From positions 12,946,275 through 13,010,274 of the forward strand of contig NC_134032.1 in NCBI RefSeq assembly GCF_964204645.1: a DNA stretch of 64,000 bases, written 5' to 3'. Under the pieces are notes generated by a model. That model had not been told where the DNA came from and made no database searches. It worked only from the letters and a program-made list of their open reading frames with translations. This document shows positions 1 through 64,000 of this stretch, piece after piece (position 1 is the first letter of the stretch; each line of letters starts with the position of its first letter). The translations under genes were made by a program, and so were the position numbers. Source of the stretch: Tubulanus polymorphus (lineage: Eukaryota; Animalia; Nemertea).

Positions 1-1362
1 CACCACTTTATGCGCACTAAAAGTGCTGAAAAGTGCTTACTTATGCATAATCCATACAAACCGTATGCAACACATTTACTTAGAACGTCAGTATCTAAAC
101 GGAAATCGCTCTGGGGCCCCATATCGGAGCATCAAATTTTTAAAACATTTTAACAGGGGAGGACCCCGGTTCATCAGATGAGTTTGATCAAATTTAGAGC
201 GAACCCACCCGCATGGTCCTCACGTTACGGGCCTGATTTGAAATCGCTGATCTACAAGATCCAGTATCACAGTCGTCAACTCAGAGTTAACATCGCTTCA
301 TTTTCAACGAGTCAACTCTACTTATTAAATCTTATCTCACAAAACTGTCGAACTGGCTCCATATCTACAGTTCTCAGTGGAAAATTAACTAATTTCAACT
401 CGGGGTAAACGCCGTGACGCAAAACTGTGGATCTAGATCCAGTAATCCATTCTAGACTTGATTCGTTGAAAATGAATTGTAATTTAGAGTTTTCTCTTAA
501 TCACAACTATGGAACCTGATCCAGAAAGTAATTTTACAGGAAAGAGATATCGATTTACAATAGTGATGAAATGTCAAATTAGAAAGCAGTTTCAGTCCAG
601 ACACAAATAATATTACCTTGATAGCTGTGTAACACGTCCGAATATCTTCGCGCTGAATAATGATGCCTGGTCGTTTTAGCCCTAGTTTATACTTCGGGAT
701 GCGTGATCGCAAATAATTTAATCTTGTAAGTCATTAAGATAAAGCAATCGAAAAAATATCGTTATCAGTGAAAAACCGTGTTTTTGAATTTTTAATCTGT
801 GTATAAGCCGCCAAAGGCGCTCGCCGGAAGCTCTATTTAATTAAGTTAATCGCGCGAAGATAACGTTGAGATAAAGCGCTGCGTATGCGCTAGGCCATAT
901 CCTTCATCGGCAGGATTCGAACCCGATGGCACGGAGTCTCGCGAGGCCATCGATCGGTCAACTCTAACCAACGCGCTCGCCCTTAAAAAATGAAAACCAG
1001 TCGCCGGTAAAGCGAAAGAGGATTGTCTTATCATTGCACGCTCATAACTTTCTCAGATCTCAACTCCCGAAACCGCCTTAAACCCACGACTAAGAAATTT
1101 GATCCAGACGAATTGAAACTCACGATATTGTGGAGTTGAATATCTAGCAGAATCGATAACATTACCTTTACGTTATTCCATATGCCCTTTTAGCAAGTTT
1201 CTAAAACCAACCTCTAATCGATTGGCAGATATGATTTCTCATGACCCCAACAAATAAAAAAAAAATATATCCAAAACAGATATTGATTTGTCATAAGGGA
1301 CCCAAATGAACTGAAAAAATAAATATGGGGTATGCCCTACTGCCAAAAGTATGTTTGGGCTT

Positions 1363-1597
1363 GAGGAGAGAATCCCACAATGATAATAAAAAGTCCGAAA
1401 AAGAAACCTCGAGATAGTAGTTTATTTCAACGTTTCGACTATATCCTAATAGTCATCTTCAGGAATAATGTAATTAGGATATAGTCGAAACGTTGAAATA
1501 AACTACTATCTCGAAGTTTCATTTTCGGACTTTTTATTATCATTGTGGGATTCTCTCCTCATCGCGTCAACACGGATATAGTGTTCTACCAATCGTG
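1363..1597. mobile_element. Penelope-like-element (PLE) derived insertion: inverted 3' fragments with 12-bp target-site duplication
   Basis: Near-perfect 88-bp inverted arms at 1363-1450 and 1473-1560, plus a 37-bp tail. Flanked by direct repeat ATGTTTGGGCTT at 1351-1362 and 1598-1609. Contains a hammerhead core followed by AATAAA. PLE assignment is inferred from this architecture. Confidence 0.7.
1422..1469 (-). ncRNA. Minimal type I hammerhead ribozyme motif
   Basis: Minus strand reads attattc-CUGAAGA-U-gactat(taggat)atagtc-GAAA-C-GUU-gaaataa: conserved core CUGAnGA/GAAA, 6-bp stem II, palindromic AACGUU mini stem III, NUH triplet GUU, imperfect stem I. Confidence 0.65.
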
Positions 1598-1792
1598 ATG
1601 TTTGGGCTTCCCAGGGTTAAAGAGAAATAAATTCTAAAATAGCGAACGACTCTGGAACACTGTACAGAACACTATGCATTCACCTGTCTGTCAATGGATA
1701 GAAAAGTGGTAAGGGTATAGTATATAATTTTCTTCAACACACCGTATGAAATCCTTCTCTACAATTATAGTCATTTCCCAACATCGCATTTG

Positions 1793-2782
1793 ATGGAAAT
1801 GTTAAACGCTTCAGTTGTGCAGAAATGTTTCCCTCGTAGTCGCGTCATTTGGAATCTGATCGCAGTATCTATGATAGGACCGATTGGTTGGTTTGGTCTG
1901 GTATCCAATTCCGTTACTATAGCTGTGCTTTATCGGCTCCACAAGACGAATAGCTCCACGACTTCGCATTTCGTTTTATTGTTATTAGCCGTTTTCGACA
2001 TCGTCTGTTGCGTCGCGATCATCATCTACAACCATTTCGTTTGGGTTTTGAAATTGATTCGCCACGGAAGAACCGGACTGTATTTAGACATGGGTTTAGG
2101 GGCCCCTGAACTTTACATAACGGGTAATTTAATCTCAAAATGGGGTTCTTACATTCGCAACGGCCTGACGCTTTTAGTGACGTTCGACCGAGCATTTAAC
2201 ATTTGCTTTCCACTCAAAGCTAAACGCTATTGGGGGTTTAAACATTGTTATATATTTTCAGCCGTTTGCGTAATCGTATGGACTGCCTTGATGTGTGACC
2301 GCGCGCAGAATCGAATAGTTGCGTACGTCAACGCGACGTGTACATACGGCTTGTCAATCCGCGACGTAAAAACTATTTTTCAACCTCATAGAAATAGTTA
2401 TGTATTTGAAGTCATATCGACGACGTATTTACCATTCGCTCTTATACCGCTACTGAATACGATCATGATAATTAAACTACGAATTCACGCGAGAAATAGG
2501 AAGAATCTGACAGGCGCTGATACGAGTAGAAAAACTAAACAAGATGGAACCGGCCACAGAATGGTGTTTGTTGCATCCGCTTTATTTATGGTGTCTGTTT
2601 TTCCAGATATGGCATTCAACATTCTGTTCATGTACTTGTCATGGTCTGTTGTGTGGCCGGTTTTGCTTTTGAATGATGTTTTTCAAGCCCTGAATTCATC
2701 TGTGAACGGTATATTCTATTATGTATACAGTAAAAACTTTCGACAAGAAATAAAGTCGTTGCGCTTCCAAAGAACAGTCTAA
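1793..2782 (+). CDS. Class A (rhodopsin-like) GPCR, orphan FMRFamide/peptide-receptor-like; single coding exon
   Basis: 329 aa from ATG 1793 (the track starts at the upstream TTG). Seven hydrophobic segments: TM2 LAVFD, TM3 TFDRAFNICFP, TM5 YLPF..LN, TM6 SVFP, TM7 NSSVNGIFY, helix 8 SKNFRQE. N-terminal NAS glycosylation site. Confidence 0.92.
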   Translation: MEMLNASVVQKCFPRSRVIWNLIAVSMIGPIGWFGLVSNSVTIAVLYRLHKTNSSTTSHFVLLLLAVFDIVCCVAIIIYNHFVWVLKLIRHGRTGLYLDMGLGAPELYITGNLISKWGSYIRNGLTLLVTFDRAFNICFPLKAKRYWGFKHCYIFSAVCVIVWTALMCDRAQNRIVAYVNATCTYGLSIRDVKTIFQPHRNSYVFEVISTTYLPFALIPLLNTIMIIKLRIHARNRKNLTGADTSRKTKQDGTGHRMVFVASALFMVSVFPDMAFNILFMYLSWSVVWPVLLLNDVFQALNSSVNGIFYYVYSKNFRQEIKSLRFQRTV

Positions 2783-3307
2783 ACTCTTTCATATATTATT
2801 TGATGATTTTACCTATAGTGTAAAACATTTAAGTGAAGCTGGCGTACACGGGTCGATCATGAGCATTCACAAATTGGCGACCCTCACAGTCGAAAATGAA
2901 ATGCGGCCATATTGTAATCACGTGGCACCACTTCACGGCCTGTGATCCATCTTCGCTTGCCAGGGTTAGATTACCACCTATCGGGGCCCTCACGTCAACA
3001 CAAACCCTGCCACAACCCTTCATAAAATGGATATGTAACACGAATGGAACTACCCGAATCGACGACAAAAAGGTCACCTTGAGTGATACGATAATACTGA
3101 TGAAACGAAAGTACTGTAGCGACCCATCCGCCACCTATCGGATTACCCAATCATTGGAATAGACTACCAAAGCTCAATACAAATCAACTTTATTTGCGAT
3201 TAAAAATCGATTGTAGTCAGGGGGCTCGACACCTCGCGACGCATTGTATCGAGACCTTATTTAACAGATGCAAAGCCTACGTCATGGAAAAAAATTCCCA
3301 AGAATGT

Positions 3308-4288
3308 TCACGATCTAGTGATCGCCGCGCGCAAGTCCTTCTGGAATTGTTGACTGCTAGCCACGTAAACGAACCCGTTGATCACGTGATTCACGTCGTA
3401 TATCATTTGACCGAATTCATAGCCGAACAACAAGAACGCCCCGTACGCCGTGTCGCAATGCGTCCAGTAGTACAGGCCGGTTTTTTGAGCCGTGCCGTAT
3501 TCCAAAAACAGCAGTTCAAACAAACCCGCCGGGAATGTAGATACCAGAAATACCAAAGCCGTTGTTACCACGAGAACGGTGATCTTCCTCGACGCGTCTT
3601 GCTTCTTCGCCGTTTGCGAAATCTGTTGTTGTTGTTGCATATTCGCCGATTTTCTGACCGAGGATATGATGACGGCGTTAGTGACGGCTATAACCGGTAT
3701 CGGACCGTACAGAGAAAGTACGTTGACGACGATTTCGTAGATAAACGCTATGTTTATTTCATCGATCTGACAAGTTGTACGGATGTCGTGTTTGTGCGGT
3801 TTGAAAAAAATCGACCAAGCGAAATTGTAAGCGGCCAACAAGCAAACGGCGCCGGATATGCTGACCTTCGCTCTTTTGATGGTGCATAAAGATGCGGCCT
3901 TCAGAGGTTGAGAAACGGCTACAGCGCGATCTACGGTCATCAATACCAGAATCCAAATAGCGACCTGAGTAGGACAGACGGCGTGGAACTGTCGCAGTAC
4001 GCATTCGATCCGATTGAAACTGTATCCGAATTTGTTCATCAGCCATTGAGTTTGCATCGACACGATGGCGTATAGATCGGCCACGCCGAGAACGATCATG
4101 TAGAAGTGTCCCGTGCTTTTCGACGCGCGTTTGTAACTGCCCAAAACGACTATGACGAAACTAACGAGGCCGATGATCGGGAATATGAACGCCATGTAGT
4201 AACGCATGTCCCGGATGTGCAGCGTCACATCGGTATACAGGAGCTGAAAACACGCCGGGCTCGCAGCCGGTCCAGTGCGATTTATCAT
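3308..4288 (-). CDS. Class A (rhodopsin-like) GPCR, orphan peptide-receptor-like; single coding exon
   Basis: 326 aa from ATG 4288 (the track starts at GTG 4291). TM2 LGVAD, Cys at top of TM3, MTVDRAVAVSQPLKA, ECL2 Cys, TM5 YGP..TN, TM6 STFP, TM7 NHVINGFVY, helix 8 SSQQFQKDL. Minus-strand AATAAA at 3189-3194. Confidence 0.92.
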   Translation of the reverse strand: MINRTGPAASPACFQLLYTDVTLHIRDMRYYMAFIFPIIGLVSFVIVVLGSYKRASKSTGHFYMIVLGVADLYAIVSMQTQWLMNKFGYSFNRIECVLRQFHAVCPTQVAIWILVLMTVDRAVAVSQPLKAASLCTIKRAKVSISGAVCLLAAYNFAWSIFFKPHKHDIRTTCQIDEINIAFIYEIVVNVLSLYGPIPVIAVTNAVIISSVRKSANMQQQQQISQTAKKQDASRKITVLVVTTALVFLVSTFPAGLFELLFLEYGTAQKTGLYYWTHCDTAYGAFLLFGYEFGQMIYDVNHVINGFVYVASSQQFQKDLRAAITRS

Positions 4289-4334
4289 CACTCGATATTT
4301 TCGGTGTTATTCTAAAATTTGAAAAAAACACCAA

Positions 4335-4660
4335 GGCCCGGTTTTATAGACTGGTACTAACTTTAACCCTGGGCTAGCCCGACTCATTTTCAGTCGACTT
4401 AACCCCCAGGTTAAATAAATAGGACCCAGGGTCCAGTTCCACAGTTCTGAGTTAAGATTTGACTCTGGGTTAACTCATTGAAAATGAACTAACTTTAGCT
4501 AAGAGTTAATTCTAACTCAGAACTGTGGAACTGGGTCCAGTTCTACAGTTGTGTGTTAGAGTTAACTCTGAGTTAAAGTTAGTTCATTTTCAATGATTTA
4601 ACTCGGAGTTAAATCTTAACTCGGAACTGTGGAACTGGACCCTGTCTATAAAACCAAGCC
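4335..4660. mobile_element. Nested MITEs (GGNCCRGTT-type TIRs; PIF/Harbinger-like by inference)
   Basis: Outer TIRs GGCCCGGTTTTATAGAC / GTCTATAAAACCAAGCC. Inner element 4427-4644 has TIRs CAGGGTCCAGTTCCACAGTTC / GAACTGTGGAACTGGACCCTG and consists of two ~110-bp units head-to-head. Related pieces at about 355-500, 4920-4982, 15945-16055 and 45690-45782. Confidence 0.75.
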
Positions 4661-5024
4661 CAAGTTTAGATTTAGGGATAATTTGTTTGTCAACTATGAT
4701 TCCCATTTGTGATATAAACAAATTAGAATTAATGTTGTACGATGCATTAAAAAATGCATAGTAATAAAAAACAACGTTTGTTTTGAGATCTATCTAAAAG
4801 ACAACGTTTTCGTAATTATGAAGACCTAATGTTACAAATGATTAAAGACTGTCTTGCTCAAAAGATGCTTAAGGATAACCCGCAGATAGATATCGTAGTA
4901 ACTATGAATTTTTAATTGTCACTGTGTCAACTATCCACTCTGGAGTGGTTAGCTCTAACCAACTTTTGAGCAACTGGTCCCTGATGCTTGAGTTTCTAAG
5001 ACACTGAGTAGTTGCGCTACGTAC

Positions 5025-5130
5025 CTCTAATCTTTCAGTAGACAATTCTTCGTGAACGGCCGTGAATACAGCACAAAACTGGAGAATTAAGAGTCCTTTT
5101 CGTAATCTTCGCGAGACTTTTAATTTATAA
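5025..5130 (-). promoter_or_regulatory. Putative TATA box and non-coding first exon of the minus-strand GPCR
   Basis: Minus-strand TATAAA at about 5124-5129; donor AG|GTACGT at 5025/5024; matching acceptor ttttttcaaattttAG at 4312, 23 nt before the ATG. Confidence 0.45.
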
Positions 5131-6183
5131 AGCTGATGGGTGTGGTGACGTTATGGGTTGTGGTATCTTCATTTTTTGTCGTCTGGTCATCTGAACACAC
5201 GCGATGACAAGATGCGACGGAAGTCTATTTACAAGACTTGACGTCCATCTGACTGCGGACTTCCCGTTCGGACCGAATGGTGCTTTATTGTCGTGTACAC
5301 GCGATCTTCAATAAGCTTTTATGAATTTTGAATATTGAACATCTTAACGGGGTCTCTCTCGATAACATTCATATATTCGCGTGACAAAATGTGCAGAAGA
5401 CGTTCAGCCATTTTGTGACGCGAAAGAATAGGAAAATATTGTATTGTGTTGAATTTCGTTGGATTTTTTCTTGTTTATCTGTCATTTTGCTTTCTGAATT
5501 ATACTCAAAATGTATACAACGAGCCGACACAATAACGTTGAATTTATCCCCAAAAAGCGTTTAATCGTTGTAATATTTCTGGACCCACCAGAGTTCAACG
5601 GGTAACGAGTTGACTCGGAGTTTACTCGTTGAAAATCAACTGATTTCAACTCACCAACAGTTAACTCACAATTGAAGTGGATACAAGGTAAATACAGAAA
5701 TCGTATGATGATATGAATGATTACAGGCCCGTATTTAGGGGTGGGGTTGGGGTTAAAATGCATTAAACCATCGACGCTACGTGTTATACCCTACGCTTAC
5801 AAAACGTACGCAATCTAATCTCTACGACCAGTATTTCGTCAATAGATATATCTTCTGATAGATTCTTGACATATTTCATCAATAGTATATCGTCCATCCG
5901 GATTTCTTTGAGGATTAGAATACATATAGCCATCGGCGTTTATGAAGTTATCATCGTAGTTGTTACTTGATACGTACTTAACCTGCGCTGGGACAATCAA
6001 GACTGCCCGCAGCAAAACACCACCTGGACCAGACGTAATACTATAAGGGTCTGCAATTCTGAATATACTTCTAGTAACTAGATTTGCTTTCAGAATGACG
6101 CCCGCGGGTTCAGCGATTAGTTCTCATCTTACGGTATCGGTATCGGATTCGAGACGTCGTCCTCTGTAGTAATAGTCGACCTG

Positions 6184-7137
6184 ATGTCTATTACGAACAG
6201 TACGGTCGTCGAATCGGCTCGATTTTGGATCGGGCGCGTCGTCCCGCCTATTTTCATTATCATCGGTTTGATCGGCAACGCCTTGGCCATGTTGATTCTG
6301 TCGCAATCGCATTACCGACGAAACACCACGTGTCTGTACATGCGAGTCACTTCTATCGTCGATACAGCTTATCTAATCGGCAGGTGTCTTCAACGCTATC
6401 TGTTCACTATGATACCCGCTATATTATCTTCACCGCAGATTAAGAAACCCCTTTGCCTCGAATATTTCTTCGTCTACACAACGGCCGACGATATTTCGTG
6501 CGTTCTGCTGCTCGCGATGACCGTCGAACGGTCGCTCGTACTCGCTTTTCCGTTCAAGTCCAAGCAGCTATCGACGATGCGACGCGCCTGGGTCACTATC
6601 ATCACCATCGTCCTTATAGTCGTTCTATTGAGCGCTTTCAATTTCATTCGTTCGCGTCACGATAAGTACCGCGTCTGGACGTGTCCGTACCACTTCCACA
6701 ACGGATTCGACGTCGTCTACGACACGGTGCACGCCATCATTCCGACCGGCGTGGCGTTTTTACTCATCGCCCTAAACGCGTTCATCATCGTGACCGTAAC
6801 GCGAAGTTCAAAGGCAGACGTCGGTAAGCAGGTTCAAGCGGCGGAATCGACATCGTCGGCTAGTCATATCACTCGTTCGCTGGTCGTCCTGACAACTTCC
6901 TATTGTCTGTTTCGCTTCCCGTTGACCTTGTATAAGATCATGTATTCGATGCAGTCGTACAAGGCCGGCTCCGGTCTCACCGACTCAGAACACAGTTTGA
7001 TTTTCGACGTCACTGTTTACTGTCGCTACGGATACTTCGTTTTCAACAGTTACATGTACATATTATCGTGCGCTAAGTTTCGCAAAGAACTCGGCATATT
7101 TTTCGCTGGTGGGCGATATTTGGTTTGCTTACGTTAA
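6184..7137 (+). CDS. Class A (rhodopsin-like) GPCR, orphan peptide-receptor-like; single coding exon
   Basis: 317 aa. TM1 GLIGN, TM2 TSIVD, TM3 Cys and MTVERSLVLAFPFKS, ECL2 WTC, TM5 IIP..LN, TM6 FRFP, TM7 FNSYMY, helix 8 SCAKFRKEL. NST glycosylation site; AATAAA at 7279-7284. Confidence 0.92.
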   Translation: MSITNSTVVESARFWIGRVVPPIFIIIGLIGNALAMLILSQSHYRRNTTCLYMRVTSIVDTAYLIGRCLQRYLFTMIPAILSSPQIKKPLCLEYFFVYTTADDISCVLLLAMTVERSLVLAFPFKSKQLSTMRRAWVTIITIVLIVVLLSAFNFIRSRHDKYRVWTCPYHFHNGFDVVYDTVHAIIPTGVAFLLIALNAFIIVTVTRSSKADVGKQVQAAESTSSASHITRSLVVLTTSYCLFRFPLTLYKIMYSMQSYKAGSGLTDSEHSLIFDVTVYCRYGYFVFNSYMYILSCAKFRKELGIFFAGGRYLVCLR

Positions 7138-7984
7138 GATTTTTTTCAATTTGTGCCCCTTTCCGAACCTTCCAACTCAAAAGCTCCTTCGCTAAAGGTA
7201 TCCATGATCTTCTATAACCTACTCGTCGCGAATACGCATTGACTGTCTGGACTTAAAAAACCCTTGAAAAATGACCAAAATAAACGGGATACGAACACGC
7301 AATCACGCAGGATAAGCGTAACGTTTTCCCACAGCGCTATCGCTGCTCGCTTTCAGAAATGCCGATTTTATAACTACATGTAGCTTTACCCTAATTAGCT
7401 ACCTTATAGTAATAAACCCTAAACCCTACCCCACCCCTAACCATAAACCCTCTTGATACTAACCCATCTGATCTTCAGAACTAGTTTCATCGATTGAAAA
7501 AGCCGCCATTGTGTGTACGACTCGGTCAGGATCTAACATTTACCAGGAATCCATCGATCAGGACTGATATGTTTTCTTTTTGGTTTGGCCTGATTTCATC
7601 CGTCCAATATTGCTGGATTAATCTAACATAAAGTGGATTTCCGGAAGGTGCCTAAAATATTCAACCTTTTGATGAGCTAGATTTCTTAATCTTATATCTA
7701 TGAAAGAAGTAATATCTAAAATCGGGGCAAAATTAAAAAGTAACATGCAGAAATGCACGCGCTCCTGTCGAATCAGAAAATTCTGGTCCAATTCCACACG
7801 AAGTTCTGGACCCAGTTGCACAGTCGTTGCACAGATTGGCCACACGAAATGTTGGTCTTAAATCTTAAGTCTTATCTTCAGGAAGTTGTTAGATTGATCA
7901 CAGAACCTGGTTGATGCTTAAGAGACTAAGCTCTCCCTGGGTGATGTCTCCTTATGTGGCAGACCACTGTTTAATTCGTACCCA

Positions 7985-8128
7985 GCGGCCTCGGTAGCTC
8001 AGTGATAGTGGCTGGTTCGAGTTCTGCTGGCTCCTACAGTGTGCGGGCAACACTTCAAAGGCTGAGGTCCCGCCATGTGGTTGAATAATCAAATAGGGTT
8101 AGCCTTGGGAAACCAAGATCCAAACATT
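7985..8128 (+). mobile_element. tRNA-derived SINE-like element (family A)
   Basis: A-box-like TAGCTCAGTG and B-box GGTTCGAG, followed by body AACACTTCAAAGGC...TTAGCCTTG...CCAAGATCC shared with 45140-45265 and partly with 15512-15555. Confidence 0.55.
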
Positions 8129-9890
8129 ACTTTTACATAATAGTTACAGGGCATCTCCCCTTATGGTACAGCCCCCGGCTTGGAGATGTCATTTTCTCTA
8201 AATGTATTTATGTGAGTATATTTTCAATCATGAGAGTGAATAAAGTATTCATATTCATATTCAAACGATGCATTTTTAACAAACATCATCATACGAGACA
8301 GCGACCTGGGAAGATGTCTTACTGTCGTTCTCAACCAATCAATGGAACCAATAGGTGGCGAGTGCGTGCATGAGTGCTCGTCGCCAGTGGTCAGGCCTCG
8401 CGATGCCACCAGGTTCGTATCCTTTCCGATAGAGGACGCCACCTCGTAAACCGGAGCATGCAACGCGCAGACGAAAAAGAAATACTCAACGAATTGATAT
8501 CTTAGTAATAATTATTTATTGGAAATCTACATCAAATTTACACGCTTTTTTTTCTCATATACAAACAAGGGTTTTTTGATAAGATACCAACGGAAAATTC
8601 TGCTTCGAAAATGGTGTTCTCGCACGCGGGAAGTTATTCTAAGCAGCGGAACAGAAAATCGCCCGTACGTTATACGATATATCATAATTATCACAGAATG
8701 TGTCTAGACTTCGCTGTTGAAATATCAATTGCTGAATTCGAAGAACGATTACAGGACTTGAATTGTTTGGAGCGCGTGGTCCTTTTCGAACGAGCAGAAT
8801 TTTACACGACGGATTTCATGAGGAATTAAATAATAATACAGATTTATATATTATTCGTATATGTTTTATGTGTAGAGTAACATGTACAATATATTTGCAT
8901 AAACTATCGATTTGCACGTACTTTTTTCGAGGAGTAAGATTTTCATATTTATAGGGGGTGTAAAGAGGCGCGGGGTAACACAAAAAGTAGTTACATTCTA
9001 CTACGTCGTTACAATTAACGATAATTTTTTTTCATAAAAAGGAAAGATCTGGGAAAACTAATCGTATTTTGGCTTGGACACTTTCACCGCAATTGATGGA
9101 TAACTATGTTATATAGAAAATGAAATTCACCACGATCAAGATACTACCAGATAGCGCTCTATGGTATTATACCATTTGTCATAGTCTAACTTACATTTTG
9201 ATGCAATCTATAAGACAGGGCCACTTGCACTGTCATGGTACCATACGAGGACCATTTTAGTTCAACAGCAAGTCTAACAACTTAAACCAGTTTTAAATTT
9301 AGTCTCGATTATGCAACCGGCCCCTAAATCAGTTGCACAGTATGGCTTCAAGACCGGTTTAAGACTGATCTTTTAGACTAGACCACTATCGGACGTAAAG
9401 TCACGCCTGTACAGCTGGTTCCGGGGTCAAAAAGCAATTTCCCATTTTGCAGAAAATAGAAGGCGGCAATATAAAATACAGCGCAGCGTAAGTATTTCAA
9501 TTACCTTAAAACAAAGGGAAATAACAAGAGAGCTTGATGAAAATTGCGCATCCGCTCTAAGGTTTTCAAGTTTCCGATTGGGACACTTTTTGTTTGTTTT
9601 GTCGATACCTCTCGTGTTGGTTGGTTTGTAGGTTGGTTGGTATAAATGTATTAAACGCTGTATAAATTATATATATATACACAACAAAAATATACTGAGC
9701 GATTGTAACACACTGGTAAATATACAATAATGTTGGATCTTTTTTCTGGTTTTATATTTGGAACGTTTCTCATTAAATCATCATCATTATCATCATCCAT
9801 GATATTCATCATTCTCACTTGAACCGATTATTTCTGAATCACTACATTTATCCGATATACAGAATGAATTGAATGGGCACCGGAAACGTT

Positions 9891-10190
9891 ACTGTGGCAA
9901 GTGAGGATCCACCAGGTGTCAGTAGTGGGCAGAGCGCATCAACTACTGTGGCCATAGAGGATTCCACTCATGGCAAGTGAGGAAAGCAAGACATCAACTA
10001 CTGTGATAATGCAAGAGATTTTTACTTGTGGCAAGCGAGGGTCCACCAGGTGTCACTAGTGTGCAGTAGGACTTCAACTACTGTAGCAGTAGAGGATTCC
10101 ACTTGTGGCAAGCGAGGATCCACCAGGTGTGCTAGTGTGCAGTGGGACTTCAACTACTGTAACAGTAGCGGATTCCACTTGTGGCAATCG
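9891..10190 (+). repeat. Dispersed ~77-bp tandem-repeat family, array copy
   Basis: About 4 degenerate units of TGTGGCAAGTGAGGATCCACCAGGTG(G)CGCTAGTGTGCAGTAGGACATCAACTACTGTGGCAATAGAGGATTCCACT; period 77 bp between 10031 and 10108. Confidence 0.85.
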
Positions 10191-13100
10191 ATGGAACGCT
10201 TGGTGTCTATCGACGTTTTCTACATGTCATTTCAGATTCAAACCAGAGAAATCAATAACACACGCGTGGAAGGAAGTCTTCCCAGGCTTCATATTGCGAA
10301 TATAGTGAATGTATATTTGAGGGAGTGATTGCAAGATGAAGATTGATACCTCTGCGTTACTAACTGTAGTATATTGGTGAATATCGAAGATGTCTACGTG
10401 TGCCCACACCTAGTTTCAAGCAAGAAAGATCAGAATATAGACGCGCATACGACACATACCGAGACTTTATCCGAAGCTTCGAACTTTTCTCGAAAGGAGC
10501 GAAGCCTAAATGCAATACGTGTAATTACCCGGTGTACTATACCGTTCATTGTATAATTCGGGCTATCACCCACGCGTATGAAGGATGGAAGACGTGAAAA
10601 TACGTGAAGACAGTTTGATAGCGTCTAATTTAGGTATCAATTTGCTGCCTGGGTCCCACAGCACATCAGACATTCGATATTTTATCGCTGTTTTACCAAT
10701 TTTTGATCGTTCGTGCTTCACGTGTGTTCGGTACTTCGCCTGAGGCATGTTTCATTTGAAAATGGACTTCAAACACCAGAAATTAGATATTTTCAACACG
10801 CTTTCAAAAACTGATCGTCCAAACTACACATCTGTTCAGGAATTCATCTGAGACATTTTTGATTGATAATAAACAGCACATAGATCACCGATAACGCCAG
10901 AAAACGATGTCTCGGGGAATTCGGTGTTAAATATCAGAAATGGGTGGCTCCAGGTCGCAAATTGATATCTGCAGCAAGTTGTACACAGTAATCTACATAA
11001 TTCGAATTCTAATCAGCTCCATAATCAAACTCGGTTTCTAGAAATAGAAACATCGTATTTACGATACATGTATATATGTACATCTATCAAATTACCTTAT
11101 ACTAATTTTATTTTCTGTTATGTACGTTTAGTGTTGAAATCATATGAGTCAAATTCGCTAACAATAAATTAAACCATATTTTATAAGTTTTGTAGACGGA
11201 TTACTCAAAATACATTCTCGTACCACTCGAAATCGAACCATTTTTTTTGTCGTAGCACACTATGATCGTTTACAAACAAACTAAACCCATCGAAGGTCCA
11301 TCGATAAGACTGGTCTGAAGTTATATTAGACTGATCTGGAACTTTGCCTTTGTTGCACAGCCCATCTTGCCGATTAGTCGTTAAAACATAGTTTTCTAAA
11401 TTCTGTATTGGATGGTTCACGAATGAAGGATCAAAAGAGAATCGATTCAAAAATGCCGTCTAGGTTGTGAGTAAGCGATCGGTCTGGAGTTCAACAACAT
11501 ACTGATGGTTTTGTATTGAATATCGGAGACATTAGCTAACACAGAAGAACGGAGTCATCCCAGAAACACAGTTCGATAGTAGTAAAAATACTTAAATAAG
11601 TTAATTCAAACAGATATCACGATAAAACCTACGTGGTAGATATGCTAGGCGTGTACGTGACAGACCATAAATGCTTCTGTGGTAATCGAGGATCCACTAG
11701 GTTCGCTAGTAGTTAACCAGTCTCCGGGCTACTTGATTTAATCTACACAGATACGTCACAATCAAAATCTCATTCTACGAAATGAATCTATTATCGATTG
11801 TCACTATTTTCAGATTTGTCACGAAATGATCAAAAACACAGAAGAATTCATGAATATCTGAAGCGTTTGAATTTCCATGTATTTATTAATTATTTGATTG
11901 CGAATGGTATCTTATTGATTTTGCGTACTTTCAAGTCCCGCCGTTTATCATGTGATCCACCAATTTAAGTCTACTTTCTATAATTACTAGCGCTATATAG
12001 AAACAACTTATTGCTTAGCGTATATTTAAAACTATTCGGCTCATTCCTTGTATTAAGGATTCAATGTTGGTTGGAAATGAGCGGATTAGAAATAAAACCT
12101 AAGACCGTTTGATGCATAAATTGTGTGTAATAGCTGGTGTAACTAGAGGACTCCGCGATCTACTGCGGCAAGTGAGGATCACCACCACCAGACGGCGATA
12201 GTGTACGCTAGAACATTAGCGCTAATTTATGCTCATCTTTTTAACGATCTAATTCCTAATTTCCTAAAATCGTTGTATCATATCTTGGAATGGTATTATC
12301 ACAATCAGGGACCGATGTTAAATCGTTTTTAGACGCATTCCGATTAAAAATGCCCATACTTTTAACACAATAGAATAATCTATGAATCCTGAAGCTCAGA
12401 AGTCAGAATTGTAATCGAAGGAAATTAATAGCTGTTGTCGTATTTCCCCATCAGCATGCGTAAATACTCGTCATGGAATATTCTGATTGCCTGTCACGGC
12501 TGAGAGTTCTTTTATTATTTTCTGGCCATCAAAATCCTCGGATATCGAATTCAGATTGACTGCCGGCTATTTCGATTACTATAGACGCGTTCGTCACAAT
12601 GAGAAGATTTTCGAGTATATCGTGTCATAGTCTAAATCACTGAGAAATGGATGTTAAATTAAAAACAGTTTATTCAGACAATCGTTAGAGGAACGTATTG
12701 GTTGTTTTCCAGGTGAAAATGTCTTTCGTATAATCGCATTCCAACGAAGGCATTCAAAATAGCAACTTGAACTAAACGTATTTCAACTTTGAACAAAGAA
12801 ATTAACTAACCTTTTTTTAACGTGCAATATTTGAGATCAAGTTCGTTAACGAGAATACGAAGGGGCGCGCGGGCGACCTACGTGCCCCTTCGAACAAAAA
12901 AAAAAACGTTTTAAAATACAAACAAAACACACCCATTATTGAGTAATTAAAGCAGATGTGATTATAAAGATATGTATCATGCGTTCAAACGACACTTGAG
13001 GAATAAACGAGGGTTTCCTGCGCTTTGAGAGACGCCTGCGGGCGGTTCGGCTTGCGTTGCGTCAGTGCGTACATTTCGTAGATAGCGCTGTGTTCTGGCG

Positions 13101-14044
13101 GAGCTGCGAGAGCTGGTACAGGAGAGCATCGGTGCATTGAAAACGACGCCATTTTGCAAGTCAGTCGACTACTCTTCCAGGCGGGCGTCCGTTTTGAAAA
13201 TACACCTCTGTCCAAAGAGCAACTGTGCGGCATACCATAGGGCAGGTTTCGATTGATCTCTGAATATGTTCTTCCTATTCCGGAAAAGCGTAATCTGTTT
13301 CAACGTGATAGAAGCAGCCGGTAGAGTATGGTCGTCGTTTTTGATCGGTGTCTACCGATTTTGGAATTCTCCTCTGGCGCGTTTGTTTCAACCGTAATAC
13401 GCTTCACCTAAATACCGCATTTTGTAAACCTGATAGAAGCGGCCGGAATACGCGCAATCGAAACCTGGCCAAGTCAACCGCAGGATGCACCGCACTTCCG
13501 CAACGCAGCCCCCGAACCGCACGCACGCGTACCCCTAGCTTCATAACAACAAGGTAGATTTTTTTTCATCGGATTGTTATATAATACAAAGGTGTACACG
13601 TTATTTTCGTTCGAGACCACAACCGCGCTGAATTCATAGCCACTCTCAAACGTAACTTTATCGTCGCAAATCCGCCGAAGCTCGCTTTTATTTTCGATTA
13701 AATCCGCGCACACGCGCGCATGACACGGCGTCGATTGAAACTGGTTGAACTGTCGTTACTCGCGTCACGAGAGAGATTCCGGGATTCCGGGATTAGGTTG
13801 TTGTTCTACAGCACCACCACGATTTACGTCAAGACGATATGAGTATTTTTGCGATGCAATTCATGATAAGTAGTTGTTGTGGTATATATATATATTTATA
13901 TAGTAAGTAATGTTTTGTTTGTTTGTTTTTTTTTTAAAGTTTGCATATTAACAAGAACAACTGGCACGCGTTCGTTTTCGCTTTCTATCTCCGCGCGTTT
14001 CATCCGCCAAATCCTTAAACAAAGTTTCTCTAAGATTCACACCT

Positions 14045-14085
14045 CTATGATGTTTCCTGTTTTAATCGCATCATTTTAATGAATT
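14045..14085 (-). CDS. Calmodulin-like EF-hand protein, last coding exon (constant exon 6)
   Basis: Acceptor tttcAG; (E)FIKMMRLKQETS then stop TAG at 14047-14045. Phase 1 matches the preceding exon. Confidence 0.88.
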
Positions 14086-14326
14086 CTGAAATGCGAATAG
14101 AAAAACACGTTTATATAAAGCAATCCGACGGAACACTCTCAGTCCGCGATATTGATATAGAAAATCCCATGCTTAAGCCCGACGCATGGAAACGCGGAAA
14201 CGTGGAACGATGTTTCCGAGATCAAACCTGTTTCTTTCCACGTTTCTCTCTTTCCCTGCATCGTGCGCGTCGGTCTATTCAGAATGATGAAACGGCGGGA
14301 GAGACCACCTCCCCGATAACGCATAC

Positions 14327-14474
14327 CTTCGTAATTAATTCTGCCATCACCGTCGATATCTGCTTCTTTGATCATCGCTTTCACATCTTCGTCTGATAGA
14401 GGCTGCCCTAAGTTGTTCATTGTAAACCGTAGTTCTTGGGCGTCGATGAATCCATCGTTATCACGATCAAACAC
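14327..14474 (-). CDS. Calmodulin-like protein, constant exon 5 (EF3 and EF4)
   Basis: 148 nt: [49 protein letters not shown]. Acceptor tcttcaaAG, donor G|GTATGC. Confidence 0.93.
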
Positions 14475-15033
14475 CTTTGAAGATAATTAATAATCAGTGA
14501 TAAAGGGGCGAAATCGTAGTTTATATAAACGTACAACAACAACAAAAAACATATATAAACATGGGTAGAAAGGTATTGATTGGGCTTGTGCGCAGTAGGT
14601 ACGTTAAGATAACAAGGGGTCCTCAAGAAAACGGTGTGCAATAGGACATCAAGTACTGCAGGAATATAGGAGACCGGCCTTGTGGCAAGTGAGGATCCAC
14701 CAGGTGCGCTAGTGTGCAGTAGGGTATAAACCACTAACTCAACCATTAGACGTGTGGCAAGGACGTTTGGACAAGTTGACTCTGGACTTCAATACGTCAA
14801 CTTTGTTTACGTTTCAATAGTCATGTTAGTCAAACTTTTCTCCAATTAATCCAAACTTTGAGTAGAAAAGTGAGTCTAATATACATTAAGATATTTGGTT
14901 GGGGGAATGTTAACGGCCAGTTCAAAGTTCGATGGGAAATGAAGTATATTTGACAAACTGTAAAGCTACTTTTGTCCGACCGTGCAGTGGTTAGGCTGGT
15001 GCCCCAATAATTAAAAGATAGAAATATATTTAC

Positions 15034-15137
15034 TTTAAACGCTTCCCGCATTTCCTCGTCCTCCGTTTTCGGCAGTGTTTTGATAGGATTATTCGACATC
15101 ATTCTGAGAAATTCCTCAAATTCTACGGTGCCGTTAC
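15034..15137 (-). CDS. Calmodulin-like protein, constant exon 4 (end of EF2 and central linker)
   Basis: 104 nt: (G)NGTVEFEEFLRMMSNNPIKTLPKTEDEEMREAFK. Acceptor ttcccttttcAG, donor AAA|GTAAAT. Confidence 0.92.
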
Positions 15138-16222
15138 CTGAAAAGGGAAAAAAAGAAACAAAATCGTAAAATAAGAAACGACCGTAGAACAGCCTCAACA
15201 ACGCTAATCGCCAGGCACTTCAAATGTAGCCGAAGGCAAAATGTCAATATCAAGATAAAAAGATGTCGCGCTAGTTCATCATGGTGATCTATCAATCTTT
15301 CAACTTCAACCCGAGTAAAGAGCAGTCTGATTGGAACTGTCAATTCTTAGCGGCGATGAGGTTTACTGCAGCAGAGTCCCACGTTACCGTCAGGTTAGAA
15401 CCCTGTCAATGGGGATGTCTACTAGGGCGCGGAAGTCATAACGGCAATGTCTCGCGATGCCATCAGATTCAAAATTTGAAACCGAGATGGGTCTACCAGG
15501 GCAGCGTATGACGCAGGTTCGAATTCCTGCTGGGGATGGGGAAAAGTACTTCAAAGCACAAACGAATCAAATTGAAGATTTTCAATCGACTACATCAAAC
15601 CCGGTTCTCTAAACGGGTTACTCGACCGATTCAATGGAAAGCATTTACCGTAGCCACTTATTGGTTCATCACAACAAACCTTGTATCTAACTAACCCGAT
15701 CAAAGGCCCAGTTATTATGACTCGAGTCTTTAAATGGTCTTGAACGTTAGATTGGCTATACATCAAGATAGGCTTAGACTGTCTTAAATCTATGCCTTCC
15801 CGGATGCCGGATGCGCCGGGAAGGGCCAGTCGAGACTAAAGCTCAAATTGACTGTATGGATGGGCATCGGCGACTGATAAGGAAGCACCCTCATAGCACA
15901 ACCGACTCGAGTTGACGATTTTACGTGTAATGGCAGCAGAGAGCTGGATCCAGTTCCGCAGTTGTAAATGATAGTTAACTCTAAATCAAATTCAGTTCAT
16001 TTTCAATTAATTTTATCTCCAGAGCCAAATTCTCTAACAGAAACTGTAGAACTCGATGCTCTGCACGCGATATCGTTAAATGATGATAATTTATAGTTTT
16101 CTCCGGGCGAGTTTCATACGTTCGTCGCTATCGACGGCGTTTATCGTATCTCTCAGCTCATTAAAATATCATAAAATATTATTTCCGATTTCGGATATCT
16201 AATTTAGCGAAGAATGATAAAT

Positions 16223-16223
16223 G

Positions 16224-16256
<33 letters not shown>

Positions 16257-16262
16257 GCAGCA
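16223..16262 (+). repeat. (CAG)n microsatellite, intronic
   Basis: About 13 CAG/CAA triplets; reads (CUG)n on the calmodulin-like pre-mRNA. Confidence 0.9.
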
Positions 16263-18107
16263 TCAGGATCAGCCTTCTCTTCGCGTTCAGATACTATTGC
16301 AGCGTCGAAATGCTCTTTGCGCGTATCGTCGTTGCTTTTAAAAGATTAATCACCGTCACTTCTTTTGCGCGTCGCGCGTCGCCTTAATTTTCATGCAAAA
16401 TGGGAGCCGTCACCGTCGTCTATCTATTATAAGCCGACACACGCGTCGACCGCGTCCCATTTCTATTATAAGCCGACACGACGACTTTAGCGCCGAATTT
16501 TCGAATCGTGCGCGTGTATGTGCTAGATAACCCTCGGGATGGATTATCGAAACGTGTTCAGAATTCTGCGCCGAAACACGGGTCGATATTCTCATTATAT
16601 CTCCCGTATTAGCTTTTATCGGAGAATTTCGGTCTAAAAAGCGCATTCGATTCGAGTGTAATTGATTTTGTTGCCGCGCGGACCGCGAATCGACTACGAG
16701 GATGACTCCGCCGTATCTCGGCGTAGCTCGGATTCCGCCGGGATCCGCTAGGTTCGCCAGTGTCGCTTTGATCAAAATCGAATCAACTTTTCTCATTAGC
16801 AAATCGATTTTCAGCAAATACGGCAGCAAACACGCAGCAGAAAAGTGAATCTACTGATGACTTCCAGGTTGACATTCGATTGAAAATGATCTAATTTTGA
16901 TTACGTAATAGCGACCTTATAGTCGCGCCATCTGGTGGTGTTGCCTGATTATTTGGCTGTATGTAGGACTAAAAGCGAGCGGTAACTTCTACCAAATCAT
17001 GGACAACGCTATCATGCTCTATGTTAAAAAAATTTCCGTAAATGATATCGAGAATCTAAATCGTTTATAGCTTGGCAAAAACCCAGTATTACTAACGCCC
17101 CCTAACGGATTTTTGGAAAGGCAGCGTTGCCGTTCGGTTATAACGTACAAAGTTCCAGACTAAAAAAAGGTTTACTTAGAACTTTGTAATAAGCGTACAT
17201 ATATCTATATACTAGAGGTGCATGCGGCATGAAGAGATACAAGTTTCTATTGTAAATGTCAGAATCATCGCATCCTGCAGAGTTGTACCGGATGCTTTGT
17301 TTACATCTCGCTAAGACTTTAAGAGAAATTTGACACGTGTTTGATACGCGGTGAATCAACACTAACAGCAGAAATATTAATAACTCTTAATCACGAATAT
17401 CATATGAAACAAACGCGAGTTAGTACCGCGTTTCTCAGCACTCGTGGTTCCTACGAAGTAGTTGAACAGAGCTGTTGAAGGATTTCGGATACGGAATTTG
17501 CAGTTTGTGTCTTCGTAAATCGGAAAAGGTCGAGGCATTTTGAACATGGTTTATTGGACAGGTTGTTCGATAGTCAGATCTCCTATATGTCCCGTGATTT
17601 AGCCGTGTCTAATTTTATTCGTAAATACAATAGTAAAACTTTTTAACGAACGATTACGAGGGTCAGTTGTATAGTACAGAAATGGCTTAGAATTAAGACC
17701 AGTCAAAGAACATCTTAGTTCGACAGCGAATCTAACGCGTTTACGTCTCAAAATCTTAGACCACTTTTGTACTTTATCACTATCGGATATAACTTCAATA
17801 TCTTATGGGGTAGGACCACCTTAACCGTTTCTGTGTTAACATTGTTTTGACATTCTAAAAAATCTTGATTATGACGTAAGTGGGCATTCGAAAATGAGCC
17901 TAAACAGTTCACAAGAAGGATATTTCGCTTCGACCGATCATCTCCACACTTTCACCAGTTCTTGGCTCATTTTCGAATGCCTACTTACCTCTCTGATGTG
18001 CTGTGTTACTTGACTGAGCAGTGCTTGGGAACTGAGCGCAATAATCATCTCGGTTAAAGGCACCGATGATTTGTTACAGCAGTTCGTGCTGTTGGGGCTA
18101 CACTTAC

Positions 18108-18251
18108 CATCAGTATCTACTTGGTCGATCATAACTTCTATTTGTTCCTGAGATGGTTTACTGCCGAGGAAGTGCATGACGGAAGCCAGTTCGTACGTCG
18201 TTATTTTGCCATCGCCGTCTTTATCGAACAATGTGAAGGCTTCCTTGAATT
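18108..18251 (-). CDS. Calmodulin-like protein, constant exon 3 (EF1 and start of EF2)
   Basis: 144 nt, the same size as calmodulin exon 3: (E)[47 protein letters not shown]. Acceptor ctctcgtttttctaAG, donor G|GTAAGT. Confidence 0.93.
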
Positions 18252-18620
18252 CTTAGAAAAACGAGAGCGAAACGAGTGAACAAACGCATGAAAAGACGAT
18301 ATCAAATTTCATCACAATCCACCCCCGATATACCGCCCACATCGGTGATTTAGTATGCTGGCGATCTAGGAAGTATGGCGGTATATCGGGGTTTGATTTG
18401 CATAGTTCCAAGACACAATACATATATTTCGTTTTCATTAGAAAAAAATTTGCTTCAGGCAGCGGCGATTTATCGTAGGTTGAGACTGCCAGAGGATGTC
18501 TAAATATAAAATTTCTATATTTTGACCACCAGATAGCGTTAGGACTGTCAAAACATTTCCCTGAGTTGAGAATCCACGAAATTTCATTTAATCTACATTA
18601 TATCTTATTTGTTTCCTTAC

Positions 18621-18651
18621 CTTTTCTTTCTTTTTGTGAGAGTCCCTCACA
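18621..18651 (-). CDS. Calmodulin-like protein, 31-nt exon 2
   Basis: Acceptor ttttcttttattttgcAG, CEGLSQKERK plus G, donor AAG|GTAAGG. Same 31-nt size and phase as calmodulin exon 2 (ADQLTEEQIA). Needs a phase-0 first exon upstream. Confidence 0.88.
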
Positions 18652-19574
18652 CTGCAAAATAAAAGAAAAATTACGTTTAACGAATTTATCATTAAATATG
18701 TTGATCAGTTCACTGTACAGGTAACTAATCTGCAGCCTATGTCTACCCAACCAAAGAATTCAACATTGTAGGGTTAAGTCTTAATGGTCAGTTTTTGAAA
18801 GTTATGTCGTTTTAGTTATTTTCGTTGAAGTCCCGAACACACCAAATTTCATGAAATTTCAAAGAAATTGAAGCGCGAACGACCGAATAACTACTAGCGC
18901 GCCCGGCGGATCCTCACTTGCCATATACGGAATCCTCATTTGCCACAGTAGCGTTGGTAGCTATGCGTAAAAAAGCGTCGACAGGTGGTATCTAGGATTA
19001 GGGTAAGCGTTTAGGTAACGGCTCGAAGACCTGCCCATGAATATCGATCGATAATAAACAAACATCCAGTGTTTAGCAAACACTGACATTAAACAATAAC
19101 CAATCATACAGATGATACCATCCGAGTGAAGACTAGCACGTGCAATTGGAGAACAATTGTCACTAGTAGTCAGTTGAAGACCACGCGGAATAGCGAGCCG
19201 GTGTCGGGGAATGCGATGACGATGAAACCCGATGAAAGATAAGTTGCGTTAGCGCGACGGAAATAACCTTACATATCACGGAAATTTTATCTCATAACCT
19301 CAAACAACACTGTTTCCATGGTTACTGAGAAACAAGCGTACAGGGAGGGACTCGATCTCGTATTCCACACTCTTAAGAGATTATCCAGGCCTACGTACTC
19401 TTTCGTGATTGTCCAGATTTTCGTGATAAAACTGATTTGTCGAAGATTCGCAAATTCATTTCGATTGAAATGTTATCTAAATGTATACGGTTCAGTCGTA
19501 CTCATTATCTGTATATGCATTTGCGAACTGTTGAATTCGCTCAAAGGTTGCTTGTTCAATTCCAAAAAAGAGAT

Positions 19575-19650
19575 CATCCCACCACGGATTCGAACCTGAT
19601 GGCATCGAGACTCGCTACGGTACGAATCCTGCCACACTAGCCCGAGTGCG
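19575..19650 (-). mobile_element. tRNA-derived SINE-like element (family B)
   Basis: Minus strand CTAGTGTGGCAGGATTCGTACCGT..GATGCCATCAGGTTCGAATCC (B box). Related copies at about 905-980 (-), 25003-25040 (-), 25212-25285 (+) and 15450-15475 (+). Confidence 0.55.
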
Positions 19651-20731
19651 CAGGGACCGCCGCCGGAGGGTGAAAAAAGATGGGAATTTTGCTGAGTGGT
19701 TATGAGCTATCGGCCATATACTGGTCTTGCCAATCAAAGGTTCGTGGGCTCTAATACTGGACGAACTTTGGTTATACATAGGCCTAAGTCGTCTTTTTGT
19801 GGACTAAGTGAAACCGAATGTCAGTTAGTCAGAATAAGTCTGGAAAAAGTCGACCATGCAACTGACATTCGGACCTGTAATTCGCTGTAGCTTTAAGTAC
19901 TTTTAATCTGTAAATAGTGGATTTCAGAGCTCTCTCTCCAAGTTTGGTTGCCGCTATTGTACTAAGTCGTTTTAACGGTCCCAAAAATCAAACTTGAGCA
20001 GAGTCGACTACTGTGTAGTTAATATCACACGTTGCCTCAGAACACACATCCCGGCTAGGATATGGTTGATTACAGTGAACCCGGGTTTGAACCCATACGC
20101 GATCAATAATGAACAATCATCTGTATCGAGTATGATCAGACCATTTCCCGAGTGTTAATATACAACAGACACACCACTGATTAGACAGTTCAGATTTAGA
20201 GCCGCTGCACACACGATTACTGTAATAAACTTGAAAGAAGAATGATCCGTTATATCGGGTGAATTTTAGAATATCTCAGAGCGAAGGTATCAATCTGCGG
20301 TGTCGAAACAGCCCTCTTCAAGACATTCATAATTGCTGGGTGAAGTTTTAACGATAACCTTTTGAATAAAGTAAAAACCCACGATAATTAAACGAGAAAT
20401 AATAACTGGAAGAGAATCTGACGTTTCGACTCAATAATATGCGACATTTTCAAAATCTGGCTCAGAATAATTGAGGAAAGGAAAAGTCAGATTTTCTTGT
20501 AATTTTTTCATCATATTGTGGATTTTTAGTTCATTGATATCAGACAGTCATGAGTCTATTAAACAAACTGCCGATATGACCGTTTGTAATCTATATATTT
20601 GTTATATATTTGTGAGTTCATTTTTATTCATTAAGAAATATCAAAGTGAAGTGTTGTCAATACGCGTGAGCCAAGAATCCCGATAAAGTAATACGAAGAG
20701 GGTGCAGGGTCCTGACTGTATAGGATAACCC

Positions 20732-21013
20732 AGACTCGATCACACGGACACGATTTGGCCGGGGCCGAATTGGCACGGATCAGGCTCGGGCCAAATTTGG
20801 CCCGTGCCTAATTAGAGAGCCTAAACAATGCTCAAAAAAAGCGAAGTGGATCATTTCCGGTGTCAGTTGCAATTCAAACGCAATCATTGTCTGGTGCTGA
20901 AATTTGGCTCGGGCCTGGTCCGACGTTTTTGGTCAGGCCAAACAGGCTTGGGCCCATTTGCCACCCGTGTGAACAGTTGTTCCCGCGCCAAAAATGCTCG
21001 TGTGATCGCGGCT
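20732..21013. mobile_element. ~280-bp MITE (TIR AGCCGCGATCACACG), copy 1
   Basis: Terminal inverted repeats and internal TTTGGCCCGGGCC sub-repeats; closely similar second copy at 26884-27161. Confidence 0.8.
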
Positions 21014-22232
21014 TGTAGGATGTATAAACTGGTTTATACATCCATGGATAACCCTACAGACATCGATGCGTGTTGTCATAGTTAATCCGCCCAGGGAAGT
21101 GCGAGATAGGTGGTTTACCCCGTTAGTGTTATGGAGACCTGCCATACATAACAACAACAAAAGATAAAGATGGTAATTTACGATTGGGGGGGATCTGTCG
21201 TGTAAATCTCGCGTCATATCGATCGCCAATATGGCGTCGGTCACGTGAGAAAATGCGCATGGCCGCTCGATATTATCAAATCCCAAAATCGTAGGAAACA
21301 TTTCAGATTCTTTTTCTAAGATTCTATATCACAAAGCCAGAGAGTAATTTTCTCATCAATACGATATGATATGATATGGTTAATTTTCAAGTAAATTTGT
21401 ACAGAATTAATGAATAAGCAAATACGTTAAAAATGTATTTACATTAAACGAAGGACTGCTTTGAAGCAAAAGCAACAGCAATATCTAACGTAGTTGCACT
21501 GATCTCCTATACGAGGGTAGTTATCTCTTCGCCTTTAAGAAGAAATCATGAATTCGACGTCTAGAGCATTGTTCGATATAAATTCTACATTGTTCGATAT
21601 ATTTGATTCAAACTGCATCTGATATACACACAGTCACTGAATTCAATCATTGCGCAAATAATTTGTTGACAGTAAACCTAGTCGGTGCTTATCATTGTGA
21701 TAATCGATACACAGTCAATCGGTCAAAAGCCATTATCTTTAGTATATATTCCAATGGATCTAGTGTTCCGATAAGAATAGGTCATATATTCAATGAATAG
21801 ATGGTTATGCGTTAACGTTGCATTAGTTCTAAACCATCTGTCGGAAATGAATTCATGTTTTTGATTGTGAATTGTCTTCTTCGATTTTTGAGTCTTATCG
21901 ATTAGAAAATAATTTCCGCTTCTAGAATCGCTACTTTTCAAGCGGAAATCTGGAACTCATTTCATTCCCGATCCCAATTTTCAATATTTGCTCCTATAGC
22001 GATTCAATTCATTCATAATACATTCTACGAAAAAGAACCATATTTTACATCGATATCAAACAGACATTGACGGTGAATCAATTGAGAATCAAAATAACCG
22101 TGATAAGACGATGAGTAAAATCCCACGATATAATATGATTGAATCTAAAAAGTTTATCTAAAAATTAGAAATATTTCGGGTGGTTGCTACCACCCTCCGT
22201 CAGTCTAAAAATGACGGTGTACGCATTTTTAC

Positions 22233-22274
22233 CTTGTGCGGTCCTTTCGGCGAATGATTTGGTACTTTGGACAT
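22233..22274 (-). CDS. Candidate alternative first coding exon of the calmodulin-like gene (MSKVPNHSPKGPHK)
   Basis: aaaccATG, 14 codons, donor AAG|GTAAAA; phase 0, compatible with exon 2. Confidence 0.6.
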
Positions 22275-24074
22275 GGTTTCCTAGAAGGCTAACAACACGC
22301 CGAGAAAGCGAGCGGCTTTACGTCGAACTGCGATCGAGTGGACAGAACTGTGATCGAAATGTCTTACTTGTTTTGTGGTCATTGCACGAACTGAATAAGC
22401 GCGAGGATTTGCATCACGCATAAACAATACTCCAATTAGAAACGGATTGGTTTTATCGCGATCGAGCGTCAGGTATCCACGGATTGGAAATATATACGCT
22501 GCGACTACCACGTAGAGACTTCGACCGGATGAGAAAAAACCTCGCAGCGTTTCAATTTAATAATCTCCGAAAATAAAACGTCGACTCTGCTAAACACGTT
22601 CTAGGCAATATACTTCGCCTATACTGCGAGAACTGATCGAATTTCTCGTGTCTATCTATACCGTACGCAATATGTTACGGGGAGCGTTCGAACGCGCCAA
22701 CTGCTGACACACGACGTTATCCATGTGATCCATACGAACGATTGATTTCTCATCTATCCGCGCGACACATACGGCATACTAGGCACGGAAATAGAGCGCT
22801 GTTGAATTGCTTTTGCGCTATTCGATTTACGAGCGCTGATGGCCGTGTACGTCTGATCCGGTCGACACAGCGGTCATAACCCTTCATTCACTTGATTCGA
22901 GACTGCTTGTGTAACTGGAGGTCAGGCAGCCGCCGCGTGCTTACGTCATGCGACGGCACGATCGGGACCGAGACCGCGGCAAGCTACGATCCGCCAGGTT
23001 CGCTAGTGGTCACTGGGTTTCCACGCTTCGATTTCTCCAACTTTTTAATAAAATTCGATTCTACTTTCTCGATAAGTAAATCAATCTCATAAGTGAGAAA
23101 GCGAATCTTGATTCGATTAAAAATGTTTGATAATATTCGAATACGGGAGCCTAAAAATCCTGTTCAAATTTCATTGAAAATGAACAAATTTTCACTGCGA
23201 ATTACGCAGTATACTGTTGCGCCATCTGGTGAGTGCCGGTACGAAATTGAGATCAATCGATCTATTAAATGGTACATCCTAGTAGCTTTCACACGATAAA
23301 GACAATGAAAAAAAAGAAGACCGTCATCTTCAGGAATACCATGCAAGTGTGGGGTTTACTATATTATCGTTACAATACGTTTCTACTGTTTCGTCAATGG
23401 TTAGCTTTCTACATTTCCGTCGTTAGCTTTCTACATTCCCGTCGTTATCCAAAGTGGTTTATAACTTAGGGCCAATTTTAAATCTCTGGCTACAGGCTTT
23501 CTAAAACAATAGCCGACAGAGCTTTTACTATTCATAATCTTCATAGCCATTGAATAGAGCTTCGTAATTTATTAACATTCTCGACAACTGTTTCTGTGCG
23601 TTTTATGTGGCAAAAAAGTGCGGAACGTTTCTTTTGTGGCTTCGGCGCGCATTAGCGAATCGGTCCGCATACAATGGAATACCACTTCGCGAAAAGGTTA
23701 TGCGTAGTGTGAGAGTAGTAGTCATCAATAGTAGTGGTTTCTCTTGCTTTTGATAAACCAAGAGAAATAGATTGCGGTAGATTGATATTAGGTAGATTTT
23801 TCAAAACCAAGAGATATAACGATTTCTATAAATATGGTAGCAAAGCAGCGAAGTCGGGTTTTCTGTTGATGCCTCCAATCTCACTACTCCAATGATAGCC
23901 CAGCACCGGTAGATATTTCTATTAGAATCCTGGACATTACGCTGCCAATTCTGACGGTTGTAGGATTGCATCGGGACTTATATTGTTCAACTTAGTCCAG
24001 TATGCTCTGTCTTGGAATGATACTATTTATTTGGATACAATCACGATGAATGGAATGAGACTTTTCTGGGAAAG

Positions 24075-24321
24075 CAGGGACGGATCCAGCCGGTGAATTT
24101 GACTATATTGTAAAAGATTATTGCTCAATGATATGCCAGCGGCGAAGCTCATTAAAGGGTGGTTTGGGGTTCCTCCACGTGAACAATTTTAAAAATGACT
24201 CTTTTCCCTTGTACTTTAAGTCATTCTGGACCTGTTAGATTAGGTACTTCTAGAAAATTATGTTCTCCACATTTTTCTGACTTACTACAATACAATGGAA
24301 TATAGCTTGGATCCGCCCCTG
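24075..24321. mobile_element. Short MITE with CAGGGGCGGATCC-type TIRs
   Basis: CAGGGACGGATCCAG at 24075 and TTGGATCCGCCCCTG ending 24321; another terminus at 60708. No clean TSD. Confidence 0.5.
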
Positions 24322-25907
24322 GAAAACATCAGAAAACCATGATAACAAGATCTGCATCGAACGATATGAAAAACTCTGCGAATTCATTTTGCTATGAAAT
24401 GCGTTGGCCGTCAGCGGGCTTTTGACCTTTGAACAACGCAAATATTTTACATATCAAGTTACAGATCTGATAAACGCCTATGCACGACGACAAAAAGCGT
24501 GTAGATTTACTGTGTTTTACCACGAAACGAAGCAACTTCGTGAAGCGGCTGCGGCGAAGTATTTCAATCCCTATTGGTTGTATTGTTGAATATCGACAAG
24601 GCTTAGCATACAAAGTACCAACGATAAATCATCCTCGCAGCGTCGACTATATACGATCGTCATCGGCCCCGTTTCGACTCACGAGACAAGAGATGATGTG
24701 TCGGGTTGTTGCGCGCGAATTCCAGGACCGTCGTATCGAATTCGAGTTCGCAAAATGCATTTTTTCGAATGCAAGTAACATCGTCATTGGAATGAATACA
24801 GTGGAGGCTGGTGCGAACCAGTTCGCAATTAGCGTTAGAGTCAATGCGCTTGACATCAAAGCGCGTCATTTTGGGCGCCAAGCGTATGCAGTTTATTGGA
24901 GTAAGAAGTCACCATTCACTGCTATTTGACGGCCAGTATGACGCTTTTGAACTATTGTCGGTGCACAAGCAACATATCGACAATTCGTAGAATGTTGATT
25001 TTAACACGGCACGGAACCCTGCCACACTAGCCCAAGTGCGCGGATACATGATCACCTTTGACGATGTCATTATTAACCAATCAGAAATCCCGTTTTATCT
25101 TAGCCCGGGTTTTTGCATTCATATTTTTTCCCGTGAAATTTGCCTCGGCGATTATGCAACGAGCAATCTGATTGGTACCGCAAGTTTTCGCGCGGAAAAG
25201 CTGCGCACCCGTTCCAGTGTGGCAGGGTTTCGTGCCGTGGCTGAATCTAGCGATGCCATCAGGTTCGAATCGTTGCCGGCGAAGGATAAAATTCGGATTA
25301 TCCGACACGCTAGCTAATGCGGTTGCAATATAAACGAATTGTGGCACTTGTCACAAGCCCAGCGCCATGACAATAATATAATAAACCCGTGATCTAATGA
25401 CGGGTGGTGTATACGTAAATATCAAGGCAATCTAATAATATGATGATATCGTCATTGTCAGCTCCGTTTGACGCACGGCCGCTGTATCTAAGTACTGTGC
25501 ACCCTCTCGAAGGCCACTCTCGTCGGGTCGGCCAAATATTTCCTGGCACTTACCGCGGCGCTCGTTGCGGCGTGTTGATAAGAAATCCAATATCGACGGT
25601 GTTTATATACATGTGTATATGTATTTAGGTAAATCATGTGGCGCATACCATCGCGAAGTGGCGAGGTAAGAATATCGTTAATACGTTTATACCGGGTCAG
25701 AAATATCTTAAGCGAGACTATTACGTATTGCAAGAAAACAAACCACGACATAGAATATTAACACTAGTTCATGGTAGTCTACTCATTTACCTGATGGAAC
25801 TAAGATGCACTCACAGCGACTGCCCGTAGTTTCTGATAAACTCAATTAACCTTCAGAGAGTACTACCTGACTTTTACCGTATTCACTGTTTTTACATGAC
25901 ATGAAAT

Positions 25908-26310
25908 ACAGTAAAGGTCCTTTATCATGTTCGTCCCTGTTGGCACCGATGGACAACATGACGTTATAACAAATTGACACAGTGTTATAAAGAATGGCAT
26001 TTTCATCGAATTTGAGTTAGTTTGGGCAAATTTGTTCATTGAAAAATGCTGGCATAAAGTGAGCATTACTCTATTAGTATTGGTCACTTTATGCCAACAT
26101 TTTTAAAGTAAAAGTCCTTTATCATTTTGTCACTGTTGGGACCGATGGACAACATGGCGTTATAACATATTTGTCAGTGTTATAATGAATGGTATTCTCA
26201 TCGAATTTGAGTTAGTTTGGGCAAATTTGTTCGTTGAAAAATGCTGGCATAAAGTGAGCATTACTCTGAGTATGCCAACATTTTTCAATGAACAAATTTG
26301 TCCAAACTAA
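25908..26310. repeat. Tandemly duplicated (~197-bp) Tc1/mariner(pogo)-like MITE fragment with internal hairpins
   Basis: Units 25911-26107 and 26108-26310. Shares AAAAATGCTGGC, AACAAATTTG and CTCAAATTC motifs with the TA-CAGT...CGTTATAA element at 49383-49569. Confidence 0.7.
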
Positions 26311-26355
26311 ACACACACCCAAAACGCTCACACCTTACGCAAAACTCACACGCAC

Positions 26356-26364
26356 CTTACTCAT
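26356..26364 (-). CDS. Candidate alternative first coding micro-exon (MSK)
   Basis: gcgaaaATG AGT AAG|GTGCGT, phase 0, downstream of a CG-rich promoter-like stretch. Confidence 0.45.
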
Positions 26365-26883
26365 TTTCGCGCGGTCCTAAATAATTCGTAGAATTTATTT
26401 CCTCGTATCCATAACCAGGAGCCCAGTGTCACCGTATAGCCTAATGAGTAGTTTAAAGGAATAAGCGAGTTGGGAAATTTCGCGCGATTAAAAAGGAATA
26501 CATGAGCGACGATCGCACATAGCACGCGAGCGGTTTTAGTGAATATCGTACACGAAGTTCTCACATTTTTCACTTATGAACTGACAGATTTCTCACAGAA
26601 CAAAGAACTGATTTATTTCGAAAGTTATATTAGACGCGCGCAGAAATATCCACCGAAACGACCGAAAGCTTTGATCATGAAAATAGAATACGACAATATA
26701 ATATCGAGAGAAAATTTTTATTTGTATTGTGTACGCCGAAATATGACGTCAAAGTATGACGTTCACAGCGCAACAAACCCGGCAACGGAGTCCTAACGTA
26801 AGCAACATAGAGCCCAACAGTCTCGACACTAGTCAATGTATTAAGACTTTTTAAGACTGGTTACAACTCGTTATAACGCCATA

Positions 26884-27161
26884 AGCCACGATCACACGAA
26901 GATGATTTGGCCCGGGCCAAATTGGCACGGAACAGGCCCGGGCCAAATTTGGTCCGTGCCTAACTAGAGAGCGCGTTCACACGCAAACCATTCACTCGAT
27001 ACTAAACAATGCTCAAACAAAGCGAAGTGGATCATTTCCGGTGGCAGTTGCAATTCAAACGCAATCATTTGTCTGGTGCTGAACTTAGGCTCGGGCCTGG
27101 TCCGAAGTTTTTGGTCGGGCCAAATTTGGCACGGGCCAAAAATGCTCGTGTAATCGCGGCT
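26884..27161. mobile_element. ~280-bp MITE copy 2, inserted inside a pogo/Tigger-like MITE
   Basis: TIRs AGCCACGATCACACG / CGTGTAATCGCGGCT. The flanks CTCGTTATAACGCC (26866-26880) and GGCGTTATAAAGGATTTCTAACTGTA (to 27213) are the two halves of the host element. Confidence 0.75.
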
Positions 27162-27961
27162 ATAGTTTTCATCGGTCCCAATGGCCTGGCGTTATAAAGG
27201 ATTTCTAACTGTATTTGCAATACTTTTTTCCAGCGAAACGTACACTGGTGGATAGATGTTCACTGAAATGACTAGAAAATTGCGTTGGTTCCGTGAAAAG
27301 GTGTTCGCTAATTGATAGAGAGGTGTTCACAAAAGACAGATTTAAGTGTGTTCGGCGCAACAACTTCGATTTCTAACGAAATACGTATCTTTCCTAGAAT
27401 CGATAGGATTTCCGATGACGTCAACGGCACAAGAGAGCGCGCCGCGTGAGTGATGGTTTGCGAGCGCAACGTCGAATTGATGATCTGTATTCGAGTTCCG
27501 TACCGGGAAAAAGGCGGAAAAAAATATAACGAGAGATCGCTGTCGTCTGTCGACGAAGATTATCGGTCACATCGGAATTGACGAGGCGTTTTGCGAGCGT
27601 ATTTGACACCGGTCATCGTCTCGACAAGTTGCACCCGCGCAGCGGAATTCCCTGAGCGATCGCGATGATGGAATATACAAATCGAACGCGGGCCAATAGA
27701 AATCGTCATCATTAAGACATACTTTACTCTGGACGAGTGTTTGCGCCCACTTAGACCGACAGTCACGATCTTTATCCCGCCGATCTTAATTAATATTTTC
27801 AGTCTGACGAGTTCTTATGTGCAGATCGTTGCAGCTATATTTAATACTCTCATTCCGACGAACTCTTCGGCAGAAAACCAGTTACGACTACTTTGCTTTA
27901 ATAATTTCAATCTGATCGACTTTTATGCAGAAAACCCGTTATCGCTACGTTGCAGCTATAC

Positions 27962-28046
27962 CTGATATTTTCTTTTTGACGAACACAGGTGCCAGATAGT
28001 TCCAAGGGCTCGTGAAAATTCTAACCGACGCCAAGACCAAGCCCAT
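27962..28046 (-). CDS. Candidate alternative first coding exon (MGLVLASVRIFTSPWNYLAPVFVKKKIS), phase 1, would join exon 3 directly
   Basis: Minus-strand TATATATAAA at 28091-28100, ATG at 28046, donor CAG|GTATAG. Joining gives KKIS-E-FKEAF, aligning to calmodulin EQIA-E-FKEAF. Confidence 0.5.
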
Positions 28047-30559
28047 CCGGGGACACCCACTCGAGAAAGGGACGATTCTAAATGCCAGGATTTATATATA
28101 ATCGGAGCCACCCTTATTGGATTAACGCTATGGGTAGTTCTGTAGACATTGAATCGATGATACTGCGTAACTTTCTAGTTTAAATACCACTGATTTTGAT
28201 AATCTACGATGAACTCAGTCTTAAGTATGTAACAAACTGTAACCAAGGCTAATAGTGTGGAGATTTTCAAACACTCTTAGTTTCACTGCAAACATGACTT
28301 CACTGTATGAGACATTTTCGATGGCAAATGAACCGGCGATACTTCGTTGCTATTTCAATTACGGTGAAGTTCAACTAGCCAGATCTAGGGCAGAGATGTA
28401 GGAGCTCATAAAGCAGTGACGTGTCAAGTAGAGCAGAAGCTGAATACGTAATCTTCAACATCGAGTACGGCGCGTAATGCATTTAAAATACGGACACGAG
28501 CCGGTACACTTGACGTGCTAATGATGGCATCTACTTGAGCGACGAAAACAATTCGAACTCAGTCAAAACGTGCATACATAATGTTGATCGAGGGTCATGT
28601 CATGTCAGAAAAGCTGCTTTCCACCACCCGGCTTTGATAGTTCGATATTCGAGCGATCCAGGCGCTTCGACGTTGCTATGGTTACAAGAGGAGACATTAT
28701 CGAAGAGTGTTTGTAAATCGGTTCAGACGCTGAAAGGTGGTCATCAATATCAAGCCGTGGGCGGAGAAATTGATTATTAGAATTGCCATCTGAACCGACT
28801 AGAAATCACGACGAATCCGCCCGCCGGCGAGCGCTCATTCGATATACCAAATACGATATGATATTGTGCGTAACAACACGTGAATTGCACAACAATCTTA
28901 TCATAAAAGGCTGAGGTAAATTATCGAATGACGTTATACACGCCCGTAAGTGGTGCAGATCCGGCAACGCTGCTGTGGCAATCGAGGATTCTAATCGACG
29001 ATCCGCCAGGATCGCTAGTAGTAGTAGTTGTAGTAGCGATGAAAGCACGGGGAAACATGAGTAACTCCTGTTTCGCTCCCGGCTGGACGATGTGGTGGGT
29101 TTTTTAAAGGGATACCGAATCAAAACAAATCAAACGTAATCTACCTATCAAATAAATAACGGGGTCAATGCCTATTTTAAAATCAGAAACAGGGGTAACT
29201 ACTAGCGAACCTGACAGACTTACGTCGAATCCCCGACTGCTAATTATTCAATAAGGTCCGACCAAAACAACCACAACAATGCCGGAAAACGACGAGGATT
29301 CAACGAATATCCACCATGTTCGCTAGTAGTTACTCGGTTTCTTGCATATTTCAGGATTCGATCTGCAAACCTCACTTCAAAACGTCGAAAAACATTCAGA
29401 ACGTTTTCGTTCTTTAATAGTGTGGAATTTTTATATTGATTGAAAATATTCGCATGATCTAAGATCATAGTAGATTGCGCGTTAATTGAGTATAGCAGGT
29501 ATCCGTCTTGTCCGGAGCGGTGTCAGTGTTCAGTGACATGGCTCAAGCCGAGCCACCGTGATTTACAACCACTTTGTAATTTCCCCCGCCAGCCACAACG
29601 AGTGACGTCATTAGGAAATGCGATATCCTCTTGTAATGACGTCATGAATGATTGAACTATCCCATTAGAAATACGACACAGGTTGCATTAGGAAACATAA
29701 CACGAAACGTCAATCGATGGAAATTCCTGACCGAAACCAAAACCTTCGAAGTCTATGAACACGATGATTTGGATATTCTCGGAGCCACCCCTATCAGAGA
29801 CGACCATGTGACTTGTCTAAGGTCTGAACAATACTCAAACTTGTCATCAAACTTTCAAAAAAAACCTTACGACTTTACTTCCTCCATATTATTAGCTTTT
29901 TAGACTGAGTGTCGATCAAATGTTGCAGTAATCTTTTATATCATATTTGCTTTGCGCGCAAAATCAACTCGAACATGACCTTGAACTTGAACGCGAGAGG
30001 CGCGGAAGCTTTGCGGCCATGTTGTTTTTTTTTCTAATGAAAAACGCGACGTAGAAAAATCGGGCGGCGAAGTCAAATCGAGCGCAAAATTGAATATGAA
30101 AACAGTTTCATCCTGCTGCAGGTACCGTGTTTACAAAAGACCGGATATTCGCGTAATTTACTAGAAAATCCTCTCTATACGCCGGCTCCGGGTCTTCGTG
30201 GAAATATTTTTTTTCTAAATTAACTTTAGATGAGAATTTCGCGTTATTCATTGAGCGCTACGTGATACAGACGATATACGAGGCTAATATTAATAGACCG
30301 CGGCGGTTAATAGAACGGGTTCATTGTTGTGTCACGCGCGCGGTTTTCAATTGCCTAGCACGTACAACTCTGTACGTTTGCGCTCGATTGCGCGCTCTCC
30401 AGAAATATTCGTGACGTTCTTATCAATGTCGGATGTTGCGACCATCGAAAATATTAAAGGATTTATATCTTTGCTGCGTGCGTTTTCCAACTGCAATTTC
30501 TAGCAGGGCTTTGGGCTAACCAAACTAACGGATGGGACTGTGAAGGTAGTGTAGCCTGC

Positions 30560-30972
30560 CCAGAACCTCAGCCAAAAGACATTTTTAACGGAAAATGAAC
30601 CACAAATACCATTCAAAAGCTGATCGTCCACACTTCGCGTGTTCAGGGTTTCGCCTGATAAATATTTGATAGAGCCACAGAACACCCGTCATTTGACATT
30701 CAGCACAATTTCTGAACTGATCATCCACACTTCACGCCATGTTTTCGGAACATCGTACGAGACTTTTTTAATTGAAATTGGACTACAAACACCAGACATT
30801 AGACATTTAATCAGCACATTAATCTTCCACACTTCACATATTGTGTTCAGTATACTTTATCGGAGACATTTCTAATGGAAGATGAACTATAAACAGCAGC
30901 AAAAATACATAAATCCTCTTTATGTATTTTTGACAGCAGACGTTAGACATTTCATGGTCCACACTTCACACT
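30560..30972 (+). repeat. ~97-100-bp degenerate tandem-repeat family
   Basis: Repeated CTGATCGTCCACACTTCAC..GTTCAG..GAGACATTT..GAACTACAAACACCAGACATT units; other arrays at about 10755-10870 and 38095-38490. Confidence 0.75.
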
Positions 30973-31717
30973 TCAGTGGCGAATAGGTTCCAACTACGAG
31001 GAATATTATCATTGAGATAATGGCTCGTAGGTTCCACGGTGCTGATTGATACCCGCGGCTGCTGTTCGATATAACCGTCGGCTGTATGTCAATGTTTTTT
31101 CAGCACCCGGATTAACTGCAATGTTACCTCTAAACACCTAACACGAATGGCGTTCAATTATCGCTAAACACGTTGCCGGCTATCTGAAGTAGCTCGGCTC
31201 CTAGAGGCTCAATCATCGCGACGAGAGGACGGGAGTGGCTACACTTCGGGTGGGGACTAGGATGCCGTCGATTAATTGGATTCGATCGTTATAGCCTAGA
31301 TTCGGCGGAACATCCGTTGTAATGACGTCAATCGCCGATACGAGCGAACGACCTTGAAGATAAGTGGAGACGATGTCGAACTAGATGTAAAATCGATGAT
31401 ATTTACAATTAAGCCGGTAGTTTCTCAATACAAAAGGATTTGCAGCCATCACGCATGCTTTTTAAGGGGCGAGCTGCTTTCATGCGCAACATAGTCGATC
31501 GTGCAAAATGCTACGCCGACATAATGATATTGTTGTTGGCACGATATATTGCCAATATAATACCAAAAATATTTGAAAAGAAAAAAAGGAAGACAACCTT
31601 ACCCTACGGTGTGTGATTAGGTATATGCCATGTCTGACAAAGAAAACCCTGCATGATCAGGGCAGAACTATGCATTTTAATGTCTATTGGAGGGGATGGG
31701 GGAGAAACCCGGAGAAG

Positions 31718-31856
31718 ACGTGTTTTAGACGTGTGCGGCCGCGGCCGGGACGGGGGCCGGGACCGTGTTTCATACGTGCGGCCGCAGCCGGGACCGGGGC
31801 CGGGACAGTGTTTCAGACGTGTGGCCGCGGCCGGGGCCGAGGCCGTGTTTCAGACC
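31718..31856 (+). repeat. GC-rich ~43-bp minisatellite
   Basis: About 3 units of GTGTTTCAGACGTGTGCGGCCGCGGCCGGGACCGGGGCCGGGAC. Confidence 0.85.
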
Positions 31857-32829
31857 CTACCCGAAGAAGCGGAGTTCTATTCGATATAACAACAATATTT
31901 ACAAAAGGGCACTTTCCCAAAATTTCCGGGGCCTACCCCGTATACCCTGTATGCATGAAAAGGTATATAACATGTATGGTTAAGTTTAGTAAGATATTCC
32001 CTCCATTATAAGGTATTCCATGATAAAGTATACATACCCTTCAAGTAAAATAGTGACCAAATTGAAGCGAACGCTGGTGAAATATGTACACACCTGAAAC
32101 CTGAAGACATTCCAGAACCCGTCAGCGACAACATACCGCAGTTTCAGCGGCAATCTAAATACGATGTTTGCAATTTAGTTGAAATGGTGTTGTATTTGTA
32201 TTGGATGCAATGGGCGGCTGAATCCACAAGTGGAAGAGCATTTACCATTACGGATGTGCAAATACATGCGTGCCTCGGTCAACAGGAGGCGAAGAAAGGT
32301 ATGTGAGTCTATATGAATGGCCGTTCGTCTCGTGAGGCTACCAGGCCGTTCGTTTATAGCCCGAACAGCATGCTGTCCCCGGGCATCACGCAGGTCCCTG
32401 CAGTCCTTTCACCCAGGGGCCATCGGTGTACCGACTGACGACGCTGCCCTGGGATTTTGTCGAGCAACTATCATTGATTTCCTTTCATATCATCCCTACT
32501 CAACAACAATTAGCATTGGGAAATCGATTGAAAATTAGATGTTAGAATGAGTAACGTAAACTTCCTAACTACTAATAGCGATCCTCTGCTGGTGGATCCT
32601 GAATTGCCGCGAGTGCAACATTAGCATTTTTGGGACCGCGTGCATTGTACAACTTCGGCGCATGTCCTGATCGACTTGAAGGCTTGTAAACTGTCGTGGC
32701 TCGTAAATTTTGTTTGTTTTTTTTTCTTTGAATCTCTGTACAAAGCCCGTCATGCTTTCCGTGAAATAAATTTGAACTTGATCTTCTCTGAAGCCACTTT
32801 CCGAATTACAGAATTTCGTTCGTATGAAA

Positions 32830-32920
32830 AGACTGGTTTAGAACCGACTACGCCTTGGCCAACGTAGCCAAATGGTTCCCCACGACACCGAACTCTAAGC
32901 CAAATGTCTAAACTGTTTCC
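32830..32920. repeat. Dispersed repeat, second copy at 34718-34815
   Basis: Shared AGAACC.ACTACGCCTTGG.C..CGTAGCCAAATGGT.CCC...AAGCCAAATGTCTAAACTGTTTC. Confidence 0.75.
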
Positions 32921-35483
32921 TCGTCATCTCACGTATTTTTCCCGATCCTCCGCATAATTCGGAGACGAATTTTACCGGTACCGGTTTGTCCGCTAATACA
33001 TTTGCCAACATGTTCCATGTTTTGTGAATATCCCCATCATACCTCATGGCGCATCGATATAACACGATGCTATTTCATTACACGCAATGACAAAGCTATT
33101 AAATCATTTTGTCACATCATCGACGGTTATTAGCAGTACACGGCACCATTCGGCCGTGTGTTATATGGGTTGTCAGGTATCGGCTGACATCACCATTTAT
33201 CACTTAACAACCTCAAACTTTATATCCATTTAGATTTTAAGTACACCGCGTAAATGTACACGAACTTAGCCACAAAAATGTCGATTAACTCCGATAGAAC
33301 CATTTCTCAATGATTAATCTTTAACTGTAGGAAACCCGGGGACCTCACCTATGATCTTACCGCGAACTGGCATACTGAAAAATGTCAACATTCAACGCCC
33401 CCTGGCGAACTTTCGGCAACACTCTGAAAGTCGTAGTGTGTCAAGGGCCGTAACCTTGCAGCCAGTACATACACGTAACTTGCAAAGCGCCGCAATTATA
33501 CTAGGGCATGGACATAGACATTCGACTCCGAACATGCCATCAACAGATTCAAGAAAGTCGCCTGAAGAAAATCTTCTTCGACAAGCTAATGGCTATATCA
33601 GAAACGATCGATAAACGCTTAGTAAAATCCGAAATGAAAACACAACCTTTTAATCGCAGTTTTTGCGCGTAAATTCGTTTATCGATAAAGCTTTAACGGC
33701 AGGTCGATTTCAGCAGTTAACTGGACTGGATTTTACAATAAACCGCAACGCACCGACGCGAAACCAGGAAAAACTTTCCAACCGACCCGGAGCAGCCCGT
33801 CGATGTGTCCTGGAACGTTGTGATGTGGATATTCTCGGAGCCACCACTAATCATCGACAGAGGAACTTCGTATTTTCGACGAAAGTACATCAATATTTAT
33901 CGAATCGACGGCATAGTACACAGTCTAGGGCCTGCGCCCGAATTTTCTAGGACCAGCCTTACATTTCACAGATGTTGCAGTGCTTATACTCATAAATATC
34001 GGCGCTAAAAGATACATTTTACAAGACAAGAAACAAGTAGAAACAACGTGTTTAAAACTACACGGCATTTAGCTGGTAACGCTCAACTAAGACAGTTACG
34101 AATGTAAATCTGACTTTTCAAACACGAACAGAACACGACTGTGTATATCGTAGTCAGTCAGACGGATCGTATTTCAAATCAAAGATAAAGGTCCTAAAAC
34201 AAGTGAAAAGGAAATATGGAGTTCCAGATCAAGATAGCCTCAAGTGAAAAAGAAGGCGAATGTCTACAACAGCCAACAATTCCAGTCTTTTACGCTGACC
34301 TATCAGCTTAAAATGTACGGAGGTTTTAATAAGCTCAATCTGCAACTACGCTCGAATTCAATTGACTCAATTTGCATTTCGCATCTTTGGAAATTAACTC
34401 AGAGCACAGGCGCGCGTGCAATGAAATTGTCTTTCTTATCCGCATAATAAGATTACCGGTATCCCAAAAGATGGCCGCGTCGGTAGATCGTATGCGTTAG
34501 GCAGAATTCGTGTGCATTTTCAATCTTTTTAAAATGGAAACTGCTATATAGCGAATGATAGATCCTCATCTGCCACAAGCCGCGAACCTTCCGAGTGCCA
34601 CAGTAGCATTCCGAGACCCCGAAAGTCAATGTCTTGATCGACTCGAGACACTGTCGCGGCTGGTCTGACGACAGAGATCGCCACTTTCCGAGGAAAAGAC
34701 TTTCGTTCGTTCGAAAAGACTTGTGTTCAGAACCAACTACGCCTTGGTCACCGTAGCCAAATGGTCCCCCAGGATACCGACCCAGTATTACAAGCCAAAT
34801 GTCTAAACTGTTTCATTTCACTGAACTCTTGGTTAAGTTTGACTGGAGGGTTTTGGCTGGAGTTCAATACAACTTTAATCAAAGAACAAAAATGGATCCA
34901 ACAGTACTCATTTTGGTGGCCTGCGGACTGGGTCGGCATAAATCAGGATTTGAATTTATAGTTCCTTTTTAATAGAAAAACATGTCCCTCTTGGAACGGG
35001 CCCCTTGAAGATCCCTGGCTGCAGGTCCATTCTATCATTTCAACTCAAGATGAGAAACGACCGTGTGTCGTCTGTGTCGGTGGTTAATGCGCACAGATGT
35101 TCAGATAAACACAAATCGTCGACAATAATCGATTAAATTGCAAGCTACACGAATTGTATACGTATATAGGACGCCTCATCGGGCCTGACGCTTGTGTTAA
35201 TTAAATTATCATTGATTACTTTAAAATCCACGTAAATGTAAAATTGATTGCGTCAACGCAATGTGCCCGTACCGAAGAGATTGACGACATAATTGTGTGG
35301 GCCAAAGATATGGATCATAAACAGTAGCAAGGATGGACGATCGAACGGCTGAACTAAAATTAGCCTAAAAAACCCTGTTTACACGAAGTATCTCCAAAAC
35401 TAAGGATTTCCGAAAAAAATCTTTTTAATCAACTCAAACTGGATCCAATGCGGTCCGTGCATGAAATATTCGGCGTTTCTTAC

Positions 35484-35492
35484 CTTACTCAT
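35484..35492 (-). CDS. Candidate alternative first coding micro-exon (MSK), second instance
   Basis: acaATG AGT AAG|GTAAGA, phase 0; same 9 coding nt as 26356-26364. An out-of-frame ATG 7 nt upstream weakens it. Confidence 0.4.
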
Positions 35493-38400
35493 TGTGCATT
35501 CCTACACTGATACTGTAAGCAAATACTAAAAGGCGAAATATAGCACTCTAGAACAGCGCGGTTTACAACAACAAGTGTTATGATAGTAATTATAAATCCG
35601 TTCTCTCTTTCTCGCGCCCTCGATCAAGGTCTATTCTAATCCAAAACTATATGATGGTATGCGTAGAGATAGATACAGAACGATCCGACGCGCTAAGAGT
35701 GTAGGCCTACACTGTTCTACAATAATGAAGAGTCTTGATAGCGTATATCTGCAAGTGAAGCGGTTATTGCGTCCACTCCGTCTCGAAGCCACTAAATTCT
35801 ATCGTCCATAAGATCCTAATTCAAAATGTAGAGCACATTGATTCCAATACTGGTGAGATGATGATGGGGCTACTTGGCTGTGTAGTGGACTGCGATATGA
35901 CATAAACTATATCCTAACAAGAAAGCAGCATGCACTCTCTATCGCGCGGCCGCTCTGAATCTAACAGCGTTGGGATAAAGTGCTCCTGGTTGGTACGGCG
36001 GGATGGTGTTCAGACTGCCGCGTGGTGTGAGTTCTGTGTACCAATATCAGACCATGATTTGATTTGTTGCTCGAAAACTAAGCGTATCGTCAACTACTCT
36101 AACGAACAAATGGAAAACCTTCACGGCGCTTAAGTTGTCGTGGTAATCGGGGATTCTTGCTTGTGACGCCAGTACAGCAGATGTTTCCGCCTGGTGTGGG
36201 GAGGTTCACAAGCAGTAGGAGATTTACGTACCTATAGTAAGGCCCTACTCTTATTTAGTAAAAAATCAAACATATAAGAAAAAGCAAAAAAAAATTGGTT
36301 CTTTAATGTACCGCGGAATAATAGAGACCCCTCCAAGTTGCTCCAATAGTATCATCGTAAATAGAAGGGGTGTTTTGTAAATTTGTAATGTTTAATAAAT
36401 GCTTTTAAATGTTCTGTTTTTTAAAACCATGCAATGGTTGGAGTTGAACAAATCGATTTTATTATTCTCTATTCCGCAGACTGCATATTTGGATTCGGGA
36501 GTTTAATTACTGACTGATAAGTAACTTGACAAAAAAATCATCTGGTATGCTGACCCAACCGGTAAGTAAATATGTCTCAGCGAATCGCATCTCAACCAAA
36601 GAAAAACAGTAACTCGAAACGATGTGTTTTTTAAGTCATTTGAACCAGTATTTGTTTTGGCAACACACCAAATTTACATAACTAACTCGATCGAACTGAA
36701 AACCAGTCCGCAATTAGAAAAATGTTCTCAGGCAGATCGTTGAAACACTTAATTTCGCGGCTTTATTAATTGAAAACGACTGAAATAGTTTTGTACCCGC
36801 GAAATTGAATTTATGTAAATTAGAGTGCAGCACTGACACCTAGGTGTGGAATACCATATACTGGGTGGGATAATGACAATGCTGGAAATGGCCACATTCG
36901 ATTCATGAAATAAGGACCAACGAAAATATAAGACGTTAGAAAGGGGTACCCCGGATCCGCTGCTGTGGCCACCAGGTGCGCTGTAGTGTACTCGGTTATC
37001 CGCACTTCTTTGAAGTTGAATCGATCGGTTATCAGAAAACTATACCAAACACTCGTGGAAACGACTCATTTGATGATATATATTTGGACTCTCGGGAACC
37101 TAAAAATCCGGTTCAAGTTTAACGCATAGAGCCGACCGTATAGTGGCGCCATAACGTATATGCCCGATCCGCTATCTCATTAAACGCAATTTAGAAATGA
37201 AAATGTATACTTTAAAGAGGTGACATACCTTTGAATTACTTGAATTCTGAAATGAAAAAAAATGAGAGATAACAATACATAATATACGAGGTGCCGAACA
37301 TGTGGATACACTCGGAGCCATCCACCCATTGAATACATGCTTGGGAGCTAATGCGGGGCACACGCTATGATAGTTTTATTCAAGTCGATGAAACTGCGTA
37401 TGACTTTCTTGTTTAATAAACACACTATGAACAAGAATATCCTCATTTCCAAGACACGACTTTCAATGACCTTTCGATTTTGCCGCTGGAACTCCGAGCG
37501 TCGTAAAGCGAGCCAAACAATAAACGAATGGTTGCTCCACTCGGTTGGTATATCCGATAGATGGCGAACGGATCGGATATCTTCGCGGTACTGATCCGCC
37601 GCGGCGGCGCGTGGATGGAAGTATCGATCACCGACTACGATTATTGAGATACAACCCTGGGCAGTAAGCATACAAATTCTATTAACGGTGCTGAAAACCG
37701 GGTATTCAGTTTTTTTTCATTTTTACTCTGAAGTGAATACGATTCCACGAACATCTAGGGTCCATCGGCGGATGCGTGTACGTCAGCGGCACAGCGGCAG
37801 CGACGCTCTAGCAAACAGTCCCGATAACAGTAACCGTTGTCGACAGTTAATAATATGTAATTCCATAATGGATTTTAATGCATGCTTCCTGGAAGGTTGG
37901 CGCAGCGCTGTAGTCAGAGAATTGCGATCAAATGAGCGTATATACGTGGTGCATTTTCTTGGAAAGCATCAGAATATCATCACGCCGCCAAAAATCTATT
38001 CGCCAAATTTTGACTACTGATCAAAGGTCGTTTATGCAAGCGCCAACCTGTTGCTTCGTCGCAATTCTTCCAAATTCTTCTGTATAGCCCTACTCGTTTC
38101 CTGAGACATTTTCTGATTGAAATGGACTAGCAAATATAATTTACTACAAACCCTAGGAAATGAACATTTTTAAACTGATCGTCCAAACTTTACACGTGTT
38201 CAGTACTTCATCGAATACATTTCTAGTTGGAACTGAACTACAAACGTACCAGACATTTGACATTTTATCAGCAAACTTTTTAAAACTTATCGTCCACACT
38301 TCACATGAGACATTTCAACATGAACTACAAACCCAAAACATATCATTATATTTCATAAGCACACTTTCAAACACTGATCGTTCTCACTCAACATGAGTTC

Positions 38401-38993
38401 AGCGCTTCACCCTAGATATTTCTCATCGAAAATGAATTACACAAACACCAGACATTATATAAGACATTCTAGCAGCGCGCTTTCAAAAAGACATCATCAC
38501 GACATTAGACGACACTGGTAAATGTCTGAAGGAGTGGTTCCAGTTGCAGATTGATGCCTGCGCATCTACTTCTAGTAGAGCTACATGAAGATAATTGTTT
38601 CCGACGTATCGAACGAGGTTTGGAACGTCGGAGAATTATAAGATTTTACTTCAAGTATCGATAATGTCTATCGTTTCAAAACCTAAATCTAAAAGCGAAA
38701 AGGGCCATGAGATACGCGAATGAATCACAAATTACGATCTTTTCTATTTGAAAAAGTCATTCAGAGTTGGATATCTAAAATCAAATATAGCATTTCAATA
38801 AAGATAAACCGAGAGAAAAACTAAGATGACGACGGCGATCGTATCGAGACCAAAATAGCTCCTCTAATTGCGAGATAATTTCTCTTTGAGAAAAAAGATG
38901 ATTAAAAGGTAATTGCATTATAATTAGAACTGAATTATGCCCCCGGGGTACAAACTTTACTTGATAACCGAGCAAGAAATCTCAACTCGGTCA

Positions 38994-39185
38994 GGCAGAG
39001 GCAGAGGCAGAGGCAGAGGCAGAGGCAGAGGCAGAGGCAGAGGCAGAGGCAGAGGCAGAGGCAGAGGCAGAGGCAGAGGCAGAGGCAGAGGCAGAGGCAG
39101 AGGCAGAGGCAGAGGCAGAGGCAGAGGCAGAGAGGCAGAGGCAGAGGCAGAGGCAGAGAGAGAAGGCAGAGGCAGAGGCAGAGGG
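38994..39185 (+). repeat. (GGCAGA)n hexanucleotide microsatellite
   Basis: About 30 units, perfect for the first ~22 and degenerate at the 3' end. Confidence 0.97.
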
Positions 39186-39455
39186 ATCTGATGCAGAGAT
39201 TTGATAATATCCGGTTTTGACGAGTTGTACACCGAGCCCAGAGCGTAGGAAAAAGATACAAGATCGTTGCATCACATGTAATCTACATGGGATTGCTGTA
39301 CGCGCCGGGGTCTTCCTTATATCAAATAATTGATTGGAAGGTGGTGGGAGTGCCAGGAGTCTGGTATATGCTCACTTGCCACAAATGGAAAATGATAATC
39401 ACTCGCCTCGACATGTCGTCTAGTGTGAGAGTGAGTGTGTGTGTACAGTACGTAC

Positions 39456-39542
39456 CTTTCGGTTGAATTTCAATATTTTTACAAATTGGCCAAATTTTCT
39501 CGCTAACGACTTGCGGCGGGAAACGACAGATAACGACGTCAT
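39456..39542 (-). CDS. Candidate alternative first coding exon (MTSLSVVSRRKSLARKFGQFVKILKFNRK)
   Basis: gaaATG, 29 codons, donor AAG|GTACGT, phase 0. Confidence 0.65.
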
Positions 39543-40242
39543 TTCCGTTGTACGATGCAGGCGCGATATAGGCGGCGAAGGAAATATCACGATAATCACA
39601 GCGTCTTCATTCGAGAAAAATATTCCGTCGGAAAAAAAACGATTCTTCAAAATGAATCCGGGCCCAAGCGTATATTCAAGCTACGTAGACCATATCTAGA
39701 CTCGATATGCTGTATAAAACAATTTCCAGAATTATGTTCTCCAAAACTCCTTGAATATTCCTCGGATTTTCAGCGTTTTAGAAACTTAACATTCGCGTAT
39801 ACGGCGTTTCGGTACTGTAGCGTTTAACAGTATTCAACCGAAATGAAGTAACGCCGCGGAGAGGGTATTTGTGGATAGAAGTTGCATCGTCAACTTTTGA
39901 CACCCACGGGGTTATTTACGATCCGGTAAAGTATACGAAAAGTTCAATAGCGAACTAAGTTAGTAAAAAGATACGGGCAACAAGGTGCATCCAATAAAAA
40001 TACACGTAAACAGAAGGTTAAATACGGGTAGAAATGAATATCGATTCGATGATTATAAACTCCTTGGGCATTCAGCCAATACTGAAACCCAAGTCCATTT
40101 GGAAACACCCTTGGTTGTCTCCGAATACCAAGTCAACCTAAGATCTCTCCGCACACGATATGAGAACATAAAACCAGCCACCACAGGTGTGGTCTAGGCG
40201 ACAAGAGTCGTGCTTATAGGAACGCATACACAACCCGCGCTC

Positions 40243-40386
40243 CAGGGGCCGGTTGCATAGTCATGGCTTAGACTTAAGACCAGTCTAAGACCAACTTAGT
40301 TCTATAGCTAATCTAACAACTTAAGACCAGTTTTAAGATTTAAGACCACTTTTGGACTTAAGTCACGACTGTGCAACTGGCCCCTG
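40243..40386. mobile_element. 144-bp MITE with CAGGGGCC(G/A)GTTGCA TIRs
   Basis: TIRs CAGGGGCCGGTTGCATAGTCATGGCTTA / TAAGTCACGACTGTGCAACTGGCCCCTG. Partial copies near 7810-7930, 9255-9420, 15705-15790, 17660-17770 and 46156-46273. Confidence 0.85.
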
Positions 40387-41240
40387 GACTGGGTGACGTA
40401 ACCACCGGGTAAGATGGTCGCCTGACGGAAAGTAGAACAGTACGACATGCGCGACAATCGTTACGAATGACTTCGCTGGCAGGCGCAAGGGCGTGTAGGT
40501 CGACGCCGGGTCCTTGGGCCTTAAAAGTTTCAAATGAAACATCTATCAATCTTTCCCGAGAATTCAACGCAAAGCTTTTTAATGTAATCGCCTAACAACG
40601 CAATGTAAATAGATAACGCGTATAAACTTTTAGTTTCATAATGGGTTCCTTTTTACTTATCAATAGTTTAGACAGATTGTCTCATTTTAGAAATCGGTAA
40701 AAATGATACCCGCGCACTCGACGCAATTTTGCGCGCTTGTTCGTCATTAATCAAAACCTGATCGCGACGTTTTCGAAAACAACAGATGAGTTTTCAATAT
40801 TAAATGTCGTGTATTCCGAGCGAAAACGTGTTCGTCGTGGGTCGGCGAAATGAAGCGATTGTCAATGATATAGACTGTACGCGTGCCTACGCAAAAAAAA
40901 TCGCCGCCATCACTTTTGTTAAGTATGATTATATAGAGGATTTGATTGAATTGGAGAATACTTCCATTCCTGTGCGAAAATGTTGTATATGCTGTTGATA
41001 AGGGCCCAAGAAAAATTCATTGGCAGCAACAAATGCCGAATTGACCGGTCCCAAGTAAGATGGAGTCCACGCGGGCCATTCACATTTGAAAATGAATGAA
41101 TAAAAATTATACCAACGATCAACCCTACAGTATCTCTATGTAATGAAAAGGTGAGATGGACATCAAATCATCAATATTGTAAAAATGACCTCTCGAATTC
41201 ATTAGATTGCGGCATTGTCTGTTGACAGCCCGTCCGAAGC

Positions 41241-41661
41241 AATAAAGAAGTTTCCAGTTTCTAGGCGCCATTTTGTGGCGGTCCCGCGAGGTCCCCATTG
41301 TTGCGATAATTTGCGCTCATTTTTAAAACATAAGTTTAGATTGAATATCATATAGTTCTGCAGACCCTTGCTTGACGAAATCAATTTACACACCATTTTA
41401 AAGGAAATGAAATGCAGATATTTGCTGGCGATTCTTGGAATTTTTGAACGCAACAATTGAGAACAGTGATGATGTGAAACCAAGGACCGCATATCTTAAC
41501 CGTGCGTAAAAGAAATCGCAATATTTATTAATTTTAAAATATCTAAGTATCTCTTAAAGCTATATTTCCAATTTTCACAGAGGTTAAAGAGGGTTATTTG
41601 CAGTTAAAGCCTGCGTTGAATTTCCACAAAATGGCGCCTAGAAACTGGAAACTTCTTTATT
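41241..41661. mobile_element. 421-bp non-autonomous DNA transposon with 38-bp perfect TIRs and 4-bp TSD
   Basis: AATAAAGAAGTTTCCAGTTTCTAGGCGCCATTTTGTGG at 41241 and its exact reverse complement ending 41661; AAGC on both flanks. Confidence 0.85.
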
Positions 41662-42127
41662 AAGCTGACTTGAAGCGACGCAGCTATACGATCGCTTCAA
41701 GTCAAGAGGTGGTTTTCAATATTTGGACTATTCGTTGGCTTCCTTTTCATTTCATCATAGTAGTGCGCGGTACGGGGATTGGTTTATCCGTCGTTGGAAT
41801 CTGCTAGTGTATATTCGAAATGAATTGATGAATATAAATCAAAACTTGCACCGCCGACCTAAAACCTCAAACAAAACATTGATTGATCTATTTGTAAATA
41901 TAGATGCACGACGCACCTATACAAAAGCAATATATTTGTAAATGATGTCTCAGTATTTGATCGAACGCCCGTGTTTTGTTGTTAAATATAGTTTCACGTT
42001 CATCGAAACTTGCCCCCGGCCATGTTGCACATTTCGTGAAAAAAGAAATATATACATACATATCTTTCCCTAGCCATTAGACACACAGTAACAAGTCGTC
42101 GTAAGTGACAAAACACTGAATTTCAAA

Positions 42128-42392
42128 GAAGGATTCTACTTGTGGCAAGTGAGGATCCACAATGTGTCACTAGTGGACAGTAGGGCAAGTGAGGATCCAC
42201 GAGGTGTCACTAGTGGGCAGTAGGACAATAGAGGATTCTACTTGTGGCAATCGAGGATTCCACATGTGGCAAGTGAGGGTCCGCTTGGTGTCGCTAGCGT
42301 GCATTAGAACATCGTATCCTGCGGCATAAGAGGATTCCACATGTGGCAAGTGAAGGTCCGCTTGGTGTCGCTAGCGTGCAATAGGACATCGA
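42128..42392 (+). repeat. ~77-bp tandem-repeat family, array copy
   Basis: About 4 degenerate GGCAAGTGAGGATCCAC..GTGTCGCTAG units. Confidence 0.85.
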
Positions 42393-42532
42393 CTTCATAA
42401 GTAATTTGACAAAGTAGGATTCCATGTATTCCACTTTTGATGTCTCCTGGCCCGGTCACTGCATCAGCCTATGTGGCAACAAGCATCAGCCTGTATGTAG
42501 GTTATATGTAATAAAAAGCCATTGAATGCTAC

Positions 42533-42694
42533 CTGATTGTCTTCAAAGCGGCGATCGGAATATCCGGCCGCCTCCGCCTTCGCCGCCGCTGCAGATGAAA
42601 TCGTTGATGAGCATTGATTCTTCGGTGATTTCTTCCGTCGCTGGTTGTTGCCGATACATCCGAAATTTTTAAAGAATGACGTCACGCCGGACAT
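42533..42694 (-). CDS. Candidate alternative first coding exon (MSGVTSFFKNFGCIGNNQRRKK...EDNQ, 54 aa)
   Basis: ATG 42694, donor CAG|GTAGCA, phase 0. Acceptor gtctacAG at 42806 and donor GTGAGT at 42922 suggest a small 5'UTR intron. An in-frame TGA upstream of the ATG excludes use as an internal coding exon. Confidence 0.65.
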
Positions 42695-44309
42695 ATTCCG
42701 ATGCGATCGGGAAACGCGATATTTCCACAGCCGATCGATTATTGACGACTTAATCGTTTTCGATCACGCAGTTCTATCGACATAATCACCGACAATCTCT
42801 AAGACCTGTAGACGACATAAAACCAATTCCTATACGTATTTATTTTCGAATCGTACTTTACGACGCAGATAACGAACTCCATGCAGCTAAACCGTTGCGA
42901 AATCGCGGAGCAGTCCACTCACTTAATACTGAAATCTACTTTTTCTTTTTTTCAAATCGAATAAATAAAAAGTAGATTTTCTAATTTATGTCATCAGTCA
43001 CGTGAATGCTGAGTATATCAAGACGCATTCAGGACGTTATGACGTAACGAGAACTTTTTTTGACTTCAGCGTTTTAGAATCCTCGAAAGAGCGTTTAATC
43101 CTTCCGGCATTAACTATTAAACTGTATGTATAGGCCTATATATACTGCAGGGTAGCAACGGCGATTATCTGGAGATAAATATTCGTAGCATTTTCAGCGT
43201 ATATAGCGGATAGCAATCAACGCCGTACGAACCAAGGTGTTATTCGACGAGAAGGTTGGAACGCCTTGGTCAGCGTGTTCAGATTCTCAAGCGATGATAC
43301 CGAAATAGCCTTCGAAGTAAATCCGCAATAATTTACAACATCGCCGGTCGGCTCCATGTCGAATGCAGCGATAACTATACGTAATCAAAGACGCGTCCGA
43401 AAGTGTGCCCACCGCAATTGTACGATTTTTTGAGAGACCGCGAAAAAATGATACGACATTCGTCGCACGTTCGTTCATACTTCTAAAGCCTAACGGCTAT
43501 ACCCTCGTGTCTCATTCGAGACTTCGTCAATTCGCCGTATAAGCGTCAATGTTTGCATAAGACGCACACATCAACGCGATCTCCACGGCGTTCAAATAAC
43601 ATTATTGTAGGATATATGACTATAAACAACAAAACCAGATTAAAAAGCGATCTATTTAACGCTTGCCACCTGCGACACAGGTATAAAAACTGCAGGAATA
43701 CAGGTTTTCAACTAAACGTACGAAGGGTAATTTTCAGCGAAAGCTGATTCTAAGAATAGAAAGGATCGAGTGGCGACGGTTCCATTAGGCATATGCACGC
43801 AAAAGTATTCGTGTATACCTAGCAAAAATGAGTTTTGGCCGACGACTCGGCGAATAGTCAGCTATCTCGTACCCTGTCGCCTAACGAGGGTATGCGTAGC
43901 TTTGAAAAATCATTTGAAGTCGACGCATGACGTATCGGGCCCTAGATGCCTACCAGGGCAGGTATGCACGTCATAGAAGCAAAACCATGTGTAAACACGG
44001 ACGTTTTTGGAATTCCTATTGCGGAATGTTAGATCATTGTGAAATATAAAGGTTACGTAATAGAAAAGTGAAATCGTTGGGTTTTAGGAAAACAAGAGAA
44101 TACATAAGTTCTGGGGGGGGGGGGCTACTGGAATAAACGGTCTATATACCACCAGTGCTGGTTAGAATTTTTTAGCCTTTAATTAGCCCATGTCTTTTTT
44201 TAACACCCTCAACCCGCTAAGCGCCACGCATAGCATTATAAGCGGGTTCGATGTTTCTTTCTACCAATGGGGAGAGACCAGAGAAGAACCTTCGACCAAT
44301 TAGAAACTC

Positions 44310-44378
44310 TGTCGCCACCAGGGTTTGAACCCATAAACCCTGGATTGACGAGACCAGTGACCACTCGGCCACTGCGCC
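44310..44378 (-). mobile_element. tRNA-derived SINE head (family C)
   Basis: Minus strand GGCGCAGTGGCCGAGTGG (A box) ... GGGTTCAAACCC (B box); related + copies at about 50627-50712 and 19690-19760. Confidence 0.55.
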
Positions 44379-46988
44379 TCTCAAGCCCACGTCTTAGTGT
44401 CGACCTGCCCGGGTTTGTCTGCCTGTTAAATGGAACCGTTTTCTTCGCTTCTCAGCCTTGCGTTCGTGAACGAAGTCAAAAGTTATATTCCACACCAAGG
44501 TGAGTTGATTGTTTTGACGCTACGGGTTGAAGCGGCGGTGGTGGTGGTGGTGGTGGACCCTGGAAGCAGAGATCGATTCGTTATAAGCGGGATATGAAAG
44601 CCGTTTCTATGCTACAGCGTAAGGCAGCACGCACGCTGGCTGATTCGCGGCTATCCGGACCGACACATCAGAGGTGCTTCATCAGTTCGAGCGAATATAT
44701 ACAACCTATATAGAGTCGGCTGCCACAAAATCAATTTCGGGATTGAAGGGAAAAATACGTTTTTTTTCACAATAGCAAACAATTTTTCAGGCACCCAGGT
44801 TTTACTTCGCAAATATTATACGTATGCTATGCAAATACGGCATGAAGCTATAACGCGAGTGGTGAATCATAACCGAATTCTCTGAGATTTCCCTGATTTG
44901 TTTCTCTAGATTATGCTGAGTTTTCCAAGTTTTCCAGGTCAATGGCCACGCTGGTAATAGTTTGCTTGCTGTTGCTTTTACAAAATGTTCGGATCTGGCT
45001 TTTCCCAAGAATTACCCTATAGGATTTTTCATGTAACCTCACGACGGAACCACGGGCTTTGGGATGTGGCGGATGCCCGTATACCGTAAGAGGCTAACAT
45101 GATTCGAACCCGCTCGTCAATCTGCAGCGCTACGTGACAAGCAGGTTCGAGTCCCGCTGGCTGCTTCGCCGCACGGACAACACTTCAAAGGCCGCGCGTT
45201 CGCGTCGTGAGGTCACGCGAACTAATACACCAGGCTTAGCCTTGCGCCAATCCAAGATCCGAACGATGGAATATCGTCAGATAAACAAACAAACTAAAAC
45301 CTTTCTAGGAAGAGTACATCGTAAAATATAACGAAAATCATTCGTATAGTTCAGTGAGCATCGATTACGACGAGTTCGGGAAAGATTCGATTCGATTAGG
45401 CAGAGACGTTCGGCGCAGATCGAATAATAGAAATCTAATAAATTCCATCAACGACTTGGAGACAAAACGTGCGCACTGCTGTAAATATATTATTGTCATA
45501 TACCGGTATATGACGTGTGTGTCTTGTATACGAAATACATTCTTTACCGACACCGGAATGTCAGTTCGAAATGTAATGTAAACAAATCGCTCTATTGACC
45601 AAGATTCTGTTGACATTTTCTCCGTGAAAATGTGGAGTGAACCAGAAACAAAAGTCTCCACGATAAACAGTCATCTTATGAATTAAAGATGGGCCATTTT
45701 CATAGACTATTGACTTTAACCCGGGGGCTAACCCAATTGAGTTACTAAGTTGGGTAAAGTTGGTACCAAAACAGGCCCCTGGTGTGCATAGATTTGGAAA
45801 GTCTGTTTTCGTAGCAGAAGAGTCGTCTTGGAAAATATGCCAAAATCGTTTATAAAATTAAATAGGTGTCTACACCTGCAGATTCATAATATAGCCGACT
45901 GTCCGCCTCCGGAGCCGTCCTTTGATGTTCCGAGCATGGAAGTTATGATATAGATGCCGGATACATGCAAAAAAAACCAAAAGATGACATCGCTACGATT
46001 CATTTCATGGAAATGGAATTGAGCCGATGAAACTGCGAAACTTTCGAGTTTTAAAAGCACAACTGATCTCAATCATGTACGCGTACGGTCTGAATCACAA
46101 TGATACAAGCTGTAACTGAGTGATGACTGAGTAAGCTGAATCATAACAAATGCCTCAGGGGCCAGTTGCACAGCCATGACAGTCATGGCTTAAATAGCAG
46201 TTCCATAGCCAATCTTACAACTTAAGAGCACCCGTGGAATTAACTTTTTCTCAAATGTGCGCAACTTGGCCCAGAGGATTGCTAATGGATCAAGTTATCC
46301 ATCAAAAACAATCATCATACGCCTTCTACGCATTACTATGATTAGCAGAATATACGTAGATGTAGCGCCTCGGTGCTACCTGTCTCATCTGAAATTCAGG
46401 TTACGTTTTTAGGCGTATGGCATTTACGTAAATGACGCGGGGTCCATACAAAAACAACGCGAGACACACTAGACTGTGTAATAACAATGCATCAAATCTT
46501 TCGTTAAGATGTCAGAATGAAAGTTCGACGTCAGAAAACTATTGATACGCAATCTCTGAGTATCCAGCTGGTGCCCGATAAAATAAGGAAGACCTGCATA
46601 TTCTATTACCCAAGGGTATCATCGGCTATCACTCTTAGAACGAAGTGTTTACTGTTGAACTTTTAAAGGGCCTTCGGTTTACCTCCCATGGAGAAACCTG
46701 AAAGGTTCTTCAGCGAGCCTTTTTGTTGGGTTCTTTCTTGGGAACCATTCCATCCATGAGTTCTTTAGAAAAACCCTTGCTTTATCCTCAGATGGTTCTC
46801 GATGGGTTCATTGAAAAACCGTTTCAGATCATTTCTAGGGTTCCTCGTTCACGTTTCGACTGCTCCCTTTAACCTCGTCTAGATAAGAAAACGAAATGGT
46901 CCCTTTGTCCAACTTGAAACCATAATTCGAATGAATTTGTGAATTTACGTCCCGATCTTCCATTTTTTGTTTCCAATGCAAAACTTAC

Positions 46989-47102
46989 CTTAGGGGGTAC
47001 ATCAGTGGAGAGTCGTTTGGTTCGGGGTCCGTAACGACCGGAAACGCAACAGGATGCAATACTGGCAATGCTATGGCACATGTAATCATTATGATGCGAC
47101 AT
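46989..47102 (-). CDS. Candidate alternative first coding exon (MSHHNDYMCHSIASIASCCVSGRYGPRTKRLSTDVPPK)
   Basis: cgaccATG, 38 codons, perfect donor AAG|GTAAGT, phase 0. Confidence 0.65.
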
Positions 47103-48613
47103 GGTCGATACCTTGAAGTTATCTCAATTTTATCTATTCCTAATACTATAATCCTGCGCTAGAACGTATAATTTCATAATCCTAATCTAGGCTTTATAAT
47201 CCAACTAATGCATATCCTTCATTGATAATCCATCGCTTCGTATAGATACATATACATATATAACATCGATCTTAAACACAGCAATTAACGTCAACTCGTT
47301 CAGATTCTAATATGTTCGTGTCACCCGGATTGACACACAGGGAATCAACACAAACTAAACGATGTAATTATTTCACAAAACGTCGTACGCTACTAGAACT
47401 TCAACGATTCCTCAGCTGCGCGGATGATGCTGTGAGAATCCCCCGACCTCAGACGGTTGCATGGAGACTGAGGAAAAACCGATGAATCAACGAGATTTTC
47501 TTTAGGTTAATCTTCAACCGAAGACCAATTTCTCAGCGAGCGAACTCGGTCACACAAACGATCGTTTGCTTTTCATCTCCGGCGTATAGAGTCAGAGTGT
47601 TGACGGGAACAATGACGGTTCGAAAAGACATTTGCACACGGTCATCATTGTGTATAGCCTACCTCGCGTGCGCTCATCGACGAGGGCATCTATTTACTTT
47701 GCTAAAACCGAGCTCAACTAAAATACAGATTCAATTCCTTTCGTCAAAACGAGCGTCTTCGTTTTGTGTGTTTTTTTTTCTCTTCGCGTTAGTCGACATA
47801 CGAACGGGAGAACGCTTTTTGCTTGACAATGATATGAATGGAGTGTGCCGCTGTGGTGTGTATGTGTGTGTAAGCATAGCGACGTCGCCTACTCTACCCA
47901 GCCAGGGATATATTATATGCATGAATATATCATAAACATTGATACCCTCCCATATAGTGTAGCATGTTAACAATCAAACAGCATCGTTTTATTCGAAGTC
48001 AATAGCTGACCCATTAGTATAAATAAATCTACGTAATTACAACGCAAATGATAATTTCAACCGATTGGATTTTAAAAATGCGAACATAAAGAGAGCAACG
48101 AAAAATTAGGTTTCCAATTGCGACGTATTAATAGATATATTGTGATAGGTGAAAATAGGTTGCAAGACGGCGAGATATACAGGCGGTTTATTAAACGACA
48201 GTGCTGCCGACTATCGCTATTCAAGTGAAACAATGATTCCGATTACGTCGAAATGATATTTTCTTTCTATCAGGCGATTACTGAGGGTCGCTGCTGTTCA
48301 GCGTTCCATTAAACAAAATACGTATATTCAAAGTATATTCAAATTATTATTTAGATATTTTCATTTCACTTCATTGTAGTTGACGAAAATATACTAACAA
48401 AACTTATGTTGATTTTTAGTATAGTTTAACTCCAAATACGTTTATATTTGATTTCTTCGCAAAATTAATTTCTGACGAATGAAGTTTGGAATGGTTAATC
48501 CTTTTCGTGAAACCAGGCCTTGTAGAGGCTGCTTTCAATTTTTCATCAATTTTTCGGTCGTGATTTTTGATGTGACGTAAAAACAATTCTCGAATCGAAA
48601 GTTTCCAACTTAC

Positions 48614-48700
48614 CCCTGATGATCCATTCTTATCCACGTTTTTGGTATCTGTGCTGTCTTTTTCTTTTTTCACTTTGTATTTCTTCTTCCACGGAGGCAT
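48614..48700 (-). CDS. Candidate alternative first coding exon (MPPWKKKYKVKKEKDSTDTKNVDKNGSSG)
   Basis: caagATG, 29 codons, donor GGG|GTAAGT, phase 0; possible 5'UTR acceptor tacttttAG at 48780. Confidence 0.65.
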
Positions 48701-49382
48701 CTTGTATATTACTCCTATAGAAGCCTAACTCCGGGATGGCTGTTCGATCAATTTATCAACTAAAACACACAAAAATACCCTAAAAGTATTTAGTTTTCGG
48801 GATCGATATTTTGGACTTCACGAAACCTGCAGCTATCCCCCAGATGGCGTGTCTAACAGTAGAACACATTCGATTAGAATTTAGTTCCTTTTTCATCATC
48901 ATTTGTTTTTCGATAAGAAATTAAGTTGATTCTTTTGTCTAGATTTTTATTTTGCAATCGACCAAAAAAATAATCATATAAATAAGTATATAAGAATATA
49001 AGTATATAAATCAAATATTATATCCCCAGCAAAGAAAACAAAATCTTCAGGAGGGTTTCCTAAGGCGGGCACCGAACGGGTCCGAACATCGCCCTTATCT
49101 TCAAAATAAGCAGTTTGTATCGTCAAATATCATTAATTATCATATTCCCTCCAACTTTAAAGAATTATAGAAATCATTCTATATTCAAACCCCTGTAACG
49201 TATTGCACGATATATACGTTATGAGTCACTAATACTTGCCTTCGCAGAGAGAGAGAGAGAGAAAAGTTGCTACTGCGTGTAGAGATAATAGCGGCGATCA
49301 GCGGAAACTTATTTAGAAGGAACTAAATAGAGCGAAACGATTTTTTGTGCTTTCGATCGAAAGAGATATGCAACCCGAAATA

Positions 49383-49569
49383 CAGTCAAACCCCGTTATA
49401 ACGCTGCCATCCTCTTTAATGCCTCAGCTCACATAACGCCAACATTTTTCAGAGAACAAATTTGCTCAACCAAACTCAAATTCAACGGAGATACCATTCT
49501 CAAAACGCCAAATTCGTTACAACGCCGTGTTTTTTCACTGGTACCAACGTTATAAAGGACTTCAACACA
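49383..49569. mobile_element. pogo/Tigger-like MITE
   Basis: TA followed by CAGTCAAACCCCGTTATAACG; degenerate inverted end CGTTATAAAGGACTTCAAC. Confidence 0.6.
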
Positions 49570-51982
49570 ATTTTCACCAAAAACAGAATACGATCAATAC
49601 CAACGTACTTACGTATGAGCGTACAACCGAACTTATCTATCGAAAGCTCCTAAGTTTTGAGAAGAAGACGATTAAGTATATAACGCCAATTGGAAACTAA
49701 CTATGGCCAAATATTTTGGCGTACGGTCTATGTATTATGTATAGGCCTGTGCGTCGTATGACTATGTATTATATTAGCGCGACAGGTTAAACGAGTGACA
49801 TTTTTAACGACACGCCGGACAACGACAGACTGGCCACACATGGTTTTGCTTATTCGCCTACCGACGTCCCATTAAGGAATTACGTCGGTCTTCTTAATCC
49901 GAGCCATTCTTAATCCGTTAATAAGCGCGATAATCCACGTGTAACGTCGGAAACATGTGCAACGACCTTTTTTCGCCCGAGTGATATCAGTATATACATG
50001 TACATGTACATTTACCCGACATGTATATTTTAAAGAATGATCGAGTTTTCTTCCTGGTTCGATTGCGAACATGCTTCCCGATCAGAATGACTTCCCTAAA
50101 AACTGTCCCATACTGTTTGTGCCGCACGGTATACAGGACGCGGAAATTCTTTTTTTTGTTGTGTGTTAATTGATTTACGGATGATGTTTGCACACACGGT
50201 GTGAGCTTATGTACGACGCGTTGCCAACAAATATTGCAGCAATATATCGGGGCTTTTGTTCGAACATTTTTATTTGAGTTTTCTGTATCGATGCGAACAT
50301 GTACTAACGCGTGTACTTACGGCCTATAACATGCTAGATCTGCCTAACTCTATCTCAACTCCCGATAACTATAAGTTTCAACTCAATCGTATACATAGAG
50401 TAGTTTCATGTATTGACTTTGTCTATGAGATATCCTTGTTCAAGACGTCTCCGATCGCAAACGAGTGAACATTTACCAAAATTGGACAATTACCAAAATT
50501 GGACACAATTTATTAATGTGATTATAGGCCTACACTCAAAAAATCGTATAGTTCTTTACTAATTAGAAGTCATTATTTCTGCGAGATTTGTCAGAGACGA
50601 ATTCCAGACACCCACGCACTGCGAAGGTTGCAGTGGCCGAGTGGTTTGTGACATGGGTCACTGAGTTAGGGTTCGTTTCAATCCAGGATTCCATGAGTTC
50701 GAATCTGGGCAACAGAGTCTTTAATACTAAACTAAACAATAGCGACTAAATTGTCTTGAAGGTGATATTATCCTTGACTGCAACTGCTTGTCCATTGACA
50801 CCAAAACTGAGAATATACTCAAATTGGTTAATAGATCCCTATAACGGGGTTAGATTTCGAAGGCTACCCCCAGTTAACGAACAAGTTCCGCAACCTAACG
50901 TTCCCTTTCATTGCAGATAGGGTGAGTTCTCTTTTGACTGTGCCTATCGAATCGTTTACGCTGAAATTGTTAAATAAAGTTGGGCTAGCTCGTGGACTAC
51001 TTGGTCGACGGTTTTTCGGGTACAAGATGCACCGAGTCCGTCGTATCGCGTATTTATTCACAAGGGTCGTATTAGCACCCAGTTAGGTACAATATTTAAT
51101 GACCTTTCCGTAGATATCGTGACCTTTCGGCTATAAGCGTTAATAACTGACGTATGTTAAATCAACTTGCTCCTCGCTGTAAATTGAAGAGGCAATTTCT
51201 TAACTGGTTTAAACGTTGTGAATGTTAACGGATGGAAAATATAGTAAACTAAGCTATACCGGTATAAAATGTGAAAGAGTGGGCCTGTTATCTGTTCAAC
51301 TTAAGCCACTTTCAATAATTAGGGCAATACGTTCCTGATGATTCAGAGTTCGGTCCAAAAAATAGCCTTCGCAACTGGAAAGACTAGGTTATTACCTATT
51401 ATCTGTTTAAGAAGAAGTTTTTGAACAACAAATTCATACGTTATTTCATCACTTTACAAGCATCCGTATAAGTAGATTGTTCACTTCGATACAAAACAAT
51501 TGATGGTCAAGTTTTGAAATTTGATGTTTGAATTTTAGAAAGAATTGTGGACGAAAAAATATTATGATATCGTATTCAGCCTAGCAACTGCTCGGATGTT
51601 ACTTCTCCAGGGAGAGATGACTGATACACGGATTAGAGTTGGTAATATTACCAATTTAATGGAGCGCGCTTATCATGCAGTGGAAAAGGACGCAATAGAA
51701 ATGAAATTACTTTTACTACTACTATTTCTCAATTTCCCAAGTTCAGATGCGATCATCGTCGAACACTTTCTAAGATATCTAACATATCTATTTTTCCACA
51801 CGATTTTACGAATGACGGCAAAGATCTGATGCACGATCGGCAACGGGTGTAGTTCCGTCGAGGTTTTACAAGATAAATAATTGAGAATCAACTTATTCTT
51901 ACTCGAGATGAAGCGACGAGCCGCTCAGTGTGGTAAATATTTTGCCGCAGAAATAATCGTTCAATTCGAAAATACTGCTTAC

Positions 51983-52137
51983 CTTTGCAAAAAAAGTCGG
52001 CGCAACGGAGCGAAGAACGGTAAGGTATCCGACGCGCGTTTTGAAGTATGATCGTTACTGTCGGGTTACACGTATGAATATATACTATCAAAATATTATA
52101 CGACCGCTAAACACCCGTATTGTATCTATATATATAA
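51983..52137 (-). promoter_or_regulatory. Putative TATA-containing promoter and non-coding leader exon
   Basis: TATA-like run at about 52127-52137, an ATG-free stretch, then strong donor AAG|GTAAGC at 51983/51982. Confidence 0.4.
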
Positions 52138-52329
52138 AACACATGCGCCTCATACCTTCGATAAAATATCATCACGTGCGGAGGAGCATCTTTCAGCCAG
52201 GCCGACAAGAAATAACTCAGATACATAAACATATATTAACTTATCTATTACGTGGCATCTTCTCCGCTAGGCTCTGAAAAGCGGTCCTGGGAAGTTCTGA
52301 TAACTATCAGTATTGCAATCAAGAATTTC

Positions 52330-52590
52330 ATATGTGGCAAGTGAGGATCCACCAGTTGCGCTAGTGTGCGGTAGGACATCAACTACTATAGCAATGGATG
52401 ATTATATTTTTGGCAAGTGAGGATCCGCTAGGTGTGCTAGTGTGCAGTGACAATAATACAGCAATAGATGATCCCACTTTTGGCAAGTGAGAATTCGCCA
52501 GACGTCGCTAGTGTGCAGTAGGACATCAACTTCTGCAGCAATCGATGATCCCACTTGTGGCATAATCAAAGATCCACCAGGTTCACTAGA
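52330..52590 (+). repeat. ~77-bp tandem-repeat family, array copy
   Basis: About 3.5 units of the GGCAAGTGAGGATCCACCAG..GCTAGTGTGCAGTAGGACATCAACT repeat. Confidence 0.85.
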
Positions 52591-52945
52591 TAATTCGTCG
52601 GCCATCTATCTGATTTCAGAAGTAATCTATCAATCAAAACTATACCAATAACAATATCATATCTTTTTGGAGGCTCGTTTGAATTCGGGGGGGGGGGGGT
52701 CAAGATCCAGCACGAAGATACAGGTTAATAGAAAATGAGCTAGTTTTGAATAAAACCTACTGTGTAACGTCATCAGGGGAAAACTTGGTGTTAAACTTCG
52801 AAACTACCAACTCAGGATACTATACAGTACCGGTAGTAACACTCGCCTCTTGCCAACAAGTTTCAACTCTAGTTCCGCCGATTCTACCTCCCTTGTACAT
52901 GCCTTCATTTTCTCTAACTAATTTAAAACTGACTCGCAGACTTAC

Positions 52946-53146
52946 CTCTGATAAGACGGGCAGAGCGCTTACCCGTTTACTGTCGCGCCCACTCTCGCGT
53001 CGCGACAGCCAATATTCCGGAGAAAATTCACTAGAAGTTTCTTCGAGTTAAACAATTAGTTTCGTAGAAGTTAGCTTTGAATATCGAGGCGCGATCGACG
53101 GCGTGGATGAGAGCGATCAGAGTTAGTAAAGCGATGTACTTATATA
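52946..53146 (-). promoter_or_regulatory. Putative TATA-containing promoter and non-coding leader exon with two donors
   Basis: Minus-strand TATATAA at 53140-53146, an ATG-free CG-rich stretch, donors CGG|GTAAGC (52973) and GAG|GTAAGT (52946). Confidence 0.45.
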
Positions 53147-53991
53147 ACACATTCACTAGTATATATTTAAACGCATACTAGAAATAGAGGAATAACGATT
53201 ACTTCTTCTGCACACGCGGTAACCGTACGTATAACGTGTACTTGACGATGAGTCAAATCTTTAAGGTGAAATAACAATGCATATCATTCAGTTTCCTTCG
53301 TTAGTAAGTTTCTCATTTCGAGGAAACGGTGCACTACACACGCAGCACAGAGCTCGAGTTGTTTCTCTGCAGACATGTAGTGTGTGGGTTTTCGCACCGT
53401 TTATCTCAAAGTCGATGAAAACGAGCGAGAAATTTCTACGATTTTTTTTTTCTAAAGTTTTGAAACATCAAATATTACTCTGTAGCGAAATAGCAGATCT
53501 TCAGCATCGCTCAGTGACTGGCGGTTGTTATGTCTTGGTGGTTGGAGTTCTGGTTATTCGTGGTTTTGGATGTATCAGTGCATCACGAGGAAAGAGATAG
53601 GGCCAGGTTTTCAAAGTGTTCAAGCCGATAAAGAAACAAGCAGGGAATTTCTCCCGATTTGTTTAGAGATTTTTGACGCGTGAAAAAGACGCTTTTTTCT
53701 GGGGCTGTTGGGCGAGTTACTGCTTGGATGTAGAAACTAGAAAGTCTAATTTATACGTCCCTGGAATAGGTGCGGGGTATAGGTTTCTGAATAAGCGACT
53801 GACCATGGAAATCTAGGCTCGCTGCGTGCTCAAAGTAAAGCCGCGATGGACGTCCGATACGTTGGCATAGATCGGCGCTCTCGCATTTAGACAACAGAAC
53901 GTTGACCACGACGACTGTATGACATCAGACAAACGATTCGCCCAATGACGACTGAATCACCTCGGACGTTATGTTTTACCAATTCACTTCG

Positions 53992-54441
53992 TCTGTGTTC
54001 TACATCTCGTATCTCGTCTAATAGTCAGCCAGCCAATCATGGAAAATTCGACGATCACGGCATTTTTTGTTACAGCTTGGCATCCGGGCTCATTTGATAG
54101 CAGAGTATGTGGGCTATCATGTGTGATGGATGCCTTTTACAATTTTTTCGTTTTTTGGCCTACAGGGGGCGTTAAAATCAGTCATTTTGAAATTAAAACA
54201 TCTTCATTTTCATTTGGCAGGGAAATACACTTTAAACTACTTTTGCTAAATAATTCGAATATCTCATCTTAGGTTTGGAGTAATTTTACAATCTAAACCT
54301 AGTTGCTGCTTCCCTTTGGAATAACATTGATGACCACCTTCGTGATCGTCGAATTTTAGGATAGTTTTTTAAGGTTGGCTGGCTGACTATCATTATGCTA
54401 ATCACATAATGAGAGGAGATACACGAGATGTAGAACACAGA
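53992..54441. mobile_element. ~450-bp element with long imperfect inverted termini
   Basis: TCTGTGTTCTACATCTCGT..ATAGTCAGCCAGCCAA..AAAATTCGACGATCACG is mirrored by CGTGATCGTCGAATTTT..TTGGCTGGCTGACTAT..ACGAGATGTAGAACACAGA. Confidence 0.75.
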
Positions 54442-57147
54442 TACAACAATAGGTATGATTTACGCATTTACACGATGAAGCCACTATGCACTAATAGCGA
54501 AAGCTCGTAATTTCTAATAAAAGCAGTTTAACCCACGCGGTTCTACCCGTTCCAGTGTTCATCTCACCCGGTATTTCATAGGTTAACACGGTTCTTCTAC
54601 CATTCTTCTCGATAATATGGATATATACTCTCATTTCTGAGGAAACCCCTCCGAAATTCATTGAACAAAAGCGCGATTGTCATGTGTTTTTCATTTTCTT
54701 TTTCTTGGTAATTTTAATTCCACAGAGTTGAGCAACGATTAAACAGCACTGGCTTGCCAAGGGAGATAGGAGGAGTTTTGGTGATTGTAGTTTGCAGTTT
54801 ACACGTTTTTCTAACATTTCTAGTCCAAACTTGATCTGCTTGTTACTTTTCGATATTAGTTTTATTCCGATTCCTGATAATGATTCTGTCATTGGTATCG
54901 GGAGATTTTATGGTTTGCCACTGTTCACCGGTAAAGATAAACATTTGTTATCGTAAATTAACGGAAGCTCGTAACTAACTGGGTGTGGTCGCTGAGGTAT
55001 AAGTGCTCTCTAAGAGTTTAGAATGATCCTCTGCCTTCAAGAAGTGTACCGGTAAAGTTGCCTCTTGCACAGGGAGTTGCAAGGTTCTGGCAACATCAAT
55101 CAGCTAGGAAACATCGAAAATGAATTGAATTCAATGGTGACTTATACATTCGAATGTGATAGTTAATGATCCACCAGGTTCGCCGGTGTGCATCAGAACA
55201 GGACGCCCGGATTTCTCAGATTCAATGGGGCACCGATAACCAAATAAACTCAAATCGGTGAACTTTACTAGAATTCATTTGAATAAACGTTCTATTTCCC
55301 TGATTCTCGGCCCTGTATCGCGTCAACTCGTTTAAAACCGATGAATTTTTCTCGAATTCACTTGGAAAACCTTCCATTTCCAGGGTCCTGATTCTCAACT
55401 CGGTAACGGATAACTCTAGACCACTTGTCGGTGATTTATTCTAAAACTCATTTCTAAACCTTCTATTTTCCTGATTCTCAACTCGGTGATGATAATAACT
55501 ACGTTATAAACACTTCCGAGAAGTTGATCGTGACTGTGGCGCCATTTAAAAGCCATTTTTCGGTCAGGATGAGCTGTTTTTTGACGAGTTTGGCTTTTAA
55601 CGCCGTTTCTTTAGAAATCCATACACACATACACAAGACGACATTATATACAGGCGAACGATTACTGTCGTGTAGCGTATGATGTGACGAGACTACGTAG
55701 TCTGCTGCTGGTGCTGTATGTCGCTTCAAGTTACGTACACATCACGTCGACGGCGTTGGAAGGCGCGCGAAGAGACGCTGACAGAGATGCGGCGGAGCAG
55801 TGTCTGAAATGGCCGTCAGATCTGGAGAGGTGACCCCCGAAAGCTATCGTCGCAGGAGGAGCCCACGTCTTGATTAGATATATGTAATACAGTCGCTTTA
55901 TGGTGGGAATATATGGAAACGAGAAAATAGGATTCATCGCTGTTGCAGTTATTCTATATAAGGGAACCTATTGCAGCGGTAAATCACGATTAAATTGGAC
56001 CCGCTCGGAAAACTGGATTAATTAAGTGAAATGATGTGATGAACGCCACACCAGGCTCCGATATGGTAACCGCGTGACGCCTACGAGAAAAACAACGTTT
56101 TTACACCGCAGTTATCGCCGGTCGCGTATGGTGAATTATTAAACAAATTCGATGCGCTGTACACTCCGCAACACGCGTAAGAAAAACCACGACGATGGAT
56201 GATAAATCAATTGCACGAACGATTATCATATCTTCCTATTTCGTCGTTCGGCTCGTACGAAACGACGACGCGCGTATGTACGAACGGGATATTTCGTTGG
56301 AATAACGCCTGTCTAATCCGTATCCGCGCATAAAGAGCCGTTTCCGAATTCATTATGGCGAAGACACAACGCGAGTGATTGTACGGTACTTTTTTTTCTG
56401 TGAACGGACGCCAAAATTACCGTGATAAGAGAAGAGGTGAGCTCTCGTATAGTATTTAGAAAGTGTAATCGCTAGATCGTCGTAGTAAATATGAATCCTT
56501 TTCTAATCTTTTTAATCTAAATTTCTTACTCTTTGAATACTCTAATCCACTTGCGGCAAGCGAGGATCCGCCAGGTGCGCTAGTAGTTAACTCAGTCCTC
56601 CACGTTCAAGTTTTTTTCTTTTTCGATCCAAATTGGGTCAACTTTTCTCTAAATTAATGAATTATCAATGAAATCTGTAGTATACCGAAACACGTTTCAT
56701 GAAAGTCAATATTCAATGAAATTTGATGGGTATTTAAAAGATATTTGAGCTCGAAAGCCTTTAAATCCAGTTCAAAGCTGATTGAAAATGACTTTTTTTT
56801 CAAGGCACTTATGGTCACGTCATCCAGTGGCCTGCTGGTTTTGTAGGTTCCACAATATTTGACAATATTTTTTTAGAAAATAAGAAATGAATATCGTGGA
56901 TACTGCACTCAGAGTCCAGTTTTCGAAAGATTTTTCAATGTTCATTGTCATCAACCAGCCATAATACATATAGGCAACTAACAGCCACTGTACAATGTGG
57001 ACAACCTGATTTGCTATAGATGGTGATCAAAATGTCTTCATGGGCCTCGGTAGAAATGACAGAGGTTTTTGACAGGAGATCTGGCAAAGTCTTGAAGATC
57101 AGTTTGTGTGAGGATGGCGATAATCTGTCGATTGTCTGATGGCGGTG

Positions 57148-57274
57148 GTACAGACAGCAGATTATTCGAGGAGTGGGTGTAGACAGGAGATTATCTGGGG
57201 AGTGGGTGTAGACAGCAGATTATCTGGGGAGTGGGTGTAGACAGCAATGATCTCAGGGGGTGGATGTAGACAGT
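57148..57274 (+). repeat. ~29-bp minisatellite
   Basis: About 4 units of GTAGACAGCAGATTATCTGGGGAGTGGGT. Confidence 0.85.
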
Positions 57275-58829
57275 ATATTGCGAACAGCATAAAATTACGT
57301 TTTTATTTTGTTGACTTAATTTTAAGCACCAACCGAAATTAAAGAAATTGGATATGATGTAATATTCCCTATAGTCCATCCGACGATCTAAAGACGATTT
57401 TTTGTGTTTGAAAGCGAAGGAAATCTACATGCATGACTCATTTTCCTCGGCGGAATGCATAACACATATACCGGCAATATATTCGGCCGTGTCACTTTCG
57501 ATTTCCAAGTTTATATATATCGCCCACCCACTGCTGGGTCACAGACGCGTCAACACACATTTTCATAAATTCACGAAGAAATTGTTTGTCGTAACCAAGG
57601 AGAACTGTAAAATACTGCATTAGAGGCTGATACGCCGCAGTCATACTGTGTACTGCTGAAGCCTATTAATTACCCTATGACGTCATTGGCTAGTTACCAC
57701 CGCCTAATGGAAAAAGATGCCGCGGATATTTCGATATACCACGGCTCCTTGGTGGTGTGATATTTTGACCCAAAACGGGAGCACGGCGCGGTATAAAGGC
57801 ATAGTACCGTACGTGTAGAAGACTTTGCTTTGCCTCGGATCTCACGGGACCAATAAATTTTCACCGAGATGCACGAATTTCGGGCCAGTCCGGAGCGGGT
57901 TGGGTCAATATCACGATGAAAAAGGGGTAAGCAACTTTATATATATATATATATATATATCTTTATCACGGCGTGATAAAGATATATATAAAGGACGCAT
58001 GACGCGGGGAACGCGATGATCCAAAACAATCAAACATCCGTCTCAGAACCGGTGAAATAACACGTCACAAATAGTTTTTTAAAAGAACTGAAACCGACCC
58101 AACAATGCAGGATAAAAGTACCCGGACAATAGAAGGCTGCATATATTAAACAAAACGTTTTGGTGAGTTCCGGCGGCCATATTCTCGGAGGTCTCGGCTT
58201 AGTAATAACGGCTACGATTATGTTTGTTCGTTTATAAGAAGTTTTTACGCCAACGCTGCTGAACTGGAAAACTGAATATATATCTATAAGAAACGTCGTG
58301 GAGAAAAAGACGATCGTAGGATGAATATTGATGACGAAAGACTTGTGGACGCTCCAGTATCTGACCGCGGTTCGCCGACTAGAGAGCTACTGGGATGGAG
58401 ATTTGCTCTAATAGGGATCGGCAAAATCCGCCTACGTAGATATACGAACGTGATCATCCAATGTACCGTTGAGAGAGAGAGGAGCCTTAGAGAGAGAGAG
58501 AGAAAGCTTCGTCGCAGTGAACGACTGTAGCTTGCAAAATCGCTATCCCAGTTGAATTCATGCTAATGTGCACTCACAGCACAACGCGTCGTAACTACGA
58601 ATGAACTACTCGTTGATTATGCGTATATATGTATAGAAGTTTATTAGATTTATTTCAATTTTGCCGATTATTAACCGGCATAGCGCAAGGTTACCCATCG
58701 GTGATGATGGTTTATCGGCGCAGGCATCAAATATTTAGGTATTTGTGGTTGATCCAACACCACGAAATGAAAACTGCGTCGGTGAACCCGGAATAACGCG
58801 ATGCTATAATTCTCTGGGGAACACGCGCT

Positions 58830-59370
58830 GCTGTGGCAGTCGAGGGTCAGCGAGGATAGGCCAGGTGTCGTTAGCGCACTGTAGGACATCGATGGGGAAA
58901 AGAGCATTCAACTCGTGAGGATCCGTCAGGTTCTCTGATGTGCAGTAGGACATCAACTACTGCGGCAAGAGAGGATTCCACTCGTTGCAAGTGAGGATCA
59001 GGTGCGCTAGTGTGCAGTAGGACATCAACTACTGTGGCAAGAGAGGGTCCCAATTGTGCTAGGATCCACCAGGTGCCGCTAGTGTGCAGTAGGACATCAA
59101 CTACTGCGGCAATGGAGGATTCTACTTGTCGCAAGTGAGGATCCATCAGGTGTGCTAGTGTACAGTAGGACATCAACTACTGCGACAGAGGTGGATTCTA
59201 CTTGTGACAAGTACAAGTTCAAGTTAATTCATAGAAAAGCACATGTACAACAAAGTATGGATCCGGTGTTGCTAGCGTGCGTATGATTAACTTGAGGATT
59301 CCACTTGTGGCAACCGAGGGTCCACCAGGTGCGCAGTAGGACATCTGCTACGGTGGTAAGGATTCCACTA
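58830..59370 (+). repeat. ~77-bp tandem-repeat family, largest array
   Basis: About 6 degenerate units, e.g. AGGATCCACCAGGTGCCGCTAGTGTGCAGTAGGACATCAACTACTG at 59061. Confidence 0.88.
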
Positions 59371-59833
59371 ATTGCCGCTACGCCAATAGATGGCGCAAAA
59401 AACAAAAACAGTAGGTCTTACACCCATTTACAACTAGTTCATTTTCGATCAACTTCGATGAACTGGATCTTTAGGCTGCCGAATCCGAATATTACGCGAT
59501 GAGTAATCACTATAAGCGAACCAGGTAGACGCTTCTCACCTAATCCCCGATTGCCACAGTAACGTTGCCGGTACCCTGCACAATGTCCAGCATCGATCGG
59601 CAGCGGGTGCGGCCGATTCTCTCACGCTTAAACCATACGTATACACGTAATTCTACCAACCGATCACTATCGATCATAGATATATCGATACTGTGTGTGA
59701 TTGTTCATGTTTAAAGTCAAGACGACTGAATTCAATCAACCCAATAAACTTTATCGACCTCGCCCTGCGCTCAGCGGCGCTATATCGAAATAAATTCGAT
59801 AACACACTTCGCGTGGAATCGTGCATTGAATAA

Positions 59834-59880
<47 letters not shown>

Positions 59881-62800
59881 AAGTCAAGCCAAAAGACAAG
59901 TGATGAGAATAATACACCGCATCGATCGATCCTGTTTCTTACTAAGGTAGGCTCCATCTGTATCTTTAAATGCATTCGTGTAGTAACGTTGCTGCATTCC
60001 AAATATGGTACATTTACGCAACGAAAACAGCGAAAAGTGAAGGTTAAGCCCAGACACAGGAAAACAGAAAAACGTGTTCGATCTCGAAATCATTGTTTCC
60101 CGAATATCATGTTTCTCGTTTTAACGCGGAAACGTGATTTTGTTTCCGTGTTTCTTAGCGTCGTGTTCATCGGGCTATAGGCACTGGGGTCATTTCGTAG
60201 CACAGATGATGACAGCTAGGAATCCGTCTGGGGTCGATCGTTTGGCTGACTGTTGGTCGAGGTGGCTCAGTCGACAATGATATTTTCCGCGGGCCCAGTT
60301 TCACGAAAAAGTTTCAGCCTAAAACGGTTATGTCTGCAGAATTGTTTTGCTCGTTGAAGTGACCAAAAGCAATTACACCAAAAGGCATTGGTTATTGTTT
60401 GTGACTTCCATTTTGACGATATCAACTGTTTCGCAGTCGGTTACAGGACAGAGGGCTACATGTGGACTCTAAGAGTCTACATGTCGACTCTAAATTCGAA
60501 TCGTTTTAGAGCCGTGGTTAGACACTTCACCTAACTTACTCTACCTGGTTATTTTGAAGTGGGAGGAAGGGGGAATCGCCAGCAAAGTCGTTTGAAACAT
60601 TGTTTAGAAAAAGTAACCCTTGTTTACGAGGTCTGCGGGTAGATTTCTTATGTTAGTAACATTTGAGTCATACAACCGGGTACAAGAGGTTCGTAAATCT
60701 GCACTCATCAGGGGCGGATCCAAAGTTTTCCTTTCGTGGTATCCAATATCCCGCTGCATAATTTTCAATATCTCTGAAGTACCGAATACCACTAGAATTA
60801 CTAAAAGCCGGAATACAGAATTATTGGTCTCGTGAGAATCCGGGATCGAACCGTCCGATTAGAATACTAGCTCGGCTTAAAGCGAAACGTACGATTTTAA
60901 GCCGAATTTCACGGAACGTTTTACAGATCGGGCTCAATCCGGATTCTAGTTTACGACCCGAGAACGATGCGGGCGTTTTTTCCGAATGATTGTCATAGCA
61001 ACGTGGTTGTTGCTTCTGGATATAATCACCAGAGAGATGATGCAGCGACGAGATGCAAGCTAAGAAGTAATTATACCACCGCGACTCGGCGAGTTATAGG
61101 TCCGAGTATTGTTAATAATGTGTAATCACTCCTTCGGTTTAGGCCTCGCTTAACAACAGCTACCGATGTGCCGTTAATCAGCTAGGATAATAGCTAATAG
61201 TTACCTATTGTCGATGACTTAATGATAAACATAAGGCAGTTAATTACAGAGATAGAATAAACGCGCACCATACAGGTTATTACATACGCATTATGACGTC
61301 ACACAATATTAATGGCGCTACGTATTGGGCTGTCGAGCGAAAGCCGCTAAATAATGGAAGTAACAAAATATTTCCTGCGACAGGTAGATCTGCGAACAAT
61401 TTGTCAATAATATTCCGATATAAAGATATTCCATATTGTTTAAGTTGTTTTGTAGTAGGGAAATCCATTCTAGTATTGATAATTCGGGAACTCTAGACAT
61501 ACCGTTTCAGCAACCAATTATTTCATTCGGCCAGTGAACCCTCAAGAAGGCGCTGTATTGCAGGGGTGGATTCTGGAACGGTTTCGGGGTTCGAACCCTG
61601 CTTTCTCATTGGGGTTTACGTAGGTTTCCGTATAGAGCCAGAGAGATTGTTAGACCTACTAATTATCTCGGAAATTGCCTCTTTTCGGATGTTTTTCTCC
61701 AAAAAAATAGCTAGTGTCCGAGAAATGGACCCCGGTTGCCTTTGGTGTCATTGTTTCGAGAAATGCCTTTTTTTTCTTCTTGGCCCCATCCGCCTCTGAA
61801 TTTGTGTCAAGACCATGAATCCTTATCATCTTGATATGATCAAAAGTCCGTTTACGGCCAACATGACGCATTTGAACAATACGCACGATGTCGGCATAAC
61901 TTCGCTGTCTACAATGAAATTCGGGGTCGAACAATTCAATACAAATCTTTATTGACCGCTCTGAGTTTCCAAAAAAATCAGCATGATACTTAAATAGCAG
62001 GGAATGTTTATCGCATAAGGTTTTACAAAAATACTGTATACATAGGAAGGGAAGGACTGCCAAGCAATGGTTCGTTCATATTCGATAAAGAAATTAGGAA
62101 TTGCAATTCTGGATTATGAACTCTCTACCGGCCGCTTCTATCTGATTTACCGATTATGCTATTCCGGGATAGGTTGGGCGTATTCTAGTCGTTACGAACG
62201 CACCAGAAGATATTTCCCGAATCAGTAGAAGCCAATCGAAACCTGCCCAAATATGTAAATTATCAGTTGGGACAAAATCCTACATGGATGTATGGGTTCG
62301 TACCAACGTACAAAATATATGAATACTTAAAAATGAATGCCTAATCACTAAAAGTTGATGGTGAAACTGGTTTATCTAACTGTAGGCCTACTATTTGCTC
62401 GCACGTCCCAATATCAAAGATAAATTTACATTATGAAGGGTATAGTGTCCTTCGATCACAACAATCGATTAGAGATCTTCCACACATAGAGCGAACTTCA
62501 GATTTCGTGTTAGTCTCGACTAGTGGTCGGCGCTAATAACCGCGCACTAGAGTTCGGTCTTAACGCATTTCACGGTGTCGACCATCTCAGAACAAGGTCC
62601 GAACTACAGCGACCGTTCTCAGTTAGTCGTGCTACAGTTGCGACTAACCGACATACGGTTTCGTTTAGTTCGCAAATAGTCGACTCACACCGATAACCGA
62701 AGTTCGCCTAGGCGCGGTTTTCCATGAAGATAACACGGATCGGACGGGCCCTCGCGCCGCGGAAAGGGGTCTACGACCGCGTGTGACAAATATTCCAAAT

Positions 62801-63461
62801 TCATACCGCATAAAATGAACCCTCTTAGAGCTAGGAAACATATGCAAGCGGCGGCGTGTATTCCAACCAAACGCCTGCTCTCAGTTCCCCGTGGAAAAGC
62901 GCCTGTCACCATGGTAACGTAAGCAATTGCTGCAACTCAATCAATAAGAATTCGATTACATTCGTCGCTTGATTTTTATTCTTCAGTCCGATAAACGAGA
63001 GAAGGGGGCTTTTATGATCATGCTAGGGTAGTTTATTTTCATAAACATTTCATATTTATATACGTTGTGGTTATATGGTGCTGCTGGATAGATACCTTCC
63101 TCGCGAATCGTGTATGAACCGCTGTTTATTCGCAGCCGCGGCAGATTCTATGCTGTGCACGGCGAATGACAACAAGGTTTCGGTCAATTCTCGCAGTGAT
63201 TGGCAACCTCAAACGCTTCTTCTGTGGCAATCGAGGATTCCACCCGTGGCAAGCGGAAGTCCACCAGGTGTGCTAGTAGTCGCTTGGTCTTCCGCGTTAG
63301 ATTTCGTTCTTCATTTCAATTAAAATCGAATCAACCTTCATCTTAGATAAATCAATTATTCATGAAAACTAGGTACCAATCACTGAGTATAAAAATGAAA
63401 ATTGTAATGTATATTACGGGATTAGGGAGAAACAAGGGAATACTCGAAGATGCTGATATAA

Positions 63462-63810
63462 CCCTGAGTGGCGCTCAGCGGGTTGGGGGGTAAAAAAGCC
63501 TACTAATAGTGGGTTTAGAGAAAAGGGGAACCTCAAACTATACTAATACTTTCCTGATTGATGCTTTGTGGGTTGAGGGGAAAATTAAACTCCTTATTAA
63601 AATTAATCTCCCTCCCTGAGTGGCGCTCAGCTGGTTGAAAGATAAAGGATTATCGAAACGTTCTAATAATTCCTCGAGCTATGATCAGTGGGTTGCGAAA
63701 AAAGGAACCTTGAACCTACTGTTCATACCTAGAGTGCTGCATATTTACTTGAGGGGGAAATGAACCTCATAACTCCTGATAATTCCTTGAGTGCTGCTTA
63801 GTGGGTTGGC
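63462..63810 (+). repeat. ~150-170-bp degenerate tandem repeat
   Basis: CTGAGTGGCGCTCAG recurs at 63464 and 63616, and degenerately at about 63787, with shared AAAAGG(G)AACCT and TTGAGGGG blocks. Confidence 0.7.
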
Positions 63811-64000
63811 GGTTGGAAACAGTACACACACAGCACAGAAACGAATGTAAGACTAATTCCTAATCTTTCCATTTGCAGTGCTATGACAATCCGGTGTTTA
63901 CATCGGACGAATGGATTCTGAAGTATGGAAACGGAGCTAGTCCAGTAGGGGTCGCCGCAATGCATATTCCGCCAAGTGCTCAAGATCGTCAGGATAGAAC

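Follow-up and report, generated by a model that had tools for sequence, protein, structure and literature searches.

Calcium sensors with alternative N-termini

Two groups of vertebrate genes are known to place different N-termini on a common calcium-binding core. The KChIP genes (KCNIP1-4), which encode four-EF-hand neuronal calcium sensors, combine a common core with alternative promoters and optional exons, and the resulting N-termini, whether myristoylated, palmitoylated, or equipped with a transmembrane segment, set the localisation of the protein (PMC3973911). The single CaBP1/caldendrin gene also gives rise to calmodulin-like sensors with different N-termini, i.e., caldendrin, L-CaBP1, and S-CaBP1 (PMC4110014). 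The nCaBP family, which includes caldendrin, is reported to have originated late, within vertebrates (PMC6372560).

A calmodulin-like gene of the nemertean Tubulanus polymorphus follows a comparable plan. It lies on the minus strand of the window, i.e., the whole 64,000-nt stretch of contig NC_134032.1 that was analysed, and all features below are on this strand and numbered within this window. With a probability of roughly 78%, this gene associates a constant EF-hand core with alternative 5' coding exons and an optional micro-exon to produce six proteins, in which the N-terminus sets the role of the sensor.

As in the KChIP genes, the 3' exons encoding the EF-hand core are present in every transcript. 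KChIP genes have multiple start sites and 5' exons that are alternative or optional, and Tubulanus has a parallel in its five to six alternative 5' exons and optional micro-exon. Where KChIP N-termini either carry membrane motifs, including Cys residues for S-palmitoylation, or carry none, the Tubulanus gene has one Cys-rich, one polybasic, and two minimal tags. In contrast, the Tubulanus core is calmodulin-like and not of the NCS/KChIP type, its supported tags have neither an N-myristoylation (MG) start nor a transmembrane segment, and its locus is compact (~30 kb); a link to Kv4 is not implied. With CaBP1, the gene shares the coexistence of a long unstructured N-terminus with short forms, but it differs in the number of forms (six versus three) and in its EF-hand loops, all four of which look canonical. 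Given the reported late, vertebrate origin of the nCaBP family, the nemertean gene would represent an independent case and not a CaBP1 orthologue (PMC6372560).

The sequence-only reading of this locus had instead drawn a parallel with the clustered protocadherins and UGT1A, where several alternative first exons, each with its own ATG, also lie upstream on the same strand and are joined to shared constant exons. Protocadherin and UGT1A variable exons are tandem paralogues, each encoding a large folded domain. The Tubulanus units, on the other hand, are without similarity to one another, encode only 3-54 residues that are predicted to be disordered, and in three cases reach the constant part via an extra cassette micro-exon. 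This analogy is thus weak, and KChIP and CaBP1 appear on comparison to be the closest, and much closer, analogues.

The constant EF-hand core

Five constant exons, with AG acceptors and GT donors throughout, extend from 18651 to 14045 and encode a 155-aa four-EF-hand core that has no ATG of its own and whose 5' end is in phase 0, exactly as first described from the sequence. Exon 2 (18621..18651, 31 nt), with its acceptor in phase 0 and its end in phase 1, opens with a conserved Cys codon. It is followed by exon 3 (18108..18251, 144 nt), which covers EF-hand 1 and runs into EF-hand 2, exon 4 (15034..15137, 104 nt), which completes EF-hand 2 and adds the central linker, exon 5 (14327..14474, 148 nt), with EF-hand 3 and the greater part of EF-hand 4, and exon 6 (14045..14085, 41 nt including the TAG stop), whose translation matches the C-terminus of both P0001 and P0013 exactly. 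Pfam assigns four EF-hand_1 matches to the core and nothing to the N-terminal tags. The best matches of the core are calmodulins, with ~55-60% identity, and by sequence comparison the gene is a divergent calmodulin paralogue; no second calmodulin-like gene was found within the window.

Alternative 5' coding exons

Using exon 5 as an ORF reference retrieved P0001, which is RefSeq isoform X4 of a gene named "neo-calmodulin-like". Its isoforms X1-X7 (XP_074656022 to XP_074656030), all automatic Gnomon models, amount to six distinct proteins, X6 and X7 being two names for one 158-aa protein made of MSK and the core. The 155-aa core is identical in all of them and differences are confined to the region upstream, which bears out the interchangeable N-termini anticipated from the sequence. 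The extensions on the core range from 3 to 60 residues and the variable exons themselves encode 3-54 aa.

The N-termini of four isoform groups map uniquely. The most distal supported exon, used by X3/X4 (48614..48700), encodes a 29-aa polybasic tag (P0001:1-29 and P0134:1-29) and has a 9.7-bit donor. It is followed by the X2 exon (46989..47102), with 38 Cys-rich residues including a CC pair (P0013:1-38) and a 12.0-bit donor, and by the X1 exon (42533..42694), with 54 aa (P0133:1-54) and a weak donor of 4.8 bits. Closest to the core, the X5 exon (22233..22274) encodes 14 aa starting with MSK (P0132:1-14) and has a 6.0-bit donor. The two identical MSK micro-exons reported previously, with coding parts at 35484..35492 (ATGAGTAAGGT, donor 10.3 bits) and 26356..26364 (ATGAGTAAG|gt, donor 9.6 bits), share the same 11 nt within unrelated flanks. 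No other MSK|gt site upstream of exon 2 has a good donor, which fits X6 and X7, and each of the two is a candidate source of one or the other. The 35492 exon, with an acceptor-like tract 20 nt before its ATG, could be internal. Among the supported exons, donor scores run from 4.8 to 12.0 bits, and in each unit an in-frame stop is found 3 to 24 codons upstream of the ATG.

Most isoforms from the three distal exons reach 18651 via a cassette micro-exon encoding NSSNSK (37229..37246), which maps uniquely and consists of 18 nt, preceded by a strong polypyrimidine acceptor and followed by a 9.0-bit donor. It is included in X1, X2, and X3 and skipped in X4, so that, among the distal-exon isoforms, the direct splicing to 18651 initially proposed holds for X4 but not for X1-X3. 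This micro-exon was absent from the sequence-only reading.

Every upstream unit listed in that reading does exist as an ATG-to-GT unit at its coordinate, and six of the nine match RefSeq isoform N-termini if the MSK pair, whose assignment is indirect, is counted. Among its five large phase-0 units, those at 42694, 47102, 48700, and 22274 are isoform N-termini, while the fifth (39456..39542; 29 aa, basic and amphipathic, donor 9.3 bits) is unverified, being found in no RefSeq isoform protein and having no paralogue in the genome. The two phase-1 candidates thought to bypass exon 2, at 27962..28046 (MG start, donor of only 4.6 bits) and 54568..54661 (donor 9.4 bits), are likewise unverified; neither is supported by any RefSeq isoform and none of X1-X7 lacks exon 2. 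The eight to nine tags originally envisaged are thereby reduced to six distinct proteins and five exon classes, uniquely mapped or MSK-type, and the ~35-kb array to a supported 5' span of ~30 kb (48700-18651). The number of alternative 5' coding exons is five at the least and probably six, the latter if both MSK copies are used.

ATG-donor units were also counted in 18652-54700 on the minus strand, on the plus strand, and in shuffled sequence. With donors of >=4 bits and >=14 codons, there is no excess on the minus strand (24 units versus 26 and 21, respectively), in line with the caveat, already raised, that some units would occur by chance; with donors of >=8 bits and >=29 codons, in contrast, the minus strand has five units, the plus strand none, and shuffled sequence 0.9 +/- 1.1. 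The sequence alone thus validates no single unit, and the real support comes from the database proteins.

When compared with one another, the units display no shared sequence similarity. The tags comprise one Cys-rich type (with a third Cys besides the CC pair), one polybasic type, one with a hydrophobic-Cys-basic stretch, and two minimal ones. In an AlphaFold2 model of X1, nearly all of residues 1-59 have a pLDDT below 50 and no secondary structure, while the core forms eight helices; the tags are predicted to be disordered.

RNA evidence and conservation in relatives

In the public sequencing run X3 (not to be confused with the isoform), the one RNA-like run, a 2997-nt contig joins exons 2 and 3 on the strand of the gene, skipping 18252-18620 with GT..AG ends. 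This high-depth contig starts 3 nt 5' of exon 2, and these three letters fit AAG, the end of every exon spliced to exon 2 except that of X3/X4. Such a stop at exon 2, together with AAG, is what an assembly graph would give if it branched at alternative exons upstream. Another contig of the same run, of low depth, covers 22368..22668, and its end coincides exactly with a 7.1-bit donor that lies 94 nt before the X5 ATG; this stretch, in which the unit scan detects an ATG-donor unit (22421-22368), is possibly an extra 5' exon. The X5 coding exon itself is covered by no contig in this run.

A 991-nt mRNA-like JGI contig from a related species contains an unbroken 201-aa ORF collinear with X2 over the tag, the micro-exon, and the core. 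The two tags are separated by 8 amino-acid changes and 14 codons with synonymous changes only, with just two differences in the first 22 residues, and the NSSNSK micro-exon is kept. The closest annotated relative, with 65% identity, is LOC135503125 of Lineus longissimus (calmodulin-beta-like/uncharacterized protein, isoforms X1-X3), which has three alternative first exons running from an ATG to a phase-0 donor, 58, 18, and 8 kb upstream of exon 2. Its exon 2 (34 nt) starts with a Cys codon and ends in phase 1, with the same phases as in Tubulanus, and one of its tags is polybasic like that of X3/X4. However, the Lineus tags, one of which is long (128 aa), are not alignable with those of Tubulanus and show no detectable sequence conservation with them, and the Lineus isoforms have no NSSNSK-type micro-exon. 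A search for homologues of the X1 tag detected none either. In view of these results, some tags may be young or nearly neutral.

Alternative explanations

The gene could in essence have a single functional form, the other 5' exons being rare non-functional by-products of transcription or splicing that the annotation pipeline has turned into isoforms. The backing of X1 and X3-X7 indeed consists of Gnomon models only, the X5 exon lacks a contig in run X3, the tags are short, disordered, and unconserved between Tubulanus and Lineus, and ATG-donor units occur at chance frequency under weak donor thresholds. We nonetheless regard this as quite unlikely: in another species at least X2, with its micro-exon, is both expressed and constrained by purifying selection, the Lineus relative independently has three alternative coding first exons, the supported exons are all in phase 0 with donors of >=9 bits in four of them, and the high-depth contig ending exactly at the exon 2 boundary with the shared AAG fits several joined upstream exons. 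That the array is, conversely, complete, with eight to nine tags or more including 39542 (as a basic amphipathic helix), 28046 (MG start, exon 2 bypass), and 54661, is also improbable, if slightly less so. The 39542 unit combines 29 codons with a 9.3-bit donor and an AAG end like most used exons, a TATA-like tract lies ~50 nt upstream of 28046 with its MG start, and the contig ending at donor 22368 hints at incomplete annotation. Yet all three units are missing from the RefSeq isoforms, each of which has exon 2; 39542 is without a paralogue, the donor of 28046 is weak (4.6 bits), and chance would yield about one strong-donor unit of >=29 codons across this span.

Another possibility, which we consider doubtful though worth retaining, accepts the N-terminal variants as real but has them arise by mutually exclusive splicing from one or a few shared promoters with non-coding leaders, and not from one promoter per exon. 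Acceptor-like tracts precede 35492 (tttgcttacag, 20 nt before) and 22274 (ccttctag, 6 nt before), an RNA contig ends at donor 22368 just upstream of the X5 exon, and the micro-exon demonstrates that internal alternative splicing does happen in the 5' region. Against this, an in-frame stop stands 3 to 24 codons before each ATG, an upstream coding exon joined to the 35492 unit would meet a stop, and the analogous KChIP and DPP6 genes as a rule have multiple start sites (PMC3973911). A shared leader exon was not seen, but the data at hand could not have revealed one. As for what the tags do, some might be intramolecular pseudo-targets and not localisation signals: as basic, hydrophobic segments docked into the EF-hand lobes, they would tune Ca2+ sensitivity in advance or block target binding. 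In the X3/X4 tag, an initial Trp is followed by a run of Lys and, four positions on, by an aromatic residue; the X1 tag has Phe/Phe/Ile in a 1-5-8 spacing followed by RRKK, and the unannotated 39542 peptide is similar in character. This argument is drawn from composition, however, two isoforms have almost no tag, and the AlphaFold2 model of the X1 tag is of low confidence throughout, with neither a helix nor a sign of docking; we find such a role very improbable.

Possible role of the N-terminal tags

In the preferred reading, that of a constant core with alternative 5' coding exons, one 5' exon, bringing its own ATG and ending at a phase-0 donor, would be spliced to exon 2 directly or via the NSSNSK micro-exon, the choice probably being made by separate promoters in different cells. 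The tags would then probably serve as localisation or regulation signals, possibly through lipidation, with palmitoylation and localisation being read from their composition. The 5' exon used would determine the site and mode of action of one and the same Ca2+ sensor, whether attached to membranes (by S-palmitoylation or charge), regulated by phosphorylation, or free in the cytosol, on the model of vertebrate KChIPs and CaBP1/caldendrin. The alternative N-termini of this gene, a design that the sequence-only reading did not know on this scale for a calmodulin-like gene, are already present in the automatic RefSeq annotation, and the design itself is the one known from the vertebrate KChIP and CaBP1/caldendrin genes.

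Alternative N-Termini on a Constant Core

The RefSeq neo-calmodulin-like gene on the minus strand joins one EF-hand core to interchangeable N-termini by means of alternative 5' exons, and the sequence-only reading, which had proposed this arrangement, was right in kind, promoter choice, the mechanism it put forward, being putative. The initial query was the natural ORF at 14142-14474 of this strand (exon 5 running on into the intron), of which only residues 1-49 were scored; its top match was P0001, the RefSeq protein "neo-calmodulin-like isoform X4 [Tubulanus polymorphus]". A search with the core of P0001 gave P0013 (isoform X2), which represents a cluster of five members. Later searches used database protein ids, the joined coding sequence of the gene, which is identical to the RefSeq proteins, serving only in the local translation check, in self-comparison and in the alignment to L001, a contig from a relative (see below). 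The RefSeq proteins are isoforms X1 (215 aa), X2 (199 aa), X3 (190 aa, from two transcripts), X4 (184 aa, i.e., X3 minus the residues NSSNSK), X5 (169 aa), and X6 and X7 (158 aa), the last two being one identical protein made of MSK and the core. The 155 residues encoded from 18651 to 14045 are identical in all six distinct proteins, which differ only upstream; up to eight or nine tags had been predicted, and six distinct proteins are recorded instead.

The core is encoded by five constant exons: exon 2 (18651-18621, 31 nt), which opens in phase 0 without an ATG, exon 3 (18251-18108, 144 nt), exon 4 (15137-15034, 104 nt), exon 5 (14474-14327, 148 nt), and exon 6 (14085-14045, 41 nt including the stop). 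They total 468 nt, that is 155 codons plus stop, with AG acceptors and GT donors throughout when 19000-13800 is read, and had been placed exactly beforehand, including the lack of an ATG and the phase-0 opening at 18651.

Using an exact six-frame search of the window, unique matches on the minus strand were obtained for residues 1-54 of isoform X1 (42694-42533), 1-38 of X2 (47102-46989), 1-29 of X3 and X4 (48700-48614), and 1-14 of X5 (22274-22233). Equally unique is the 18-nt exon encoding NSSNSK (37246-37229), present in isoforms X1, X2, and X3, with a long polypyrimidine tract at its acceptor and a donor of 9.0 bits; as isoform X4 is X3 without these six residues, it is a cassette micro-exon. 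Judging from the isoform sequences, the distal first exons mostly reach exon 2 via this micro-exon and not directly. Upstream of exon 2 on the minus strand, MSK is followed by gt with a good donor only at 35492 (10.3 bits) and 26364 (9.6 bits), precisely the two MSK micro-exons that had been pointed out, and we infer that these two exons give rise to isoforms X6 and X7, two isoform names for one sequence.

Among the other upstream units that had been put forward, those with an ATG at 48700, 47102, 42694, and 22274 are used in isoforms, while the unit at 39542 (29 codons, 9.3-bit donor) is absent from every RefSeq isoform, and no paralogue of its peptide occurs in the genome (268 Mb); the exon at 37246-37229 had been missed. 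No isoform contains either of the phase-1 candidates at 28046 and 54661, supposed to bypass exon 2, and exon 2 is present in every isoform.

Chance occurrence of such units was assessed by counting phase-0 ATG-to-donor units over 18652-54700, with donors scored by a generic 9-position matrix. With donors of at least 4 bits and at least 14 codons, 24 units were counted on the minus strand, 26 on the plus strand, and 21 in shuffled sequence; this absence of a minus-strand excess at the weak donor threshold bears out the caveat, made at the outset, that some units are expected by chance. With at least 8 bits and at least 29 codons, the counts become 5, 0, and 0.9 +/- 1.1, respectively, and the five strong minus-strand units consist of two annotated exons, one artefact (read-through of the micro-exon acceptor), and two unexplained units (39542 and 25751). 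Such counts are not enough by themselves to establish an array, nor can they decide on unit 39542.

A Calmodulin-Like Protein Distinct From Calmodulin

The core consists of four EF-hands in two pairs, with Pfam EF-hand_1 matching in four stretches and EF-hand_7 pairs in two; Pfam detects no other domain, and the tags are without any Pfam match. In the AlphaFold2 model of isoform X1, the core folds into eight helices forming four helix-loop-helix units. All four loops in the isoform sequences begin with D and carry G and E at positions 6 and 12, respectively; they fit the canonical 12-residue pattern D-x-[DN]-x-[DN]-G ... E of predicted Ca2+-binding loops. The best non-nemertean matches of the core are calmodulins or calmodulin-like proteins, at 53-60% identity and with at least 94% of the core covered, and the gene is calmodulin-like, not a calmodulin in the strict sense. 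In the same genome, the match of exon 3 that ranks next reaches 60%, and a local comparison of the core with the whole window revealed no second calmodulin-like gene there. Further calmodulin-like exons are located about 53 kb beyond the window.

In vertebrate CALM genes, exons 2 and 3 measure 31 and 144 nt, and exon 1 of calmodulin genes is limited to the ATG. Exons 2 and 3 of the nemertean gene have these same sizes, and an ATG-only exon 1 is found in none of its isoforms. A canonical-type calmodulin of the same genome (locus L003, G000:C1:5994000-6003999, at 5559-6093) has the equivalents of exons 2 and 3, and of exons 4 and 5, fused, so that its intron pattern is unlike that of the neo-calmodulin-like gene. 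In the intron that separates exons 3 and 4 of the latter, about 15 CTG/CTT triplets follow one another at about 16230-16290 of the minus strand.

Nature and Origin of the Variable Tags

The tags range from 3 to 54 aa in length and are of diverse composition. That of isoform X2 is rich in Cys, including a CC pair, and its Cys9, Cys18, and Cys19 are conserved in L001; that of X3 and X4 combines a Trp with a Lys-rich polybasic stretch; in that of X1, RRKK comes after a hydrophobic-Cys segment, and those of X5 and of the MSK proteins are minimal. Such compositions suggest S-palmitoylation or electrostatic membrane binding, plus kinase sites. In isoform X1, nearly all of residues 1-59 have a pLDDT below 50 and no secondary structure (AlphaFold2, 36-sequence alignment). 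The first residue of exon 2 (18651; 68420 in L002, the Lineus longissimus LOC135503125 locus) is Cys in Tubulanus, L001, Lineus, and the JGI relative P0137; a shared lipidation or redox site adjoining the variable tag is conceivable.

How the first exons arose can be considered from their sequences. Recent tandem duplication predicts first exons that resemble one another; comparing the nine first-exon units all-against-all, each extended by 500 nt on its upstream and 200 nt on its downstream side, gave only chance matches of 13-15 nt, and this origin is rejected. If the array had instead been left by decayed tandem copies of the gene, remnants of EF-hand exons might lie between the first exons, where only matches with E values above 1 were obtained; there is no sign of such an origin in the window. 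The larger intronic ORFs gave no Pfam match either, and no nested gene was detected. The lack of similarity among the first-exon units also weakens the likeness to clustered protocadherins or UGT1A that had been drawn. This likeness fails on both of the features compared: the nemertean variable exons are not tandem paralogues, and they encode, instead of large folded domains, tags of a few residues to a few tens of residues that lack Pfam matches and, in the case of X1, are unstructured.

Closer parallels are found among Ca2+ sensors. In KChIP genes, the common 3' core exons follow a 5' region that has several start sites and exons of alternative or optional use, and the resulting N-termini sort the protein through lipidation (myristoylation or palmitoylation) or by means of a transmembrane segment (PMC3973911); likewise, the caldendrin/CaBP1 gene yields calmodulin-like sensors with different N-termini (PMC4110014). 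The nemertean gene resembles both in having a constant 3' exon set in every transcript (6/6 proteins), 5' exons with their own ATGs (48700, 47102, 42694, and 22274, to which the two MSK candidates can be added), and an optional exon, 37246-37229, that separates isoforms X3 and X4. In contrast, its core is neither of the NCS/KChIP nor of the nCaBP type, its nearest relatives being calmodulins, and this excludes membership in the KChIP or CaBP1 family. As far as exon organization and core similarity indicate, the gene thus appears to work like KChIP and CaBP1 genes while belonging to neither family.

Conservation in Relatives

The protein P0002, whose core is 92% identical, originates from the 991-nt JGI contig L001, which contains an unbroken 201-aa ORF in the same order as isoform X2, i.e., tag, micro-exon, exon 2, and remainder. 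Being uninterrupted and collinear with isoform X2, L001 represents a transcript that was spliced in a close relative. When codons are compared one by one, the 38 codons of the X2 tag show 8 amino-acid changes and 14 synonymous-only codons relative to L001, with only two differing positions in residues 1-22, which include the three cysteines; for the core, 13 amino-acid changes and 65 synonymous-only codons were counted. Together, the transcript and these codon counts show that both the micro-exon and the X2 tag are expressed and constrained by purifying selection. L001 also carries an extra Gln codon (CAA, 139-141) where the X2-type exon joins the NSSNSK micro-exon; no NAGNAG acceptor is present at the micro-exon in the window.

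Elsewhere, the closest annotated relative is Lineus longissimus LOC135503125 (65% identity), for which isoforms X1-X3 and many transcripts are annotated. This locus has three separate ATG-to-phase-0-donor exons, located 58, 18, and 8 kb upstream of its exon 2; as in Tubulanus, Cys is the first residue of exon 2, and the exon's end is in phase 1. Given these three alternative first exons and the like exon 2, the variable-first-exon design appears to be common to two nemertean lineages that diverged deeply, be these genes orthologous or paralogous. The tags themselves are not alignable between Tubulanus and Lineus, comparisons in both directions giving only short matches at chance level. No homologue of the isoform X1 tag was found, a weak negative since isoforms are hidden inside a 90% cluster. 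Finally, a degenerate pattern for the spliced exon 2/3 junction, which L001 fits, retrieved 0 metagenome contigs, an uninformative blank as the collection evidently lacks the sample from which L001 came.

RNA-Like Reads

Contigs from three public read runs, none of them recorded as RNA and named X1-X3 independently of the isoforms, were placed on 18100-24099 only. Runs X1 and X2 cover the introns of this interval and thus behave as DNA. Run X3 includes a spliced 2997-nt contig, of depth 93, from which precisely 18252-18620 is missing, the skipped stretch having GT..AG ends on the strand of the gene. The contig extends four letters beyond exon 3, which fits exon 4 following, since the intron and exon 4 share their first four letters. 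At its other end, the first 34 letters correspond to exon 2 plus three more, two of which align to the acceptor AG; the three letters fit AAG, the final triplet of the micro-exon, of both MSK exons, and of the isoform X5 exon. Because assembly-graph contigs stop where paths diverge, a stop after a shared AAG is expected with several upstream exons, and the contig is indirectly consistent with several different upstream exons being joined to exon 2. No poly(A) signal is found at the spot where this contig would end, assuming an unspliced 3' UTR.

The same run contains a low-depth 302-nt contig at 22368-22668 (minus strand) that ends on the last exon base of the donor CAA|GTAAGA (7.1 bits). This donor lies 94 nt upstream of the isoform X5 ATG, with an acceptor-like ccttctag at 22281. 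The stretch may be an unannotated extra 5' exon which, if spliced in frame, would add an upstream ATG at 22421.

Other Features of the Window

A very high-copy short repeat occupies 20700-21100; over it, the contig depths of each of the three runs add up to 10^3-10^4, and internal joints and loose ends are numerous. This repeat probably represents a miniature mobile element within the 5' intron of the gene, and an 89-nt related copy is found 6 kb off, at 26884-26972 (repeat family D4). Short tandem arrays of ~76-nt units, 61-85% alike, are dispersed at 10024-10187, 42262-42425, 52264-52562, and 58903-59210 (families D1 and D2), one of them in the intron directly downstream of the isoform X1 exon. 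Downstream of the calmodulin-like gene and outside it, three intronless ORFs at 1790-2782 (plus), 3308-4291 (minus), and 6184-7137 (plus) form a small cluster of rhodopsin-family 7TM receptors (Pfam 7tm_1 / Srw).

Significance

A gene with multiple N-termini is already recorded here in RefSeq and is not a new kind of system. A literature search found no paper on nemertean calmodulin-like isoforms, and the gene is of moderate interest as an undescribed further case of a known design with close functional precedents. A broader reading would see in it a nemertean, KChIP-like N-terminal toolkit set on a true calmodulin-like core, independent of vertebrates and kept from Tubulanus to Lineus, with an array that is perhaps larger (39542, 28046, and the exon ending at 22368) and at least one tag (the basic amphipathic 39542 or the Trp-polybasic X3/X4) perhaps acting as a pseudo-target that gates the sensor and not as a mere address label; taken as a whole, we consider this unlikely, at roughly one chance in eight.

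A reading of raw sequence alone correctly recovered a real multi-first-exon gene. The gene provides a compact invertebrate case of one Ca2+-sensor core with many N-terminal addresses, a design so far studied in vertebrate KChIP and CaBP1 genes. Two distant nemertean lineages appear to have conserved this design, with turnover of the tag sequences. The gene is thereby a tractable case for how the N-terminal proteoform diversity of Ca2+ sensors evolves, and for whether Cys-rich and polybasic tags send the same sensor to different membranes.
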